DNA from: a virus
Lineage: Duplodnaviria > Heunggongvirae > Uroviricota > Caudoviricetes
Virus record (IMG/VR): IMGVR_UViG_3300027808_000015
Length of the DNA: 64,000 bases
Strand: one strand, 5' to 3'
The translations under genes and the position numbers were made by a program. The notes beneath the pieces were generated by a model, which saw only the letters and a list, made by a program, of their open reading frames with translations, was not told the origin of the DNA and made no database searches. Position 1 is the first letter of the stretch. The number at the start of each line of letters is the position of its first letter. Below, piece after piece: positions 1 to 64,000 of this stretch.

Positions 1-135
1 AGCTTGTTCAAGTATACTACCAGCAGGCAACGGCTCTACTATCCAAGTACAGTTTTTATTTTGGTTATAGAAATCTAATGCTTGTTGTTCTATCATAACT
101 GTACTTATCCTATAAACTACTACTATAAATAGTTT

Positions 136-999
136 ATGAAATCAGCGCCCAACGATAAAAGAGCTTTGCCATTTGGTGAGTCTACTGCAATTAACGATGC
201 AGAAGCATTAGCAGTTATTGGGCAAGTTGTATTAGATTTGTCTATAGATAGCACTACTGAGTTTTGTGAACAATATAAAAATTGGATTACTACATCAACT
301 GCTAATACTTTACAAGGATTAGAGCAATTCCCATTTGCGTGTTATAGCAACGGAACAACTGAGGCGTTTGATAAGTTTTATATCAAGAATCGCAACCGGC
401 GTTTTCGTTGCTTTAGAGGTGAGTATGTTTACCATCGACTAGTTTGGAGAAACAGCTGGCCTAACTGGATATGGTTAGATGACGAATGCTTAGATCCAAA
501 CGATGCAGTAGTTATAAGTTTACCATTTTCCGATACTGGGGGCAAACATCATCTGCATGAAGCGTTATTAGAGCAATGCAATGAAAAAGGTATACCGGTA
601 CTTGTTGATTGTGCGTATTTTGGAATATGTAAGGACATAGATTTTAATTTTAATCATCCGTGTATAACAGATATTACATTTAGTTTAAGCAAAGTATTTC
701 CAGTAGCATACGCAAGGATAGGTATGCGTTTAACACGAACTGACGATGATGACGGGTTATTCGTTACAAATAAGATACGATACACTAACAGATTTGGGCC
801 GCAATTAGGGTTAGCATTACTTTCTAAGTTTGGGCCCGACTACATTTTTAAAAAATATAGACCGCGGCAAATAGAGTTATGTTTAGAACATAAAGTAACT
901 CCAAGTAATTCTGTATTGTTTGGCATTGGTGATACAAAATGGCAAGAGTACAATAGAGGAACATCTACTAATCGGTTAAGTTTTAATAAGATATTATGA
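136..999 (+). CDS. PLP-dependent aminotransferase-like protein (fold type I), short form
   Basis: 287-aa ORF with an in-frame stop just upstream. The motif TFSLSKVFPVAYARIGM resembles the PLP-lysine block of class I/II aminotransferases (SFSKxxGLxGxRxG), and VLVDCAYFG resembles the DEAY block. First gene of a translationally coupled + strand run. Confidence 0.35.
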   Translation: MKSAPNDKRALPFGESTAINDAEALAVIGQVVLDLSIDSTTEFCEQYKNWITTSTANTLQGLEQFPFACYSNGTTEAFDKFYIKNRNRRFRCFRGEYVYHRLVWRNSWPNWIWLDDECLDPNDAVVISLPFSDTGGKHHLHEALLEQCNEKGIPVLVDCAYFGICKDIDFNFNHPCITDITFSLSKVFPVAYARIGMRLTRTDDDDGLFVTNKIRYTNRFGPQLGLALLSKFGPDYIFKKYRPRQIELCLEHKVTPSNSVLFGIGDTKWQEYNRGTSTNRLSFNKIL

Positions 1000-2063
1000 A
1001 AGGTAAAATAGTAAATTTTGAAATCTTACACGTCAGTGAAGACGAGCGTCGAGAACGTATTATAACCCAATTACAGTCTGCACACGAGCAAGGCTTTGAT
1101 TGTGTGTACGGATTGTTATTAATGGATGGTTTCTTATATAGGAATCCTGAAACATTTCACGTTGATATACCAGTTAAACTAATAGCAGGTATGTGCGAGC
1201 ATGACGATCACTTGTATCTTAACTACTATCATAGAATAGTTTATAACAGTTTTAAAAACACGATACTACCAGCATGGAATAATAAATCTAAATCCTTTTT
1301 ATTTTTAGGGGGTGTTCCTAGCAGAACGAATCGAATTAACTTACTAAGTAAATTTTATGATGCGCAACTGTTAAACACAGCAGTATGGACATTTTTTCCA
1401 CCCTGGACTGATAGTGATAAAGAATGGTGTCGTAACGCAATTCCTCATTACACAGACGAGCAATATTTAAAATTTTTAGATGCGTGTGATGTAAGGATAG
1501 ATGAACGATATGAACAGTCAAAAAACTATTCACGAATAACAAGAGATGACTGGGATGAGCAGGATACCTATAGCCAACCTTGGGTAAAAGACTTAGCATG
1601 GATTAATCCGCAAGTATTTGCTGATACATTGCTTAGTATTATAAGTGAAGGTAATGCATACGAGCCTGCTACCAATTATAAATTTTTAACAGAGAAAACT
1701 TGGCGAGCTATTGCCATGCGCCATCCGTTTATATTTGCTGGGTATCCCGAACAGTTTGATTATGCTAAGAGCTTAGGGCTACGTACATTTGAAAAGTATA
1801 TGCTAATTAAAGACTATGCTTATATCACAGATGAAAATCTTCGCCTTGATGCAGTTGTTATTAATACCAAATACTTTTTAGATAATTACAGTCAGCATAA
1901 CGATGCAATACAACAAGATACAGAACACAATTATAATTTGTTTATGACAATGGGTAAAGAACAAGAATTATTTTTTGATGCATTGTCCATAGAAGAATCA
2001 GAACGATCTTATTGGTTTGGACAACCTGGTTTCTCTCACTTAATGAAAATACAAGGCAACTAA
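996..2063 (+). CDS. hypothetical protein
   Basis: 355-aa ORF whose ATG overlaps the upstream stop (ATGA coupling). No motif recognised. Confidence 0.6.
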   Translation: MKGKIVNFEILHVSEDERRERIITQLQSAHEQGFDCVYGLLLMDGFLYRNPETFHVDIPVKLIAGMCEHDDHLYLNYYHRIVYNSFKNTILPAWNNKSKSFLFLGGVPSRTNRINLLSKFYDAQLLNTAVWTFFPPWTDSDKEWCRNAIPHYTDEQYLKFLDACDVRIDERYEQSKNYSRITRDDWDEQDTYSQPWVKDLAWINPQVFADTLLSIISEGNAYEPATNYKFLTEKTWRAIAMRHPFIFAGYPEQFDYAKSLGLRTFEKYMLIKDYAYITDENLRLDAVVINTKYFLDNYSQHNDAIQQDTEHNYNLFMTMGKEQELFFDALSIEESERSYWFGQPGFSHLMKIQGN

Positions 2064-2638
2064 TGTTAAACCATAATAGCTACTGTAATATTAGCGCAAT
2101 TGAAAACATAAGAACAGTTGCTAAGGATACCCTTATAGGTTTAAACTGGAGAGGAATTAAACAAAGGTTAAGCCAAATGCCTAAAGATCCAGACGGCACT
2201 TACATATGGTGGTATTCTAGAAGCGGACAAAATGATAAACTAGTACACGAAGCTAATTCTGCATACCTAGTTGAAGACGTTACTTACGCAGACGGCTCGG
2301 GTCATTTGTCAATTGATGTAACGTTGGATAAGGTTCCTGAATTAAGTAAACTTAAAGAGTTAGCATTAGTAATACCGGGCATGAGTTATGCTGGAGTATT
2401 TTTTATTGGTACCAATTCGTACGTTGAAGATCATACCGACCAAGGTACTTACAATTTTATAATTAATATACAAGTACCAGACGGGGCATCAATGACTATA
2501 GAAGACAAACAATTTCAATTTGCAAATAATCAAATATTCATGTTTGATGGAGACTTAGTGCATTCAGCATCTAATACATCTAACGAAGATTGGATCTTAT
2601 TTGTTTTAAGAATTTCTAAAAGTAAATTTAATATATGA
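2063..2638 (+). CDS. cupin-fold 2OG/Fe(II) dioxygenase-like protein (PhyH-like)
   Basis: The ORF track gives 2012..2638, but the start is more likely the TAATG-overlapping ATG at about 2063. Motifs are VEDHTDQG (HxD) and LVHSASNTSNEDWILFVLR (H-x-x-S-N-x-S...R), matching the PhyH-type iron ligand triad plus a 2OG-binding arginine. Confidence 0.4.
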   Translation: MLNHNSYCNISAIENIRTVAKDTLIGLNWRGIKQRLSQMPKDPDGTYIWWYSRSGQNDKLVHEANSAYLVEDVTYADGSGHLSIDVTLDKVPELSKLKELALVIPGMSYAGVFFIGTNSYVEDHTDQGTYNFIINIQVPDGASMTIEDKQFQFANNQIFMFDGDLVHSASNTSNEDWILFVLRISKSKFNI

Positions 2639-3693
2639 AAATATCATCACACAACCACTGGGATCCATTAGAAGAAATAATTGTAGGCAGAGCAGATAAT
2701 GCCCGTGTTCCTACAGTAGATGCTAGTACTATGAGTATGTGCTACACTAACCACGACATAGAAACAATCAAACCTTTAGCAGGACAGTACCCACAATCAC
2801 TAATCGATGAAGCAAACGAAGATATGGAAGCACTAGTTAACGCATTAGAACAGTGCCATGTTAAAGTTCATCGTCCTGCTGTCCAAGATAATGCTAAAGA
2901 GTTTAGTACACCCGAATGGAAAACTACTGGATGGTATACGTGGTGTCCACGTGACTTGTTACTGCCATTAGACAACTTAATGATTGAAACCCCAAGTCCA
3001 TGCCGTGCTAGATATTTTGAAACTCGTGCTTACCACAACATCATGATAGACGCTGTCAAAGATGGAGTTGAGTGGGTTGCGGCTCCTAAGCCTATCCTTA
3101 CAGATGCCAGCTATAACTTTACAGATCTTAGCAAGCCAAGTTTAACTAATCTTGAGCCAGTGTTTGACGCTCCTAACTGTATACGCTTAGGCAAGGACAT
3201 ATTGTTTCAAATTAGTAACACAGGCAATCATCTAGGATTACAATGGTTACGTAATACACTAGAACGTCGTGGTTATCGTGTACATGCGGCTGAACACATT
3301 TACAGTTTCGCACACATGGACAGTACTATTATTCCATTGCGTCCGGGACTAGTATTGCTTAACAGTACTCGCGTTAATCCAGACAACTGTCCCAAGTTAT
3401 TTGAATCGTGGGATAAGATTTATTTCCAAGACGTTACACCTATTGTTCCACCCTCAAGTGGGCCTGGTAGTATTAGTCCATGCAGTCCGTATATTGGTAT
3501 GAATATCCTAAGCGTTAATCCTAATACAGTATGTGTGGGCAACACACAACTATCGCTAATACGTGAATTAGAAAAACGTAAGTTTACAGTTATACCACTA
3601 CCAATGCGTCATGCGGCTACACTAAGCGGAGGCTTTCACTGTGCTACATTAGACTTACGCCGTACTGGTTCACTAGAGGACTACTTCCAATGA
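2635..3693 (+). CDS. amidinotransferase-family enzyme (arginine:glycine / inosamine-phosphate amidinotransferase-like)
   Basis: 352 aa. The C-terminal motif GGFHCATLDLRR matches the catalytic-cysteine signature GG(F)HCxT near the C-terminus of AGAT/StrB1-type amidinotransferases. Start overlaps the upstream stop. Confidence 0.6.
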   Translation: MKISSHNHWDPLEEIIVGRADNARVPTVDASTMSMCYTNHDIETIKPLAGQYPQSLIDEANEDMEALVNALEQCHVKVHRPAVQDNAKEFSTPEWKTTGWYTWCPRDLLLPLDNLMIETPSPCRARYFETRAYHNIMIDAVKDGVEWVAAPKPILTDASYNFTDLSKPSLTNLEPVFDAPNCIRLGKDILFQISNTGNHLGLQWLRNTLERRGYRVHAAEHIYSFAHMDSTIIPLRPGLVLLNSTRVNPDNCPKLFESWDKIYFQDVTPIVPPSSGPGSISPCSPYIGMNILSVNPNTVCVGNTQLSLIRELEKRKFTVIPLPMRHAATLSGGFHCATLDLRRTGSLEDYFQ

Positions 3694-4175
3694 AAGGCAA
3701 AGCCAACAAAATATTTCCCTTCTGGCAGGACGATTTAAAATCATATGTTGCTCTACATGAAACTCCTATAGCACCACATGCTGTTCCGCATCCTAACTAT
3801 GCTGAACCTCCTATAATGCTTAAACAATCATTTAACGAACAACTGCCGTCATGCTGGCCGCAATTCTATCAATCATTGTATGTTGAAGAAGGCAGTGTAT
3901 GTTGGTTAACGCTTGAACCACGTGAAGTAGTTCCAATCCACCGTGATTATTTTTACATGCTCAAGACCAAAAAGAATGTAGCTGTAGAACAATGTGTGCG
4001 TTACCTAGTTATGTTGGAAGATTGGAAACCTGGACACATAGTACAATTAGATGACTGGGCATTAACTGAATGGAAGGCCGGGGATACTTGGTACTTTGAT
4101 ACTGAAGTTGTACACTATGCGGCTAACTGCGGTACAGAAAATTTCTATACGTGTCAGGTTAGCACAGTAAAATGA
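3690..4175 (+). CDS. small PhyH-like 2OG/Fe(II) dioxygenase paralog
   Basis: 161 aa. HRD (HxD) in PIHRDYF and a C-terminal GDTWYFDTEVVHYAANCG (H-x-A-x-N-x-G). Paralogous to the ORFs at 6008, 12083, 12589 and 13806. Confidence 0.45.
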   Translation: MKGKANKIFPFWQDDLKSYVALHETPIAPHAVPHPNYAEPPIMLKQSFNEQLPSCWPQFYQSLYVEEGSVCWLTLEPREVVPIHRDYFYMLKTKKNVAVEQCVRYLVMLEDWKPGHIVQLDDWALTEWKAGDTWYFDTEVVHYAANCGTENFYTCQVSTVK

Positions 4176-5302
4176 ATGTATTAGAATTTAATCCTGGTTG
4201 GAAAACTGACATAGCATTTTGCTTCGTGGACAACACACGGACTTACCAAAGCAATATTCGAGAGTTTATGAAAAACCAAGCTGACGGCACATTAGCTAAC
4301 ATATATAACAAAGGGTGGACTGTTTATCAGTGGATTGATGAGGATGTACTATTACAACATGCTTGTAATAAAGGCCATAAATGGGCAGTAGTGTTCAGCA
4401 CAGGCGCAGAGTTTATTAATGGTACTAAATTTTTTGACGCAATCCTTGCAATGATTAAAAATGATTTCTTTGTTGCAGGACATATTTTAGACAGAGCGGA
4501 TGCATACTATGAGTTACATCATCAATGTTATGTTATCAACTTAGAGAAATATAAAGAATTAGGTTGTCCAGAAATTGGCAAACAAGAATTTGGCAGTAAA
4601 CACATACAGAATATTCCGTTACGTAGTAAGGACAATATACACGATGATTATACTCCACTAACTATAGGATATGGTGACTATACTAGAGATGAATATCAAC
4701 ATAAGTGTCATGGTTGGAATATTCTAAGCGTAGCGTTTAATAATAAAGAAACAGTTTTAGTGTTTGATAGTAACATCCGCAATAATAAAAGACATTTTTA
4801 TCCAGAAAGCCCTAAAGACTTTTATAAGAATTTAAGTTGGGCGTATCACAGATTAAACTTTTGTCACGATACGTTTGTTCACACTAGTAATACAGAAACA
4901 GTACACTTACCACTGAAGAAATATAAGCAAATTGTAACTCCTGCTAGCGGCTTTTGGTTTGCAGACTATTTGGCAACTGACGCTACCGTGATTATGTATG
5001 ATTATAATCAAGCATCATTAAACTACTGGAAGGAAAAGTTTCCAGAATACAAATTTATATTGTGTGATTTGCTTGGAGAAGGTAGTTTAGTAGATTATAT
5101 AGATACTAGCATTTCAGATACTTTAATAAACTTATCAAATATTTTTAACTATGAAGGAACTGTATTCTTTTATAGTTGGTCGTATAGAAAATACAAAGAA
5201 ACAGAATTGTTAGATAAAATACAAACAGCTATACCTAATGCAGAAGTATATTCTAGCCTTAAGGTTGAATTGTTTGATACTGTTCCCACATGGCATCTTT
5301 AA
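4172..5302 (+). CDS. hypothetical protein
   Basis: 376-aa ORF, ATGA-coupled to the upstream gene. No motif recognised. Confidence 0.6.
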   Translation: MNVLEFNPGWKTDIAFCFVDNTRTYQSNIREFMKNQADGTLANIYNKGWTVYQWIDEDVLLQHACNKGHKWAVVFSTGAEFINGTKFFDAILAMIKNDFFVAGHILDRADAYYELHHQCYVINLEKYKELGCPEIGKQEFGSKHIQNIPLRSKDNIHDDYTPLTIGYGDYTRDEYQHKCHGWNILSVAFNNKETVLVFDSNIRNNKRHFYPESPKDFYKNLSWAYHRLNFCHDTFVHTSNTETVHLPLKKYKQIVTPASGFWFADYLATDATVIMYDYNQASLNYWKEKFPEYKFILCDLLGEGSLVDYIDTSISDTLINLSNIFNYEGTVFFYSWSYRKYKETELLDKIQTAIPNAEVYSSLKVELFDTVPTWHL

Positions 5303-6011
5303 CTATTAGTTGACCATTTGAGTGATTATCAATTGCTTCAATAACAATGTCAGCAATTAGTTTATTATTTAATGTACTACCTAAATGATTTGCTGCCATG
5401 CCGTCATCAAGGGTAGCTCTACCAATTGAACTAAAGCATTTTAGGCTTGGCCTAACTTCTGTTCCAGTTTGCCATCTGTGTAAGTAATTTATGTTATCAG
5501 GATAGTACGGATTGTCTTGTTCCCAAACAGTAGGAAGTCCAAAACTCCATAGATGAATAATCTTAGTTTTATGTTGTATAGAGGCTAGCACCTCTCTATC
5601 ATAATAGTAAAAAGAAGCAACAGATTCTTGTTTTGCTTTTTCATGATCGTACAAATGTGTAAAATATTCTTTCCCTGCTCTAATAGTCTTGTAATTCAAT
5701 AAGTGAGAATAGTGAGTATCCTTCCACTTGTGAGGCGCTAGAGTCCACGACCCAATATTTCTTACTGTAGGATGATACACTCGGCTAAAGTCAGTCCAAC
5801 AAAATACACATACATCTGGTAAATTATTTTCGTATGGGCGGAACTGTTTAAGCATGACATCCCAATAGCTACTGCCACCAACTCCTAAGTTTACAATGTC
5901 TGCATTGTAATGATCTTTAATGCGTTTTAAAAAGGTATCATACTTGTAATACCAACTATGGGGATTGCTTATTTCGTGAACAAAACTATCTCCAAAAAAT
6001 CCTATCTTCAT
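5259..6011 (-). CDS. GDSL/SGNH-like hydrolase (putative)
   Basis: 250 aa. N-terminal MKIGFFGDSFV (GDSx block I) and a glycine block LGVGGSSYWD. Paralog of the ORF at 22340..23098 (MGVGGSSMMF). Confidence 0.35.
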   Translation of the reverse strand: MKIGFFGDSFVHEISNPHSWYYKYDTFLKRIKDHYNADIVNLGVGGSSYWDVMLKQFRPYENNLPDVCVFCWTDFSRVYHPTVRNIGSWTLAPHKWKDTHYSHLLNYKTIRAGKEYFTHLYDHEKAKQESVASFYYYDREVLASIQHKTKIIHLWSFGLPTVWEQDNPYYPDNINYLHRWQTGTEVRPSLKCFSSIGRATLDDGMAANHLGSTLNNKLIADIVIEAIDNHSNGQLIVKDAMWEQYQTIQP

Positions 6012-6502
6012 AAGTACTCCGTAACTAACAGCATGATGCGTGGAGTATGGCCTATGTTGGCGGCGCCGTGTATGTCAGTTTCATTTTCGAACTGGTAAAC
6101 ATCTCCTGCCTTGTAGCCAGTAATCATTTCGTCTTTGTATACGAATACATGGCCAGCACAATAGTCTTGTAACGGCATCCAGTAACGCTTACAAGGTTTA
6201 TCATGTGCGTGTGGATCTGTATGCATGGGCATATACTGTCCCGGCAACAGTTTAGTAAACCACCAATGTACATTGCCTGTTGTCCATGTGGGAGTAATAG
6301 ACAAGTTTAAATCTTGTTCTTCGTACACCCACCAGTTAACAGCATTTAAATCATACCCTGCCATTTCGTATCTACTATATTCAGCAGACTCTACAGCAGT
6401 AGATGCAGGCCAATCACGCGGCCGCGCTTGCCCGTTAGTTGTTAGAATTTTATGTTCCCATAATGGATTAATCCAGGAACTATAATTTCCGCAACTGATC
6501 AT
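6008..6502 (-). CDS. small PhyH-like 2OG/Fe(II) dioxygenase paralog
   Basis: 164 aa. MPMHTDPH (HxD) and GDVYQFENETDIHGAANIGHTPR (H-x-A-x-N-x-G-x-x-P-R). Confidence 0.45.
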   Translation of the reverse strand: MISCGNYSSWINPLWEHKILTTNGQARPRDWPASTAVESAEYSRYEMAGYDLNAVNWWVYEEQDLNLSITPTWTTGNVHWWFTKLLPGQYMPMHTDPHAHDKPCKRYWMPLQDYCAGHVFVYKDEMITGYKAGDVYQFENETDIHGAANIGHTPRIMLLVTEYL

Positions 6503-7095
6503 TCAACTTGTGGTCCGTTGGACATAAAGAATGCCGCAATCCATTTGTTACCCTTAGTTAAAGGCAACGATTCGTGAATTGTAGACATGTTAGTTTCTTC
6601 GTCGGGGTAGTCATATTCAAAATACATCATGCCGCCTTTCTTAGGTTCAACAGTAACTCCTAACTCTGGCCATGTACAACGCCCACCTTCGTAGTCATCG
6701 TTAAACCAAAATATAGCAGTTGCTTTTCTATCCCCACCTTTACTATAGTAAGGCACAACCGTAATATTATAAGGAAAGTCGTGGTGCAGACCAAAGTACT
6801 GTCCTTCTTCGTATCTGTAAATGTCGCCGGCCTCAACATGACTTTCGGGTATGCTAACCGCTTTTGCTAACAAACTTTTAAAATATGCACGGTCTGCCGG
6901 ATCTGTTGATTGGCTAATAGCACGTTGCTCTACTTCTTCTGTAATTTGTCCGTATGTTTGTTCTCGACTTTCTATGCCAGCATTAGGATTCATTGCACTT
7001 GTATACTTGGCAATCATAGCATCACATACATCAAGTGGTATTACATTTTCAAATACACTAATGCGTGGAAAGTTTAATATGATTGTTTCTTTCAT
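6499..7095 (-). CDS. prolyl-4-hydroxylase-like 2OG/Fe(II) oxygenase
   Basis: 198 aa. YEEGQYFGLHHDF (Y..G.....HxD) and C-terminal STIHESLPLTKGNKWIAAFFM (H...G.KW..), matching the P4H-type 2OG-FeII_Oxy pattern. Confidence 0.5.
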   Translation of the reverse strand: MKETIILNFPRISVFENVIPLDVCDAMIAKYTSAMNPNAGIESREQTYGQITEEVEQRAISQSTDPADRAYFKSLLAKAVSIPESHVEAGDIYRYEEGQYFGLHHDFPYNITVVPYYSKGGDRKATAIFWFNDDYEGGRCTWPELGVTVEPKKGGMMYFEYDYPDEETNMSTIHESLPLTKGNKWIAAFFMSNGPQVE

Positions 7096-7910
7096 TAATA
7101 ATGTTCCAGTTTGTTTATACCTAGTTTAGCACGAAATTCGTCTGTGAACTTACAGTCCACACGTAACGCATACTCTTGTTCATCACTGCTATCACCGCCA
7201 TGCCAGTCTTCATCATTCCAGAAACCGGCATTACTGTTAATATAATATTTGTTTTCTGTTTCTGGATCCCAAACGTAAAACCCACGCTTTGTTCTAAAAC
7301 GTATGTGTATAAATTCGTTTCGATGATCAGTGTAGGAGTTCTTTTCTAACACTCCGTTGTTAGCATCTAAATCTCTATGTTCAAATGCTAGTCCGTTATG
7401 ATCACAGTGAAAAAATATAACACGACCAATTTGGCTAATGATATTTTGTTCTACTAGGTTGTTTACCCATGCTACTACTCCGGGAAAGTGTTGGCTTTCT
7501 TCTGTAGGCTTACGTTCAGCAGTACGATCATTCCAGTCACCTTGTTCCCAAAGAAAGTAGTAAATGTAAGGATCACTGGCACCCATGGCCATTTTTAAAT
7601 AGCGAGTAAATGTATTACGATTTTTAAAGTTGCTCAGGTCTGTAAAGTACATAGGGTCGCCTGCAACACGTATAGGATCAGTCTCAGGTAATGCCAAGTA
7701 TTCTTCTACAGCCTTGTAAATTGGTTTCCAGTTAACTATGTAACTAGCATCTTTCCAATCAAAGCCAGGTTTCATCCAAGTGCCTTCTTTGGCATAATCT
7801 CTTGCCAAAGCAAAGCCCTTACATATTTCCGGGTGTAAGTTTTTAAACCCATCTATATCTAAAAATGGGTCTAAGTTTATATAAGGTTGTCCACCAATAC
7901 CGCGTATCAT
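7095..7910 (-). CDS. hypothetical protein
   Basis: 271-aa ORF, last gene of a leftward operon. A divergent 27-nt gap separates it from the rightward gene at 7938. Confidence 0.55.
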   Translation of the reverse strand: MIRGIGGQPYINLDPFLDIDGFKNLHPEICKGFALARDYAKEGTWMKPGFDWKDASYIVNWKPIYKAVEEYLALPETDPIRVAGDPMYFTDLSNFKNRNTFTRYLKMAMGASDPYIYYFLWEQGDWNDRTAERKPTEESQHFPGVVAWVNNLVEQNIISQIGRVIFFHCDHNGLAFEHRDLDANNGVLEKNSYTDHRNEFIHIRFRTKRGFYVWDPETENKYYINSNAGFWNDEDWHGGDSSDEQEYALRVDCKFTDEFRAKLGINKLEHY

Positions 7911-7937
7911 GCTAGTACTTAGCTGATAAGTACGTAC

Positions 7938-8633
7938 ATGCAGACAGAATTCGACTACTATTACAACAACGTTCCCGGCAAGGGGCTGTGTCGTAATAAC
8001 CTAATTTATACCAGTTTGATAAACAAATCCAAAACTATATTTTGTCAACATTATGTTAATGATACTGATTATCACAAGGGACAGAATCAAGTAGTTGATT
8101 CATTGTTGATGGAAGAAAAGTGGTTACGTGAAATTAATTATATAACGCAAATGCGTAACAACTATCCGGCACTTGTTCCCACAATAACTAATATTGACTT
8201 AACTCAACGTAAAATGTATTTTGAAATACAAGGTGTAGATTTTTGGCAACAAACACTCGATAACAACTGTACCTATGACGACATACTGCCCAACTGGCAA
8301 GAACAAATGCTAGGTATATTTAAAGCACACAAGTCACTGGGCATATACAAATACAGTTTACATCCTAGTAGTTATTTCATAGTGGATGGACAACTTAAAA
8401 GTATTAATTACTTTTTTTGTTATAATAGCACAAGTTCTCCAATTAGCCTGCGTAGTGTAATGAGTCATATTAGTGAAGATAGACAAGCAGACTTATTTCC
8501 TAAAATGCTTGCTCTAGGCATTGATGTAGATGCTCCCACTCCACATGATCAAATACAACAGTTAGCATTTGAAAGTTTTAAAACAAACTTTCCTTCTGAC
8601 TTTATAGACAGGGCCAAGCACATATATGAATAA
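7938..8633 (+). CDS. hypothetical protein
   Basis: 231-aa ORF with no recognised motif. Confidence 0.55.
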   Translation: MQTEFDYYYNNVPGKGLCRNNLIYTSLINKSKTIFCQHYVNDTDYHKGQNQVVDSLLMEEKWLREINYITQMRNNYPALVPTITNIDLTQRKMYFEIQGVDFWQQTLDNNCTYDDILPNWQEQMLGIFKAHKSLGIYKYSLHPSSYFIVDGQLKSINYFFCYNSTSSPISLRSVMSHISEDRQADLFPKMLALGIDVDAPTPHDQIQQLAFESFKTNFPSDFIDRAKHIYE

Positions 8634-9600
8634 ACCTTATATTAAAATGTTTGATATTTACTACGGTACTAAATGTAATCTAGCGTGTAGACATTGCGAT
8701 ACTCGTAGCGACATTATTAGAACAACAGAAAACGATCCGCATATTGACACAATTCTTGAAGGTATTACGTTAGCAAAAGAAAAGTTTGATATTGACCTTT
8801 ATAGTTTCATTGGTGGAGAACCACTATACTACTTAGATAAGATTGAAATTATACTTGCACACATACGAAAGATAGATCCAACTGCAAAGATACAAGTGTC
8901 TACAAATGGTGCATTACTATCTAAAAATTTAGATGCTGTTGCATTACTCATGCAACAGTACGAAACTAGTTTGTTTGTATGTAATCACTTTGCGGCATTT
9001 GATGAGAAAATGACTGCTAAGATAACTGCTAGTGTAAACACATTAGTCAATATGCTACAGCTGACTAACGGTGATGCTAACACGTTCTTAACAAAACTGT
9101 TAAGATTAGACAATCCTAGAAATGATCCGTATCTTAATACTTGGATTGAGGAGCAAGGGGAATATTTCTTAGGTGAACAGCCAGTTGATCAGTACTTCCA
9201 CAATGATAAAATCTTTTTACATTTTAGACCTCAAACTGAATTTAAGATGCATCACTACATGAAGAACGGAAAACCTAAACCTTTTATGACTGGCAACTCT
9301 GCGCTATCATATAAAGACGGATGTAGCAGTCCAATGTGTAGTTTTATGATAGACAAGAAATTGTACAAGTGTTCTGCACTAGGCACATTGGAACGTTTCT
9401 TAGAATACCACGGAAGCCAAGACGATCCAGATTGGCAGAAATATCGCAACTACAAATATTTAGATTTGGAAACGTGTACAGACGAAGAAGTTATGAACTT
9501 CCATGCTACTAAGTACTGCTCTATTTCAGAGTGTGATATGTGCGGCACTAGTCACTTTAACAGAACTCGAGAAGACGTGATACATGTACACCGTCGTTAA
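8626..9600 (+). CDS. radical SAM enzyme with C-terminal auxiliary Cys clusters (SPASM/twitch-like)
   Basis: 324 aa. YGTKCNLACRHCDTR (CxxxCxxC) plus C-terminal cysteine-rich segments CSSPMCSFMIDKKLYKCS and CSISECDMCGTSH. Confidence 0.7.
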   Translation: MNKPYIKMFDIYYGTKCNLACRHCDTRSDIIRTTENDPHIDTILEGITLAKEKFDIDLYSFIGGEPLYYLDKIEIILAHIRKIDPTAKIQVSTNGALLSKNLDAVALLMQQYETSLFVCNHFAAFDEKMTAKITASVNTLVNMLQLTNGDANTFLTKLLRLDNPRNDPYLNTWIEEQGEYFLGEQPVDQYFHNDKIFLHFRPQTEFKMHHYMKNGKPKPFMTGNSALSYKDGCSSPMCSFMIDKKLYKCSALGTLERFLEYHGSQDDPDWQKYRNYKYLDLETCTDEEVMNFHATKYCSISECDMCGTSHFNRTREDVIHVHRR

Positions 9601-10135
9601 CTGGACAGAAGGTTTAAACCTAACAGCGTTTTACGCTGAAGCAGAACGCCGAGGCTTTTCTAACAATGCTAGCCAGAAGGCAATGATAGACTGCTTTCGT
9701 AATGAGCCAACGTGGGCGGCATGGATACTATATCAAGACGATAAGGCTGTCGGTAGTGTTGCCGCACATAGTTTTAATGAAATGGGACCTAATGCGTATC
9801 GTGTACTAGCACGTACTTGTACATTTGGCACTGCTCGTCAGAATGGCGGATTAATAACTCCTAGAAAGTTAATTGCCGAACATCAGAACTTAACAGATCA
9901 GTTCTTACTGCCGGCATGTATTGACTGGGCAAAAGGTGAGTTGTATGCTACCAGTAATGAAAGCACGGTAGCGAGTCAACGACTTGTACACAGACATTAC
10001 TTTCCTACACTTGCTAAGTTGGGTATTGTAGAACGTGTATGCGAAATGAATTATCGTAATACAGATCAAACTGTGTGGCGTATATATCCAGAAAAGTTTC
10101 TTGCTAACTTAGAACGTTATCCTAGATGGTCTTAA
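9584..10135 (+). CDS. hypothetical protein
   Basis: 183-aa ORF overlapping the upstream gene end. Confidence 0.5.
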   Translation: MYTVVNWTEGLNLTAFYAEAERRGFSNNASQKAMIDCFRNEPTWAAWILYQDDKAVGSVAAHSFNEMGPNAYRVLARTCTFGTARQNGGLITPRKLIAEHQNLTDQFLLPACIDWAKGELYATSNESTVASQRLVHRHYFPTLAKLGIVERVCEMNYRNTDQTVWRIYPEKFLANLERYPRWS

Positions 10136-11057
10136 TTGGGATATTCCTAAATTTCTTTTTAAAGTTAGGATCAAGAGTAAATTTTATATGAGGTAATTTT
10201 GTGTCTGTTTGTTTGTCAAATGCACATAGTTTGCACACTTCAATTGATTGTTTTAGATCATGTTCTATAAACTGTTTAACAACTTCGTAACCGTCTAACG
10301 GATCACACGCTTTATACTTTTCTAAAATCTCCTGCGCCTCTAGCACATACTTCACTTGCTTCTTTGCTTCAGGATAGTTTGTTACAGCAGGGCAATGAAA
10401 CATTAGTCCGTGTTGTATGTTGTACTCACTATGCCATACACAAGCTTCAAAACTTTTTTCCTGATCCCCACCCATAACAAAGTGTACAGTTCCGTTCTCA
10501 ACACGATCGTGATACGGTTTAAAGAAATGTATAAAATGCTCGTATCTTAAAATACGTATGTCGTTAATATAGTATGATGTTGATCTGTTTTGTTTATTTG
10601 GAATATATTCCGCTTCAACAACATGCATCTTGTCAGCCCAGGGCTCAAGTACTATTAGTACATCGTCCTTTAATTTTTGATATTCTTCTTCACTTTCATA
10701 ATGACATGATACACGTAGGTGCGCATTGCCATCACCCATAATAAGATGTGCCAGGTCTTTACGCTTAATTAGTTTAGAACCGTTGGTTGGAATTTCAATA
10801 TGTGCGTTTGGCCATAATCTTCTCATGTTTACAAACCATTCATCTAAGTTTGGATGTAAAAACATTTCCCCGCCAGCAAATGCTATTTCGTCTGTGTCTA
10901 AATATTCTGCCCATTTTCCCCAACGATGAGCATTTTCCTTCCAATCAAAATTTCCAGTAAAATCGTAACAGGCAAGGCCGCCGCAATGGCTACAAGTCAT
11001 GTTGCATAGGTTGTTTACTACTACAGACAAGTAAGTGTCTAGTTTGATTTTATTCAT
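10122..11057 (-). CDS. radical SAM enzyme
   Basis: 311 aa. VNNLCNMTCSHCGG (CxxxCxxC) and a C-terminal VCKLCAF. Confidence 0.65.
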   Translation of the reverse strand: MNKIKLDTYLSVVVNNLCNMTCSHCGGLACYDFTGNFDWKENAHRWGKWAEYLDTDEIAFAGGEMFLHPNLDEWFVNMRRLWPNAHIEIPTNGSKLIKRKDLAHLIMGDGNAHLRVSCHYESEEEYQKLKDDVLIVLEPWADKMHVVEAEYIPNKQNRSTSYYINDIRILRYEHFIHFFKPYHDRVENGTVHFVMGGDQEKSFEACVWHSEYNIQHGLMFHCPAVTNYPEAKKQVKYVLEAQEILEKYKACDPLDGYEVVKQFIEHDLKQSIEVCKLCAFDKQTDTKLPHIKFTLDPNFKKKFRNIPIKTI

Positions 11058-11643
11058 ATTTTACTCTGGAATCATCTAGGGTAGGAAATGCGGCTTTAAG
11101 TTGATTGTAAACAAACGGAGTTAACTTCCAACGAAACTCTATCTGTCTAATCTTAGGATTAGTCATCCAAAAATCAATAGTATTTAATATCTCTTTATGC
11201 TGTATATTATAATCACTTATAAAATCAGTTGGCTTGTTAGGGTCTGGATCTTGACCTTCTATAAAACTTAAATCCAAGTGTAGTATATCAATGCCGTTAG
11301 GATTTATGCTGATAAGTCTACATGCTTCTGCTAGCTCTTGCTTATCGTGTACATAATCTGTATGAATAAGCTCTGGATATAATCTACTTACACTACCCAT
11401 GACAATCATCTTGCCAACTTTGTTTTTAAGAGCATGAACTAACTTAGTCTGTTGTTTGTCACGGTACGCATTGTTAATAAACAAGTCAGCACCGGTTGCG
11501 GCTTCCACTACCTGATCAAAGTCTGCGTTTATGTCATAGCCATTACTACGACTAAGTCCAACAACTTCCCACTCGGCAGATTTGAAACTGTCATATAAGG
11601 CTTTACCTATTCCCCAAGTGTGTCCTGTAATTACCACTTTCAT
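11050..11643 (-). CDS. short-chain dehydrogenase/reductase (SDR) family protein
   Basis: 197 aa. MKVVITGHTWGIGKA (TGxxxGxG NAD(P) site), NNAY, and YVHDK (YxxxK). Confidence 0.5.
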   Translation of the reverse strand: MKVVITGHTWGIGKALYDSFKSAEWEVVGLSRSNGYDINADFDQVVEAATGADLFINNAYRDKQQTKLVHALKNKVGKMIVMGSVSRLYPELIHTDYVHDKQELAEACRLISINPNGIDILHLDLSFIEGQDPDPNKPTDFISDYNIQHKEILNTIDFWMTNPKIRQIEFRWKLTPFVYNQLKAAFPTLDDSRVKYE

Positions 11644-12089
11644 CTGTTTGGTGCTCCAGTTGCTCTAAACGATATAACATTAACTAATGGGTTAGCTAGC
11701 CAATACTCTATAGCATTGATTACAACTTGAGAATCGTTGTAAGCAGTGCTGGATAGTTTTAATAACAGTATGTTGGGAAGATTAAGCTCTAACACACGTT
11801 CTTCTAATTTTGTTTTTTGCTCGGTGTAGTCTGGCATTTCTACATCAGGAAAATCTGTGACTATACTGCCCATGACAACCATCTTGCCAACACTTGCATA
11901 CAACTGATTAAGTATACTCATTTGTATGCCGTAGGCATTATTAATAAACAAATCACAACCAACTGCGGCACTCATGTCTGATTCTCTATTGAACGCTGTT
12001 ACATGACATCCTTTATTAACAAAGTGGTCATGCAGTGCTTGTCCAAGGCCGCGAGTAGTTCCAGTAATAGTAATCTTCATAGTTACCAA
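11640..12089 (-). CDS. SDR-like protein (short paralog)
   Basis: 149 aa. ITITGTTRGLGQA, NNAY and YTEQK (YxxxK). Tandem paralog of the ORF at 11050. Confidence 0.45.
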   Translation of the reverse strand: MVTMKITITGTTRGLGQALHDHFVNKGCHVTAFNRESDMSAAVGCDLFINNAYGIQMSILNQLYASVGKMVVMGSIVTDFPDVEMPDYTEQKTKLEERVLELNLPNILLLKLSSTAYNDSQVVINAIEYWLANPLVNVISFRATGAPNR

Positions 12090-12592
12090 ATATTAAAAAT
12101 GTATTTTGGTACTAACCCACAGTTAGTACCAGCGTGCCATGCTTTACGACTACTCCACTTGTAAGCGGAGCCTTGTGGTTGATTGTATAAACAGGTATCT
12201 TCAGCTATAAAAATATGACCAAACTGTGGTTTACTCATATGTACATGATAGCGTACAGTATCAGGCAACGGCTCATCGTCTTGTACGTCCCAGTGTATTG
12301 GAGCAAAGTATCCCGGATGTATACGACTTACCCAGGCATTAGTATAAGATGTTAATCCTGACCATTTAACAAATTGTTCTACAATATTATTATCAAAATG
12401 TATTCCTGGATAAAACATATCCCACTGTACACTAGTACCGTATCCTGCTTTATCCCACATGTCTGTTACTTCTTTTAAACCGGGAATATTATCGCCGGCT
12501 TTGTGCTTTGGTCCAACCTCAGGAGTTTGCGTTTCTAAATGTTCAATCAACTGTTGCCAGTTAATTGGGCAACTACCTTTGTATTCAATCAT
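12083..12592 (-). CDS. small PhyH-like 2OG/Fe(II) dioxygenase paralog
   Basis: 169 aa. APIHWDVQDDE (HxD) and WSSRKAWHAGTNCGLVPKY (H-A-G-x-N-x-G). Confidence 0.45.
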   Translation of the reverse strand: MIEYKGSCPINWQQLIEHLETQTPEVGPKHKAGDNIPGLKEVTDMWDKAGYGTSVQWDMFYPGIHFDNNIVEQFVKWSGLTSYTNAWVSRIHPGYFAPIHWDVQDDEPLPDTVRYHVHMSKPQFGHIFIAEDTCLYNQPQGSAYKWSSRKAWHAGTNCGLVPKYIFNIW

Positions 12593-13161
12593 CGCGGTCT
12601 ACCTAAAAAATGAAACAGATAATATGGCTCAGTACCGCAATTTGTTCCGGCGTGATAATTTCTATAACTGTTCCACTCATATACTAAATGCTGTGCTGTA
12701 TTATAAAAAAATTCTTCATCTAAAATAAGAACGTGACCAAATTTTGGTTTATCTATAAAACATACGTAACGTACAAGTGGCCCTAATTTCAACCACTCTT
12801 CTTCACGGTCTTCTACATCCCAATGATACGGTACACATTGGCCGGGCATAACTTCGCTAATAAAAACACGCAGAGGTTCAGCATTGACTAGGTTAGCAAA
12901 CTTATCTTGCACATCTATATCAAAGTGTTGGCCTGGGTAGTAATCCCACCATTCAATATTATTTAAATCGTACTTGGCTTTTTGCCAAGTACCTATGATT
13001 TCGTGGTAGGAACCTAGTAAGGCAGGATCATCTTCCCAGTTAGCCTCTGACCTATCAACTACAGATTTAACAGAATTATAATCGCCAGTCTTTGGAACAA
13101 GACTAGATATAATAGAATCCCAATCAATTAAGTCTTTAGTTGTTCCAATGTATTTCGTCAT
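12589..13161 (-). CDS. small PhyH-like 2OG/Fe(II) dioxygenase paralog
   Basis: 190 aa. VPYHWDVEDRE (HxD) and EWNSYRNYHAGTNCGTEPYY. Confidence 0.45.
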   Translation of the reverse strand: MTKYIGTTKDLIDWDSIISSLVPKTGDYNSVKSVVDRSEANWEDDPALLGSYHEIIGTWQKAKYDLNNIEWWDYYPGQHFDIDVQDKFANLVNAEPLRVFISEVMPGQCVPYHWDVEDREEEWLKLGPLVRYVCFIDKPKFGHVLILDEEFFYNTAQHLVYEWNSYRNYHAGTNCGTEPYYLFHFLGRPR

Positions 13162-13813
13162 AGATATATCCTAAAGATTTTTCACCCCATTTAACATGGT
13201 CACGCATAGATTTTTTATACATTAATTCTAAATTATAATGTGTAGCATTGCGTCCAGTCTCATCTAATCTAAACCTAGCAGTTTCGTGAACTATTGCATC
13301 CATATACTTAGTTGCAATTACTGGCTTGTTTATCGGAACGCACCCATACCAATCAATTGTTTTCATTACACCATTTGAATCTAAAAAATGACAGTGTGGA
13401 TACATTGTAAGTTTATATGTGCCTTCGTTATACAAGTCTAACATTATGTATTTTAGTTGATCACACCACTCAACTGGTTTGTTATTGTGTAGAATTTCGT
13501 TAAAGGTATAGCCGTTCCACTCAAAGAATATTTTCTTATTTTTGTAATCAATGTCTAGTATATTAGGAACGTACGACTTTCCTTTAAATTTTGTTAAATG
13601 ATATAGTTCGTTTTCAAAAAACCAATCACATACATCTGCTGTATATAATTCTCTATCTTCATACGTGCGCTGGTACTTGTTTTGCCAATCATAATTAGCA
13701 CAGAACACTTTACGGTCAGCACTGATTAACGGTTCATATGTTTGTTGAGCTAAACATAGTCTGCCGTCGTCCCCAAACTTAAAGAACGGTTGCCAATTGC
13801 TAGTATCAAGCAT
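13136..13813 (-). CDS. hypothetical protein
   Basis: 225-aa ORF in a coupled operon. No motif recognised. Confidence 0.5.
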   Translation of the reverse strand: MLDTSNWQPFFKFGDDGRLCLAQQTYEPLISADRKVFCANYDWQNKYQRTYEDRELYTADVCDWFFENELYHLTKFKGKSYVPNILDIDYKNKKIFFEWNGYTFNEILHNNKPVEWCDQLKYIMLDLYNEGTYKLTMYPHCHFLDSNGVMKTIDWYGCVPINKPVIATKYMDAIVHETARFRLDETGRNATHYNLELMYKKSMRDHVKWGEKSLGYIYDEIHWNN

Positions 13814-14474
13814 AGGTAACTTTGAACTCCGGTGTTAGTAATTGTTTAAATTCATCAAATAGTTCGCGTTCTAGTTTAAATGTCAAACAAAATGTAGTAT
13901 GAGCAAAGTCTGATAGTTTGTATTTCTGATTAGCACGATTTAAAAATGGACTAAAAATTTTATCAAACTTATATCTAAAATCGTGTTGCTCGTAAGCTGG
14001 TTCCATACCAATGCTGACTAAATCTACTGGCTGACGACTGCGTCTCAACGGCTCGCGTACTACTAATTGTAAGCGTGGAATAGATCCATAATTTGTGGCC
14101 GCATGTATTTGACTAGCATCCATATATGCCCAACGATTATCTTTAACACACTCATACATGACTTTTTCGTCTAGGTCAATTAGGTATGCTTGTTCGCCTG
14201 TTAAGTTTAAATGCCAGCGATTATCAATATCAGCATGAGCCATATAACTTTCACCAGGTTCCATTTTGATAATACGTGCTTGTCCAATGCTCATTGGCAT
14301 AGAGTTTAATACTTTTTCCCAAGGTGTGTCTTTGTACAAGTCTTTAATTTGCCATCTATCATAAAAGAAGTCACTTGTTGGTTCATTGAGTACAATAGTG
14401 CCTGTAATAGGACACTCTTTTAGTGCCTGTTCAATTAAGCCTTCTGGGCATACCCATATTTGTTTAGTAATCAT
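13806..14474 (-). CDS. small PhyH-like 2OG/Fe(II) dioxygenase paralog
   Basis: 222 aa. YMAHADIDNRWH (HxD) and ASQIHAATNYGSIPR (H-A-A-x-N-x-G-x-x-P-R). Confidence 0.45.
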   Translation of the reverse strand: MITKQIWVCPEGLIEQALKECPITGTIVLNEPTSDFFYDRWQIKDLYKDTPWEKVLNSMPMSIGQARIIKMEPGESYMAHADIDNRWHLNLTGEQAYLIDLDEKVMYECVKDNRWAYMDASQIHAATNYGSIPRLQLVVREPLRRSRQPVDLVSIGMEPAYEQHDFRYKFDKIFSPFLNRANQKYKLSDFAHTTFCLTFKLERELFDEFKQLLTPEFKVTYA

Positions 14475-14514
14475 AAAAATATTTAGCTAGTTATATTAGC
14501 ACATAAATATTTCC

Positions 14515-15225
14515 ATGCCTATTATTCCCTTTGATCCAAGTTGGAAAAACATTGCTGTTGCTGTAAGCGGCGGTGCGGATAGTGCATTATTGGCCTACAT
14601 GGTTTGCCAAAAAGCTAAAGAACATGATGTTACTGTACACATTATCAACCATGTACGCTGTTGGAAAACAAAGCCGTGGCAACAACATGATGCGGACAAA
14701 GTATACGGTTGGCTGTTTCAAGAATTCTATCATATTACATTCAAGCGTCACATTAACTTTATAGCTCCGGAGCTAGAGTACGGAAGTGCAGGCCCAAACT
14801 TAACAGATGAGTATGGTAAGAAAGTGAGTGGGGACAACATACAATCGAGAGCATACGCAGAATACATTTGCCACAAACATGATGTTGATGCATTCTATAA
14901 TGGTGTTACACGTAATCCACGTTTGGCTATGTTTAACGGAATGCTAGAGAGAGATATCGAGCCTACTGAAGATAATACGCATTTAGAGTATATGATTCAC
15001 ATGGATATGGTAGTAAGTCATCCATTTAGGTTTGTGGACAAGGCCTGGATTATGTTACAATATAAAGAGTTAGATATTATGGACCTTTTTGATCTCACAC
15101 GCAGTTGTGAAGGAATAATTGAAGGTAATAATTACACAACATATACACCTGGACAATATGTGCCAGTATGTGGCAATTGCTTCTGGTGTAAAGAACGAGA
15201 GTGGGCAATTGAACAATCAAAGTAA
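14515..15225 (+). CDS. PP-loop ATP pyrophosphatase, QueC-like (7-cyano-7-deazaguanine synthase family-like)
   Basis: 236 aa. N-terminal IAVAVSGGADSALLA (SGGxDS PP-loop) and C-terminal CEG...VPVCGNCFWCKERE, which resembles the QueC zinc motif C...CGxCxxC. Identification to family level only. Confidence 0.5.
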   Translation: MPIIPFDPSWKNIAVAVSGGADSALLAYMVCQKAKEHDVTVHIINHVRCWKTKPWQQHDADKVYGWLFQEFYHITFKRHINFIAPELEYGSAGPNLTDEYGKKVSGDNIQSRAYAEYICHKHDVDAFYNGVTRNPRLAMFNGMLERDIEPTEDNTHLEYMIHMDMVVSHPFRFVDKAWIMLQYKELDIMDLFDLTRSCEGIIEGNNYTTYTPGQYVPVCGNCFWCKEREWAIEQSK

Positions 15226-16462
15226 AACATTCTGTATGCACCCTTTTACAGGGCTGGCAACTAGAGAAGACGGAGCCGTTAAAGTCTGTTGTCGTAGTTT
15301 GCCTGTTGGCAACATTAAATGCCAGAGCTTAGAAGAGATTTGGAATAATGATACTATGCGTAAGGTACGTTTCCAAGTACTTAATAACGAACGGCCTGAT
15401 GTTTGTAAACCCTGTTTCGATTTAGAAGATCAAGGTGTTGAAAGTTTACGTCAACGTCACATTAACGGAATTATACCTGAAGCACGTATTAACTTGTATC
15501 CTAACGCACTATTACAAGAAATATTGCCGTTTGAATTTCCTACAATAGAAATTAAACTCAACAATCTATGTAACTTAAAGTGTCGCATGTGCAATCCGTT
15601 AGACAGTACAAATTGGAAAGACTGGGATAAAGTAGAACCGTTTTATAAAAAAGAAAACAACTACCTTGTAGGTACAATTAGAGAACTGGTAGACACTCCG
15701 GGAAAATACATTGGAACATTCGATGATAGTGATAACTGGTGGACTAGTTTTGAAAAGTTACTGCCACACTTTAGACGTGTGGAGTTTGCCGGTGGCGAAC
15801 CTTTAATGGATCCACAGCATTATCGAATACTTGATATGCTCAAGCCTTATGGTAAGAACATTGAAATTAAGTACGCCACTAACGGCACAACACTAGGTAT
15901 CAACAAAGGAAGAACTATACATGACTACTGGCCTCATTTTAGAAGCGTTGCTGTTAACGTCAGCATGGACGGCATTCATGATGTTTACAATTACATACGT
16001 GGCAACGGTGATTTTAATCAAGTTGAAGAAAACATCAAAGAAATAAAAAAGATACCAAACGTAAGCCGTGTAGTAGGTGCATTCACAGCACAAGCCGGCA
16101 ATGTACTGCAAGCCGCAGAGTGCATTGATTATTTTATTAACAAGATGGACATTATATTTTATAGCCATCGTGTTAGCTATCCTAACTGTTTGTCAGCACA
16201 GGTGTTGCCGCAAGAATTAAAAGAGATAGCAATACAACGACTACAAGAAGTTAAACTACGGGTAGATACATGGGATGCAGTTAAAAAGAATGTGCTGTTG
16301 GGTAAAGTCACACACCAACAGATACAAGACAACATTAACTACTTACAAGCAACAGATCAAAATAACTTATGGCAGGACTTTTTAGATTTTAACTTGGCAT
16401 TGGACTCTACCCGCAATCAAAGTTTGTTATCTGTAATGCCGGAGTTTAAAAAATATGCGTAG
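15119..16462 (+). CDS. radical SAM enzyme, subfamily with N-terminal Cys-rich domain
   Basis: 447 aa. LNNLCNLKCRMCNP (CxxxCxxC). The N-terminal SKTFCMHPFTGLATREDGAVKVCCRS is paralogous to the N-termini of the ORFs at 19390 and 40033. The track start overlaps the upstream gene by about 100 nt; the true start may be an internal ATG near 15158. Confidence 0.65.
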   Translation: MKVIITQHIHLDNMCQYVAIASGVKNESGQLNNQSKTFCMHPFTGLATREDGAVKVCCRSLPVGNIKCQSLEEIWNNDTMRKVRFQVLNNERPDVCKPCFDLEDQGVESLRQRHINGIIPEARINLYPNALLQEILPFEFPTIEIKLNNLCNLKCRMCNPLDSTNWKDWDKVEPFYKKENNYLVGTIRELVDTPGKYIGTFDDSDNWWTSFEKLLPHFRRVEFAGGEPLMDPQHYRILDMLKPYGKNIEIKYATNGTTLGINKGRTIHDYWPHFRSVAVNVSMDGIHDVYNYIRGNGDFNQVEENIKEIKKIPNVSRVVGAFTAQAGNVLQAAECIDYFINKMDIIFYSHRVSYPNCLSAQVLPQELKEIAIQRLQEVKLRVDTWDAVKKNVLLGKVTHQQIQDNINYLQATDQNNLWQDFLDFNLALDSTRNQSLLSVMPEFKKYA

Positions 16463-17354
16463 TGTTGTAGGCCGTTGGCCCCATCAAAATAGCATTAAGG
16501 TTGAGTGGAATCTTGGCAAGCGTTGTAACTACGATTGTAGCTATTGCCCTGCGTCAATACATGACAACACAAGCCCGCACACTGATATAAAAATACTTAA
16601 AGCAACGGTAGATAGACTTGTGTCTCTAAGTAAGCCCGTGCGTCTTAGTTTCACGGGCGGCGAACCGTGCGTACATCCTAAGTTTCTAGAACTAGTCAAG
16701 TATTGTAAACACGTTGGTATTACATGGGTCAGCGTAACAACTAATGGCACACTGCCGTACCAATTTTATTCAGCACTGGAAGCAGATCAAATTGTGTTTA
16801 GTATACACTTAGAGTTTGACTGGAAGCGTGTTTTCAACACAGTGGAAAGTATTGTTAATTCAACAAACAAAAAAGTCATAGCACAGATTATGGCACATCA
16901 CGATCATATGGATGCTGTGGTACAATTACGTGCTAAGTGTTTGTTAGCACACATTCCCAATACAGTTAGACGCATACGCTGGACAGAAGGTGATCACGAT
17001 TTGTTTGACGACATGCGTTACAATCTAAATGATTTAGAATTATTAAAAGAAATGGAATCCACTGTAGAGGCAAACACAGTAATTGACGGCGTACAACTTA
17101 TTCATGCTAACGACATTATTAAATTAAGTTTAAACAAATATAAAACTTGGTCATGCTGGGCAGGTATAGAAAGCCTAATGATAAATTGGGACGGAGATGT
17201 ACACAGAGCGACTTGTAGAGTCGGTGGTAGTCTTGGCAACATATATGAAGGCAACTTCGTTGCTCCTAGCGAACCCGTAACTTGTGACCGTAATTTCTGT
17301 ACCTGCGCGGCTGATATCCCATTGACAAAATATGATCCAAACTACCGCAATTAA
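16455..17354 (+). CDS. radical SAM enzyme
   Basis: 299 aa. WNLGKRCNYDCSYCPAS, with C-terminal cysteines (TCRVGG, CDRNFCTCAAD). Confidence 0.7.
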   Translation: MRSVVGRWPHQNSIKVEWNLGKRCNYDCSYCPASIHDNTSPHTDIKILKATVDRLVSLSKPVRLSFTGGEPCVHPKFLELVKYCKHVGITWVSVTTNGTLPYQFYSALEADQIVFSIHLEFDWKRVFNTVESIVNSTNKKVIAQIMAHHDHMDAVVQLRAKCLLAHIPNTVRRIRWTEGDHDLFDDMRYNLNDLELLKEMESTVEANTVIDGVQLIHANDIIKLSLNKYKTWSCWAGIESLMINWDGDVHRATCRVGGSLGNIYEGNFVAPSEPVTCDRNFCTCAADIPLTKYDPNYRN

Positions 17355-18432
17355 ATTAAAATCGCCCGAGCCGTTTATGGTCACATGGGATATTCTACGA
17401 AGATGCAATTTGGATTGCTCTTACTGTGAAAGTACACGTCACGATATTATTAGTCCGCTGCCAACATTAGAAGATCTTACTAATACTTTTAGATTCATAC
17501 ACAAGTATGTAAAGATTTATAATAGCAAACGTGTTAGCTCTAGTAAAACTAATATAGATTTTACCGGTGGTGAACCAACAATCAACAACAATTTTTGGCC
17601 GCTGTTAGATCTTATTGCTAACACAAACGAGTTTCGACTTAGTCTCACAACTAACGGAACTTGGGGCACTAATTTTACAGAAAAGATTTTAAAAAACTTT
17701 GCCCATGCAACTATTAGTTGGCATGCTGAAGCTGAACAACATCTTAAAGATAGAACTATAACAAATATTTTATTCTTACATAATGCAGGTATGAGTGTAC
17801 AGGCTAACATTATGCTTCACTGTGATTACTTTGAAGAAGCGAAGAAAATATGTGAACTACTAAAAAGTCAGGGTGTTAAAGTTAATCCTGTTCCAGTTGG
17901 GGATGGTAGTATTGTACGTAAAGGATGGTTTATAGATAGCGACGGAACTAACAGACGAACAAGTCACGAATATACAGAAGAACAACAAGACTGGTTTTAC
18001 AATTGGATGGGACAACCTCGTAAAGCAACTACCACTACAGAAGGTACAAATGTAGGCAGAGCGTGTTGTGGTGGAAGGTGTACAGAAGGGTTAGTTAACA
18101 ACAAATGGCAAGAAGTTAAATTAGTAGACAATTGGTTCAAAGATTGGTATTGTACTGTTAACTGGTACTTCCTACATGTTGACCAAAAATCAGGAGATGT
18201 GTTTCATCATCAAACTTGCCAAGCAACTCATACTGGTCGCGGCCCAATCGGAAATCTACGCGATTCGTCTGCAATACTTAATCAAGTACACGACATGTTA
18301 TCTAAACCAGTAAGTCCTATTGTATGCCCTAATCAAAGATGCGGCTGCGGAATGTGTGTACCCAAAGCAAAAGGATTAGATGACTTTAAACAGTTGTGGA
18401 AAGAGACTACAATACTTAAACTAGTTGAATAG
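17332..18432 (+). CDS. radical SAM enzyme with C-terminal Cys cluster
   Basis: 366 aa. ILRRCNLDCSYCEST, with a C-terminal RACCGGRCTEG ... CPNQRCGCGMCVP. Confidence 0.7.
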   Translation: MIQTTAIKLKSPEPFMVTWDILRRCNLDCSYCESTRHDIISPLPTLEDLTNTFRFIHKYVKIYNSKRVSSSKTNIDFTGGEPTINNNFWPLLDLIANTNEFRLSLTTNGTWGTNFTEKILKNFAHATISWHAEAEQHLKDRTITNILFLHNAGMSVQANIMLHCDYFEEAKKICELLKSQGVKVNPVPVGDGSIVRKGWFIDSDGTNRRTSHEYTEEQQDWFYNWMGQPRKATTTTEGTNVGRACCGGRCTEGLVNNKWQEVKLVDNWFKDWYCTVNWYFLHVDQKSGDVFHHQTCQATHTGRGPIGNLRDSSAILNQVHDMLSKPVSPIVCPNQRCGCGMCVPKAKGLDDFKQLWKETTILKLVE

Positions 18433-19393
18433 GTATAATCCGTTTGTCTATAGTTGTTTCACCTGCACATACGCATAATTCTTTGCCGCACTTTACTGGT
18501 GCAATTACTGGCGTAAACTTTTTGACAAACTCAGTATCATATATACTATACTTCATTAAAGTATTATAAACGGGCTGTTGGCAAGTTCCTCTAATAGTAC
18601 CATCTTGAAATATTTCAAAATAGTCAACTCCTAGATTACAACTCCAACCTTTAAATCTGTTTTTATCATTTAACGCAAACCAGTTTTCTTCAACAAGTTT
18701 TTTTTCGTTATCTTCTATTACCCATACTTCGTTATGCTCATGATTAGGTAACCTATTCCACCAATCCATATTAGGCCAACGTTTAATTGGTTCTAAGAAA
18801 TATTCTTTTTCTGCGTCCGTATATCTTACTTCACCATTAAAATGAACAACTTTAGAAATAACTGGCCATGCGTTGTTGCTAGTATTTAATTTGTCTACTA
18901 TAGATTGGCAACCTTTAAAGTTTGACGGGTCCATTAAAACATTGCCAACCACTTTAGTATTTCTATCGTAAATCAAATCCCCTACTGCTTTAATATGATC
19001 AACTTTACAAAACTCGTGATGTACTGATATCTCTATGCTATCAAAATATTCTATGTTACGAGTCCACCAATTAACAGATCTACTGCCGTTTGTAGAAATA
19101 CGAATAACAGTATTATGATGTTCTTTTAGATGTTTGCATAGTATAGGCAAATCTTTCCATATAGTAGGTTCTCCACCTAATATATAAAATTCAAACTTAG
19201 TTTTGCCTTGTTGTTTGTATGCATTTATTAAATGATCTAAATTCTTAATCACAAGGTTAACATCTGGCCAAGGAAAGTCGCCTTCGTTGCTTCCTGGAAA
19301 ACAATAGGTACATTTATAATTACACAAATTTCCTATCATGTACTGTATGTACAATGTTTCAGGAGTTCTAGAATTAATAACTTGGGTTATCAT
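18416..19393 (-). CDS. radical SAM enzyme
   Basis: 325 aa. MIGNLCNYKCTYCFPG, with C-terminal GTCQQ...KCGKELCVCAG. Confidence 0.7.
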   Translation of the reverse strand: MITQVINSRTPETLYIQYMIGNLCNYKCTYCFPGSNEGDFPWPDVNLVIKNLDHLINAYKQQGKTKFEFYILGGEPTIWKDLPILCKHLKEHHNTVIRISTNGSRSVNWWTRNIEYFDSIEISVHHEFCKVDHIKAVGDLIYDRNTKVVGNVLMDPSNFKGCQSIVDKLNTSNNAWPVISKVVHFNGEVRYTDAEKEYFLEPIKRWPNMDWWNRLPNHEHNEVWVIEDNEKKLVEENWFALNDKNRFKGWSCNLGVDYFEIFQDGTIRGTCQQPVYNTLMKYSIYDTEFVKKFTPVIAPVKCGKELCVCAGETTIDKRIIPIQLV

Positions 19394-20778
19394 ATTAAAT
19401 GCGCTAGTTCCGGAAATGTAGATTTAAAATCTGTTCCACGTATCGCTTCTAATTTTTCAATGTATTCTTTAAATGCAGGCAACTGCTCACTGTGATCTTC
19501 AGAGTCCATAAAGTTTAGTACTGCTTGCCAACGCTTCCAACCGTAAGGATTTTGTTTCCAAAAATCTTCGTCTTGCCTGTAGTTTGCATGTAACCAGTTA
19601 GCAAGGTCTGTAAAACTCTTACGAACTTCTTCTTTGTCTGCTTCAGGCAATAACTTAATGCTTAGGTATGTGGGTATATACAACAGATGCATATTAATAA
19701 TTCCACCACCTGCTTGTATGCCGCCTACTGTATTTTCAAGATTTACTTTTTTAAAGTTCTGTGTAATCTTCCACTTGGCAAAATCTGCTAGGTGTTTGAT
19801 GTTTAATAGCTGTATTGCAGTAGCAATACTAACTTGTATGTTGTCAGGTGTGTTATCTAGCTTGTGAAGATTACGTTCGATAGTAGCCCAATCACTAGGA
19901 TAGCGTATATAGTAATTACGGTCACTGACAGCGTCAATGCTAAAACCCACTTTGACCTTTTTAAATTTTTTCCATAGTTCGATAATTTCGTCATCTACTA
20001 GTAGTCCATTTGTATTGTACCGTACAAGGATCTTGTCTGCGTATCCCTGTCTAATAATTTCCTCCAGGAACCATTTATGCTCACGAATCATCAAAGGTTC
20101 ACCACCAGCAAAATAAACTTGCTTTAGGTTAGGAATCTGTGCGTACATCTCTTTCCAGAAGTCTGGATTTTCATGCCACTTGTTGTTGAACTCTTTTCGA
20201 TTCCACACTAACTGATCTTTAAGTAACTTGTGTTCAAATAGAGGATATATCTTTTTATGGTCGCCTACCCACTGACTACTGTCGTGCGGACTACACATAA
20301 CACATTTAAGATTACAGGTGTGCCCTAAGCGCAAATCCAAGTAAACCAGTTTCTCAGGTACTGTACCGTCTTCCTCAGTTTGCTTGATAAGCTCTTCAAT
20401 GTCAATTCCATCTTCCATCCAAGAACCTGTTTCCCAAATACGCTTGCTGGCAACACCTCGAGATTCTTCAGCAATACACTTACTACAACTAGCAGGTATC
20501 TTTCCTTCCAGCATGGTCAAGCGTACATCTTTCATGTACTCGTTGTTCCAAGCACTCATAGGAGTTTCAAGTCCAAAGTTAGCAGGTACACCCTTTTCAT
20601 TTTTAACTAGTCCGGCATCATATACACCGTCTTTTGCACCACTGGCATTTGCACTACAGCACAGACGCATGTCGCCATTTGGGCGGGTAGCAAAGTGTAT
20701 CCATGGTAGTACGCAGAACGTCTTGCTTCCCGACACTACTTCAATTTTATCTTGCCACTGTTTAATCTTGTTTTCCAT
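19390..20778 (-). CDS. radical SAM enzyme, subfamily with N-terminal Cys-rich domain
   Basis: 462 aa. GHTCNLKCVMCSPH. N-terminal SKTFCVLPWIHFATRPNGDMRLCCS and a C-terminal FKSTFPELAHLI, both paralogous to the ORFs at 15119 and 40033. Confidence 0.7.
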   Translation of the reverse strand: MENKIKQWQDKIEVVSGSKTFCVLPWIHFATRPNGDMRLCCSANASGAKDGVYDAGLVKNEKGVPANFGLETPMSAWNNEYMKDVRLTMLEGKIPASCSKCIAEESRGVASKRIWETGSWMEDGIDIEELIKQTEEDGTVPEKLVYLDLRLGHTCNLKCVMCSPHDSSQWVGDHKKIYPLFEHKLLKDQLVWNRKEFNNKWHENPDFWKEMYAQIPNLKQVYFAGGEPLMIREHKWFLEEIIRQGYADKILVRYNTNGLLVDDEIIELWKKFKKVKVGFSIDAVSDRNYYIRYPSDWATIERNLHKLDNTPDNIQVSIATAIQLLNIKHLADFAKWKITQNFKKVNLENTVGGIQAGGGIINMHLLYIPTYLSIKLLPEADKEEVRKSFTDLANWLHANYRQDEDFWKQNPYGWKRWQAVLNFMDSEDHSEQLPAFKEYIEKLEAIRGTDFKSTFPELAHLI

Positions 20779-20785
20779 ATTTCTC

Positions 20786-21751
20786 TCAATTAAATTGTTC
20801 GTGAAATCTATCTACTTCGCCGCATTGTTTTGCACATTCTTTTAGTGGATCACATGCCCAAGTATTTTCAATTTTAGTAAACATATTCTGTTTGAACAAT
20901 TCTGCTAATGTGTGTTTATGTAGGTCTAATCTAGTTCCTATCTTATCCATGTAGTCTATGCGGTTAGGATTGTTAGGAGATTGCCATTCATTGTCTAACC
21001 AACAACATGGACTTACTATGCCAGTTGCACTAACATATAGGCTTTTTTCTTTTTGTACTTTACAACTTATAGTTTTAACTTCTTTGTTAACAAGTATCTG
21101 TTTACTTCTATCTGTAGGATATAGTATATGTATAGTCTGTCCTTCTTTGTTTAAAACATTTAATTGTTCATCTCGAAATCTAGCAGTATTTTTTGATACA
21201 AACTGTTTAAAGCCAAGTTCTACACTTAGTTGTTTACAGTCGTTGACTTGATGTTTGTTATGTTCAAATATTAACATGTCCCATGTAGCGTTACCGCCGG
21301 CTTGTATAAAATTACAAGCGTTATCTATAATTTTGTCAAAGTGTGTGCCTATACGATATAAGCTATGGGTATCTTCTAATCCATCAATCCCAAATCGAAC
21401 ATGTACCCCTAACCCAGCAATACTTTTCCAAAATGATTGGCTTTTTGCAGAACCGTTTGTATTCATACTTAGGCTGATTGTAGGATTGATCTCACGCAGG
21501 TATTCAAATATTTTTAAAGTATCTTTAGCAACTATTGGATCACCTAAGTTACCGCACATAAACAATCTATCTAACTGTTGGATAAACCCTGCTGAGAACC
21601 AGGTTTTAAATTGTTCAATAGTAATTTCTGTAACTGTCATAAACGGATTGTCAATACCACCTTGTATATTGCGAGCACACATAGGACAACTTGCCTGACA
21701 GCGACTAGTTACTTCTAAGTGTACTGTTTTAATATCTGCTAAGTTATACAT
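20786..21751 (-). CDS. radical SAM enzyme
   Basis: 321 aa. EVTSRCQASCPMCARN (CxxxCxxC), with additional cysteines (SPCCW, CDPLKECAKQC). Confidence 0.65.
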   Translation of the reverse strand: MYNLADIKTVHLEVTSRCQASCPMCARNIQGGIDNPFMTVTEITIEQFKTWFSAGFIQQLDRLFMCGNLGDPIVAKDTLKIFEYLREINPTISLSMNTNGSAKSQSFWKSIAGLGVHVRFGIDGLEDTHSLYRIGTHFDKIIDNACNFIQAGGNATWDMLIFEHNKHQVNDCKQLSVELGFKQFVSKNTARFRDEQLNVLNKEGQTIHILYPTDRSKQILVNKEVKTISCKVQKEKSLYVSATGIVSPCCWLDNEWQSPNNPNRIDYMDKIGTRLDLHKHTLAELFKQNMFTKIENTWACDPLKECAKQCGEVDRFHEQFN

Positions 21752-22340
21752 TAGGTGAACCTATTAACATGTACCTAGTATACAAAGGTAGTTCCAACTC
21801 TCCGGCCCAAATTACATTGATGCCGCATTGTTGTTTAAATTCTTCCAAACTGTTAGAGATCCTAACATGCTCTTCTATATTGTAATTATTGCTTTGTAGT
21901 ACTAAAAGACTGTTATGTGACATGCCACTTAACCATATGTCATATTGGTCTTGAGTTATATGTTCACAACTAGTGTTAATAACTACATCTGCATCACTGC
22001 GAATAGCGCACATATCTGCTGTAACTGCTCGAAATTTGCCTACTATTTCTTCGATCTTGTTCATGTTAACAGCAATAGGCTCGCAGGCAGGATCAATATC
22101 AATGCTACGGATGTTGATAATTGGAACATCACTTTGAAATAGCATACTGGCTAGTACACCAACCCATCCGCCGTGAATGTCAATACTAACAAACTTTTTT
22201 ACATGTGCTCTAAGATTAACTATCAACCATTCTTTACTTTTAAGTTGACCTGACCAAAAGGCATCCATGGTCCGCATAGGATCTGGACTTTGTCTAATAG
22301 CCTGCATCCAATAGTGTAAGTGTTCTGTATCTAGTAACAT
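21744..22340 (-). CDS. hypothetical protein (possible class I SAM-dependent methyltransferase)
   Basis: 198 aa. The glycine-rich VSIDIHGGWVGVLAS followed by an acidic residue (IRSIDIDPA) is loosely Rossmann MTase-like. Weak. Confidence 0.3.
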   Translation of the reverse strand: MLLDTEHLHYWMQAIRQSPDPMRTMDAFWSGQLKSKEWLIVNLRAHVKKFVSIDIHGGWVGVLASMLFQSDVPIINIRSIDIDPACEPIAVNMNKIEEIVGKFRAVTADMCAIRSDADVVINTSCEHITQDQYDIWLSGMSHNSLLVLQSNNYNIEEHVRISNSLEEFKQQCGINVIWAGELELPLYTRYMLIGSPNV

Positions 22341-23098
22341 TATAAATTTATCATATTTGCAATTCGTTGAGCTGTTATTGCATGTGTCTTTGGGCCGTGG
22401 TGCATTATGTCTCGAGCTTCATCAACATTCTCTAGATAACCACAATCTAGCAATTTAGCTGTTTCAGTAAAAAAACTAAATTCACAATAAGCAGTATCTT
22501 CCCACAGGGTTTTACTTATCTTGCTAGCAAACAATGCATGTACCTTGCTGTGAGAATCATCTTTAATCCAGTAGTGCCAATAATTATCCTCTTCGTCTTG
22601 ATTCCAATTGCCATGTGATATTATATTTCTTTTCTCATAGTACGCTATTCTACTGTAGTCTGGCCACAACTGCACCACTGCTAGTGGTGTAGGATAATTA
22701 CTTCTAAGAATAGATGAATTATGAAAATTAAACATCATTGAGGATCCACCAACACCCATGTTAATGACTGGTTTGTTAATAAGTCTAGATAGTTGAGCAG
22801 GCGTAGTATCTGCATCGTCAATCCCTACACCAAATGCATTAGAGCATCCAAACACTACTACAGAGTTTGCCCAGTCAATTTTTTTAAATTCGTCTGAACG
22901 GTAACCGTCTTTATTAAATGTATAACGGACTTGGTTATTCCTGTAGTACCAGTCTGCAGGTTTTGTTTTTAAATTTTGTTCGTATAGTTCTTTGGTGTCA
23001 GTGCCTGACCAATTTTTACCAACTAGAGCATTTACTGGAAGAAATTTGTTTTTCTTTACTAAACCGGGTATAGTTGACAATATTAAATCGTTATGCAT
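22340..23098 (-). CDS. GDSL/SGNH-like hydrolase paralog (putative)
   Basis: 252 aa. VVFGCSNAFGVG and MGVGGSSMMF, paralogous to the ORF at 5259..6011. Confidence 0.3.
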   Translation of the reverse strand: MHNDLILSTIPGLVKKNKFLPVNALVGKNWSGTDTKELYEQNLKTKPADWYYRNNQVRYTFNKDGYRSDEFKKIDWANSVVVFGCSNAFGVGIDDADTTPAQLSRLINKPVINMGVGGSSMMFNFHNSSILRSNYPTPLAVVQLWPDYSRIAYYEKRNIISHGNWNQDEEDNYWHYWIKDDSHSKVHALFASKISKTLWEDTAYCEFSFFTETAKLLDCGYLENVDEARDIMHHGPKTHAITAQRIANMINL

Positions 23099-24048
23099 TT
23101 TGGTATCTTACTGTCAGCACTACTAACACAGCTAGGAGTGATACAGCGAGTAGGTTCTTTAAATAATTCGAAACTGTCTATCGTGCCTAACGGAGCTTCA
23201 TGACAACTGTATGCACGTTTGACTTCGTTACCTCGTATTATAACACTTTGATATCCTGCATTGCAAGTCCAATCTTTAAACTTGTTAAAACCAAATGCAT
23301 TAAATCTTTCTGCCTGATCCAAGTAGTAATCCTTATTACCGTCACTGAGTCTAATTTGGTAAACTTCTTCACCAAATGCCCGTTGTGGGAAACCTTCACG
23401 CATTAACTTGATCATGTCTTCAGTATAACCATCTACAACCGCACTCGCTGTAGGATCACTTTGCGGCTTGAGTGTTACGTTAATTCCACGTTTGTGGAAT
23501 CGTTCCATACGAGCATACAATTCGTCAAACTTTTCAGGCACCATTACTTGATTAATTGTAACGTGTACAAGTTCATATTGTAACTGTAAACACTTGTCGC
23601 CAAACTCTTGCTCTTTGGCAAACTCATCGTGAAAGCTGGCTGTAATACTACGGCGTTGTAATAACGCGGTATTGGCGCACCAAGTGTTCCACCATTTGCT
23701 ACCGGGACTCAAATTGGTAGTCATATGGATACTTTGGTAAGGGCTTTCAGTTTCGTCCAAATGTTTAACAAGATCATTCAACTGTTTGTATGCTGTAGGC
23801 TCACCACCGCTGAAGCTCCAGTGGAATTGATTGAAGCCATTAGCTCGTGCTTGCCGCTTGATCTCGTCCACGGTGGCTTTATACACGTCAAGTGGTTGAT
23901 GATCAACTTTATCACTGCGGGCATAGGGCCAACAGTAACTACAATTGTAATTACAAAACCTACCCAAAATCCAACTAGTAGAGAATAATGGACGGTCTAA
24001 CATAGTCTGTTGTCCAAAACGTATTATTTGTTCAAATGGAATCTGCAT
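23083..24048 (-). CDS. radical SAM enzyme
   Basis: 321 aa. ILGRFCNYNCSYCWPY (CxxxCxxC), with C-terminal CITPSCVSSADSKIPKC. Confidence 0.7.
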   Translation of the reverse strand: MQIPFEQIIRFGQQTMLDRPLFSTSWILGRFCNYNCSYCWPYARSDKVDHQPLDVYKATVDEIKRQARANGFNQFHWSFSGGEPTAYKQLNDLVKHLDETESPYQSIHMTTNLSPGSKWWNTWCANTALLQRRSITASFHDEFAKEQEFGDKCLQLQYELVHVTINQVMVPEKFDELYARMERFHKRGINVTLKPQSDPTASAVVDGYTEDMIKLMREGFPQRAFGEEVYQIRLSDGNKDYYLDQAERFNAFGFNKFKDWTCNAGYQSVIIRGNEVKRAYSCHEAPLGTIDSFELFKEPTRCITPSCVSSADSKIPKCITI

Positions 24049-24091
24049 TATAGCTGTATTTAATACACAACGCCATTGGGTCCAAAATAAC

Positions 24092-24120
24092 TTGACTTTA
24101 ACTTGTTCTGACTATATAAT
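24092..24120 (+). promoter_or_regulatory. sigma-70-type consensus promoter driving the tRNA-like RNA
   Basis: TTGACT, 17-nt spacer, TATAAT. The -10 element ends 6 nt before the first base of the acceptor stem. Confidence 0.6.
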
Positions 24121-24126
24121 TATGAC

Positions 24127-24237
24127 GTAGACGTGAGTGGAACTTGGTATACCTCCTCCTAGTAGCTTCGGCGAACGGAGGGAACTGGGCTAGCCCATTG
24201 GGTGCCTTTGTAGGTTCGAATCCTACCGTCTACACCA
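24127..24237 (+). tRNA. tRNA-like RNA, 111 nt, non-canonical
   Basis: The 5' GTAGACG pairs perfectly with CGTCTAC immediately 3' of a canonical T-arm (GTAGG-TTCGAAT-CCTAC). A discriminator A and CCA follow. The interior is about 35 nt longer than a class I tRNA. It contains CCTCC...GGAGG enclosing a GC-UUCG-GC hairpin, plus the palindromes GGTATACC and GGGCTAGCCC. No canonical anticodon arm could be folded by eye. Confidence 0.5.
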
Positions 24238-24263
24238 TTTTATTAACACACACAGAGGCACGT

Positions 24264-24647
24264 ATGAAAAAGTTAGATTTAGTAAAGATAGTAGGCACAA
24301 TCCTAGTCGCTACACTTTGCGTTCTTGGCAGTAAATATATCAGAAACAATGATAACCCTAGTGTTGAGATTAATCAAGGTGGTTTTAATTATAGAGATCC
24401 AGACTCAACTTTTGATGCTAGTAAACTTAACACTAACCAAACTCAAATTACTTGGAGAGTGGTACCCGATGTCCAAAAGGCTTGTGAAGCTGAAAGTCGT
24501 AATTTGGGTAATAAAGGATTCGGTTATATGGTACAGGCATGTAGCTTTTGGGCGCAGACTACTTGCACTATCATAACTGGCAAGAACGCTACCATGCATC
24601 AGTTAGGTCACGAAACACTGCATTGTTTTAAAGGAAACTTTCACTAA
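24264..24647 (+). CDS. membrane-anchored/secreted protein with C-terminal HExxH
   Basis: The start is likely the ATG at about 24264 (MKKLDLVKIVGTILVATLCVLG, an N-terminal hydrophobic anchor). The track start at 24144 would overlap the tRNA-like gene. The C-terminus is GHETLHCFKGNFH. Confidence 0.5.
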   Translation: MKKLDLVKIVGTILVATLCVLGSKYIRNNDNPSVEINQGGFNYRDPDSTFDASKLNTNQTQITWRVVPDVQKACEAESRNLGNKGFGYMVQACSFWAQTTCTIITGKNATMHQLGHETLHCFKGNFH

Positions 24648-25204
24648 TGAAAAAAGTAGCATCAAGCCCTGAACGCAATACCTTTCAAAAGGAAGGCGCA
24701 ATTAGGCGAGCAGAAGAAGCAGGCGAAGAACCCAATCAAGCATACATTGACATGTGGGAACAGATCAAGATCGATGATGCTAACAAGATTCACGATCCTG
24801 CTTGGCAAAAGAATAACATGGAATATGATTTGCGCTCAAGCAAAGAACTATGCGACAAAGTCAAAGCAAGTGACAATTATGCTCAAAACTTGTATGCGGC
24901 AATGTGTAACATGACTTGGCAAAGCAGAGAGTTTTGGCAAGAGATGAAGGGCGAAGTATGGTCAGCTAGTTGGCGTCACAGTGGTGGCATTGTTGCTGAC
25001 ATGCAGGAAAAGGGTGACTACATTGATTGGTACTGTAGTGGTATTGGCAATGAAGAATCCGGCTACGGGTTAGATCACTGTGAGCCTACTACAGACACAG
25101 TTGGACGTAACTATGTGCCGGAAGGTGTTGTAACTGAAGAAATAGAATTAGACTTAAACCGCTTAGGTTGGCGGCCTGTTCCTTGGAATGATAACGAAGA
25201 TTAA
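24647..25204 (+). CDS. hypothetical protein
   Basis: 185-aa ORF, ATGA-coupled. Confidence 0.55.
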   Translation: MKKVASSPERNTFQKEGAIRRAEEAGEEPNQAYIDMWEQIKIDDANKIHDPAWQKNNMEYDLRSSKELCDKVKASDNYAQNLYAAMCNMTWQSREFWQEMKGEVWSASWRHSGGIVADMQEKGDYIDWYCSGIGNEESGYGLDHCEPTTDTVGRNYVPEGVVTEEIELDLNRLGWRPVPWNDNED

Positions 25205-25216
25205 AGTAAATATATT

Positions 25217-25393
25217 ATGACAAAAACAACTTACAAAGCAGAAGAACTATTTGAAGACATTGAGGGTGATCCTGATAATGTCATTTTTAAAATTCCACCT
25301 GAAATTTGCGAAGCACAGGGCTGGGTAGAAGGCGACACAATTAACATTAAAGTAGAAGATGGTGCTATGGTACTGTCCAAGGTAAATGGCTAA
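25217..25393 (+). CDS. AbrB/MazE-like swapped-hairpin small protein (putative)
   Basis: 58 aa (MTKTTYKAEELFEDIEGDPDNVIFKIPPEICEAQGWVEGDTINIKVEDGAMVLSKVNG). It resembles MazE/AbrB (...GDxVxIxVEDGxLVL...). Its stop overlaps the infA start. Not in the ORF track because it is shorter than 60 aa. Confidence 0.35.
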   Translation: MTKTTYKAEELFEDIEGDPDNVIFKIPPEICEAQGWVEGDTINIKVEDGAMVLSKVNG

Positions 25394-25604
25394 AGACGAT
25401 ATTATTGAATTAGTAGGAACAGTTGAAGAAGTATTACCCGGAAACATGTTCAGGGTTAAGGTAGATCAAGCACCAAAACCAATTTTGTGCTACATGGGTG
25501 GTAAACTAAAACAACACAAAATTAGGATAATTTTGGGTGACAAGGTTAAATTGGAAATTAGTCCGTACGACCTTACCAAGGGCAGAGTAACTTATAGGTT
25601 GTAA
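25386..25604 (+). CDS. infA: translation initiation factor IF-1
   Basis: The 72-aa sequence MAKDDIIELVGTVEEVLPGNMFRVKVDQAPKPILCYMGGKLKQHKIRIILGDKVKLEISPYDLTKGRVTYRL aligns along its whole length with bacterial IF-1 ([30 protein letters not shown]...[35 protein letters not shown]). Confidence 0.9.
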   Translation: MAKDDIIELVGTVEEVLPGNMFRVKVDQAPKPILCYMGGKLKQHKIRIILGDKVKLEISPYDLTKGRVTYRL

Positions 25605-25606
25605 CT

Positions 25607-26281
25607 ATGAATTCAATAATGGAAACTATATGTTTAATTTGTACTCGGGTTAGACACAAGACTAAACAAGATACTAGTTTTCCAAAGTTATTAGTAGAGT
25701 TGCGGCGTGGATTCAAAAGAGCAGGATTAGATTTAAAAATAAGGTCGCAAACAAAGAAGTTTCTTGACACAAAAGAATTTTATGTAAACGCATATTATGA
25801 TCCCGAAGATGATCAAAATAGAGAAACTCCTATAGAAGTAATCATATATCATAATTTTGATAAAGATATTGTTTGGACTAATAAGCAGATAACAGAATTA
25901 CTTGTTCAAGTTTTTGACGCTACAGTACACGAGTACAAACATCAACGCCAAAGTCGCAAACGTGACTATACAGAGTTTTGGAAACGAGTTGACGCTGAAC
26001 AACAATTCCACGAGTACTTACAAGACCCAGATGAGCTAGATGCTTATGCACTTAGTATCGCAATTGAGCTATGTCGGACAGTTGGTAAATTTCGAGCATT
26101 ACGTTATATGCCCAAATTTACAACATTGGCTAGACTTAAAGTACAAGAACAGTATGTTAGTCCAAATTTAAACGCATACGTTAGCCATTTTGAAAAACCC
26201 ATTAGTCCCTTATTAAGACGACTTGCCAAAAAGGTCTATGTGCGCCTGATGAAAGTTGACACAGACCATATTTTCATGTAA
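25607..26281 (+). CDS. hypothetical protein
   Basis: 224-aa ORF. Confidence 0.55.
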   Translation: MNSIMETICLICTRVRHKTKQDTSFPKLLVELRRGFKRAGLDLKIRSQTKKFLDTKEFYVNAYYDPEDDQNRETPIEVIIYHNFDKDIVWTNKQITELLVQVFDATVHEYKHQRQSRKRDYTEFWKRVDAEQQFHEYLQDPDELDAYALSIAIELCRTVGKFRALRYMPKFTTLARLKVQEQYVSPNLNAYVSHFEKPISPLLRRLAKKVYVRLMKVDTDHIFM

Positions 26282-26284
26282 AAT
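26256..26284 (+). promoter_or_regulatory. sigma-70-type promoter
   Basis: TTGACA, 17 nt, TAAAAT, about 35 nt upstream of the 26318 gene. Confidence 0.45.
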
Positions 26285-26317
26285 ACAAAGTATATTAACT
26301 CACACACAGAGCGTACA

Positions 26318-27004
26318 ATGAAAGAGTTTCCTACCCAACAAGTTCTTGAGCTGGCTTGTGCGGCACAACGGATTAACGGTGCTTATATTAAAGAGGATGC
26401 GCCAGTGTATTCGGAAGATGGTGCGTTCATGTATATCAAACATACTAACAAGATGCAGATGCTGTGTACTCTACTTCCAAACAATTGGACAGCTGATCCA
26501 AAAGATTCTCCAATGCCACTTAAGGTCATGCCTGAAGATACTGTACAGGCAGATGAAATTAGAAAGCATTTCAGAAAATTCTTGTTCAGTGCTATCGAAG
26601 GCGAAAACGATTTCCAAACCAACATCAACACAATTTTATCCAGCGACACTGTCAAGCAAAATCAATTTGGTTATGTGGCCTGTTTGCCCAGCGTGTATGT
26701 TCGAGACATTGCTCAAACCAAGGTTAAACGTGCGGCACAGCAAGTTGAAGAAGGTCATTTGGCAGAAATTGGCATACAACTCAAAGATTTGGATGCGGAA
26801 ATTATTTCATCAGTTAAGTCAAAAAACTTTGAGGGTTACAATATAGATGCTATAATCAACAATAGGATGGTATCGTGGCTTAACAAAACTAACCTTAATT
26901 TAGGTGCGTGTGTTATAGTCAAAGCTAAAGTTAAAGATCATTCTAAACATTGGAAGCACGGTAACGACGTAACTAGACTTAACTATGTAAAGGCGGCACA
27001 ATGA
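26318..27004 (+). CDS. hypothetical protein
   Basis: 228-aa ORF. The overlapping 26346..26846 ORF is in an alternative frame and probably spurious. Confidence 0.55.
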   Translation: MKEFPTQQVLELACAAQRINGAYIKEDAPVYSEDGAFMYIKHTNKMQMLCTLLPNNWTADPKDSPMPLKVMPEDTVQADEIRKHFRKFLFSAIEGENDFQTNINTILSSDTVKQNQFGYVACLPSVYVRDIAQTKVKRAAQQVEEGHLAEIGIQLKDLDAEIISSVKSKNFEGYNIDAIINNRMVSWLNKTNLNLGACVIVKAKVKDHSKHWKHGNDVTRLNYVKAAQ

Positions 27005-27219
27005 CATACAGTTGGATTTTAATTATTGCAATGCATAACCCCGCAGGCGATTTTATGCGTAAAGACACGCTACGATTTAATAGTCAAAAAGACTGCGAGG
27101 CAGTACGTGTACAACTACCAAATTTAGATCACCCGTTGCGGGTACAACATAAAGGATTGTGTGTGACTCGAGATCATTGGGAAGGTAAGAAACAAATGCC
27201 AGGAGTAGCATATGACTAA
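27001..27219 (+). CDS. hypothetical protein
   Basis: 72-aa ORF, ATGA-coupled. Confidence 0.4.
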   Translation: MTYSWILIIAMHNPAGDFMRKDTLRFNSQKDCEAVRVQLPNLDHPLRVQHKGLCVTRDHWEGKKQMPGVAYD

Positions 27220-27466
27220 AGAGAAACATAAGAAGTATCAATGGATCGACGGTGAAACTGCGGATCGCATTACTAGTCTTAACCTAAAAGACTATCGTGC
27301 GTATCTTAAGAAAGAAATCAAGCAGTGGAAGAAGAATCCAAAATCAGATGCTAACCCTACTGGCTACTGGCTACACCCAGAAGATGTAGGCCTTAACATT
27401 CAAACTATTGCGGCACTGGATTTGATTATCAGTCATTTTCCAGAAACATCGGATGAAATAAAATGA
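27212..27466 (+). CDS. hypothetical protein
   Basis: 84-aa ORF, coupled. Confidence 0.45.
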   Translation: MTKEKHKKYQWIDGETADRITSLNLKDYRAYLKKEIKQWKKNPKSDANPTGYWLHPEDVGLNIQTIAALDLIISHFPETSDEIK

Positions 27467-28077
27467 AACAAGAACTAGATAAACTGTTGTGCGAGAAGTA
27501 TCCTAAGATGATGGTGAATCGCAACAAGGATATGAAAGAAACTTGTATGTGTTGGGGATTTGATTGTGGCGATGGTTGGTTTAATATTTTAGATCAGCTT
27601 ATGGGCAATATTCAACATCACATTGATTGGAAAATAAAGCAACGAGATGGGGCTATCAAATATAACGACATGGCCGCCCAGGCCAAGGCTGGTAACTTTG
27701 ATCTGTTTGAAGAAACTATGAAAGCCTTGCCCAATGACGAGTACAAAGAAAAACGTCTTGGTGAGATTGTTGTTGGAGACTTCCGAGAAGTACCTAACAC
27801 TATTCCGCAAGTGACCTTGGACCAAGTTAAAGAAAAGTTTGGTACACTACGTTTCTACTACTCAGGTGGAGACGATTATATCAGCGGTATGGTATCATTG
27901 GCAGAAAGCATGAGTGGAGTCACTTGCGAAGGCTGCGGGAACCCTGGTGAAAGTCGAGGTGGTGGATGGATTCATACTTACTGCACACCTTGCGAAGAAG
28001 CACGTGAACTAGCACGTAAAAAAATGGATGAAGAATACGAATTTAAAAAAATACTCAAAGAAGGAAACGAGCAATGA
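27463..28077 (+). CDS. hypothetical protein with C-terminal Cys cluster
   Basis: 204 aa. CEGCGNPGESRGGGWIHTYCTPCEEA suggests a zinc-binding element. Confidence 0.5.
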   Translation: MKQELDKLLCEKYPKMMVNRNKDMKETCMCWGFDCGDGWFNILDQLMGNIQHHIDWKIKQRDGAIKYNDMAAQAKAGNFDLFEETMKALPNDEYKEKRLGEIVVGDFREVPNTIPQVTLDQVKEKFGTLRFYYSGGDDYISGMVSLAESMSGVTCEGCGNPGESRGGGWIHTYCTPCEEARELARKKMDEEYEFKKILKEGNEQ

Positions 28078-28688
28078 TTACAATGAAAGAATGGATGGAA
28101 TTAGTCGACTATAAAATTACCGAAGGTAGTGAATATGGCTGGGGTTGTTACGGGCCTTATAGTTACACATTAGATTCGTGGAACGGTGTTCACGGCACTG
28201 GCGGTTATAGTTTTAGTATTACCTTTAGCACTAAGAGCCAAAAGGTTTATGAAGTCAGTATGTGTGATTATACCAATGATCGCGCTTACCGAATGATCAA
28301 TCCAAAGTTTCAAAAGAAACATGAAAAAGAAGCAGAATCCCGTAACGTTAATTTGAACGAAGCATGGGATGATGTTGACTATGTGGATTTGGATGTGGCG
28401 GATGACTTTATCCAAAAAGCACTGGCTATTCGAGCAGGTGAAAACTACGACACACGGGTTCAAGTTCCGGTTGACTTTTCGGACGAAGAACTGTTACAAT
28501 ACATGAAGTTGGCACACGAACGTGACATGACTTTCAACGAATTTGTTGAAGAAGCATTGCGTCATGCTATTAGCGAATACGAGAGTGGTCGTCTAACCAA
28601 AGAAGACGCACAGAGATTTATACTTGAAAGAGAAACGGCTTGGCCATTTGAGAAAGTAGAAAGCGATGAAGATCAAATTAGTCAGTGA
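28074..28688 (+). CDS. hypothetical protein
   Basis: 204-aa ORF, coupled. Confidence 0.5.
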   Translation: MITMKEWMELVDYKITEGSEYGWGCYGPYSYTLDSWNGVHGTGGYSFSITFSTKSQKVYEVSMCDYTNDRAYRMINPKFQKKHEKEAESRNVNLNEAWDDVDYVDLDVADDFIQKALAIRAGENYDTRVQVPVDFSDEELLQYMKLAHERDMTFNEFVEEALRHAISEYESGRLTKEDAQRFILERETAWPFEKVESDEDQISQ

Positions 28689-29526
28689 CCTCCACTTAGA
28701 GTTCAGTGATGTTAATATTGTTAACGATCAGGACTACGATGTTTTGATCCTTGGTGGTGATATTTGTATCGCCCAGGATCTGCACGACCATCCTGAGCCT
28801 GCCAATACTGCGGATCAGGCCGCTATTGCCAACGGCACTGGCTTGGGTCGTAGACAGTTGACAGCTCAACGTTTCAGAGATTTCTTCAAGCGTTGTAGTT
28901 TTCAGTTCCCACATGTTATCTACATCATGGGCAATCATGAATTCTACAACGGCAAGTTCTATGCTGGCATTGAATATATGCGTGAAGAGTGCGCCAAGTA
29001 CCCCAACGTGTACATGTTAGAGCAAGACACAAAGATTATTGATGATGTGGTGTTCGTGGGTGGAACACTTTGGACCAACATGAACAAGCGTGATCCACTT
29101 ACAATGCATGCCATTGAAGGTATGATGAACGACTTCCGTATCATTCGTAACGATGCTAGGAACTATGCCTGTATGAGTGCGTTGGATGTTGCTATTCGTC
29201 ACGACAAGACTCTTGCCTATATCGAGCATATTGTCCATGTACATAAGAATAAGAAATGTGTAGTAGTTGGACATCACAGTCCAAGTTTCCAAAGTGTGAA
29301 TCCAATGTATGCACATGAAACTTTGATGAATGGTGGATACCATAGTGACCTAAGTGAGTTCATTTTAGATCACCCACAGATTGTGCTATGGACACACGGA
29401 CACACGCATCATCCTTTTGATTATGTGATTGGTGAGACTAGAGTTGTATGTAACCCACGTGGTTATGAAAACGATGGTTACAGCGAAGACACTGGCTGGA
29501 ACCCTAACATTTTATTGGAGATTTAA
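28666..29526 (+). CDS. calcineurin-like metallophosphoesterase
   Basis: 286 aa. MKIKLVSDLHLEF (DxH), ILGGDI (GDxx), GNHEFY (GNHE), GHHSPS and GHTHHPFD (GHxH) are classic MPP motifs. Confidence 0.65.
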   Translation: MKIKLVSDLHLEFSDVNIVNDQDYDVLILGGDICIAQDLHDHPEPANTADQAAIANGTGLGRRQLTAQRFRDFFKRCSFQFPHVIYIMGNHEFYNGKFYAGIEYMREECAKYPNVYMLEQDTKIIDDVVFVGGTLWTNMNKRDPLTMHAIEGMMNDFRIIRNDARNYACMSALDVAIRHDKTLAYIEHIVHVHKNKKCVVVGHHSPSFQSVNPMYAHETLMNGGYHSDLSEFILDHPQIVLWTHGHTHHPFDYVIGETRVVCNPRGYENDGYSEDTGWNPNILLEI

Positions 29527-29697
29527 ATGACAGAAGAAATAAAAGTAACCGTATCAGAGATGCTAAGAACAACTGGCATGAATACTGCCGAGTTCATGAA
29601 ACAGGTTGCAGACCATATTGAAAAACTGGAACAACGTATTTTTGAATTGGACAAGCGACTTACTGAGGCCGAAAGCAAACAAAATGAATCTAAATGA
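29527..29697 (+). CDS. small coiled-coil protein (putative)
   Basis: 56-aa ORF starting at the ATGA overlap with the upstream stop. Not in the track because it is shorter than 60 aa. Confidence 0.3.
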   Translation: MTEEIKVTVSEMLRTTGMNTAEFMKQVADHIEKLEQRIFELDKRLTEAESKQNESK

Positions 29698-30001
29698 AAA
29701 AGAACTAAAGCTATTCAAAAAATGGCTTAAGAGTCATTTAGCTTTCGGCCCAGTTACTGTCACCTTTACTAAAAAGGACGGAACCGAACGAGTAATGGAG
29801 TGTACAACTGCTCCGTCACTTGTTCCGGTTGACATAACTGAAGAAGTACACTATACTAACACAAATGATCCAATAGACTTTCCAAAACCTAAAAAGGAAA
29901 AGAAAGCCAATGAGGACGTTATGCCAGTGTATGATTTGGAATCAAACCACTGGAAATCTTTCCGATGGGATAGTATTAAACAGGTAACATTAACTTTATG
30001 A
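29606..30001 (+). CDS. hypothetical protein
   Basis: 131-aa track ORF. An in-frame ATG at about 29684 (MNLNEKELK...) is an alternative start that avoids overlap with the small upstream ORF. Confidence 0.45.
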   Translation: MQTILKNWNNVFLNWTSDLLRPKANKMNLNEKELKLFKKWLKSHLAFGPVTVTFTKKDGTERVMECTTAPSLVPVDITEEVHYTNTNDPIDFPKPKKEKKANEDVMPVYDLESNHWKSFRWDSIKQVTLTL

Positions 30002-30438
30002 AAATTGGACTAAGTTATAGTCGTTGTGTGCGAGATATTGTAGACGGCAAAGTAGATATTGATGATGTCTTGGTGCTGATCACTCGTACAGATTTTGATC
30101 CTCGTGATGCTGACCAGTGGTCAGGCATTTGGATTGGCTACGGTGGTGGTACTGAAAATGCCTACAGCCGTGGATTCTTTAGTCAGAGCAATCCTGAATG
30201 GGCTGGCTACGCAGACGAAGATCAATTTCGCAGTGTCAGTATTGAACTTTGGGAAAGAGGTCTACTACATCAGCCACGTAAGTTTGGCGCACACCCTACT
30301 CGCCGCCCAGAAATTTGGTTAGAAGCAGTTTTACCAAATAGTGAACTATTGGCTAATCCAGCCGCAAAAGCCGCTTGGGACAAGTTCCAAACTATCGCAA
30401 GTCTTACTAACGTAAAATTAGATGAAAGCTACAAGTGA
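29998..30438 (+). CDS. hypothetical protein
   Basis: 146-aa ORF, coupled. Confidence 0.5.
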   Translation: MKIGLSYSRCVRDIVDGKVDIDDVLVLITRTDFDPRDADQWSGIWIGYGGGTENAYSRGFFSQSNPEWAGYADEDQFRSVSIELWERGLLHQPRKFGAHPTRRPEIWLEAVLPNSELLANPAAKAAWDKFQTIASLTNVKLDESYK

Positions 30439-30965
30439 AATACTTTTTAGCATTGTTGCTAACTGTGAGCCAAATGGCTGTTGCCGGTCAATGTGTTATT
30501 CGGCAAGTTGGCCAAATGACTAGTGATCGAAAGGTTGGGGCGGTCACTGATTTAGTTAAAAGCAAAAATCCAAATAGTTGCAATGTTAAATTTCGTATTG
30601 CTGTAGACGGTGAATTTCATACAATTGATTGGACCCAGACAGGCCTGTACCAAGAAGAAATTCTTTGCCGAATGGCTATTGAACATGGTACTAGAGAATT
30701 AATGGCACGATTGCCCGGAAATTTTAAATCCGAAAGTATAACTGTTTGTGGAGATCCACAAACCCCAAAACGGGTTAGCAAGGGCGATGAGGGAATGGAA
30801 AATGAGTTTGGCAAGGACCGACAATACCAGAATTACTTCAAAGTTGGAAAAGTGTCCAATTGTAGAAAGTTCCAAAATCGTTACATAGATGGCAAGACGT
30901 TACGTGCAGAAGGAGTCATTTGCGAAAACAAAGATCAACTTTGGACAGTTATAGACGTATTCTGA
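30435..30965 (+). CDS. secreted Cys-containing protein
   Basis: 176 aa. N-terminal signal-peptide-like MKYFLALLLTVSQMAVAGQC, with several Cys in the mature part. Confidence 0.5.
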   Translation: MKYFLALLLTVSQMAVAGQCVIRQVGQMTSDRKVGAVTDLVKSKNPNSCNVKFRIAVDGEFHTIDWTQTGLYQEEILCRMAIEHGTRELMARLPGNFKSESITVCGDPQTPKRVSKGDEGMENEFGKDRQYQNYFKVGKVSNCRKFQNRYIDGKTLRAEGVICENKDQLWTVIDVF

Positions 30966-30966
30966 C

Positions 30967-30995
30967 TTGACTTTATTTCGTAACGGTTGTATAAT
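30967..30995 (+). promoter_or_regulatory. sigma-70-type consensus promoter
   Basis: TTGACT, 17 nt, TATAAT immediately downstream of the 30435 gene. Drives the small-membrane-protein, entericidin and lipoprotein genes. Confidence 0.55.
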
Positions 30996-31030
30996 ATACA
31001 CATGTTCAACAAACATAGAAGGCAAACATT

Positions 31031-31159
31031 ATGAAGGCATTTATTTTAGGCACAGTTTTTGGATTGGTACTAGCAACTGTTGGATTTTCCGGCATTGCTC
31101 GTATGCTTGATAGAGGCGTAGACACAGTTAAAACACACAGTCAGGAGATGGCAAAATGA
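31031..31159 (+). CDS. small hydrophobic membrane protein
   Basis: 42 aa (MKAFILGTVFGLVLATVGFSGIARMLDRGVDTVKTHSQEMAK). ATGA-coupled to the next gene. Not in the track. Confidence 0.4.
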   Translation: MKAFILGTVFGLVLATVGFSGIARMLDRGVDTVKTHSQEMAK

Positions 31160-31281
31160 AGATTTTTATAGCACTAATTTTGGCTAGTACGCTAGCCGCA
31201 TGTTCGACCGTAGCAGGCATAGGCAAAGACATTTCGTCTGGTGCCGAATGGTCTAAGGAAAAGATAGGAAAAACACTATGA
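31156..31281 (+). CDS. entericidin-like small lipoprotein (EcnA/EcnB family)
   Basis: 41 aa (MKIFIALILASTLAACSTVAGIGKDISSGAEWSKEKIGKTL). Signal peptide plus lipobox LAAC. Mature CSTVAGIGKDISSG matches the entericidin core (C-N-T-V/A-x-G-x-G-K/E-D-I/V). Not in the track. Confidence 0.55.
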   Translation: MKIFIALILASTLAACSTVAGIGKDISSGAEWSKEKIGKTL

Positions 31282-31838
31282 AAAAGACTCTATTGCTAGT
31301 ACCGATTGTTGCTATGTTAGCGGCTTGTGGTACAACTGACCCATATGGGAAACGTGCTGATATGGAACGTGAACGACAAGTTTCTACTCAAGAGCGCATT
31401 CTTGATAAAACACCTGATTGGTTTAATAAACTTCCGGCTAGTAATTCGGCAGTTTACGAAGCAGGCTTTGGTAGTTCATTTAACATGTCAGACGCAGATG
31501 CTTATGCAAAGAATGATGCATATGGCAAGTTGTGTATGACTGCTGGCGGCAAGACTGCTCAACAAACAAAAACATATTCGTCAGAAGGCGAAAATAGTAG
31601 AACTCAAATCAACGAACGTACTACTAAAAGCTTCTGCCCTAATGTAGATTTAACCGGAGTTGAGCAAAGCCAAATTAAACGTATTATTACACCTAACGGT
31701 AAAATTAATACTTACATACTTGTAGCGTTGCCTACCGGAGATGCAAACATTTTACGCAAAGCTAAAGAAGCTCATGCCGAACGTGAAATTGCAATGAAAC
31801 GTGCTCCTGAAGCATTTAAAGAATTGGAGAGAAATTAA
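31278..31838 (+). CDS. lipoprotein
   Basis: 186 aa. MKKTLLLVPIVAMLAACGTT (signal peptide plus lipobox). The track ORF 31327..31539 is in a different frame and spurious. Confidence 0.6.
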   Translation: MKKTLLLVPIVAMLAACGTTDPYGKRADMERERQVSTQERILDKTPDWFNKLPASNSAVYEAGFGSSFNMSDADAYAKNDAYGKLCMTAGGKTAQQTKTYSSEGENSRTQINERTTKSFCPNVDLTGVEQSQIKRIITPNGKINTYILVALPTGDANILRKAKEAHAEREIAMKRAPEAFKELERN

Positions 31839-32260
31839 TGATTAAAGAATTTATGAATATTGTCGAAACTATAGAGCTGTCTGAAAATGCTATACGTGAG
31901 TTCGCTACTGCGGCACATGAAGAATGGCGACAAAACTTTGACCCAACTGGAACTAAATCGCGCATTAAGAAAAACAGCGATGGCACTGAGGGTGATATTA
32001 ATGTGCCATTTAATGAACTACATCCAGATTGGCAGGCAGAAAATCTAGCCGCTGGTTTGGCCGCAGAACATGCTGTTAAGAAATTTCCAGGTGATATTGA
32101 AAAAGCCGCAGAATATATTCACATAGAGTGGATGAAACGTAATCCCAAGGCTGACTACAATGCGGCACAACATGTCTCTTATGACCAGTTGCCAGAAGAC
32201 GAAAAAGAAAAAGATCGTGTACATGCTCGTACAATGATAAACTTGCTGGGATCAAAATGA
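31838..32260 (+). CDS. hypothetical protein
   Basis: 140-aa ORF, ATGA-coupled. Confidence 0.5.
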   Translation: MIKEFMNIVETIELSENAIREFATAAHEEWRQNFDPTGTKSRIKKNSDGTEGDINVPFNELHPDWQAENLAAGLAAEHAVKKFPGDIEKAAEYIHIEWMKRNPKADYNAAQHVSYDQLPEDEKEKDRVHARTMINLLGSK

Positions 32261-32433
32261 TCCGTCTTTGGTTAGCATTTGCCATACTTGTTGTCCTAAT
32301 ACATTTAGGTATCACTGCCTGGAGAAAGATGGAAGGCAAGGAGCGATGGACATTGACAAAATCCATTGCATATAGTATACTTGTCTCATTACTGGCTGTT
32401 CTAGCAATGACAGTAATTGTAATTTTATTCTAA
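32257..32433 (+). CDS. small two-TM membrane protein
   Basis: 58 aa (MIRLWLAFAILVVLIHLGITAWRKMEGKERWTLTKSIAYSILVSLLAVLAMTVIVILF). Not in the track. Confidence 0.4.
   Translation: MIRLWLAFAILVVLIHLGITAWRKMEGKERWTLTKSIAYSILVSLLAVLAMTVIVILF
32354..32382 (+). promoter_or_regulatory. sigma-70-type promoter (inside the small membrane ORF) upstream of the SPFH gene
   Basis: TTGACA, 17 nt, TATACT. Confidence 0.4.
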
Positions 32434-32442
32434 GGAAACATA

Positions 32443-33243
32443 ATGAAACGTATTTTGACTCTTTCCGTTCTTGCCGCGGCTGTGCTGGCAACAGGTTGTA
32501 CTCGTATCGAAACTGGTGAAGTTGGTGTGCGAGTTGGTTTTGATAAACAGGTGCAAAGTGGTGAACTACTTCCCGGTTCTTTTAATCAAAGTATTATTGG
32601 TGAAGTACTCACATTCCCTATCAAGGATGTGAACGTGGTACTGGAGAATATGACCCCAGTGGCCAAAGACAACTCAACCATGAAAGACTTTGATGCTGTG
32701 GTTGTCTACAACATCAACCCTGGCCAGGTATCTGAACTGTATGCAACCAAGAACAGGAGCTTCCATGCTGAGTTCAAAGGTGATACCTATGTGATGTACA
32801 ACTACATTGTGCAGAATGCTCGTAACGCTATCTACAAGGCCGCTCGCAAGTACGAGGCCCTGGACATGGCAGATGCTCGTAGCGACATGGAAACCTTTAT
32901 CAAGGAAGAAATTGTTCGCAACCTTGCCGAAGAAAAGTTGGACGGCAGTATCAGTATTAGTCAAGTGCTGATCCGTAATATTGTACCAGCTGACTCAGTG
33001 GTAGCAAGTGCTAACGAATTGGTCAAGGCCAAGAACGAGTTCAAGACTGAAGAAGTCAAAGTGGCCACTGCTCGCAAGCGTAATGAATCAATGCAGGCCA
33101 ACCCAATGGCAATTCCCTTGTTGCGAGCTGAAGCTGAAGCTGAAGCCATGCGCAAGTTGCCAGATGCTATTGCCAACTTCAAAGGTCAGACCTTGGTCAT
33201 CAACGGAGTAGTAACACCTACTGTACAAACTAACGCAAAATAA
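32443..33243 (+). CDS. SPFH/band-7 domain lipoprotein (HflK/C- or QmcA-like)
   Basis: 266 aa. MKRILTLSVLAAAVLATGC (lipobox), then RIETGEVGVRVGFDKQV...TFPIKDVNVVLENMTPVAKDNSTMKDFDAVVVYNI and a coiled-coil/Ala-Glu-rich tail (LLRAEAEAEAMRKL), typical of SPFH proteins. Confidence 0.5.
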   Translation: MKRILTLSVLAAAVLATGCTRIETGEVGVRVGFDKQVQSGELLPGSFNQSIIGEVLTFPIKDVNVVLENMTPVAKDNSTMKDFDAVVVYNINPGQVSELYATKNRSFHAEFKGDTYVMYNYIVQNARNAIYKAARKYEALDMADARSDMETFIKEEIVRNLAEEKLDGSISISQVLIRNIVPADSVVASANELVKAKNEFKTEEVKVATARKRNESMQANPMAIPLLRAEAEAEAMRKLPDAIANFKGQTLVINGVVTPTVQTNAK

Positions 33244-33253
33244 GGAGAAGATT

Positions 33254-33949
33254 ATGTTTGGTGCAAATTATACAAATGGCGGTGTTTTAAATTACCGCTC
33301 AGCAGAAGAAATTAATTCGGCTATGGGTCGAGTTTACGGACACATGGGTTTGGCAGTGGTTGTGTCAATGTTGGTCAGTTACTTTGTGGGAACTAGTCCA
33401 GAGTTGCTACAATTCTTTTTCACAGGTGTGCTAAAGTGGATTGTGATCTTTGCTCCACTAGCGGCCATTTTTGGTGTCAGCTATGTGCTAGGCAACAATC
33501 CCAGCAAAGGTGTAGCGCAGTTATGCTTGCATGGTTTTGCGGCACTCATGGGCTTGAGCTTTTCTATGATCTTTGCTGTGTTCAACATGGGTTCAATTGT
33601 TAGTGCATTCATGGGTGCGGCAATCTTGTTTGGTGTCATGAGCGGCTACGGTTACTTTACCAAGAAGGATCTAAGCTCAATGGGACAGATGATGTTTGTG
33701 GGCTTGATTGCTATTGTGATTGCTAGCATTGTAAACATCTTTATTGGCTCAACTGTAATGCAGATGGTTATCAGTGCCCTAGCAATTATTATCTTCCTGG
33801 GACTAACAGCATACGACACACAACGTATTCGTGAAGAAGTCAGTGTTGACACTAGCCCAGCTGTGGAAGTAACCGGCGCATTGACTCTATACATGGACTT
33901 TATTAACTTGTTCTTAAACTTGCTACAGTTGTTTGGCGAAAGAAAATAA
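33254..33949 (+). CDS. BI-1/YccA (TMBIM) family membrane protein, FtsH-modulator-like
   Basis: 231 aa, 7 predicted TM segments. C-terminal GALTLYMDFINLFLNLLQLFG matches the Bax-inhibitor-1/YccA signature. Confidence 0.65.
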   Translation: MFGANYTNGGVLNYRSAEEINSAMGRVYGHMGLAVVVSMLVSYFVGTSPELLQFFFTGVLKWIVIFAPLAAIFGVSYVLGNNPSKGVAQLCLHGFAALMGLSFSMIFAVFNMGSIVSAFMGAAILFGVMSGYGYFTKKDLSSMGQMMFVGLIAIVIASIVNIFIGSTVMQMVISALAIIIFLGLTAYDTQRIREEVSVDTSPAVEVTGALTLYMDFINLFLNLLQLFGERK

Positions 33950-33950
33950 A

Positions 33951-34091
33951 ATGGACGATCCACGCTGTTGCGGCTCTGGCGCTTGTATTATCAACGATGA
34001 AGGCGAGTGTTGGTGCGGACAGCGTTGGGACGGTACAAAGATGTGCTTTCCCGTTTTAGAAACTGAAAAGAAAGAGGACGATGATGTTTGA
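33951..34091 (+). CDS. small Cys-rich peptide
   Basis: 46 aa (MDDPRCCGSGACIINDEGECWCGQRWDGTKMCFPVLETEKKEDDDV) with 6 Cys. Starts 2 nt after the YccA stop. Not in the track. Confidence 0.4.
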   Translation: MDDPRCCGSGACIINDEGECWCGQRWDGTKMCFPVLETEKKEDDDV

Positions 34092-34335
34092 TTGGTTTAA
34101 AAAGAGAGAATATACTAACGTGATTAAATTTCCAGAACAGATAAAAGATCCGATACCGTATATTGAGCCTCCTAAGAAGGAACAAGAATATTACAGTATT
34201 GGAGTTACTAGCGAAAATCGCATAACTTTTAAAACTGGTATATCAACGCTAACTATGAATCGAGAAGGTGTTGAAAATTTGATTCAACAGTTAGCAGTGT
34301 TCCGTGATCAAATTAAAGAAGAACAAGATGTTTAG
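34081..34335 (+). CDS. hypothetical protein
   Basis: 84-aa ORF. Confidence 0.4.
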   Translation: MMFDWFKKREYTNVIKFPEQIKDPIPYIEPPKKEQEYYSIGVTSENRITFKTGISTLTMNREGVENLIQQLAVFRDQIKEEQDV

Positions 34336-34708
34336 TGTACTCAAATTCATTTGGCTGATAAGCCGTTCCTCGTGGGACATCATGAACCCCAATCTAAATC
34401 CTTTACGCCATGCACCTGTGTATGTCAAATACTTTCTCAGCATCCTGCTGGGATGTTTTTGGAGTCTGGCATTTGGTCTTTACATCGGCGAATTGCTCAC
34501 TATTGGTTACAACATGTTGGGTCATATTGCCATCATCAGCATGGTGTTTGCCACCTGGAGTGTGTTTCGTTCAGTGGAAAACACCTATAAGCCACGCACA
34601 GGTGTGAACTGGTTACGAGCTCCTGATCACTCCAGTCGTTGTGATGAGTTGACTGAAGATCAGCGGCTGGCCGGTGTGACTCGTGCTGATCAAATGCTGA
34701 GTCGTTAA
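34304..34708 (+). CDS. membrane protein
   Basis: 134 aa with several hydrophobic helices (FWSLAFGLYIGELLTIGYNMLGHIAIISMVFATWSVF). The nested track ORFs 34351 and 34410 are alternative-frame artefacts. Confidence 0.5.
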   Translation: MIKLKKNKMFSVLKFIWLISRSSWDIMNPNLNPLRHAPVYVKYFLSILLGCFWSLAFGLYIGELLTIGYNMLGHIAIISMVFATWSVFRSVENTYKPRTGVNWLRAPDHSSRCDELTEDQRLAGVTRADQMLSR

Positions 34709-34711
34709 ACA

Positions 34712-34807
34712 ATGAATTTCTTTTGGGGATTCCTATTAGGGTATATTGTGGGAGTGCTGTACATGGCATATCGTTCTAACATAGATTCAAGGACAACTAC
34801 AGAATGA
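34712..34807 (+). CDS. small single-TM protein
   Basis: 31 aa ([31 protein letters not shown]). ATGA-coupled to the next gene. Confidence 0.3.
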   Translation: MNFFWGFLLGYIVGVLYMAYRSNIDSRTTTE

Positions 34808-35220
34808 AATTCTTTGAACCTTTACGTGATGATCTAATGGTACAGCAACAGATCGCAAACAGTTGGGAACACATGGTCGGTGTTATTATGCTGAATCAAA
34901 CTGGTCGTAAACCAGTTAAGATGACATTACCAGAATTCCTCTATTGGTTCCCAAATCCCCAAGCGTTACTACAGGCCGACGAAGATTTTGTCAAAACCAT
35001 ACTGGCACCGTTAGGCATGCTTAATGTACGCTACACTAGACTAATCCGTATGAGCAAGGATTACTTGACCTGGGATGGCGATGATGCTACAATGTTGTAT
35101 GGCATTGGAAAGTATGGTAGCGATAGTTACGAAATATTTTTCAAACAGAACTATTCTGTAGAACCCACAGACAAAGAATTAAAACGATATTTACAAGAGG
35201 AAATAGAATGCCCAATTTAG
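34804..35220 (+). CDS. hypothetical protein
   Basis: 138-aa ORF, coupled to clpP. Confidence 0.5.
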
Positions 35221-35828
35221 TACCAATGGTCATCGAGACCGAAGCAAGGGGCGAACGTGCCTATGACATTTACAGTCGCTTGCTCAAAGACCGTGTTGTA
35301 ATGTTAGACACGGATGTTAACGAGCATACATCGAGCTTGCTGGTTGCTCAGTTGCTCTTTTTAGAGAGTCAAGGAAATGAAGACATTACTTTCTTTATCA
35401 ATAGCCCTGGTGGGTCCGTTACTGCTGGCCTTGCTATTTACGATACCATGCAGTTTATTAAACCCAACGTCGCCACTTACGTTATGGGACAGGCTTGCAG
35501 TATGGGGTCCTTCCTTGCTCAAGCCGGACACCCGGGTAAACGGTTCGTGCTACCCGAAGCACGTACAATGATCCATCGTGTTAGTTCTGGTACTCCGGGA
35601 ACACGTGGTACTGTACACGTACAGGAATTAGAGTTTGAGGACGCAAAGCGTAGTTTTGAAGAGTCCAAACGTATCAACGAACGCTTAACTGAACTGTATG
35701 TCAAGCATAATACCGCTGGAAAAACGTATGCTCAGCTGTACGAAGCTATGAAATTTGATACGTTTTTGAGCGCAAAAGAAGCAGTGGAATACGGATTGGC
35801 TGACAAAGTCATTGATAAACGCCCGTAA
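35208..35828 (+). CDS. clpP: ATP-dependent Clp protease proteolytic subunit
   Basis: 206 aa. The N-terminal region ([46 protein letters not shown]) carries the catalytic Ser in [16 protein letters not shown] carries the catalytic His and [12 protein letters not shown] is a ClpP core block. Confidence 0.85.
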
Positions 35829-35843
35829 AACACGGGTTTTTTA
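35823..35843 (+). terminator. rho-independent terminator after clpP
   Basis: CCCGT-AAAAC-ACGGG hairpin followed by TTTTTT. Confidence 0.6.
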
Positions 35844-35886
35844 AAAAGCCGTAGTACACTATAAATACTAAAGTTAGGAGTGTGCC

Positions 35887-36615
35887 ATGGCCCGTCAAGC
35901 CTTTAATTGGTCTGCGTTAGATCGAAATACATTGTACTCTATGATTTATCAGCTAAAATCAGAAGTAGTTGATAAAAGGCTACCTATAGGCGAAATTACC
36001 AGCATTATAAGTAAACACGTCAAAGCACATTTACCAATTAAAATTCGTAGTTACAGACACAAGCCTGTTAAACCAGGCGAAGTCTGGGTTGGCGGCGCTT
36101 ACTACAGTGATTACGATAGCCAAGGAAAGAAGCGATTTATTGAAATTGAATTAGCATTTCCAACCACTGCCAACACAATGAAGACTAGTTCATATCGGTG
36201 GGACCGTATGTGTACGTTATTTGCTGATACAATACTACACGAAATCATACACTGTAGACAATATCGAGCTCGTAACTTTAAAGATATTCCTGGATATGAA
36301 AGCACTGCCTACTATGCTAAAGATCGCGCATGGCAAGAATATTATGGACATCGAGACGAAATGGGGGCCCACTCATTTAATCTTGCACAGGACATGATTG
36401 ACAAGTTTGGATTTGACCCAAAAGCAATACGCGAATACTTAGACGGCCCAGTTCCAAAAAGAGTTCGCCCAAATGGTTGGGGACGTTTTATGAAGTCTTT
36501 TGAGTATGATCATGATCATCCAAAAGTTTACCAGATGAAACATAAAATTCTAACCCAACTAGAAAACGCCTACAACGGCAAACCATTTAAGACAACAAAC
36601 CACTTGACATACTGA
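35887..36615 (+). CDS. hypothetical protein with HExxH motif (possible SprT-like Zn-metallopeptidase)
   Basis: 242 aa. ADTILHEIIHCRQY. Confidence 0.3.
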   Translation: MARQAFNWSALDRNTLYSMIYQLKSEVVDKRLPIGEITSIISKHVKAHLPIKIRSYRHKPVKPGEVWVGGAYYSDYDSQGKKRFIEIELAFPTTANTMKTSSYRWDRMCTLFADTILHEIIHCRQYRARNFKDIPGYESTAYYAKDRAWQEYYGHRDEMGAHSFNLAQDMIDKFGFDPKAIREYLDGPVPKRVRPNGWGRFMKSFEYDHDHPKVYQMKHKILTQLENAYNGKPFKTTNHLTY

Positions 36616-36629
36616 TATATAAGTCAGTT

Positions 36630-37193
36630 ATGGAAACATTAAACTCATATATATGGAAGGGACAGTTCCCTGGTGATTTAACATCTGTTAAAAATCGTGC
36701 ATACCAATTACTACAGACTAGTAATCATTTAAGTTCAGTACTAACTACCGATGGCGGAGTTAGTTCAGTTGACGATACCGATGGCCCACACATGTGGGAC
36801 GAATCAATCGAACTGCTAGACTGGATGACAACACATGCACAACAGGTACTAAAAGAATGGCAGTTCTTTGATCAAGGAACTTACATTGACGGCAGTTGGG
36901 TTAACCTTCATCCGCCCGGTGCATGGACTATGGAACATTCCCATGGTGGAGCTTCGATTTCAATAGTTGTATATTTAGACCAACCAGAAAATGGCGGGAA
37001 TTTAGAATTCCAAAATCCGTTATTTTATCACTGGAGCGGGTATCCAAAAGAAAACACCCTTTGGCAAGAAGTTACAGTCAAAACGGGTGATGTACTTATG
37101 TTTCCTGGATGGCTACTACATAGAACCCAAAAAAATCTAAGCCAATCTAATCGAATAATAATGAGTATGAATGTAATAGCATTTCCGGAATAA
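36630..37193 (+). CDS. 2OG-Fe(II) oxygenase (phage-type small family)
   Basis: 187 aa. TMEHSHGGASISIVVYLD...GGNLEFQNP...GDVLMFPGWLLHRTQKNLSQSNRIIMSMNV, matching the H.H...S.V.Y...G.L.F...GD...FP..L.H.V..N....R.S.SFN pattern of the small 2OG-FeII oxygenases common in marine phages. Confidence 0.6.
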   Translation: METLNSYIWKGQFPGDLTSVKNRAYQLLQTSNHLSSVLTTDGGVSSVDDTDGPHMWDESIELLDWMTTHAQQVLKEWQFFDQGTYIDGSWVNLHPPGAWTMEHSHGGASISIVVYLDQPENGGNLEFQNPLFYHWSGYPKENTLWQEVTVKTGDVLMFPGWLLHRTQKNLSQSNRIIMSMNVIAFPE

Positions 37194-37197
37194 AGTC

Positions 37198-37226
37198 TTG
37201 ACACACTAACAAATAGGCTGTATAAT
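37198..37226 (+). promoter_or_regulatory. sigma-70-type consensus promoter upstream of the DNA ligase gene
   Basis: TTGACA, 17 nt, TATAAT. Confidence 0.55.
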
Positions 37227-37259
37227 ATCTATATTAACAGTTAATTATGAAGGTATGAA

Positions 37260-38582
37260 ATGAGCGATCCTTGCCACGCAGTTATCTCCACTTTAGAAGA
37301 TCATCCCAGCCGTTTGAATAAAGAAGCTATTGTCCTTGCCCAAGCTGAGGCAGGTAACAATGAGCTTTTTGAAGGATTTCGACTTGCACTGGATCCCATG
37401 ATTACTTTTGGTATTAAACAAGTTCCGGAGAAAACAGATGAAGATGGTGCTGGCTTACCTTGGGATAGTTTTACTCTCGCTCTTACTGGCTTTGTCACAC
37501 GTCAAGTTACCGGTAACACAGCTAGGGATATGATCCAAGCAATGATGAAATCCGCCACTAAGGCACAGTGGAATGGATGGTATCGACGAATTCTTATCAA
37601 AGACTTGCGTTGCGGTACTAGTGAAAAAACAATTAATAAAATGGTAGAAAAGAAATATGCTAGTTACGCTATTCCTATATTCGGTTGCCAGCTTGCTCAC
37701 GATAGTGCTAATCATGAGTCGAAGATATCGGGCAAAAAATATATCGAAGTTAAACTCGATGGAGTTAGAGTTATTACTATTGTACGTAGTGATGGTCGGG
37801 TGGATATGTTCAGTCGCAATGGTAAAGAACTTGTTAATTTTCCGCACATTGTAGAACAGATTAGTGCAGTGGTTAAAAAAACACCACCTCCATATGACCT
37901 AGTACTTGACGGTGAAATTATGTCTAGTAGCTTCCAGGACCTAATGACCCAAGTTCATCGCAAGAGTGATGTTAAGGCTAATGATGCTATTCTCAACTTG
38001 TTTGATTTTCTTCCGCTCGAAGACTTTGAAAAAGGTATTTGGGATAAACGTCAAGAAGATCGTAGCGCAATGGTTTATCATTGGCATAAGGCGAACAAAG
38101 ATGTATTGCCTAATGTATCAGTTGTTGGGCACGAGCTAGTTGACTTGGATACTCCCAAGGGACAACAGCGTTACAAAGAAATTAATGTCAAGGCAATTGC
38201 TGGCGGATATGAAGGCATTATGCTTAAAGATCCAGAAGCAGGTTACGAATGTAAACGTAGCGTAGCATGGTTGAAGCTAAAGCCGTTTATTGAAGTTAGT
38301 CTTACTGTAGTTGCCACTGAAGAAGGTACTGGTAAGAATATAGGTAAACTTGGTGCATTAGTTTGCGAAGGTGTAGATGATGGCAAAGACATTCGAGTCA
38401 ATGTGGGCAGTGGACTTACAGACGAGCAACGGGATAGCTTCTGGCAGCTCAAGCGTGATTGTATTGGTATGGTGGCAGAAGTACGTGCCGATGCTGTGAC
38501 ACAAAATCAGGATGGCACTTACAGTTTGCGCTTTCCACGTTTCAAAGGATTCCGTGGTTTTGTGCCCGGTGAAAAGATTTGA
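37260..38582 (+). CDS. ATP-dependent DNA ligase
   Basis: 440 aa. KYIEVKLDGVRVI (KxDG adenylation motif I) plus downstream nucleotidyltransferase/OB-fold-like blocks (EGIMLKDP, WLKLKP). Confidence 0.75.
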   Translation: MSDPCHAVISTLEDHPSRLNKEAIVLAQAEAGNNELFEGFRLALDPMITFGIKQVPEKTDEDGAGLPWDSFTLALTGFVTRQVTGNTARDMIQAMMKSATKAQWNGWYRRILIKDLRCGTSEKTINKMVEKKYASYAIPIFGCQLAHDSANHESKISGKKYIEVKLDGVRVITIVRSDGRVDMFSRNGKELVNFPHIVEQISAVVKKTPPPYDLVLDGEIMSSSFQDLMTQVHRKSDVKANDAILNLFDFLPLEDFEKGIWDKRQEDRSAMVYHWHKANKDVLPNVSVVGHELVDLDTPKGQQRYKEINVKAIAGGYEGIMLKDPEAGYECKRSVAWLKLKPFIEVSLTVVATEEGTGKNIGKLGALVCEGVDDGKDIRVNVGSGLTDEQRDSFWQLKRDCIGMVAEVRADAVTQNQDGTYSLRFPRFKGFRGFVPGEKI

Positions 38583-38833
38583 CAAACGTTATTAAGATCA
38601 TTATAATGTTAACAACGACAACAACAATGTTGCTGTCGTTTAGTACTGTAAAGACTGATGATACATCTACACAATTATTTTGTGCTTATGGACAAATATT
38701 TGTAGAGTTTAATGAAGGTGATCATAAATGGGGAACACTTTGGCTAGACCGTAATGGCAGGCCGATGCCTTGTAAGGAAGGTCAGCCAGTTGTAGAAAAT
38801 TATTTAAAGGGAAATTATAATGAATCCATTTAG
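38579..38833 (+). CDS. hypothetical protein
   Basis: 84-aa ORF, ATGA-coupled. Confidence 0.4.
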   Translation: MTNVIKIIIMLTTTTTMLLSFSTVKTDDTSTQLFCAYGQIFVEFNEGDHKWGTLWLDRNGRPMPCKEGQPVVENYLKGNYNESI

Positions 38834-39179
38834 AGATCAAGAAAAATTTATGCGAGCCTGCGACCAAACAGTTGGTGGCGAGTTTGACGAGGATCAATTT
38901 AATTTGTACGTTGGTTTGATTGAAGAAGAAGCAGGCGAACTTGCCGAAGCAATTGCCGCACATGACCAAGTAGAAACACTGGATGCTCTTATTGACATTT
39001 TGGTTGTTACCATTGGTGCTATTCATAGCATGGGCAGTGACGCTGAAGGTGCTTGGAAAGAAGTAATGAGTACAAACTTTGCCAAGATTGGCGAAGATGG
39101 CAAAGTACGTAAGCGTGAAGATGGCAAAGTATTGAAGCCAATTGGTTGGGTTCCGCCTAATCTAAAGCCGTTTGTTTAA
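38820..39179 (+). CDS. mazG: MazG-like nucleotide pyrophosphohydrolase
   Basis: 119 aa. LIEEEAGELAEAI ... ETLDALIDILVVTIGA carries the EExxE...D metal-binding motifs of all-alpha NTP pyrophosphatases. Confidence 0.65.
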   Translation: MNPFRDQEKFMRACDQTVGGEFDEDQFNLYVGLIEEEAGELAEAIAAHDQVETLDALIDILVVTIGAIHSMGSDAEGAWKEVMSTNFAKIGEDGKVRKREDGKVLKPIGWVPPNLKPFV

Positions 39180-39188
39180 GGAATAAAA

Positions 39189-40025
39189 ATGAGATCACAT
39201 TACTGGACTATTGGAAAATTTGCCGACTGGCTTCGTGGTACGCCCAAGCTCAAGTGTGGCACCTGCGAAGAATGGGATGCCTGGTACGCTGAAGCAGCCA
39301 AAGCACATCCTATTCGTTACTGGATTGCTGAGGAAGGTCTAGACCACCTTCAAAAATTTGTTTATTACATTCCGGACAAGCTAAATGACATACGCTATTA
39401 TATTAACAATCGCTGGGTTAGTCACAGCCATGCTCTTACCGCACATCCTCGAGACATCAAACCGGGCGCTTGGAATGATGTGGGCAATCGCTTTCTTCCT
39501 TGTATGTTCAATGAGCTTGTGGACTTTGTGGAAATAGAACAAGCATGGCATCACTGTATTTGGAGTGATGATGCTAAGACTAAATTTGAAACTCCATGGT
39601 GGCGCAAGGGATGGCTACGCTGGCGCACATGGCGCAGTCCAGAAGCAGGTATGGAATATCTCAAGTGGGCCAGTGAACTCACTGTTGGAGAAGATATGGG
39701 TGCCGAGCCTGGTAGCAAAGGTTTTGGTGAACCTACATATCAAGCCAAATCTGCTAAAGAAATTATCGAGCTGTACACTTGGTGGACAGTGACCTATCGC
39801 AATCGTCCAGATGCATATGATGCAAGTGGATGGAGTGCGGCCTGCGAAGCCAGTCGTATTGCTAATGGCGGCAAGTTGAGTTTTAGTGGAGATAAAGATC
39901 CCGTGCTTAAAAAGGCCAGCGACAAAGCTCACAAGTTACTTCAAAAAATTGAAGCCGCTTATGAAGCAGAAGATGAAGCTATGATGATTCGTCTAATTAA
40001 AATTAGACAGAGCTTGTGGACATAA
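39189..40025 (+). CDS. hypothetical protein
   Basis: 278-aa ORF. Confidence 0.5.
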   Translation: MRSHYWTIGKFADWLRGTPKLKCGTCEEWDAWYAEAAKAHPIRYWIAEEGLDHLQKFVYYIPDKLNDIRYYINNRWVSHSHALTAHPRDIKPGAWNDVGNRFLPCMFNELVDFVEIEQAWHHCIWSDDAKTKFETPWWRKGWLRWRTWRSPEAGMEYLKWASELTVGEDMGAEPGSKGFGEPTYQAKSAKEIIELYTWWTVTYRNRPDAYDASGWSAACEASRIANGGKLSFSGDKDPVLKKASDKAHKLLQKIEAAYEAEDEAMMIRLIKIRQSLWT

Positions 40026-40032
40026 GTATAGG

Positions 40033-41400
40033 ATGACTGATAAAACAATATGGCTTAAACAAGCTAAACAAATATTAGACCGTACGGGCCCGGGTATGTG
40101 TTTAGCCAAGTGGTTGCAGGTTACCTTACATTTGCAAAACGGACACACACATAGTTGTCATCATCCCAATACACACAAAATTCCTCTAGAAGAAATTCAA
40201 CAGGATCCAAGTGCGCTTCACAATACTTCTTTTAAAAAATCACAACGTAAACTTATGATGACTGGCAGTAGGCCAGAAGAGTGTCACTTTTGTTGGAATG
40301 TTGAAGACAATGTACCCGAAGGCGCAGAGGTGTATAGTGATAGAATTTATAAAAGTACTGATGATTGGGCAGGTAAGGATCAATACTTTAATGTAATGTA
40401 TGCTGGCTGGGAACAAAACATCAAGCCAACTTACTTAGAAGTTAGTTTTAGTCATGCGTGTAATTTTAAATGCTCGTATTGCAGTCCGCACATTTCAAGT
40501 AAATGGATGGAAGAAATTGAAAAGTTTGGTGGTTACCCAACTACTCTTCAATATAACAACCTAGAGCATACTCAACGTCAAGACAAGATGCCTATTCCAG
40601 TTAAGGAACATAATCCTTATGTTGAAGCATTTTGGAAGTGGTGGCCGGATATTTACCCTACACTCCATACCTTCCGTATCACCGGCGGCGAGCCGTTAAT
40701 GAGCAAAGATACTTTTAAAGTACTTGACTACATTATTGAAAATCCTAATCCTAACTTAGAATTAGCAATGAATTCTAATTGTGTGTTACCTGATAAGTTG
40801 TTTGACAAGTTTCTTGAAAAGATTAAAATTATTCAAGACAACAAGTGTGTAAAGAGATTTACACTATTCACTAGTGCAGAAGCATATGGTAAGAAAGCAG
40901 AGTATATTCGCAACGGTATGGATTACGAAGTATGGCTTGATAACTGTCATAAGTACCTTACAGAAGTGCCTACAGCACATTTTAGTGTTATGTCAACTTA
41001 CAATGCCCTATCAATCACATCATATACAGAATTTTTAAAAGATATTTTAATTATGAAGTTAAAGTATCATGGCGAAGGAAGATCAATCAGTGTTGATATC
41101 CCCTACTTAGATAATCCAAAGTGGATGAGTGTTAGGATATTGCCAACTGATTATATCCCAATGCTGTTAAAACAAGTTGAATATATGAAGTCCAATCACT
41201 GTGATGGCAGGGGATTTCAGGAATGGGAAATTGCTAAATTGGAACGCATACAATACTTGATCAAAGAAGATCCAGAACAAGTTTGGCTAAAAGATTTTGG
41301 ACTATTCTTTGACGAACACGATAAACGTAGGGGTACCAATTTTTTGGAAACCTTTCCAGAATTAGCCAATTTGTATAATTACTGTAAAACAATAGTCTAA
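40033..41400 (+). CDS. radical SAM enzyme, N-terminal Cys-rich subfamily
   Basis: 455 aa. FSHACNFKCSYCSPH, N-terminal GMCLAKWLQVTLHLQNGHTHSCHHP and C-terminal FLETFPELANLY, paralogous to the ORFs at 15119 and 19390. Confidence 0.65.
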   Translation: MTDKTIWLKQAKQILDRTGPGMCLAKWLQVTLHLQNGHTHSCHHPNTHKIPLEEIQQDPSALHNTSFKKSQRKLMMTGSRPEECHFCWNVEDNVPEGAEVYSDRIYKSTDDWAGKDQYFNVMYAGWEQNIKPTYLEVSFSHACNFKCSYCSPHISSKWMEEIEKFGGYPTTLQYNNLEHTQRQDKMPIPVKEHNPYVEAFWKWWPDIYPTLHTFRITGGEPLMSKDTFKVLDYIIENPNPNLELAMNSNCVLPDKLFDKFLEKIKIIQDNKCVKRFTLFTSAEAYGKKAEYIRNGMDYEVWLDNCHKYLTEVPTAHFSVMSTYNALSITSYTEFLKDILIMKLKYHGEGRSISVDIPYLDNPKWMSVRILPTDYIPMLLKQVEYMKSNHCDGRGFQEWEIAKLERIQYLIKEDPEQVWLKDFGLFFDEHDKRRGTNFLETFPELANLYNYCKTIV

Positions 41401-41407
41401 TTGGTAC

Positions 41408-41436
41408 TTGACAGCTATGTCGATCGGTGCTATAAT
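41408..41436 (+). promoter_or_regulatory. sigma-70 consensus promoter
   Basis: TTGACA, 17 nt, TATAAT, followed by the strong Shine-Dalgarno CAGGAGTGAGAA-ATG of the 41468 gene. Confidence 0.6.
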
Positions 41437-41467
41437 ATGTATATTGTTTAATAAACAGGAGTGAGAA

Positions 41468-42667
41468 ATGGCAAAAGTAGCATCCAAAACCCGTGTAACT
41501 AAAAAGCAAGTTATTGCACATCGTACCCGTACAGTCAAAGACCATAGCCCAGTTTGGGAAGGTTGCGAAACTTGGGACGCAGACACATTCCACCGTTTCT
41601 TCAAACGTGCTATGGACTACTACCGTTTGGAAAGTGACATTAAAAGTTACAAGCCCGCTGTTGCCAAATGGATGGAAACTGTTGGCTGTACCCGAGCAGA
41701 TGTTACAGCATTCAAGAAAGTTAAAGATAGCCGTGTTGGTACCACAATGGGTGCAGTGGCCTGCTGTTTGAATCGCGGTATGACTCCGCAACGTGCTGAC
41801 TTTAATAGCGGCCGAGATTCAGCCGCTTGGTTACGAGCAGAGATTGTCAAAGTAATTGCGGCTGGTAAAGACGACATTGACGAAGTTGAAGCCAAAGCAC
41901 TTGAAGCCGCAAAACCAGCGGTATATACTCCTTCAATTCAGGATCGTGTTCGCGAAGCCGCTTATAGAATGACCGAAGAGATTGAAGATGCTATCGAAGG
42001 TTTCCAGACTGATCCAGAATCTTTTGATCCCAAAGCATTTAAGATGCTTAACTTGCTCAAAGGCAAAGAAGTCAAAGCCGCCCACGCAAGAATCATTAAA
42101 GGATTCTACAACAGAGATCTAGCTGAACTGGAAGAGTTGGCATCCGGTAGTGCAGATGAACAGCTACGTGAGGGCTACAGCCACCGTAGTAAGAAGCAAA
42201 TTAAGAACTTGATTGTGTTCTATCAAGAAATTATGAGTGCGTGTGATATGCTTGCCCAAGAAGCTAAGGTTAATCGTGCGCCACGTGCTAAGAAAGCTGT
42301 TCCAGCAGAGAAGTTAGTTGCTAAACTCAAGTACATGAAGACTAACGAGCCGTTGAAACTTGTGAGTATTAACCCAACTGACATTATTGGTGTTGGCGAA
42401 CTGTGGATCTTTAACACTAAGACCCGTAAACTCGGCAAGTACGTTGCTAAAGAGTTTAACACATTGGGCGTAAAAGGTACTACGATTACTAACTTTGACG
42501 AGTTTAAGAGCATACAGAAGACTATACGTAAGCCTGAGGAAAAGCTCAAAGAGTTTAAAGCGGCTGGTAAAGTACAGTTACGCAAGTTCCTAGAAGATAT
42601 TAATGCTACAGACACTAAAATGAATGGACGCATTAACGAAGAAACTATTCTACTCAGAGTGCAATAA
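41468..42667 (+). CDS. hypothetical protein (probably highly expressed)
   Basis: 399-aa ORF flanked by a consensus promoter plus strong RBS upstream and a strong terminator downstream. Function not recognised. Confidence 0.6.
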   Translation: MAKVASKTRVTKKQVIAHRTRTVKDHSPVWEGCETWDADTFHRFFKRAMDYYRLESDIKSYKPAVAKWMETVGCTRADVTAFKKVKDSRVGTTMGAVACCLNRGMTPQRADFNSGRDSAAWLRAEIVKVIAAGKDDIDEVEAKALEAAKPAVYTPSIQDRVREAAYRMTEEIEDAIEGFQTDPESFDPKAFKMLNLLKGKEVKAAHARIIKGFYNRDLAELEELASGSADEQLREGYSHRSKKQIKNLIVFYQEIMSACDMLAQEAKVNRAPRAKKAVPAEKLVAKLKYMKTNEPLKLVSINPTDIIGVGELWIFNTKTRKLGKYVAKEFNTLGVKGTTITNFDEFKSIQKTIRKPEEKLKEFKAAGKVQLRKFLEDINATDTKMNGRINEETILLRVQ

Positions 42668-42681
42668 ACTAGCACTTTAAT

Positions 42682-42705
42682 AGGGCCTTAGGGCCCTATT
42701 TTTTT
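42682..42705 (+). terminator. rho-independent terminator
   Basis: AGGGCC-TTAG-GGCCCT hairpin followed by ATTTTTTT. Confidence 0.65.
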
Positions 42706-42754
42706 GGCTTTAGGTTAAATCAGTTTAAGATAAATACTGCACAAGAGACCTATT

Positions 42755-44239
42755 ATGAGCCAAATTTTTACTATCGAAAACGACAAAGTTGTTATTACTA
42801 AACTTGCATTAAGCAATTTAGAAGGCAACATTATCCATTACGGTCAGTTAGACCTTACAGGTCCTGTTAACGTTACGGGAACACTATCTGTAGACACTCT
42901 CAAAGTTAAGCACTTAGAAACAGAACTAGGTATTGATACTAAGTTTGGGGACTGGGCTGTTAATGACGAAGCAGATTTACTAGACAAAGGATTAAGTTGG
43001 ACATGGGGCAAAGGTAGTGTACAACTTGGCTATCGTTCAGGTAATCGTTTATGGTCAAACAGTGACATTGATATTGAGCCAGAACATACATATAAAATTG
43101 ATAACACTACCGTACTAAGTCAAACTGAACTAGGACCGCAAGTTACAAAAAGTCGGTTAAGAGAAGTTGGCATACTTAGAGACTTACGTGTAGCCGGAAA
43201 TACCGCACTCGCCGAATTTGCATTTTTTGATCCGTCATTACAACGTGTTGGTATCAATACAGAAACTCCTAACGGCACGTTTGCTATTGTTGACAGCAAC
43301 ATAGAATTTGTTATTAACGCAACTAAAGATAATGCTCTACAACTTGGTACGTATACCAACAACGATTTTAATATCATTAGTGATAACACAACAAGAATCA
43401 CAGTTAAGAACAACGGACATATAATAATTGGTAATGAACACACTAACAATGCGGTCGTTAAAATTTACGGAACATTGGAAGTAGAAACAATAGTAGCAGA
43501 TACCCGTATTGATCGATTTAGTCCATTAGAATTTAAAACATCTAGAGATAGAGGCATATACGGACTAGGACTAACTTGGACCGGTACAGGCGGCATGCGC
43601 CAATTAATTATGCAAGCTGATCCGGATCGCCTATGGACAAGTGAAGACTTTGACCTAGCATCTGACAGAAGCTATTACATTGGTGGTGAACCAGTGTTGT
43701 CAGCGGTTGGCCTTGGAACGACAGTAACACGATCAAATTTATCTAAGTTAGGTACGCTAGACTCGTTAAGTGTTGATGGTGAAGCTACGTTCATGTCACG
43801 TATCAATGCTAGCCGTGCAGTGATCAATGCTAGAATTATTGAGTTTAATGACGGTGAAGATTTTAGCATTACAAATTCAAAAATAACCGCGGCCAATAAA
43901 TTGTCTTTTGATGTTGCAGGTGATGAAACTTATTACGCAGATGCAAATGAAATTGCTATTGGTAATAAACAAAACAATCGCAGACCTATTAAAATGTTTG
44001 GACCTGTTGGTATTGGTATTAATAATCCAGACCCAAGTGTTGGACTAGCAGTCAATGGCGACATTAGTTTTGCCAATAAAAAATTTACTACCGGAACAGC
44101 CGCACCGTCAGTTGGTGCATTTAATACAGGTGACATTTGTTGGAATTCAAATCCACTATCAAGCGGATACATTGGCTGGGTTTGTCTCCAACCAGGCGAG
44201 CCAGGTACATGGGCACCGTTTGGCCTAATTGGACAATAA
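42755..44239 (+). CDS. virion fibre/baseplate-like structural protein
   Basis: 494 aa. Gly/Asn/Thr-rich beta-rich composition (NNGHIIIGNEHTNNAVVKIYGTLEV; GIGINNPDPSVGLAVNGDISFANKKF). C-terminal ...GWVCLQPGEPGTWAPFGLIGQ. Confidence 0.45.
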   Translation: MSQIFTIENDKVVITKLALSNLEGNIIHYGQLDLTGPVNVTGTLSVDTLKVKHLETELGIDTKFGDWAVNDEADLLDKGLSWTWGKGSVQLGYRSGNRLWSNSDIDIEPEHTYKIDNTTVLSQTELGPQVTKSRLREVGILRDLRVAGNTALAEFAFFDPSLQRVGINTETPNGTFAIVDSNIEFVINATKDNALQLGTYTNNDFNIISDNTTRITVKNNGHIIIGNEHTNNAVVKIYGTLEVETIVADTRIDRFSPLEFKTSRDRGIYGLGLTWTGTGGMRQLIMQADPDRLWTSEDFDLASDRSYYIGGEPVLSAVGLGTTVTRSNLSKLGTLDSLSVDGEATFMSRINASRAVINARIIEFNDGEDFSITNSKITAANKLSFDVAGDETYYADANEIAIGNKQNNRRPIKMFGPVGIGINNPDPSVGLAVNGDISFANKKFTTGTAAPSVGAFNTGDICWNSNPLSSGYIGWVCLQPGEPGTWAPFGLIGQ

Positions 44240-44295
44240 GTACTAATACTATAGTCGATAATACCCAAATAAATATTTGCTACAGAGCGAATATA

Positions 44296-44631
44296 ATGGG
44301 ACCAATTACTAAACAACTTTACAAACAAATTAAAGGATGGCGAATCTATTCAGTAATCGCGCCAGCAGTCTTCTGCGCGATATCAGCATTCCTGTATCTA
44401 CACTACGGCACTATTTGGCAAATTATTTTTTTCACAGGTTTAATCATTTTGGGCGTAACTTGTATTAGCTGGTGGCACTGGAGTCTTTCAACTATGGTCA
44501 CAATGTTGGCCATTATGAAAGATACCGATGATCATTTTGAAAAAGTTAATGAACAACTTACACAAATTTCAAAACGAATTGAACCTGGAACATTAAGAAT
44601 AGTTACCAATACCATTGACAAAGATAAGTAA
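44296..44631 (+). CDS. small membrane protein
   Basis: The track ORF 44137..44631 uses a TTG start and overlaps the upstream gene. An ATG at 44296 gives MGPITKQ... with two hydrophobic helices. Confidence 0.45.
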   Translation: MGPITKQLYKQIKGWRIYSVIAPAVFCAISAFLYLHYGTIWQIIFFTGLIILGVTCISWWHWSLSTMVTMLAIMKDTDDHFEKVNEQLTQISKRIEPGTLRIVTNTIDKDK

Positions 44632-44642
44632 GAGTGTATAAT
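44615..44642 (+). promoter_or_regulatory. sigma-70-type promoter upstream of the PTPS-like gene
   Basis: TTGACA, 16 nt, TATAAT. Confidence 0.5.
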
Positions 44643-44715
44643 TACTATATGCGGACTAAGACGCTCATCCCGCAATATAAACTCTGCGTGTCATTGCTTA
44701 TTCAAGGAGAATACA

Positions 44716-45231
44716 ATGGCAAAATTTTACTCAACAAAAACTTACGGTAACGACAGAGGCTTATCCTGCTGTTTTAGACAATGGCGTGCCACACACAGCC
44801 ATTGTTCAACAATACATGGTTATTCAATTGGTATCAAATTAATTTTTGAATGCGATACACTGGATGACAAAAACTGGTGCATGGACTTTGGCGGACTCAA
44901 AGAATTCAAAGTATGGGCAGATCATATGTTTGACCATACTTTGGTAGTTGCTGAAGACGATCCTATGCTGGAATTTTTCAAACACATGAATGAAATGGTA
45001 GACATTGACAGTAAAGATCATCTGAGCAAACTACCACACGAACGTGGTGCCCTATGCGATCTGCGTATTGTGCCAGGTGTAGGATGTGAAATGTTTGCCA
45101 AGATGGCCTATGACAAGATGGCAGAGCTATTGGCATCTGGCGATATGCGTTATCCAATCAATCCAACAGCGAGAATCAAATCAGTTGAAGTATTTGAACA
45201 CGGTGCTAATTCGGCTACATACGAAGGTTAA
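44716..45231 (+). CDS. 6-pyruvoyl-tetrahydropterin synthase / QueD-like protein
   Basis: 171 aa. CSTIHGYS corresponds to the PTPS/QueD CxxxHGH zinc motif, but the last His is Tyr. Acidic EDD block downstream. Confidence 0.55.
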   Translation: MAKFYSTKTYGNDRGLSCCFRQWRATHSHCSTIHGYSIGIKLIFECDTLDDKNWCMDFGGLKEFKVWADHMFDHTLVVAEDDPMLEFFKHMNEMVDIDSKDHLSKLPHERGALCDLRIVPGVGCEMFAKMAYDKMAELLASGDMRYPINPTARIKSVEVFEHGANSATYEG

Positions 45232-45384
45232 GCATTACTGGAGACTTTGGGCAAAAGCTCTAGGTGAAAAATCAGGCAGTTCGGACGTGGAAGCGGACCG
45301 AATTGCTTGCATTCGTACTGTAATTGTGTTAATATATGTTATCACAAACTTTTTTATAATCGCAGGCGTCATAAGGCATTGGTA

Positions 45385-46413
45385 ATGGGCAAAATAGGCT
45401 TCGCATGTAAATGGATCGATCATGCCGATCAAGTAAATGGCATCAAGAAAGATGACGATGCCAAACAATACAACACTGGTACAACTACCATAAGTTGGTT
45501 AAATAGACAGTCAAAAGATGTAGCAGAGCAAAGGCTCTGGGACTTAATGGTCCAAAACATTTTGGCTACACAAAAACTAGTAGACCGTGTAGGAGAACTC
45601 AATGAAAATCTTAGGATGGTTCGCATTAGTAGCGACATTCTTCCTGCTTATACCCAGCCTGATTGGAGTTATTTTTGGCGCAGGCCTGACGTTGTTAGCT
45701 ATCTCGAGCGCAATTTTATCCTTGTTGGCAATAGTGCTCGTGCAAGCGGTACCCGTCTTTCTATGCATCCTGGCCAGTTTGTTGTTCTTGCTAGTATTAA
45801 CGAAGGCATTGTTGGGCGAAGCATAGAAGAATTTGAATATCATGCTGACATGGCTCGTTACATGGGCTACGGCAAGACATTCCAGGACTTTAAAATTAAT
45901 GTACATATCAGTGGTAAACAAGGTCCTGATGGTATTCGTGAGTCTTATAAGAAACTAAGCAACGAAGCACGTAATTGTATTACTATTGAAAACGAAGAAA
46001 ACTCATGGGGGTTAGATGATTGCCTCACTATTAGCGATATCGTTCCTATTGTGCTCGACATACACCATCATTGGATTCGCGAAGGGGAGTATCTCCTTTC
46101 GACAGACGATCGTGTTAAGCGTGTTGTGGATAGTTGGCGTGGTGTGCGCCCTACTATGCATTATTCAGTTAGTCGTGAAGATTACCTCGTGGAGCATGAC
46201 AAACTTATCGCACCTGTTCACAGCCAACTACTTCTAGATGGCTATAAGAAACAAAAGCTGAGGGCACACAGCGACTTTTATTGGAATCAAAAAACAAACG
46301 AATGGGCAATAACTTTTCTAAACCAGTTCGACATAATGTGCGAAAGCAAGGGCAAAAACCTAGCCAGCATGGAACTGTACAATCAAGCCAAAAGCTATCT
46401 CGAGAACAACTAA
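45385..46413 (+). CDS. UV-damage endonuclease (UvdE)-like protein
   Basis: The real start is likely MGKIGFACKWIDH at 45385 (the track extends to 45307). About 343 aa with TIM-barrel endonuclease-like blocks. Family assignment from overall pattern only. Confidence 0.45.
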   Translation: MGKIGFACKWIDHADQVNGIKKDDDAKQYNTGTTTISWLNRQSKDVAEQRLWDLMVQNILATQKLVDRVGELNENLRMVRISSDILPAYTQPDWSYFWRRPDVVSYLERNFILVGNSARASGTRLSMHPGQFVVLASINEGIVGRSIEEFEYHADMARYMGYGKTFQDFKINVHISGKQGPDGIRESYKKLSNEARNCITIENEENSWGLDDCLTISDIVPIVLDIHHHWIREGEYLLSTDDRVKRVVDSWRGVRPTMHYSVSREDYLVEHDKLIAPVHSQLLLDGYKKQKLRAHSDFYWNQKTNEWAITFLNQFDIMCESKGKNLASMELYNQAKSYLENN

Positions 46414-46535
46414 TACATCGGTTGGAAACTCTTAGGGAAGAGCTAGAAGAAAATCCTAATTTGAATGAACAGCGTCGAGCTCGTATTCAAGAGGACATGG
46501 CTCGTTACTCTGAGCAATTAAAACGGTTTGAATAA
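46281..46535 (+). CDS. possible overlapping small coiled-coil ORF
   Basis: 84-aa ORF in another frame overlapping the last ~130 nt of the UvdE-like gene. It ends directly at the bidirectional terminator. Confidence 0.2.
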   Translation: MESKNKRMGNNFSKPVRHNVRKQGQKPSQHGTVQSSQKLSREQLIHRLETLREELEENPNLNEQRRARIQEDMARYSEQLKRFE

Positions 46536-46554
46536 AAGGGCACAAGGCCCTTTT
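46534..46554. terminator. bidirectional rho-independent terminator
   Basis: AAAA-GGGC-ACAAG-GCCC-TTTT between convergent genes. Confidence 0.55.
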
Positions 46555-46555
46555 A

Positions 46556-46762
46556 TTATTTTGCCGCTTTTGGAGTACGTGGCTTTTTAACCGCCGGTGA
46601 TTTCTTAGCCGCTGGTTTTTTGGCTGGAGCAATAGATTCAACAACTGCTTGAGTAGCTTGTTCAGCTACCGGTGTAGGCGCAACTGCTTCTACCTTGTAA
46701 GGTACTTCTGCAACTGTTTCTACCGGTTTGCTACCAAATAGGTTTTTAATAAAATTAATCAT
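46556..46762 (-). CDS. lysine/alanine/proline-rich histone-H1/AlgP-like small basic protein
   Basis: 68 aa. C-terminal PAKKPAAKKSPAVKKPRTPKAAK. Confidence 0.45.
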   Translation of the reverse strand: MINFIKNLFGSKPVETVAEVPYKVEAVAPTPVAEQATQAVVESIAPAKKPAAKKSPAVKKPRTPKAAK

Positions 46763-46814
46763 GAATGATCTCCTTGTAGATTATTTATAATTAAATATAC
46801 TACTATATTATATT

Positions 46815-47768
46815 ATGACAAAAAATACCATTCCCTTAGTCGTTGTTAGTTGTTTGCGAGATATGCCAATGCTTGCATTGCAAGCTCATAGTATGCATCT
46901 GTACTATCAAGATTGGCTTCCAGAAGATCAAAGATTTGCTGATATTTTTATCATCGTGAATGAAGATACCGAAACTGATCAAAAAGAATGGCTAAAACAG
47001 TATCAAGGTATTGTGCAGGAATGGCACAGATGTTTTAATATAAAAATACTGTATAAGCACGAATTCCAAGCAAGTTGGCATTCATGGATACCTAGCAATA
47101 AAAATCCATGGGCTGTGGGCTGGGAAACCCAACAAATTTTAAAATTTGCCATTGCTGATTTTATTGATGCTCCTGGTTACTTAGTATTGGATAGCCAAAA
47201 CTTTTTAGTCAGTTCTTGGTCAACCGATGTTTATCTATCTAAAGACGGACGCTTACCTTATAGGCCGGCTGAATTTAATATGCCTATATCAATTTGGAAA
47301 GAGTATTGTAATGAGTTAAACTTGTCTGTAGAGCCTAATGATAAAACTTTGAATATTTGTACTCCTATATTTTTTAATACAGAGCTTGTTAAGTCCTTAC
47401 TACACACTAAATCTAGTTTATATGAGTTTGCTGAATGGTTTAAATCAGCATCAAAAATAAAAAGTGAATTTACTCTTTATCATCTATGGGCTGAAAAAAC
47501 TGGAGGCCTTTTAAAATACCATTACGAAGCACCAAGTTGGGGTGGGTATATGCTAAGAGATAATCCAAACTTTGAAGCAGAATTCGATATGTTTATGAGT
47601 AAGATTAGACATTTACCAAGGCAAGCATGGGTATCTATAAATCATAGAGCTTGGGGTGATATGACTGATAACCAATATGAAATCCTAAAAACTAAACTTG
47701 ACTCTATGTTTATGTATGGTGGACACTTTGACGATTACCGCAAAAATTATGTACACATTGTTTTCTAA
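46815..47768 (+). CDS. hypothetical protein
   Basis: 317-aa ORF. Confidence 0.5.
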   Translation: MTKNTIPLVVVSCLRDMPMLALQAHSMHLYYQDWLPEDQRFADIFIIVNEDTETDQKEWLKQYQGIVQEWHRCFNIKILYKHEFQASWHSWIPSNKNPWAVGWETQQILKFAIADFIDAPGYLVLDSQNFLVSSWSTDVYLSKDGRLPYRPAEFNMPISIWKEYCNELNLSVEPNDKTLNICTPIFFNTELVKSLLHTKSSLYEFAEWFKSASKIKSEFTLYHLWAEKTGGLLKYHYEAPSWGGYMLRDNPNFEAEFDMFMSKIRHLPRQAWVSINHRAWGDMTDNQYEILKTKLDSMFMYGGHFDDYRKNYVHIVF

Positions 47769-47780
47769 ATAAATATAGAT

Positions 47781-48347
47781 ATGTACAATTTTATTAGATA
47801 TGTCAGCTTGAACGAGGGTAAAACACCCAAGACATTGGTTCACACCAAGTTACCCTATGCTAGGGATGATTTAGAACCTAGCATGAGTGAAAATACCATA
47901 GACTATCACTATGCCGAGCTGTATGGCGGGTATGTAAAACGCTTTAACAAAGGTGAAGGTGATGCTGACTTTAATGAAGCGGGTGCATTTTTACACAACA
48001 TTTGGTTCACACAGTTTCAAAAACCCACAACCTCAAACGAACCTGATGGGTCAGCTGGCGAATTTATAAACAAACACTTTAAAACTTTTGACAAGTTTAA
48101 GGATGCATTTGCCAAAGAAGCCATGGCTATACAAGGCAGTGGTTGGGCATACCTAGCACGTAACGGCACAATTAAAACTATCAAAAATCACGAAATCAAA
48201 CAGGATATTGTGTTGCTAGTAGACTGGTGGGAACATGCATGGGCATTGGATTATCAAGCAGATAAAAAAAGCTATCTGGCTAATCAATGGAAAATTATCA
48301 ACTGGAATGTAATTAGTTCTCGAACCCAGCCAGTTTCTTTAACCTAG
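47781..48347 (+). CDS. Fe/Mn superoxide dismutase family protein (divergent)
   Basis: 188 aa. N-terminal LPYARDDLEPSMSENTIDYHY... aligns with the SodB N-terminus ([25 protein letters not shown]), and the C-terminal DWWEHAWALDYQADKKSYLANQWKIINWNV aligns with [30 protein letters not shown]. It lacks the KHH pair, and the VWNH block reads FLHN. Confidence 0.65.
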   Translation: MYNFIRYVSLNEGKTPKTLVHTKLPYARDDLEPSMSENTIDYHYAELYGGYVKRFNKGEGDADFNEAGAFLHNIWFTQFQKPTTSNEPDGSAGEFINKHFKTFDKFKDAFAKEAMAIQGSGWAYLARNGTIKTIKNHEIKQDIVLLVDWWEHAWALDYQADKKSYLANQWKIINWNVISSRTQPVSLT

Positions 48348-49539
48348 ATAGCCAATCACTGTTATTATCGCCGCTGCCAGCGGCGATCTTGTCTAAGGTA
48401 TCCCCTTTTTTCACAACGTAAGTAGATCCATTAGGTAGTTTAATTTTTTGCCCTGGATATATAACATTAATATCCTTAATCTCAGGATTCAATTGTTTTA
48501 GTTTCTGAGCGCCTGCACTACCTTTATAGCCTGAAAGATTACCGTTAACTTTCGGTAGTTGAGTAGGAGTTGGGGTAACTGCTGGTGGTTTAGGCGCTGG
48601 TGGTTTAGGCGCCGGTGTAATCGCTGATTTTACATTATCAATACCTTGACTTGCCGCGGCACTAACTTTATCAACGATGCCTTTAATTGTTGGTGTTGTG
48701 CCAACTGCAACAGCACCCGTTGGCCCTGGCACAATTTTTATAACCTCATCCTTTGGAGTCATCTTGTCAACTTCGTTGCGTAGGGCCGCAAGACCGCCGG
48801 GAGTGACTTTCATGCTCATCACATATGATTTTGCGGCTTGCTCTACAATTTTATAATCTCTACGATATTTGTAATATTCTTCTTTTGATCTAAAAAAACT
48901 ATCTTTATCTGGACCAATGGCATTTCCGGTGGTGCCCATTGACACAGCATATATCATGAGATGTTCGTAGGAATCTCGGAACTCCCTAGTGTTATGCATT
49001 ATGCGGGTGCTCACCATATTATCTCGAAGCGGTTGGGGTATCTTACTCATAATTTCAGGAGTTTCCCAAAGGATTCGAAACCCACGATGCCTGGCTTCAT
49101 GTGCCAATGTGTCCAGGGCATCTGTTCTACGAGCATCAAAGGCTGGATCAAAATTCTTATGACTTACAGCAATGTCATAATCTTTTCTAATTGCCGTTCT
49201 TTCCTGTGCTCTTCCATCAAAGTCTGGCTTATTGGGATAGTCTCGAACATCAATATGGTTAGGATCCAGGTACATACCAGAAACTGGACCGAGTACATCA
49301 ACTCCAGCGGCGTTTAGCACAACAATTCTTGCAGGACTTTGTAATCGTATATCTATTGGTCGGCTTCTTGGGCTAGGATCTCCCATCAGTCCCAAAAACA
49401 CTATGGCATCTACACCTTGATATCCCCGTAGTTCTTCCTGGGCCATGGCCAGTGCAGTCATGCCTGCTCTGAATTTCTCCCAATCTATGTTAGCAGCTTG
49501 GCCATAATTTTCTTCGGATATGATTTCTTTAATTCTCAT
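48313..49539 (-). CDS. LysM-domain protein with Pro-rich linker
   Basis: 408 aa. The C-terminus holds INVIYPGQKIKLP (end of a LysM) and YVVKKGDTLDKIAAG (start of a LysM), preceded by a PAPKPPAPKPPAVTPTPTQLP linker. The N-terminal ~280 aa are unassigned. Its 3' end overlaps the SOD-like gene by about 35 nt. Confidence 0.45.
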   Translation of the reverse strand: MRIKEIISEENYGQAANIDWEKFRAGMTALAMAQEELRGYQGVDAIVFLGLMGDPSPRSRPIDIRLQSPARIVVLNAAGVDVLGPVSGMYLDPNHIDVRDYPNKPDFDGRAQERTAIRKDYDIAVSHKNFDPAFDARRTDALDTLAHEARHRGFRILWETPEIMSKIPQPLRDNMVSTRIMHNTREFRDSYEHLMIYAVSMGTTGNAIGPDKDSFFRSKEEYYKYRRDYKIVEQAAKSYVMSMKVTPGGLAALRNEVDKMTPKDEVIKIVPGPTGAVAVGTTPTIKGIVDKVSAAASQGIDNVKSAITPAPKPPAPKPPAVTPTPTQLPKVNGNLSGYKGSAGAQKLKQLNPEIKDINVIYPGQKIKLPNGSTYVVKKGDTLDKIAAGSGDNNSDWLSRLKKLAGFEN

Positions 49540-49551
49540 ATAGTATTTATT

Positions 49552-49839
49552 TTAGAGTTGGTCTATTGTCTTAAGACTACTAACAGGCATATCCCAAACT
49601 TTTCTAGCTTCAACGCCTTTGCTCTGGGCAAATTTCTTAACGTCACAATCACCGCAACAATGATAGACATTGTTGTTTAATCGCTTAGGGTCCATGTTGC
49701 CCTTGTCACGCTTAAACACTCCCTGACAGCAATCACATCGAAATATCAATACCGTCTTTTTACGCATATAGGCGTGTGTTGTGCCGTATTTGCTGTTACG
49801 ATAGTGCGGTGTATTAACAAATTCTGTTCCAATATACAT
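49552..49839 (-). CDS. Cys-rich zinc-ribbon protein
   Basis: 95 aa. CDCCQG...CCGDCD. Confidence 0.4.
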   Translation of the reverse strand: MYIGTEFVNTPHYRNSKYGTTHAYMRKKTVLIFRCDCCQGVFKRDKGNMDPKRLNNNVYHCCGDCDVKKFAQSKGVEARKVWDMPVSSLKTIDQL

Positions 49840-49865
49840 AACTGTATTTACATTAAGATTATAAA

Positions 49866-50222
49866 ATGGTATTGATAAATATCATATCGAGGGCAATCAT
49901 GATCACTATATCCGAGTCAGCAAAAACAAAAATCAAGGACCTACTCTATGAAGAGGGTAATCCTAACCTAGCATTACGTACTTTTGTACAGGGAGGAGGT
50001 TGTAGCGGTTTTAGCTATGGCTTCACCTTTGATGAAGTAACAAACGAGGATGATTTTGAAGTTCCTCTAGATGAATTTAAGTTACTTGTAGATGCAATGA
50101 GTATGCAATATCTGCAGGGTGCAGAAATAGACTATAAAGAAGAACTTGCAGGCAGTTCTTTCACAATCACAAATCCCAACGCAAAATCAACATGCGGTTG
50201 CGGTTCTAGCTTCGGAGTTTAA
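49866..50222 (+). CDS. A-type iron-sulfur cluster carrier (IscA/ErpA/HesB family)
   Basis: 118 aa. [14 protein letters not shown] and a C-terminal CGCGSSF supply the three conserved Cys of the HesB/IscA family. Confidence 0.8.
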
Positions 50223-50227
50223 AATAA

Positions 50228-62046
<11,819 letters not shown>

Positions 62047-62047
<1 letters not shown>

Positions 62048-62250
62048 TGTCTAAACAAACTATATTCCTTGGCCAGACAGCAAATGACCGCACAGGTGAT
62101 CCGTTACGTGTTGCGTTTGATAAAGTTAATCAAAATTTCACTGAAATCTATACATTAGATTCTGCTAAGATTTCTCTAGCATCTCTTAAAACTGTGGCGG
62201 CAGCATCGACAGATTTTGCAGACTTCAAAACTAGAATTGCAGCCCTATAA
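62047..62250 (+). CDS. small protein sharing the giant fibre N-terminal domain
   Basis: The 67-aa sequence MSKQTIFLGQTANDRTGDPLRVAFDKVNQNFTEIYTLDS matches the first 40 aa of the 3939-aa protein (MSKQxI..G...ND.TGD..R..F.KVN.NF.EIY). Its ATG overlaps the stop of the giant gene. Confidence 0.5.
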
Positions 62251-62270
62251 CGTTTTAAGGACTATTAAAA

Positions 62271-63674
62271 ATGGCAACGCAAATAAAATTAAGAAGAGAT
62301 ACTGCCGCAAACTGGCTACTGGAAGATCCAGTATTAGGAACAGGCGAGCCGGGATTTGAATTAACCACTGGTAAGTTAAAGATCGGTGACGGCACTAGTC
62401 TTTGGTCAGCATTAGATTACATTGTAGCTGAACCGGATGGCAGTATTGATCTTGGCGCAGTTGATAAAAACTTACTACCAGCTACTGATAATACTTACGA
62501 TTTAGGTAGTCCGGCAAAACGTTGGCGACATCTATTTGCGACAGGTAGTAGCGTGTATATTGGTGATATTAAATTATCTAACTCATCAGGTACACTGGTT
62601 GTACAACAAGTTACCAACGCTGGACTAATTAACGAAGCTCCTGTTGCTGGGCCCGGAACAGTTACTACAGATAGAATTAGCAACGGCATACATTCATTTA
62701 GCATTAACGCAAGTGGCGTATTACAATTAGATGGTGCGCCGTACTTAGGTGGCGATACTGCATTACCAACAAATACATTAGGTTACTTGTACAACGATGG
62801 TACTGGTACACTTACGTGGGCTAGTGGAGCGGGAGGCGCTGGTGGTGGAACTAGTGATAGATTAACCAACGGAGCCTACGAAGTTATACTTGAAGCAACA
62901 GGCGCATTAACATTCCCTAACGGTGTTCTTAAGATTGCCGGTAATACAATTAGCAATTATGTTGCCGGTGATGATAGCGGCAGCGGAAGTCAACTTGAAG
63001 TGGCTCCGACCAAGACAGTTATCACAAACGGAGTTACTAATAGTCTAGGAGGTAGCCCGTCACTAACAGGTCAATCTCTATTTGAAGTTGGCTCTAACGG
63101 AATTCTCAGCTCCTTCCAAGTTATCAATACATTAGGTGAGGGTGAGTCAACACTGACCAGTGAATACCTAACTGAATTAGACAACAATAGCTTTAAGATC
63201 GGACAAAGAATTACTAATGATCTAGGTGACGGTAGCGAACCTCTTGTAGCATTTAATGGATGGACCTTTGGCATAGAAGAAGACAACATTACTCTGGCAA
63301 TGACATTCCCCAACACAGCCTTACAAAGAGACACTGGCACAGTGACATGTGCGGGCAACGCCAGTACTGTGGTTTACACAGCGTCAGGTCAATATCAACA
63401 CACTATAAGATTATTGATACAGGTTGAAGGTAATGAAGGTGCACCAGTGGGATGGGACACACAAGCATGTGAAATGATCATAGCCAAAAGTTGGAGAGCC
63501 AATGACGTAGCCGCAACAGTGTATGGCATTGTACATACCAGTGTGGCACCGTTGGCAACATTCTCAGCAGAGTGGAACGCACTGACCAGCAGAGTAGAAG
63601 TACTGTGCGCCACGCCCAGTGCCAACTCAGTATACGTTAGAACGTTTGCAACAGAAATTTACACAGCAGATTAA
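62271..63674 (+). CDS. tail-fibre-like structural protein
   Basis: 467 aa. N-terminal MATQIKLRRDTAANWLLEDPVLGTGEPGFELTTGKLKIGDGTSLWSAL is a conserved phage fibre N-terminal motif. The rest is Gly/Thr/Ser-rich. Confidence 0.55.
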   Translation: MATQIKLRRDTAANWLLEDPVLGTGEPGFELTTGKLKIGDGTSLWSALDYIVAEPDGSIDLGAVDKNLLPATDNTYDLGSPAKRWRHLFATGSSVYIGDIKLSNSSGTLVVQQVTNAGLINEAPVAGPGTVTTDRISNGIHSFSINASGVLQLDGAPYLGGDTALPTNTLGYLYNDGTGTLTWASGAGGAGGGTSDRLTNGAYEVILEATGALTFPNGVLKIAGNTISNYVAGDDSGSGSQLEVAPTKTVITNGVTNSLGGSPSLTGQSLFEVGSNGILSSFQVINTLGEGESTLTSEYLTELDNNSFKIGQRITNDLGDGSEPLVAFNGWTFGIEEDNITLAMTFPNTALQRDTGTVTCAGNASTVVYTASGQYQHTIRLLIQVEGNEGAPVGWDTQACEMIIAKSWRANDVAATVYGIVHTSVAPLATFSAEWNALTSRVEVLCATPSANSVYVRTFATEIYTAD

Positions 63675-63687
63675 GGAATAATATAAA

Positions 63688-64000
63688 ATGGCAAACAAAC
63701 CTTTCGCAATACAGGGCGCTGACCTAACACTAGGCGGCGTGAATTTATCAGCAGGTACAACTGGTGTTGTTATTCCTGGCGTTACACAAGCGGTCAACTT
63801 CCGTGTGAAAGAAGTTGATGAGATGCCTAACATTGGAGGTCAAGACCTTGGCAGTGACGAAACTGCTGTTACTGTGATTGACAACGCTGAATACTTGTAT
63901 CTTGTTGATGACGGCGACTCTCCAAGTGCTGATTATGTTGCAGCCACTTACAGTGTTGATGAACTAGACGAACTTGGCAACATTAAAGAAATTGATGTTG
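63688..64000 (+). CDS. structural protein, 5' partial (continues beyond window)
   Basis: An ATG at about 63688 (MANKPFAIQGADLTLGGVNLSAGTTGVVIPG...) with the ORF open to the window end. Confidence 0.4.
   Translation, partial: MANKPFAIQGADLTLGGVNLSAGTTGVVIPGVTQAVNFRVKEVDEMPNIGGQDLGSDETAVTVIDNAEYLYLVDDGDSPSADYVAATYSVDELDELGNIKEIDV

What the first reader, a model, noticed from the sequence alone, without database searches (positions are those of the whole stretch)
136..24048. 24-kb enzyme island with nine radical-SAM enzymes plus dioxygenases, amidinotransferase, dehydrogenases and a PP-loop ATPase, and no precursor gene
The island is 30 tightly coupled genes in six strand-alternating blocks. 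Nine encode radical-SAM proteins with CxxxCxxC, most with extra C-terminal Cys clusters of SPASM/twitch type; a tenth paralog sits at 40033. The rest are about seven 2OG/Fe(II) dioxygenases, an amidinotransferase (GGFHCAT), a PLP-aminotransferase-like protein, two tandem SDRs, a QueC-like PP-loop ATPase, two GDSL-like paralogs and a methyltransferase-like protein. Intergenic space totals under 200 nt, so a RiPP precursor cannot be encoded inside it. This combination is unusual for a phage. It suggests multi-step oxidative and amidino modification of a small molecule, sugar-nucleotide or nucleobase, reminiscent of aminocyclitol or DNA-hypermodification chemistry. Alternatively it could carry out post-translational modification of the virion fibre. 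I cannot match it to any described pathway.
Basis: partly seen in the sequence, partly recalled or inferred. Interest (0 to 1): 0.88.

Follow-up and report, generated by a model that had tools for sequence, protein, structure and literature searches.

The report
Phage glycan-tailoring island rich in radical-SAM enzymes
An uncultured freshwater jumbo phage carries a 24-kb block of 30 soluble enzymes (nine radical-SAM enzymes, about eight iron oxygenases, an amidinotransferase and two previously unrecognised glycosyltransferases) that most likely builds and decorates an unusual guanidino/amino-sugar-type glycan, but its product and target are still unknown.

Summary
136-24048 contains 30 overlapping ORFs in six strand blocks, with 108 nt of intergenic DNA. 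All nine CX3CX2C proteins hit Pfam Radical_SAM (eight above threshold). A tenth sits at 40033.

New here:
- g4 is a full-length StrB1-type amidinotransferase (PDB 1bwd, E 5e-93).
- g1 is a truncated PLP aminotransferase-like protein. g11/g19 are kinase-like.
- No island protein has a membrane helix.

The island occurs in hundreds of metagenomic contigs from 270-380 kb phages and is mosaic. g1/g2/g4/g5/g6/g12 and g28/g30 recur in most relatives. The interior is swapped, and relatives add sugar-nucleotide enzymes, a B12-rSAM, a halogenase and TauD.

The combination has precedent. Campylobacter phages CP220/CPt10 have a variable module of five rSAM genes plus an amidinotransferase. Cyanophage S-SCSM2R has amidinotransferase, cupin and rSAM homologues among five glycosyltransferase genes. 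Both are uncharacterised.

Best reading (about 0.4): a cytoplasmic glycan-building and tailoring island, with virion proteins the likeliest acceptor. DNA, a diffusible metabolite and sugar-free protein modification remain open. It is not a RiPP, queuosine or streptidine cluster. Verdict: new variant of a known, unexplained kind.

The parts
136..999 (+). g1: truncated fold-type-I PLP enzyme, class I/II aminotransferase-like (287 aa). Part of the conserved core.
   Evidence: D158, S183-x-S185-K186 and R194 are invariant or nearly so in alignments A2 and A8. The family profile hits aminotransferase 3if2 at E 0.003 across the PLP-lysine motif. Pfam Aminotran_1_2 scores only E 0.16. The family has 523 clusters at 50% identity.
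996..2063 (+). g2: GT-B-fold glycosyltransferase of a phage-restricted family. Core gene, often duplicated in relatives.
2012..2638 (+). g3: Fe(II)/2OG-type cupin of the Asp/Asn beta-hydroxylase family.
   Evidence: PF05118, 33.1 bits against a cutoff of 22.6. HxD...H triad present.
2635..3693 (+). g4: L-arginine-dependent amidinotransferase of the StrB1 subfamily. Core gene.
   Evidence: PDB 1bwd inosamine-phosphate amidinotransferase at E 5e-93 over the full length; AGAT, SxtG and HsvA at about 1e-58. GGFHC catalytic-Cys motif is invariant. 72-96% identical in 26 IMG/VR loci.
3690..4175 (+). g5: small cupin oxygenase. Core gene, partnered with the amidinotransferase.
   Evidence: PF05118 sub-threshold at 19.2 bits. 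HRD...H triad. 32% identical to S-SCSM2R ORF308, which also adjoins that phage's amidinotransferase. Present in nearly all relatives.
4172..5302 (+). g6: GT-A-fold glycosyltransferase domain plus an unassigned C-terminal Rossmann-like domain. Core gene.
5259..6011 (-). g7: possible SGNH/GDSL-like hydrolase or acyltransferase (weak).
   Evidence: Lipase_GDSL_2 at 19.6 bits, below the 32.9 cutoff. N-terminal FGDS motif. Paralogue of g29.
6008..6502 (-). g8: small cupin oxygenase.
   Evidence: PF05118 at 17.8 bits, sub-threshold. Paralogue of g5, g17 and g18. HTD...H triad.
6499..7095 (-). g9: prolyl-4-hydroxylase-type 2OG-Fe(II) oxygenase.
   Evidence: PF13640, 42.9 bits against a cutoff of 27. 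phrog_61.
7095..7910 (-). g10: unknown, possibly another cupin.
   Evidence: No family hit. HCD...H motif only. Conserved in a subset of relatives.
7938..8633 (+). g11: protein-kinase-like-fold protein (paralogue of g19).
   Evidence: The g11/g19 family profile hits kinase TTK at E 7e-5 over about 115 residues. Paralogy shown. Catalytic residues are not clearly conserved.
8626..9600 (+). g12: radical-SAM enzyme (group C) with a C-terminal Cys cluster. Core gene.
   Evidence: Pfam Radical_SAM 46.9 bits. CNLACRHC and GGEP motifs. Present in most relatives.
9584..10135 (+). g13: unknown (faint GNAT/FeeM hint).
   Evidence: Only PF21926 at E 0.13.
10122..11057 (-). g14: radical-SAM enzyme (group C).
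   Evidence: Radical_SAM at 24.2 bits, below the 29.5 cutoff. CNMTCSHC and GGEM motifs. 28% identical to S-SCSM2R ORF306.
11050..11643 (-). g15: short SDR-like Rossmann protein.
   Evidence: adh_short N-terminal hit at 16.3 bits. Weak NCBIfam SDR hits. YVHDK motif.
11640..12089 (-). g16: short SDR-like Rossmann protein (paralogue of g15).
   Evidence: adh_short at 21.7 bits. 34% identical to g15.
12083..12592 (-). g17: small cupin oxygenase.
   Evidence: Paralogue of g18 (1e-28) and of g8. HWD...H triad.
12589..13161 (-). g18: small cupin oxygenase.
   Evidence: Paralogue of g17 and g8. HxD...H motif seen in the sequence.
13136..13813 (-). g19: protein-kinase-like-fold protein.
   Evidence: Same family profile as g11.
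13806..14474 (-). g20: Asp/Asn beta-hydroxylase-family cupin.
   Evidence: PF05118, 24.9 bits against a cutoff of 22.6. HAD...H triad.
14515..15225 (+). g21: PP-loop ATP pyrophosphatase with a QueC-like C-terminal Cys cluster.
   Evidence: SGGADS motif. ATP_bind_3 23.3 bits; QueC 22.8 bits against a cutoff of 22. TilS_N and LarE weak. No PDB sequence hit.
15236..16462 (+). g22: N-terminal-twitch radical-SAM enzyme (NF033640). The longest ORF starts at 15119, but the gene is called as 408 aa on identical contigs.
   Evidence: NF033640, 318 bits against a cutoff of 170. N-terminal Pfam SPASM 40.8 bits. Gene call.
16455..17354 (+). g23: radical-SAM enzyme, group A, with a C-terminal C...C...Cx4CxC cluster.
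   Evidence: Radical_SAM 48.5 bits. Paralogy with g24, g25 and g30. PDB hits to viperin-like enzymes cover only the first ~90 residues.
17332..18432 (+). g24: radical-SAM enzyme, group A.
   Evidence: Radical_SAM 42 bits. Paralogy.
18416..19393 (-). g25: radical-SAM enzyme, group A.
   Evidence: Radical_SAM 46.6 bits. Paralogy.
19390..20778 (-). g26: N-terminal-twitch radical-SAM enzyme (NF033640).
   Evidence: NF033640, 408 bits. 3587 homologues at E<=1e-10; the top 120 are at least 87% identical. The exact sequence is indexed in 41 blocks of the assembly collection.
20786..21751 (-). g27: radical-SAM enzyme with a C-terminal SPASM-like Cys cluster.
   Evidence: Radical_SAM 35 bits; SPASM 16.7 bits, sub-threshold. 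phrog_21308 at 81.6 bits.
21744..22340 (-). g28: unknown protein. Conserved right-hand anchor of the island.
   Evidence: No family hit. 62-96% identical in 26 further IMG/VR loci.
22340..23098 (-). g29: possible SGNH-like protein (weak).
   Evidence: Lipase_GDSL_3 at E 0.023. Paralogue of g7.
23083..24048 (-). g30: radical-SAM enzyme, group A. Conserved right-hand anchor.
   Evidence: Radical_SAM 50.6 bits. 81-99% identical in the 80 IMG/VR loci kept; 592 confirmed matches in total.
40033..41400 (+). Tenth radical-SAM gene, outside the island: N-terminal-twitch family paralogue.
   Evidence: NF033640, 340 bits. CNFKCSYC and GGEP motifs.

Best explanation
The island is a phage-specific, mosaic gene set for building and tailoring a glycan or other glycoconjugate.

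Inferred core pathway (genes g1-g6 plus g12):
- A PLP aminotransferase-like enzyme (g1) installs an amine on a keto-sugar or cyclitol-type intermediate.
- The StrB1-type amidinotransferase (g4) converts that amine to a guanidino group, using arginine as donor.
- The partnered cupin oxygenases (g3, g5) and rSAM g12 hydroxylate or otherwise rework the scaffold.
- Two novel glycosyltransferases (GT-B g2, GT-A g6) attach or extend it.

The interior genes form a swappable tailoring toolbox that diversifies the product between related phages. They comprise eight more rSAMs, five to six more cupins, short SDRs, kinase-like proteins, a PP-loop enzyme and SGNH-like proteins.

All 30 proteins are predicted soluble, so assembly is cytoplasmic. 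The acceptor is most likely phage virion protein, for example the T/S-rich 3939-aa fibre at 50228-62047. Chlorovirus capsids, mimivirus fibrils and mycobacteriophage virions are glycosylated this way.

Shown: the enzyme families, the folds, the conservation and mosaicism, and the absence of membrane proteins. Inferred: the order of steps, the sugar or cyclitol nature of the substrate, and the acceptor.
For: - g4 is a full-length homologue of inosamine-phosphate amidinotransferase. Every enzyme in that hit list (StrB1, AGAT, SxtG, HsvA) acts on free small-molecule amines, as far as I recall.
- A BFVD neighbour of g2 is fused to a UDP-glucose dehydrogenase domain.
- Relatives' islands add a UDP-glucose/GDP-mannose dehydrogenase-like gene and an NAD epimerase/dehydratase (109 bits).
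- In cyanophage S-SCSM2R, homologues of g4 (37%), g5 (32%) and g14 (28%) sit with a DegT/AHBA-type aminotransferase among five glycosyltransferase genes. That paper groups the region with cell-wall and LPS-type genes.
- g1 keeps the PLP-lysine motif set.
- g1, g4 and g5-like cupins occur together even on the most divergent contig, L036.
- No protein has a transmembrane segment.
- The pattern is mosaic. g4 is 94-96% identical in the closest loci, while adjacent g2, g5 and g6 are 63-76%. The interior genes come and go. g28 and g30 stay at 81-96%. This fits a diversifying, surface-exposed or defence-facing product.
Against: - The window itself holds no recognisable sugar-nucleotide synthesis gene: no nucleotidyltransferase, no 4,6-dehydratase, only truncated SDR-like proteins.
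- The cupins belong to PF05118 and the P4H families, whose best-known members hydroxylate proteins or lipid A.
- Twitch/SPASM rSAMs often act on peptides.
- Nothing links the island physically or by co-variation to the fibre genes, which lie 18 kb or more away.
- HMMs of the g1, g2, g6 and g11 families find nothing in the S-SCSM2R or CPt10 loci. Only amidinotransferase, cupin and rSAM are shared.
Confidence: 0.4

Rival explanations
1. DNA hypermodification. The glycosyltransferases and tailoring enzymes decorate a modified base in phage DNA, such as a glycosylated or aminated and guanidinylated hydroxymethyl-pyrimidine, to evade host restriction and other DNA-targeting defences.
For: - All enzymes are soluble.
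- From my knowledge of Lee et al. 2018 (PNAS), PLP enzymes, kinases and rSAM enzymes also occur in thymidine-hypermodification clusters.
- Campylobacter phages with the analogous rSAM/amidinotransferase module have fully modified DNA.
- Hypervariability fits an arms race.
Against: - No dCMP/dUMP hydroxymethylase, 5-hmdU DNA kinase, aGPT-Pplase, DpdA, FolE, QueD or QueE was detected in the island by Pfam, NCBIfam or PHROGs.
- CP220's dADG is explained by a separate Que/DpdA3 pathway.
- Thirty genes far exceed any DNA-modification pathway I know of.
Confidence: 0.15
2. Diffusible secondary metabolite. The island is a phage-borne biosynthetic cluster for an aminoglycoside-like or pseudo-oligosaccharide guanidino compound. 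The product could shut down the host or exclude competing phages and microbes.
For: - StrB1 is the best structural relative of g4.
- The island has the four enzyme classes used in streptidine synthesis: dehydrogenase-like, aminotransferase-like, kinase-like and amidinotransferase, plus glycosyltransferases.
- Relatives add natural-product hallmarks: a tryptophan halogenase (195 bits), an AMP-binding enzyme, TauD and a B12-rSAM.
- The S-SCSM2R authors labelled the homologous genes 'antibiotic synthesis genes'.
Against: - There is no transporter, resistance or regulatory gene, and no membrane protein at all.
- 77 bacterial StrB1-like loci share no other island gene, so this is not a transferred bacterial cluster.
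- g1 is not a DegT/StsC-type aminotransferase, and the SDRs are not inositol dehydrogenases.
- No inositol-phosphate synthase is present.
- A lytic jumbo phage has only a short window in which to benefit from a secreted product.
Confidence: 0.15
3. Sugar-free post-translational modification. The rSAMs and hydroxylases act directly on phage structural proteins or on a peptide encoded elsewhere. The chemistry would be cross-links, epimerisation, beta-hydroxylation and prolyl hydroxylation.
For: - PF05118 is the Asp/Asn beta-hydroxylase family, and g9 is P4H-like.
- Twitch/SPASM-type auxiliary clusters occur in most of the rSAMs.
- One relative carries a methyltransferase with PrmA-like hits.
- In S-SCSM2R, a second amidinotransferase and a prolyl dihydroxylase were detected in the virion proteome.
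Against: - No precursor gene fits in the island, and Pfam reported no RiPP recognition element (RRE) domain.
- The fibre ORF has no collagen repeats and no EGF hydroxylation consensus.
- As far as I recall, amidinotransferases of this family are not known to act on proteins.
- This reading leaves the two glycosyltransferases, and the sugar-nucleotide enzymes in relatives, unexplained.
Confidence: 0.15
4. Host-envelope remodelling. The island alters host LPS, capsule or S-layer glycans during infection, for superinfection exclusion or grazing avoidance. This has been proposed for the LPS-type clusters of large cyanophages.
For: The homologous genes in S-SCSM2R lie in a region its authors interpret as cell-wall synthesis and modification. 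Glycosyltransferase folds are present.
Against: - The island has no polyprenyl-phosphate glycosyltransferase, flippase, polymerase, ligase or any membrane protein.
- No Kds, Rfb or Wzx/Wzy family hits were found.
- To my knowledge, seroconversion systems are typical of temperate rather than large lytic phages.
Confidence: 0.08

Closest known systems
Variable radical-SAM + amidinotransferase module of Campylobacter phages CP220/CPt10 (Firehammervirus; Timms et al. 2010, PMC2853527)
   Same: It is a cluster of 10-12 genes with five rSAM genes and one AGAT/StrB1-family amidinotransferase. It lies in a large lytic myovirus that carries 11-12 rSAM genes in total. The authors describe it as an interchangeable module that differs between sister phages, with unknown function. 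The amidinotransferase is homologous to g4 (22-28% identity, E down to 4e-37).
   Different: It is smaller. No cupin oxygenases and no homologues of the g2 or g6 glycosyltransferases or the g1 PLP family were detected there. rSAM similarity is limited to the N-terminal core. The host and environment are different.
Glycosyltransferase-rich 'cell-wall/LPS-type' region of T4-like cyanophage S-SCSM2R, related to P-SSM2 and S-SCSM1 (PMC12801897)
   Same: Homologues of the amidinotransferase (37%), its adjacent small cupin (32%) and a g14-type rSAM (28%) sit together with a PLP aminotransferase, several 2OG oxygenases and five glycosyltransferase genes. The same genome region also carries a PrnA-type halogenase, as some relatives of this island do. 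It is unexplained in the literature.
   Different: It has only one rSAM. Its glycosyltransferases belong to recognised CAZy-type families (GT2, GT25 and others) rather than the orphan g2 and g6 families. Its aminotransferase is DegT/AHBA-type, not g1-type. The phage lineage is different.
Streptidine branch of streptomycin biosynthesis (StrI, StsC, StsE, StrB1)
   Same: g4's closest solved relative is StrB1. The island also has dehydrogenase-like, aminotransferase-like and kinase-like proteins and glycosyltransferases, matching the streptidine enzyme classes.
   Different: Only the amidinotransferase is homologous. The other classes belong to different families. No inositol-phosphate synthase is present. 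Bacterial StrB1-like loci share no other island gene.
Virus-encoded virion glycosylation systems: chlorovirus PBCV-1 A64R, mimivirus fibril glycan clusters, mycobacteriophage virion glycosylation
   Same: They use soluble, virus-encoded glycosyltransferases and sugar-tailoring enzymes acting in the cytoplasm on structural proteins. g6's structural neighbours include PBCV-1 A64R and Mimivirus R699.
   Different: To my knowledge none of these systems includes radical-SAM enzymes or an amidinotransferase. The link here is by fold only.
NF033640 'twitch domain-containing radical SAM protein' family
   Same: g22, g26 and the ORF at 40033 score 318-408 bits against a cutoff of 170.
   Different: My searches found no paper assigning this family a function. 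The other six rSAMs reach no NCBIfam cutoff.

Membership tests
Radical SAM superfamily (PF04055) | CX3CX2C cluster-binding motif near the start of the core | tested here: met
   Present in all nine island proteins and in the ORF at 40033.
Radical SAM superfamily (PF04055) | GGE-type SAM-binding motif and a Pfam score above the gathering threshold | tested here: met
   GGEP in seven island rSAMs (and in the ORF at 40033), GNLGDP in g27, GGEM in g14. Eight of the nine island rSAMs score above 29.5 bits; g14 scores 24.2.
NF033640 N-terminal-twitch radical SAM subfamily | Full-length match above the curated cutoff (170 bits) | tested here: met
   g22 318, g26 408 and 40033-ORF 340 bits. The other six score 45 bits or less.
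rSAM/SPASM RiPP maturase system | Adjacent precursor-peptide gene | tested here: not met
   Positive intergenic space totals 108 nt, and the largest gap is 40 nt. No short unassigned gene was seen between the called genes.
rSAM/SPASM RiPP maturase system | Match to a named peptide-maturase family above cutoff | tested here: not met
   All NCBIfam peptide-maturase hits score 51 bits or less against cutoffs of 265-720. Pfam reported no RiPP recognition element (RRE) domain. RRE domains were not searched for with a dedicated tool.
AGAT/StrB1 amidinotransferase family | Full-length homology to solved amidinotransferases and a conserved C-terminal catalytic Cys (GGxHC) | tested here: met
   1bwd E 5e-93 over residues 3-350. 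H335 and C336 are invariant in alignment A7.
AGAT/StrB1 amidinotransferase family | Arginine-dependent amidino transfer to a defined amine acceptor | not testable with these tools
   Needs an enzyme assay.
Streptidine/aminocyclitol pathway | Homologues of inositol dehydrogenase (StrI), DegT-type aminotransferase (StsC), APH-type kinase (StsE) and inositol-phosphate synthase alongside StrB1 | tested here: not met
   Only StrB1 has a homologue. g1 is class I/II-like. g15 and g16 are short SDRs. g11 and g19 are only kinase-fold-like. No other hits were found.
7-deazaguanine (Que/Dpd) DNA-modification pathway | FolE, QueD, QueE, QueC and a DpdA transglycosylase | tested here: not met
   Only g21 gives a marginal QueC C-terminal hit (22.8 bits). 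The best QueE score of any rSAM is 34.8 bits against a cutoff of 260. The island gives no FolE, QueD or DpdA hit. The rest of the genome was not available.
Thymidine-hypermodification clusters (5-hmdU kinase / aGPT-Pplase) | 5-HMUDK and aGPT-Pplase homologues | tested here: not met
   No such PHROG, Pfam or NCBIfam hit for any island protein. Sensitivity is limited to those libraries.
Fe(II)/2-oxoglutarate oxygenases (PF05118, PF13640) | HxD/E...H facial triad and a family score above cutoff | tested here: inconclusive
   The triad pattern occurs in g3, g5, g8, g9, g10, g17, g18 and g20. Only g3, g9 and g20 exceed Pfam cutoffs. 2OG-binding residues were not examined.
GT-B glycosyltransferases | Two-Rossmann-domain GT-B fold | tested here: met
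GT-B glycosyltransferases | Membership of a recognised sequence family, or demonstrated donor binding | tested here: not met
   No Pfam, NCBIfam, PHROG or PDB-sequence hit. The invariant SEG...TEK...R motif is only reminiscent of fucosyltransferases; that comparison is from memory.
GT-A glycosyltransferases | GT-A nucleotide-diphospho-sugar transferase fold | tested here: met
Campylobacter-phage rSAM/amidinotransferase module | Several rSAM genes clustered with one amidinotransferase in a region that varies between sister phages | tested here: met
   Nine rSAMs plus g4. The mosaic pattern holds across more than 50 related loci. For the published description.
Campylobacter-phage rSAM/amidinotransferase module | Orthology of the component genes | tested here: inconclusive
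   The amidinotransferase is 22-28% identical. The rSAMs align only over the N-terminal core. HMMs of the g1, g2, g6 and g11 families find nothing in CPt10.

The most novel reading that the evidence does not exclude
The amidinotransferase + radical-SAM (+ small cupin) set recurs in three unrelated phage lineages: freshwater jumbo phages, Campylobacter Firehammervirus and a marine T4-like cyanophage. It may mark a phage-specific pathway with no cellular counterpart, making a guanidinylated, radical-tailored sugar or cyclitol. That product would be installed by orphan glycosyltransferases on phage DNA or virions, or released as an anti-host or anti-competitor molecule. The nine diverged rSAMs would then include several enzyme activities not yet described.
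Probability: 0.3. Interest if true: 0.85.

Novelty: new variant of a known kind. Interest (0 to 1): 0.66.

Why it matters
If the reading is right, an abundant clade of freshwater jumbo phages spends nearly a tenth of its genome on a diversifying glycan or guanidino-sugar pathway. That pathway would draw on ten radical-SAM enzymes and two orphan glycosyltransferase families.

It would also give a testable function to the rSAM/amidinotransferase modules that have sat unexplained in Campylobacter phage genomes since 2010, and in large cyanophages. It would extend virus-encoded glycosylation, known from giant viruses and mycobacteriophages, to new chemistry.

It defines six rSAM proteins in three paralogue groups, plus the NF033640 family, as candidates for new radical chemistry.

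Practically, the conserved g1-g6 operon is small enough for heterologous reconstitution.

Tried and rejected
- **Close relatives among cultured phages.** Megablast of the island and of 26-50 kb against INPHARED found no match. The closest cultured relatives are only 33-35% identical at single proteins: SPO1-like ligases and Pseudomonas jumbo phage PA5oct.
- **Family libraries.** PHROGs, Pfam and NCBIfam gave nothing for g1, g2, g6, g10, g11, g13, g19, g28 and g29, even at E up to 5.
- **PDB sequence and profile searches.** Searches for g1, g2, g6, g21 and g26 gave nothing significant with shallow alignments. Only a deeper g1 alignment reached E 0.003.
- **Structure prediction from locus-derived alignments.** I used two of the three protein-database searches to obtain admissible alignments.
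- **First protein-database search (g26).** It returned only near-identical phage proteins, so it gave no bacterial context.
- **Genome scan with the amidinotransferase.** It found many bacterial homologues, but none with island-like neighbours. A transferred bacterial gene cluster is therefore rejected.
- **Queuosine/7-deazaguanine and RiPP readings.** Rejected on failed membership tests.
- **RNA elements.** Rfam and tRNA scans of the window found nothing, including no riboswitch.
- **Fibre as a hydroxylase substrate.** The giant fibre ORF has no collagen repeats or EGF hydroxylation consensus.
- **Other island families in the two precedent phages.** HMMs of the g1, g2, g6 and g11 families found nothing in S-SCSM2R or CPt10.
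- **Literature.** Searches for the NF033640 family and for rSAM-rich freshwater jumbo phages found nothing relevant.

Full report
**1. Observation**

The region 136-24048 holds 30 ORFs of 149-462 aa in six alternating strand blocks. Most neighbours overlap by 1-52 nt, including the three convergent junctions. I refined three gene starts using independent gene calls on two metagenomic contigs that carry identical proteins. With those starts, the positive gaps sum to 108 nt and the largest is 40 nt.

Nine proteins contain CX3CX2C. Seven also have GGEP, g27 has GNLGDP and g14 has GGEM. All nine hit Pfam Radical_SAM, eight above the gathering score. The ORF at 40033-41400 is a tenth rSAM.

**2. 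Radical-SAM enzymes**

All-against-all BLASTP sorts the nine island enzymes, together with the ORF at 40033, into four groups:
- Group A: g23, g24, g25 and g30. These are about 300-366 aa with a C-terminal C...C...Cx4CxC cluster.
- Group B: g22, g26 and the ORF at 40033. These have an N-terminal Cys-rich domain.
- Group C: g12 and g14.
- g27 alone, with a C-terminal SPASM-like region.

Group B belongs to NCBIfam NF033640, 'twitch domain-containing radical SAM protein' (318-408 bits against a cutoff of 170). None of the other six reaches any curated cutoff. Their best hits (viperin-like, MoaA, QueE, peptide maturases) cover only the first ~100 residues, at 57 bits or less. They cannot be filed as QueE, viperin, MoaA or any named RiPP maturase.

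**3. Other enzymes**

- **g4** is a full-length homologue of StrB1 inosamine-phosphate amidinotransferase (PDB 1bwd, E 5e-93). AGAT, SxtG and HsvA score near 1e-58. The GGFHC catalytic motif is invariant among relatives.
- **Cupins.** Seven to eight small proteins have an HxD...H triad. g3 and g20 pass the PF05118 (Asp/Asn beta-hydroxylase family) cutoff and g9 passes the P4H-type PF13640 cutoff. g5 and g8 are sub-threshold. g17 and g18 are their paralogues.
- **g15 and g16** are short Rossmann proteins with YxxxK.
- **g21** has SGGxDS and a QueC-like C-terminal Cys cluster, with marginal scores.
- **g7 and g29** are at best SGNH-like.
- **g1** belongs to a family of 523 clusters at 50% identity. 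Its profile hits an aminotransferase (3if2, E 0.003) exactly across the D...SxSK...R PLP motif, and these residues are nearly invariant. g1 is therefore a truncated fold-type-I PLP enzyme, at moderate confidence.
- **g11 and g19** give a protein-kinase-fold profile hit (TTK, E 7e-5).

**4. Two hidden glycosyltransferases**

g2 and g6 have no hit in Pfam, NCBIfam, PHROGs or PDB sequences. Their homologues (210 and 666 proteins) come almost entirely from metagenomic or unnamed assembly records, and none carries a functional name.

A BFVD search shows g2-like folds in many uncharacterised aquatic phage proteins. One of them is fused to a UDP-glucose dehydrogenase domain. None of the 30 island proteins has a hydrophobic segment compatible with a membrane helix.

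**5. Distribution and mosaicism**

The phage has no close cultured relative, but the island is common in metagenomes:
- The exact g26 protein is indexed in 41 blocks of the assembly collection.
- g26 has 3587 homologues at E<=1e-10.
- g30 has 592 confirmed IMG/VR matches at 81-99% identity among the 80 kept.
- Contigs reach 270-384 kb.

Comparing 26 loci around g4 and 26 around g30 gives this picture:
- g1, g2 (often duplicated), g4, g5, g6 and g12 form a left-hand set found in most relatives.
- g28 and g30 form a conserved right-hand anchor.
- The genes between are reshuffled, replaced by paralogues or absent.
- Identity is uneven even among adjacent genes. In the closest loci g4 is 94-96% identical, while g2, g5 and g6 are 63-76%.

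Relatives insert other tailoring genes: a B12-binding rSAM, an AMP-binding enzyme, a tryptophan halogenase (195 bits), a TauD dioxygenase, a methyltransferase, further PF05118 cupins, a UDP-glucose/GDP-mannose-dehydrogenase-like gene and an NAD epimerase/dehydratase (109 bits). A 351-kb contig in GCA_013565655.1 has at least eight rSAM genes within 21 kb.

**6. Relation to cellular genomes**

I scanned one genome per prokaryotic species with an amidinotransferase alignment. This returned 77 bacterial loci at 39-48% identity, and none has any other island homologue within 10 kb.

Only three short contigs carry island genes, at 55-74% identity. They are binned in a Puniceispirillum MAG, a Verrucomicrobiales MAG and the Synechococcus lacustris Tous assembly, and they look like phage DNA. 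The most divergent (L036) still pairs a g1-like gene, the amidinotransferase and two g5-like cupins.

The island is therefore a phage-specific assembly, not a captured bacterial cluster. Its minimal recurrent unit is the PLP enzyme, the amidinotransferase and the cupin.

**7. Precedents**

tBLASTn of g4 against cultured phages finds only 15 records.

In Campylobacter phages CP220/CPt10, the amidinotransferase is embedded among five rSAM genes. Timms et al. 2010 described 11-12 rSAM genes per genome. They called this 10-12-gene cluster an interchangeable module that differs between the two phages, with unknown function. CP220's complete dADG DNA modification is attributed to a separate Que/DpdA3 route.

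In cyanophage S-SCSM2R, homologues of g4 (37%), g5 (32%) and g14 (28%) lie with a DegT/AHBA-type aminotransferase. They sit among five glycosyltransferase genes and several 2OG oxygenases. The authors call them 'antibiotic synthesis genes' of unclear role and place the surrounding genes in cell-wall/LPS-type modification.

HMMs of the g1, g2, g6 and g11 families find nothing in either phage. The shared part is amidinotransferase plus rSAM, with the cupin added in S-SCSM2R.

**8. Interpretation**

The evidence best fits a cytoplasmic glycan or glycoconjugate building and tailoring island:
- An amine is installed by the PLP enzyme g1.
- It is converted to a guanidino group by g4.
- The scaffold is oxidised or rearranged by the cupins and rSAMs.
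- It is transferred by the GT-B and GT-A enzymes.
- A swappable interior toolbox diversifies the product.

Because everything is soluble and the pattern is one of diversification, I favour virion proteins as acceptor. The analogy is with chlorovirus, mimivirus and mycobacteriophage virion glycosylation, which I know from the literature. The T/S-rich 3939-aa fibre is a candidate.

I give this reading about 0.4. The broader claim, 'glycoconjugate pathway, acceptor open', I give about 0.6. Rivals are DNA hypermodification (0.15), a diffusible aminoglycoside-like metabolite (0.15), sugar-free protein modification (0.15) and host-envelope remodelling (0.08). Each has a decisive experiment listed in the next steps.

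Steps shown: the enzyme families, the folds, the absence of membrane proteins, the conservation pattern and the homology to the two phage precedents. Steps inferred: the substrate class, the reaction order and the acceptor.

**9. Novelty and score**

The kind has been noticed before: phage modules rich in rSAM with an amidinotransferase, and glycosyltransferase-rich regions in large aquatic phages. It has never been explained.

This island is a much larger and differently composed variant. It has ten rSAMs, about eight cupins, two orphan glycosyltransferase families and a kinase-like pair, in a new and abundant freshwater jumbo-phage clade. I rate it a new variant of a known kind, with interest 0.66.

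A specialist would be surprised by the enzyme density and by the recurrence of the amidinotransferase/rSAM pairing across unrelated phages. The conserved g1-g6 operon makes the question directly testable.

Noticed in passing
window 25386-25604 (+): A 72-aa ORF that looks like bacterial translation initiation factor IF-1 (InfA). The identical gene on contig L001 carries PF01176 (eIF-1a). A phage-encoded IF-1 sits just downstream of the island.
   Followed up: partly
window 24144-24647 (+): An ORF with a hydrophobic N-terminal segment and a C-terminal HETLH (HExxH) motif. It may be a secreted or lipid-anchored zinc metallopeptidase. No family search was run.
   Followed up: no
window 7911-7937 and 14475-14514: The two divergent junctions inside the island are only 27 and 40 nt. 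Each is an imperfect palindrome containing TTAGCT and could be a shared bidirectional promoter or operator motif. The three convergent junctions (5259-5302, 10122-10135, 18416-18432) overlap, leaving no room for terminators.
   Followed up: no
window 50228-62047 (+): A single 3939-aa ORF rich in T, G, A, V and S, with a phage-fibre-like N-terminus and C-terminus. It has no collagen repeats and no EGF-type hydroxylation consensus. It is a candidate glycan acceptor, but no link to the island was shown.
   Followed up: partly
L034 (JADHOR010000039.1), L035 (NYWG01000113.1), L036 (NZ_PXVC01000123.1): Short contigs carrying island genes are deposited as parts of a 'Candidatus Puniceispirillum' MAG, a Verrucomicrobiales MAG and the Synechococcus lacustris Tous assembly. 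They are probably phage DNA mis-binned, or in the last case a possible hint to the host.
   Followed up: partly
L020 12741-13994, L017 11005-12498, L011 11517-13346, L021 11980-13056, L029 16774-17742: Relatives' islands carry a tryptophan halogenase, an AMP-binding (adenylating) enzyme, B12-binding rSAMs, a TauD dioxygenase and a PrmA/O-methyltransferase-like protein. They are inserted between the amidinotransferase and its cupin or nearby.
   Followed up: partly
L123, L136, L160, L161, L168 (IMG/VR loci around g30 homologues): Some relatives have a second, divergent amidinotransferase-like gene (21-36% identical to g4) close to the g30 anchor. This implies two amidino-transfer steps or alternative modules.
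   Followed up: no
g1 family (P0430, P0436, P0442, P0444, P0455): Some members of the g1 PLP-like family are fused into 520-845-aa proteins. The partner domains might reveal the substrate class. They were not examined.
   Followed up: no

Follow-up and report, generated by a model that had tools for sequence, protein, structure and literature searches.

The tRNA-like RNA described here, 111 nt long, is encoded in a 64,000-nucleotide stretch of phage DNA (the window), and comparative evidence supports its assignment to a large, covarying, phage-only family of noncoding RNAs that is novel relative to Rfam and to the literature searched. The family occurs on more than 200 IMG/VR phage contigs and comprises 119 distinct sequences of 95–119 nt. 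The RNA has kept all of the nucleotides on which the tRNA elbow and core depend, together with A73-CCA, but a variable hairpin stands where the anticodon loop would be; it should thus be unable to read codons and is most likely a tRNA mimic. The favoured explanation, held tentatively at a probability of about 40%, is a stand-alone, non-decoding mimic derived from tRNA-Leu, which would most likely act in trans, occupying a host tRNA-binding factor as a decoy or competing ligand.

Architecture, promoter and conservation

The features of the locus are as follows (window coordinates).

23083–24048, minus strand: divergent radical-SAM gene bounding the intergenic region (Pfam Radical_SAM, E=3.3e-13)
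24092–24097, plus strand: −35 hexamer TTGACT; TTGAC(A/T/C) lies 17 nt 5′ of the −10 hexamer in 116 of 119 distinct promoter-plus-RNA combinations
24115–24120, plus strand: −10 hexamer TATAAT, 17-nt spacer from the −35 hexamer, ending exactly 6 nt before G1
24127–24237, plus strand: tRNA-like RNA, G1 to CCA, 111 nt (family covariance model R1)
24127–24133 and 24227–24233, plus strand: acceptor stem GTAGACG/CGTCTAC, 7 bp, perfectly paired
24134–24153, plus strand: D-like segment UGAGUGGAACUUGGUAUACC, with U8, A14-A15, G18G19 and U20-A20a; a degenerate D-arm
24154–24182, plus strand: hairpin in the anticodon position, with basal 6-bp stem UCCUCC/GGAGGG, internal loop UAGUA/GAAC and GC-UUCG-GC cap
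24187–24207, plus strand: long variable arm GGGC-UA-GCCC-AUU-GGGU-GCCU, 4+4 bp, 2-nt 5′ bulge, triloop
24210–24226, plus strand: T-arm GUAGG-UUCGAAU-CCUAC, with U48 just before it (24209)
24227–24237, plus strand: acceptor 3′ strand CGUCUAC, A73 (24234) and encoded CCA (24235–24237)
24238–24263, plus strand: U/A-rich trailer, the 5′ UTR of the next gene, with RBS AGAGG (24254–24258)
24264–24647, plus strand: first ORF of the operon, 127 aa, with a hydrophobic N-terminal segment and C-terminal HETLH
24647–25204, plus strand: p185, the most consistently linked protein gene, without a known domain
25386–25604, plus strand: phage IF-1 homolog in the same operon (Pfam eIF-1a, E=6.1e-20), downstream in 117 loci

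The first-pass annotation had proposed a TTGACT–17 nt–TATAAT promoter ending 6 nt before G1 (24127), a 7-bp acceptor stem, a T-arm, a discriminator A and an encoded CCA, and all of these are present within the total of 111 nt. Its CCTCC…GGAGG stem around GC-UUCG-GC is also real (24154–24182), with covariation backing the basal 6 bp, and it was right to call the interior non-canonical, the anticodon loop being replaced by a hairpin and the D-arm being degenerate. Two palindromes that it had singled out do not hold as structural units. The first, GGTATACC, is part of the D-like segment, and in relatives it is no longer symmetrical (GGTAGACC, GGTAAACC). In GGGCTAGCCC, GGGC does not pair with GCCC; they pair instead with the downstream GCCT and GGGT, respectively, in a bulged 8-bp variable arm.

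The single-sequence folding energy of the RNA is ordinary (z = −0.68), and the evidence for its structure is comparative. It comes from an RNA-anchored set of 169 copies (110 distinct) and from a second set of 50 members that were traced from the neighbouring protein; in addition, 80 protein-anchored loci were inspected. Model R1 has a single match in the 64-kb window, the RNA locus itself (122 bits, E=4.5e-32). In the modelled helices, 99.0% of cells are paired, as against 86% in shuffles and 35–49% when the helices are slid; double-sided changes occur at 19 of the 26 pairs in four helices, values that none of 500 shuffles reaches, and all top mutual-information pairs fall in modelled helices. 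The acceptor stem contributes double-sided changes at five of seven pairs (99.4% of cells paired, 18 different paired variants), the basal stem of the hairpin at four of six (its basal U·G and C-G are invariant), the variable arm at seven of eight, including the top mutual-information pairs of the alignment, and the fully (100%) paired T-arm at three of five. About 250 cells hold G·U, including the invariant U·G; on the opposite strand these would become A·C, and a function on that strand is thereby ruled out.

The D-like segment is nearly invariant, even in sets that were not selected on it, which leaves little covariation, and at most two or three pairs can be drawn in it. Its only covarying pair is column 14:24, which resembles 13:22 (G·U 70, G·G 27, U-A 3, C-G 1). 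Other helices within the segment, and pairing between the segment and the spacer, were rejected as having no mutual-information support beyond that column.

Single nucleotides are conserved to the same degree. A73, A14-A15, G18G19, U20-A20a, U48, U54-U55-C56 and A58 are present in all 110 distinct members, and the protein-anchored members keep the D-like segment, U48, the T-loop and A73 in 49–50 of 50 cases. A73 is found in 110/110 and 50/50 members of the RNA-anchored and protein-anchored sets, and CCA in 108/110 and 49/50; two members end in CCG. Outside its basal stem, by contrast with this body, the hairpin exists in about 50 versions of 14–37 nt, AGUA…GAAC occurring in 36 of 110. The hairpins are often capped by a tetraloop, a 7-nt loop is absent from this position, and the shortest family members have a continuous 5–7-bp stem with a CUUG, UUCG or UUUG tetraloop.

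These patterns make it scarcely credible that the RNA is a non-functional, decaying tRNA pseudogene or a leftover such as an attachment-site fragment. Its tRNA derivation, the lack of an anticodon and its absence from some related phages would suit such a remnant, but 119 distinct sequences show compensatory changes in four helices with 99% pairing, the replacement hairpins are well formed with stable tetraloop caps, a near-consensus promoter is kept at constant spacing, and the RNA core is invariant although the adjacent proteins are only 46–79% identical (median) to the window copies.

A TAnnnT hexamer occupies positions −12 to −7 in 117 of 119 distinct family promoters and in 49 of the 50 members found via the neighbouring protein. 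The promoter-to-G1 spacing is constant in 117/119 cases, with a purine at +1 in 119/119 and a pyrimidine at −1 in 82/119, and this fixed spacing predicts a leaderless start; for the genuine tRNA-Met of contig L223 the promoter-to-tRNA distance is 10 nt, as against 6 nt in the family. The window holds eight TTGACW-N16-18-TATAMT promoters (0.25 expected), all rightward, and that of the RNA is the first of these consensus sigma-70 promoters, from which we infer that the RNA is probably made first in infection, behind the first early promoter.

In Rfam 15, no model matches the 64-kb window at its gathering score, and a low-stringency scan around the locus (E up to 10) returned sub-threshold matches only. 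When 185,579 genomes of bacteria and archaea were scanned with a D-region pattern, two chance matches came up, both without a T-arm; the family was found in none of these genomes. Literature searches for the sequence and for anticodon-less tRNA-like RNAs of phages returned nothing specific.

Decoding tRNAs and other tRNA-like RNAs

The first-pass annotation had left three options: a tRNA with a short insertion or intron, a tRNA-like decoy and a novel phage noncoding RNA. The last is borne out: the family is large, covaries, is confined to phages, corresponds to no Rfam family at threshold and is unmatched in the literature searched. The decoy fits the same evidence, as a conjecture about function, and the insertion or intron falls. 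The family shares with canonical tRNAs the 7-bp acceptor stem, the 5-bp T-stem with a UUCRANY loop, and the discriminator with CCA; in none of the family was there a 5-bp anticodon stem that closes a 7-nt loop containing U33, nor is any anticodon consistent across it. In the shortest members the hairpins are continuous helices with 4-nt loops, so that no excision could restore a 7-nt anticodon loop, and the insert is too short for a group I intron.

It is accordingly most improbable that the RNA is a decoding tRNA after all, with an unusual or expanded anticodon arm or a removed intron. ARAGORN calls some short members tRNA-Pro GGG or tRNA-Arg UCG, and the Rfam tRNA model (RF00005, cutoff 29) just reaches threshold on three of ten diverse members (29.8–31.2 bits). 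Yet the other seven fail, genuine tRNAs in the same loci score 50–65 bits with that model, the "UCG anticodon" is the UUCG tetraloop of a continuous helix, and the arm varies from 14 to 37 nt without a conserved loop. ARAGORN at default thresholds leaves the window copy uncalled in any mode, including the intron and tmRNA modes that had been suggested as a check, and its calls across the family scatter over 23 mutually inconsistent combinations of isotype, anticodon and intron. An ordinary tRNA with other boundaries did not emerge either; the best Rfam match, tRNA-Sec at 21.5 bits, has the same boundaries.

Two special classes were tried and rejected. A tRNA-Sec (RF01852) is defined here by an 8/5 or 9/4 acceptor/T-stem, a 6-bp D-stem, a UCA anticodon and at least 47 bits; the RNA has 7/5 geometry, no UCA loop and 21.5 bits against the threshold of 47. 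For tmRNA, there is no ARAGORN call, the tmRNA_permuted model gives 11 bits against 47, and 111 nt leaves no room for an ORF. The tRNA-like domain of tmRNA resembles the family in combining acceptor stem, T-arm and CCA, without an anticodon, for a non-decoding use. It differs in having the G3·U70 of alanine identity (6% in the family), pseudoknots, a tag ORF and a reduced D-loop, and in lacking a long variable arm.

The T4 species 1 RNA (rnaC) is another stable phage RNA with a textbook T-arm (CCGGGUUCGAAUCCCGG), paired ends and a non-tRNA body near tRNA genes. It differs from the family in its length of 139 nt, in lacking a recognisable D-loop, variable arm or encoded CCA, and in lying inside a tRNA cluster, whereas the family RNA stands at +1 of a promoter. 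The family model gives rnaC 15.5 bits, in the T-arm region only, and does not match rnaD, so homology is not indicated. To our knowledge, the function of the species 1 RNA, annotated as a "small, stable RNA", was never established.

Viral tRNA imitations that engage host tRNA enzymes without decoding are known from plant RNA viruses (tRNA-like structures, TLS) and from murine gammaherpesvirus 68 (TMERs). The former are 3′-terminal parts of RNA genomes with pseudoknotted acceptor arms and the latter are eukaryotic pol III transcripts linked to miRNAs; both are unlike the family, and neither is a promoter-proximal class II cloverleaf of a bacterial virus. The same design exists in man-made form: in the engineered "tRNA scaffold" for recombinant RNA expression, an arbitrary hairpin replaces the anticodon arm, reportedly with correct processing and high stability in bacteria. 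The shortest natural members carry no such "cargo", which indicates that the body, not the insert, must be the functional part.

Probable leucine tRNA ancestry and possible charging

The RNA most likely descends from a class II tRNA, with tRNA-Leu(UAA) as the source, as judged from sequence resemblance. The D-like segment resembles the D-arm of tRNA-Leu(UAA) on related contigs, TG-GTGGAATGGTA[T/G]ACAC, and the true tRNA that scores best with the family model is a tRNA-Leu in three independent places (34.3 bits on contig L104, 36–37 bits on L223 and L252, and 34.8 bits for the T4 tRNA-Leu); family members themselves score 87–124 bits. A blastn search with the RNA returned only generic 3′-end similarity to phage tRNA-Tyr, tRNA-Leu and others, which is uninformative on ancestry.

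Compared with the phage tRNA-Leu (the tRNA-Leu(UAA) of L104, L158, L223 and L252, and that of T4), the RNA has in common the 7/5 acceptor/T-arm geometry, A73-CCA, a long variable arm, the D-loop GGAA(Y)UGGUA(U/G)AC with the same U/G polymorphism, and a genomic slot shared with the real tRNAs of sister phages. It differs in lacking an anticodon loop, in a longer, bulged variable arm, in its predicted leaderless start, and in a degenerate D-stem, which is one nucleotide longer on the 5′ side and one shorter on the 3′ side. With the Rfam tRNA model, the family reaches at most 31 bits, as against 50–65 bits for true tRNAs.

The leucine identity set has been reviewed, with A73, not G73, as the discriminator (PMC9976931). 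The nucleotides required for A15-U48, G18G19, A20a, U8:A14, G18:U55, G19-C56 and U54:A58 are present and invariant in the family. The invariant nucleotides thus match the published set, the tertiary pairs themselves being predictions.

A dependence on charging is suggested by this match and is nonetheless unlikely. Under such a reading, host LeuRS, which does not read the anticodon, would aminoacylate the RNA and the charged form would matter, either as a non-ribosomal amino-acid donor (e.g., to L/F-transferase) or as a sink or ligand for LeuRS or EF-Tu. All 110 distinct members hold A73 and the leucine identity nucleotides, which fits charging equally well; CCA is encoded and conserved, the D-arm is Leu-like, tRNA-Leu is the best true-tRNA match to the model, and a phage ClpP in the same early region is suggestive, at most, of an N-degron link. 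However, the listed identity nucleotides are for the most part common to all tRNAs, the degenerate D-stem may disturb the hinge read by LeuRS, the two CCG-ending members fit poorly, and the window ORFs that were scanned yielded no aminoacyl-tRNA-dependent transferase. Position 3:70 also speaks against it: among 100 distinct sequences it is A-U in 80 (including the window copy), G-C in 14 and G·U in 6. Since G3·U70 is the alanine determinant, which a role tied to one amino acid should avoid, the G3·U70 members count against charging, and the switching among the three pairs indicates that amino-acid identity is not strictly selected.

Genomic setting and proposed function

The synteny of the locus is widely shared. 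The radical-SAM gene is upstream and divergent in 124 loci (at about 1 kb in 121 of these), the first ORF has a homolog in 118 loci (median identity 46%), and p185 lies downstream of the RNA on the same strand in 137 loci, within 500 nt in 128 of them; in some loci without the first ORF, p185 directly follows the RNA. Homologs of p185 fall in 5,249 metagenome clusters, all unnamed. Searches of Pfam, PHROG and PDB with p185 gave no match, and its AlphaFold model (mean pLDDT 48) is too poor for a fold search. The sole NCBI-linked homolog is on an uncultivated-virus contig with the same synteny.

The operon also contains a MazE-antitoxin-like gene, which is borderline (23.9 bits, below the 24.7 cutoff).

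Megablast with 3 kb of the locus found no close relative among deposited phages, and tblastn with p185 found no match among them. Identities of the other proteins are low: at most 35% for the ligase to cultured phages, 23% for the radical-SAM neighbour to Campylobacter phage CP21, and at most 54% for IF-1. No cultured relative that would point to a host was found.

The RNA is always followed, 11–40 nt further on and in the same orientation, by an RBS and ATG (the distance from CCA to ATG being mostly 21–30 nt), and in the window locus neither a terminator-like site nor a second promoter was found between the RNA and the ORF; a T-run of at least four follows CCA in 89 of 167 copies. Such an arrangement could suit a cis-acting leader, in which the tRNA-shaped structure would serve the downstream early mRNA, either as a base-paired, triphosphorylated 5′ cap blocking decay or as a processing signal setting the 5′ end of the mRNA. 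A leaderless start would place the 5′ end inside a helix, tRNA punctuation and the t-elements of plant mitochondria are models for processing signals, and the E. coli tufB operon, in which tRNAs are co-transcribed with mRNA, is a precedent for co-transcription. A cis role is nevertheless quite unlikely. A stabiliser or cleavage signal needs no invariant D-loop, U48, T-loop, A73 or CCA, and no conserved pairing was found between the RNA body and the downstream leader or RBS (0–3 nt in 75 of 118 loci).

The loci of sister phages bear on the same question. Six of the 80 protein-anchored loci lack the RNA and another six hold true tRNAs (tRNA-Met, tRNA-Leu(UAA) or tRNA-Arg), which are trans-acting, in the same slot; in some sister phages the promoter sits directly before p185. 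The operon thus does not need this element, and the RNA is not essential to the clade.

The absence of conserved pairing with the leader and the conservation of ACCA argue for action in trans, as the favoured mimic would require. In that model, host RNA polymerase would start at G1 and leave a 5′ triphosphate, so that no RNase P step would be needed, and ordinary cleavage and trimming of the trailer would free the 3′ CCA end from the polycistronic early transcript. Once folded into an L-shape, the RNA would be recognised by host proteins that bind tRNAs through the body and CCA end, yet it could not serve on the ribosome as a decoder. It may then act as a decoy or as a competitive, non-consumable ligand for a host tRNA-targeting factor. 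A defence nuclease or toxin directed at tRNA is the likeliest target; to such a factor, a body lacking the anticodon could bind without being open to the usual inactivation. Amino-acid charging would be possible and not essential to this role.

Such a role has precedent, in that defence systems cleave host tRNAs and phage tRNAs are proposed to act as supplement or decoy: the tRNA-Tyr of T5 or T6 acts against retron-Eco7 and Septu, and the T5 tRNA-Lys against PARIS (PMC13096335). Like the family RNA, these are early or abundant tRNA-shaped molecules; unlike it, they decode. The family RNA cannot replace a depleted tRNA and could therefore only bind or titrate. Against the decoy view, the known phage answers to such defences are tRNAs that function and retain their anticodon.

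A narrower version of the decoy model, possible but doubtful, is that the RNA is a dedicated counter-defence element, its leaderless tRNA-Leu body binding an immune nuclease or toxin and offering no anticodon loop to cut. Made almost as soon as infection begins, it would inhibit by competition and would not stand in for a tRNA, and the many hairpin versions would reflect an arms race at the nuclease or toxin interface; the hairpin variability could instead be a relaxed length constraint. If this version is true, the RNA would be the first non-decoding "tRNA decoy" described in phages.

Family members are a hazard for annotation, because ARAGORN and Rfam call some of them tRNA-Pro, tRNA-Arg, tRNA-Ser and others. 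The usual explanation of phage tRNAs is codon usage or, more recently, replacement of tRNAs destroyed by defence systems. Neither explains a family that keeps the tRNA body and discards the anticodon, and the tRNA shape itself appears to be selected for a non-decoding job, with a promoter placed so that the mature 5′ end would be made directly. With about 50 different hairpins borne by an unchanging body, and with real tRNAs taking that slot in sister phages, the family amounts to a natural experiment. It parallels in nature the engineered tRNA scaffold and may shed light on the T4 species 1 and 2 RNAs.

The RNA and its relatives

The promoter, the tRNA-like ends and the T-arm described by the first-pass annotation are all present, in the following arrangement.

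24092-24097, + strand: TTGACT -35 element, followed by a 17-nt spacer
24115-24120, + strand: TATAAT -10 element, followed by 6 nt
24127-24237, + strand: 111-nt RNA beginning at G1 (24127), with a perfect 7-bp acceptor stem (GTAGACG/CGTCTAC)
24134-24153, + strand: D-like segment
24154-24182, + strand: replacement hairpin in the anticodon position
24187-24207, + strand: variable arm
24210-24226, + strand: T-arm of textbook form (GTAGG-TTCGAAT-CCTAC)
24234-24237, + strand: A73-CCA 3′ end

ARAGORN reports neither tRNA nor tmRNA in the whole 64-kb window, intron mode likewise gives none, and Rfam 15 finds nothing there at gathering score. A permissive local covariance-model scan for an ordinary tRNA with other boundaries gave tRNA-Sec as its best match, at 21.5 bits (threshold 47) and with the same boundaries. 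The single-sequence folding energy is ordinary (z = -0.68), and the case for structure must therefore rest on comparison with relatives.

The 3′ 25-mer of the RNA occurs in 99 IMG/VR viral contigs, with identical architecture in 99/99, and a D-region-anchored scan found at least 119 stretches, adding members with other acceptor and T-stems. Combined, these two RNA-anchored scans yield at least 169 full-length copies and at least 110 distinct sequences, 95-119 nt in length. Without reference to the RNA, the neighbouring protein p185 led to a third set; 68 of its 80 loci carry the RNA at 90-124 bits, as 50 distinct sequences, 9 of them new. Each RNA-anchored scan fixed part of the sequence, and the invariance of each such part was checked in a set not selecting for it. 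The family covariance model has a single match in the window (122 bits, E = 4.5e-32) and finds one copy per locus in related loci. A scan of 185,579 bacterial and archaeal species (one genome each) with the D-region signature produced just two chance matches, neither with a T-arm, and no close relative was found among cultured phages. The 5,249 homolog clusters of p185 in public metagenomes are all unnamed, which indicates that the clade is abundant but uncultured.

Across the family, ARAGORN labels only 36 of the 169 copies (about a fifth), under seven different identities, and its intron-mode calls are scattered over 23 combinations; the 'UCG anticodon' among these calls corresponds to the UUCG tetraloop. 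Short members are labelled tRNA-Pro(GGG), tRNA-Arg(UCG), Ser, Gly, Gln, Leu or '???' (annotation-hazard copies in loci L006, L013, L048, L130, L133, L148, L016, L067 and L014), and the Rfam tRNA model scores some members barely above threshold (29.8-31.2 bits vs 29). Spurious tRNAs may therefore stand in public annotations of these phages.

Conserved tRNA body and variable anticodon position

Pairs were counted on 100 distinct members aligned to the family model. Standard pairs fill 99.0% of cells, compared with 86% for column-shuffled alignments and 35-49% with the partners displaced by 1-3 columns. Both sides have changed in 19 of 26 pairs, 0 of 500 shuffles match the observed values, and the pairs of highest mutual information fall exclusively in the four supported helices.

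Helices of the family and their double changes
Acceptor stem: 7 pairs; double changes in 5/7
Basal stem in the anticodon position: 6 bp; double changes in 4/6
Variable arm: 4+4 bp with a 2-nt 5′ bulge and a triloop; double changes in 7/8
T-stem: 5 pairs; double changes in 3/5

G.U occupies about 250 cells, one U.G being invariant; these cells would become A.C on the opposite strand, which identifies the + strand as functional. In 53 of 110 members the length differs by something other than a multiple of three, and in 78 of 110 stop codons interrupt all three forward frames, so the RNA is non-coding. Two proposed palindromes are not structural units: GGTATACC, part of the D-like segment, is no longer symmetrical in relatives, and GGGC and GCCC each pair with a downstream partner, building the variable arm.

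The first-pass annotation found no canonical anticodon arm, and the anticodon loop is indeed absent. Its position is taken by an arm of 14-37 nt in about 50 versions, ranging from a 5-bp stem with a CUUG cap through 7-bp stems with UUCG or UUUG caps to two-tier hairpins. That the RNA is a decoding tRNA is exceedingly improbable, given the missing loop and model scores that are sub-threshold or marginal. All 110 distinct members carry U8, A14-A15, G18G19, U20-A20a, U48, U54-U55-C56, A58 and A73, and 108 encode CCA; the same features are kept in 49-50 of the 50 distinct sequences of the p185-anchored set, which places no constraint on the RNA sequence. Flanking proteins from the same loci have a median identity of only 46-79% to the window's copies. 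Beside such conservation, the chance that the RNA is a tRNA pseudogene is put at next to nothing. The tRNA body is strongly selected and the anticodon arm is free, in a non-decoding RNA most likely derived from tRNA-Leu.

An AGUA...GAAC internal loop, which we take to resemble the bulged-G (sarcin-ricin/loop E) consensus AGUA/GAA, occurs in the replacement hairpin of 36 of 110 members, including the window (24160-24176, UAGUA/GAAC). Hairpins of other members have recurrent internal loops (AAU/AAC or AAA/GGC) or an apical loop UGUAACRAAC. An invariant ACCUCC stands where the D-like segment meets the basal stem (window 24149-24182; columns 25-30 and 64-70 of the family alignment A3), and its partner strand is the Shine-Dalgarno-like GGAGGG in about 70% of members. 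We take ACCUCC to resemble the anti-Shine-Dalgarno sequence at the 16S rRNA 3′ end; both strands being base-paired, the likeness may be a coincidence.

Ancestry, the tRNA slot and the early transcript

The D-like segment reads UGA-GUGGAAYnUGGUA[U/G]AC-C. Its closest D-arm is that of the genuine tRNA-Leu(UAA) of related contigs (UG-GUGGAAUGGUA[U/G]ACAC), with the U/G polymorphism common to both; the D-like segment has one nucleotide extra on the 5′ side and one fewer in the 3′ strand. The D-arms of tRNA-Ser and tRNA-Tyr are unlike it. In three independent places the family model scores tRNA-Leu higher than any other true tRNA: 34.3 bits in locus L104, 36-37 bits in L223 and L252, and 34.8 bits among T4 tRNAs (vs 26.3 for tRNA-Ser). 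The RNA most likely descends from a class II tRNA-Leu.

Six related loci in two lineages (p185 67-75% identical; L223, L225-L227, L252 and L253, about 1990-2245 in each locus) hold tRNA-Met(CAU), tRNA-Leu(UAA) and tRNA-Arg(UCU) in place of the RNA, between the equivalent early promoter and the operon; the RNA therefore occupies a 'tRNA slot'. Six other loci are without any RNA, and in two of these (L244, L246) the promoter stands immediately upstream of p185. Within the clade the RNA is both widespread and dispensable. In another locus (L145, 12423-12516, - strand), ARAGORN calls an unusual 94-nt 'tRNA-Ile(UAU)' with a long variable arm; tRNA-Ile is normally class I, without a long arm.

The window contains eight TTGACW-N16-18-TATAMT promoters (0.25 expected by chance), all near-consensus sigma-70 promoters directed rightward on the + strand at 24.1-44.6 kb (24092-44642). 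They mark an early region beginning at the RNA, whose promoter is the first of the eight and the only one with an RNA behind it. Among 119 distinct promoter-RNA combinations of the family, a TAnnnT hexamer lies exactly at -12 to -7 in 117 and TTGAC(A/T/C) lies 17 nt upstream of the -10 in 116; -1 is mostly a pyrimidine and +1 is a purine without exception. From this geometry and known sigma-70 start-site choice, we infer that transcription starts at G1. The RNA would then carry a triphosphate on a 5′ end that is mature from the start, and RNase P would not be needed. The genuine tRNA-Met of L223 starts 10 nt past the -10 box and, unlike the family RNA, would need 5′ processing.

Between CCA and the next ORF, which starts 21-30 nt past CCA in most loci, there is no terminator and no second promoter, which makes the RNA the leading segment of a polycistronic early transcript. 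The trailer is U/A-rich and resembles a bacterial tRNA trailer; the conserved CCA end implies that the RNA would be released by cleavage and trimming. No conserved pairing links the RNA body to the downstream leader in family loci. A cis-acting role as mRNA leader is quite unlikely, as it leaves the invariant elbow, hinge and ACCA unexplained, and sister phages do without the RNA, having ordinary tRNAs or nothing in the slot.

More than 100 loci share one fixed order: a divergent radical-SAM gene, the promoter, the RNA, a small hydrophobic protein, p185, a MazE/AbrB-like protein, an IF-1 homolog and p224.

24264-24647, + strand: first small ORF, 127 aa, with a C-terminal GHETLH
24647-25204, + strand: p185
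25217-25393, + strand: MazE-antitoxin/AbrB-like protein, 58 aa, borderline (E=3.9e-5, 23.9 bits vs 24.7 cutoff)
25386-25604, + strand: IF-1 homolog (Pfam eIF-1a, E=6e-20), sharing the early operon of the RNA
25607-26281, + strand: p224, with HEYKH

The IF-1 homolog is found downstream in 117 related loci (62-100% identical), and among deposited phages its best matches (megaphages, Lak phages) do not exceed 54% identity. The MazE/AbrB-like protein, conserved in 96 loci and flagged also in an NCBI-linked relative, could be an orphan antitoxin-type counter-defence gene. The first small ORF and p224 have no Pfam match; their HExxH motifs are typical of zinc metalloproteases. In 124 loci the radical-SAM gene adjoining the RNA is retained in divergent orientation. 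Radical-SAM genes are unusually concentrated, at least 10 having Pfam or PHROG support (window 10122-24048, 15119-16462, 40033-41400), and adjoin a QueC-like PP-loop protein (14515-15225) and an Asp/Asn-hydroxylase-like protein (13806-14474); a QueD-like PTPS lies farther off (44716-45231). Downstream, the early region encodes WYL-like, 2OG-oxygenase, DNA ligase and QueD-like proteins and, among host-physiology genes (32443-35828 and 47781-48347, +), SPFH/Band 7, Bax-inhibitor-1/YccA-like (E=1.6e-55), ClpP protease (E=9e-61) and Fe/Mn superoxide dismutase (SOD) proteins. The window ORFs that were scanned revealed no tRNA-handling enzyme. A single 3,939-aa ORF (50228-62047, +) presumably encodes a giant virion or tail protein.

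Possible function and known tRNA mimics

The favoured reading, to which we give a probability of about 0.4, is a mimic acting in trans by occupying a host factor that binds tRNA. Without an anticodon loop, a tRNA body would be a binder not inactivated in the usual way, and a mimic made first in infection, beside an antitoxin-like gene, would suit such a role. Recent work on tRNA-cleaving defences, with phage tRNAs as supplement or decoy, supplies a concrete setting (PMC13096335). This reading is favoured because position 3:70 drifts and because a cis role fails to account for the invariant features.

A variant of the mimic that depends on charging is unlikely. The invariant nucleotides match those of the leucine identity set: E. 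coli tRNA-Leu needs A15-U48, G18G19, A20a and D/T-loop contacts, A73 is crucial and G73 blocks LeuRS, the anticodon and long variable arm are not crucial, and versions without both arms are still charged (review PMC9976931). Judged by this match, leucylation of the RNA is plausible. Against specific charging stands the drift at 3:70, which is A-U in 80, G-C in 14 and G.U in 6 of 100 distinct members. G3.U70 is the alanine determinant, and one would not expect to find it in a molecule that depends on a single specific amino acid. The remaining probability belongs to some reading not yet thought of.

As to known classes, tRNA-Sec is ruled out by the 7/5 geometry of the RNA and the low score, and tmRNA by the lack of an ORF, of a G3.U70 rule and of detection; the RNA also fails the defining tests of an intron-containing tRNA. 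It would work like other tRNA mimics, such as the tRNA-like domain of tmRNA, plant-virus TLSs and gammaherpesvirus TMERs, and its architecture makes it nature's equivalent of the engineered tRNA scaffold. Among phage RNAs, T4 species 1 RNA (rnaC; NC_000866 70908-71046, minus strand) comes closest as a precedent: it is a stable RNA with a very stable fold (z = -4.6) and a perfect 3′ T-arm (CCGGGUUCGAAUCCCGG) on a non-tRNA body. It has no detectable homology to the family (15.5 bits). T4 rnaD has no such T-arm and no significant stability. Neither the sequence nor the concept was found in the full-text literature searched, which leaves most subscription-journal papers outside, and an earlier description is possible.

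The structure and ancestry of the RNA are well established, and it is strongly supported that the gene is real and belongs among the tRNA mimics. That a phage keeps a complete, apparently chargeable tRNA-Leu body but drops the anticodon is contrary to specialist expectation, and the family makes non-decoding roles of phage tRNAs directly testable.
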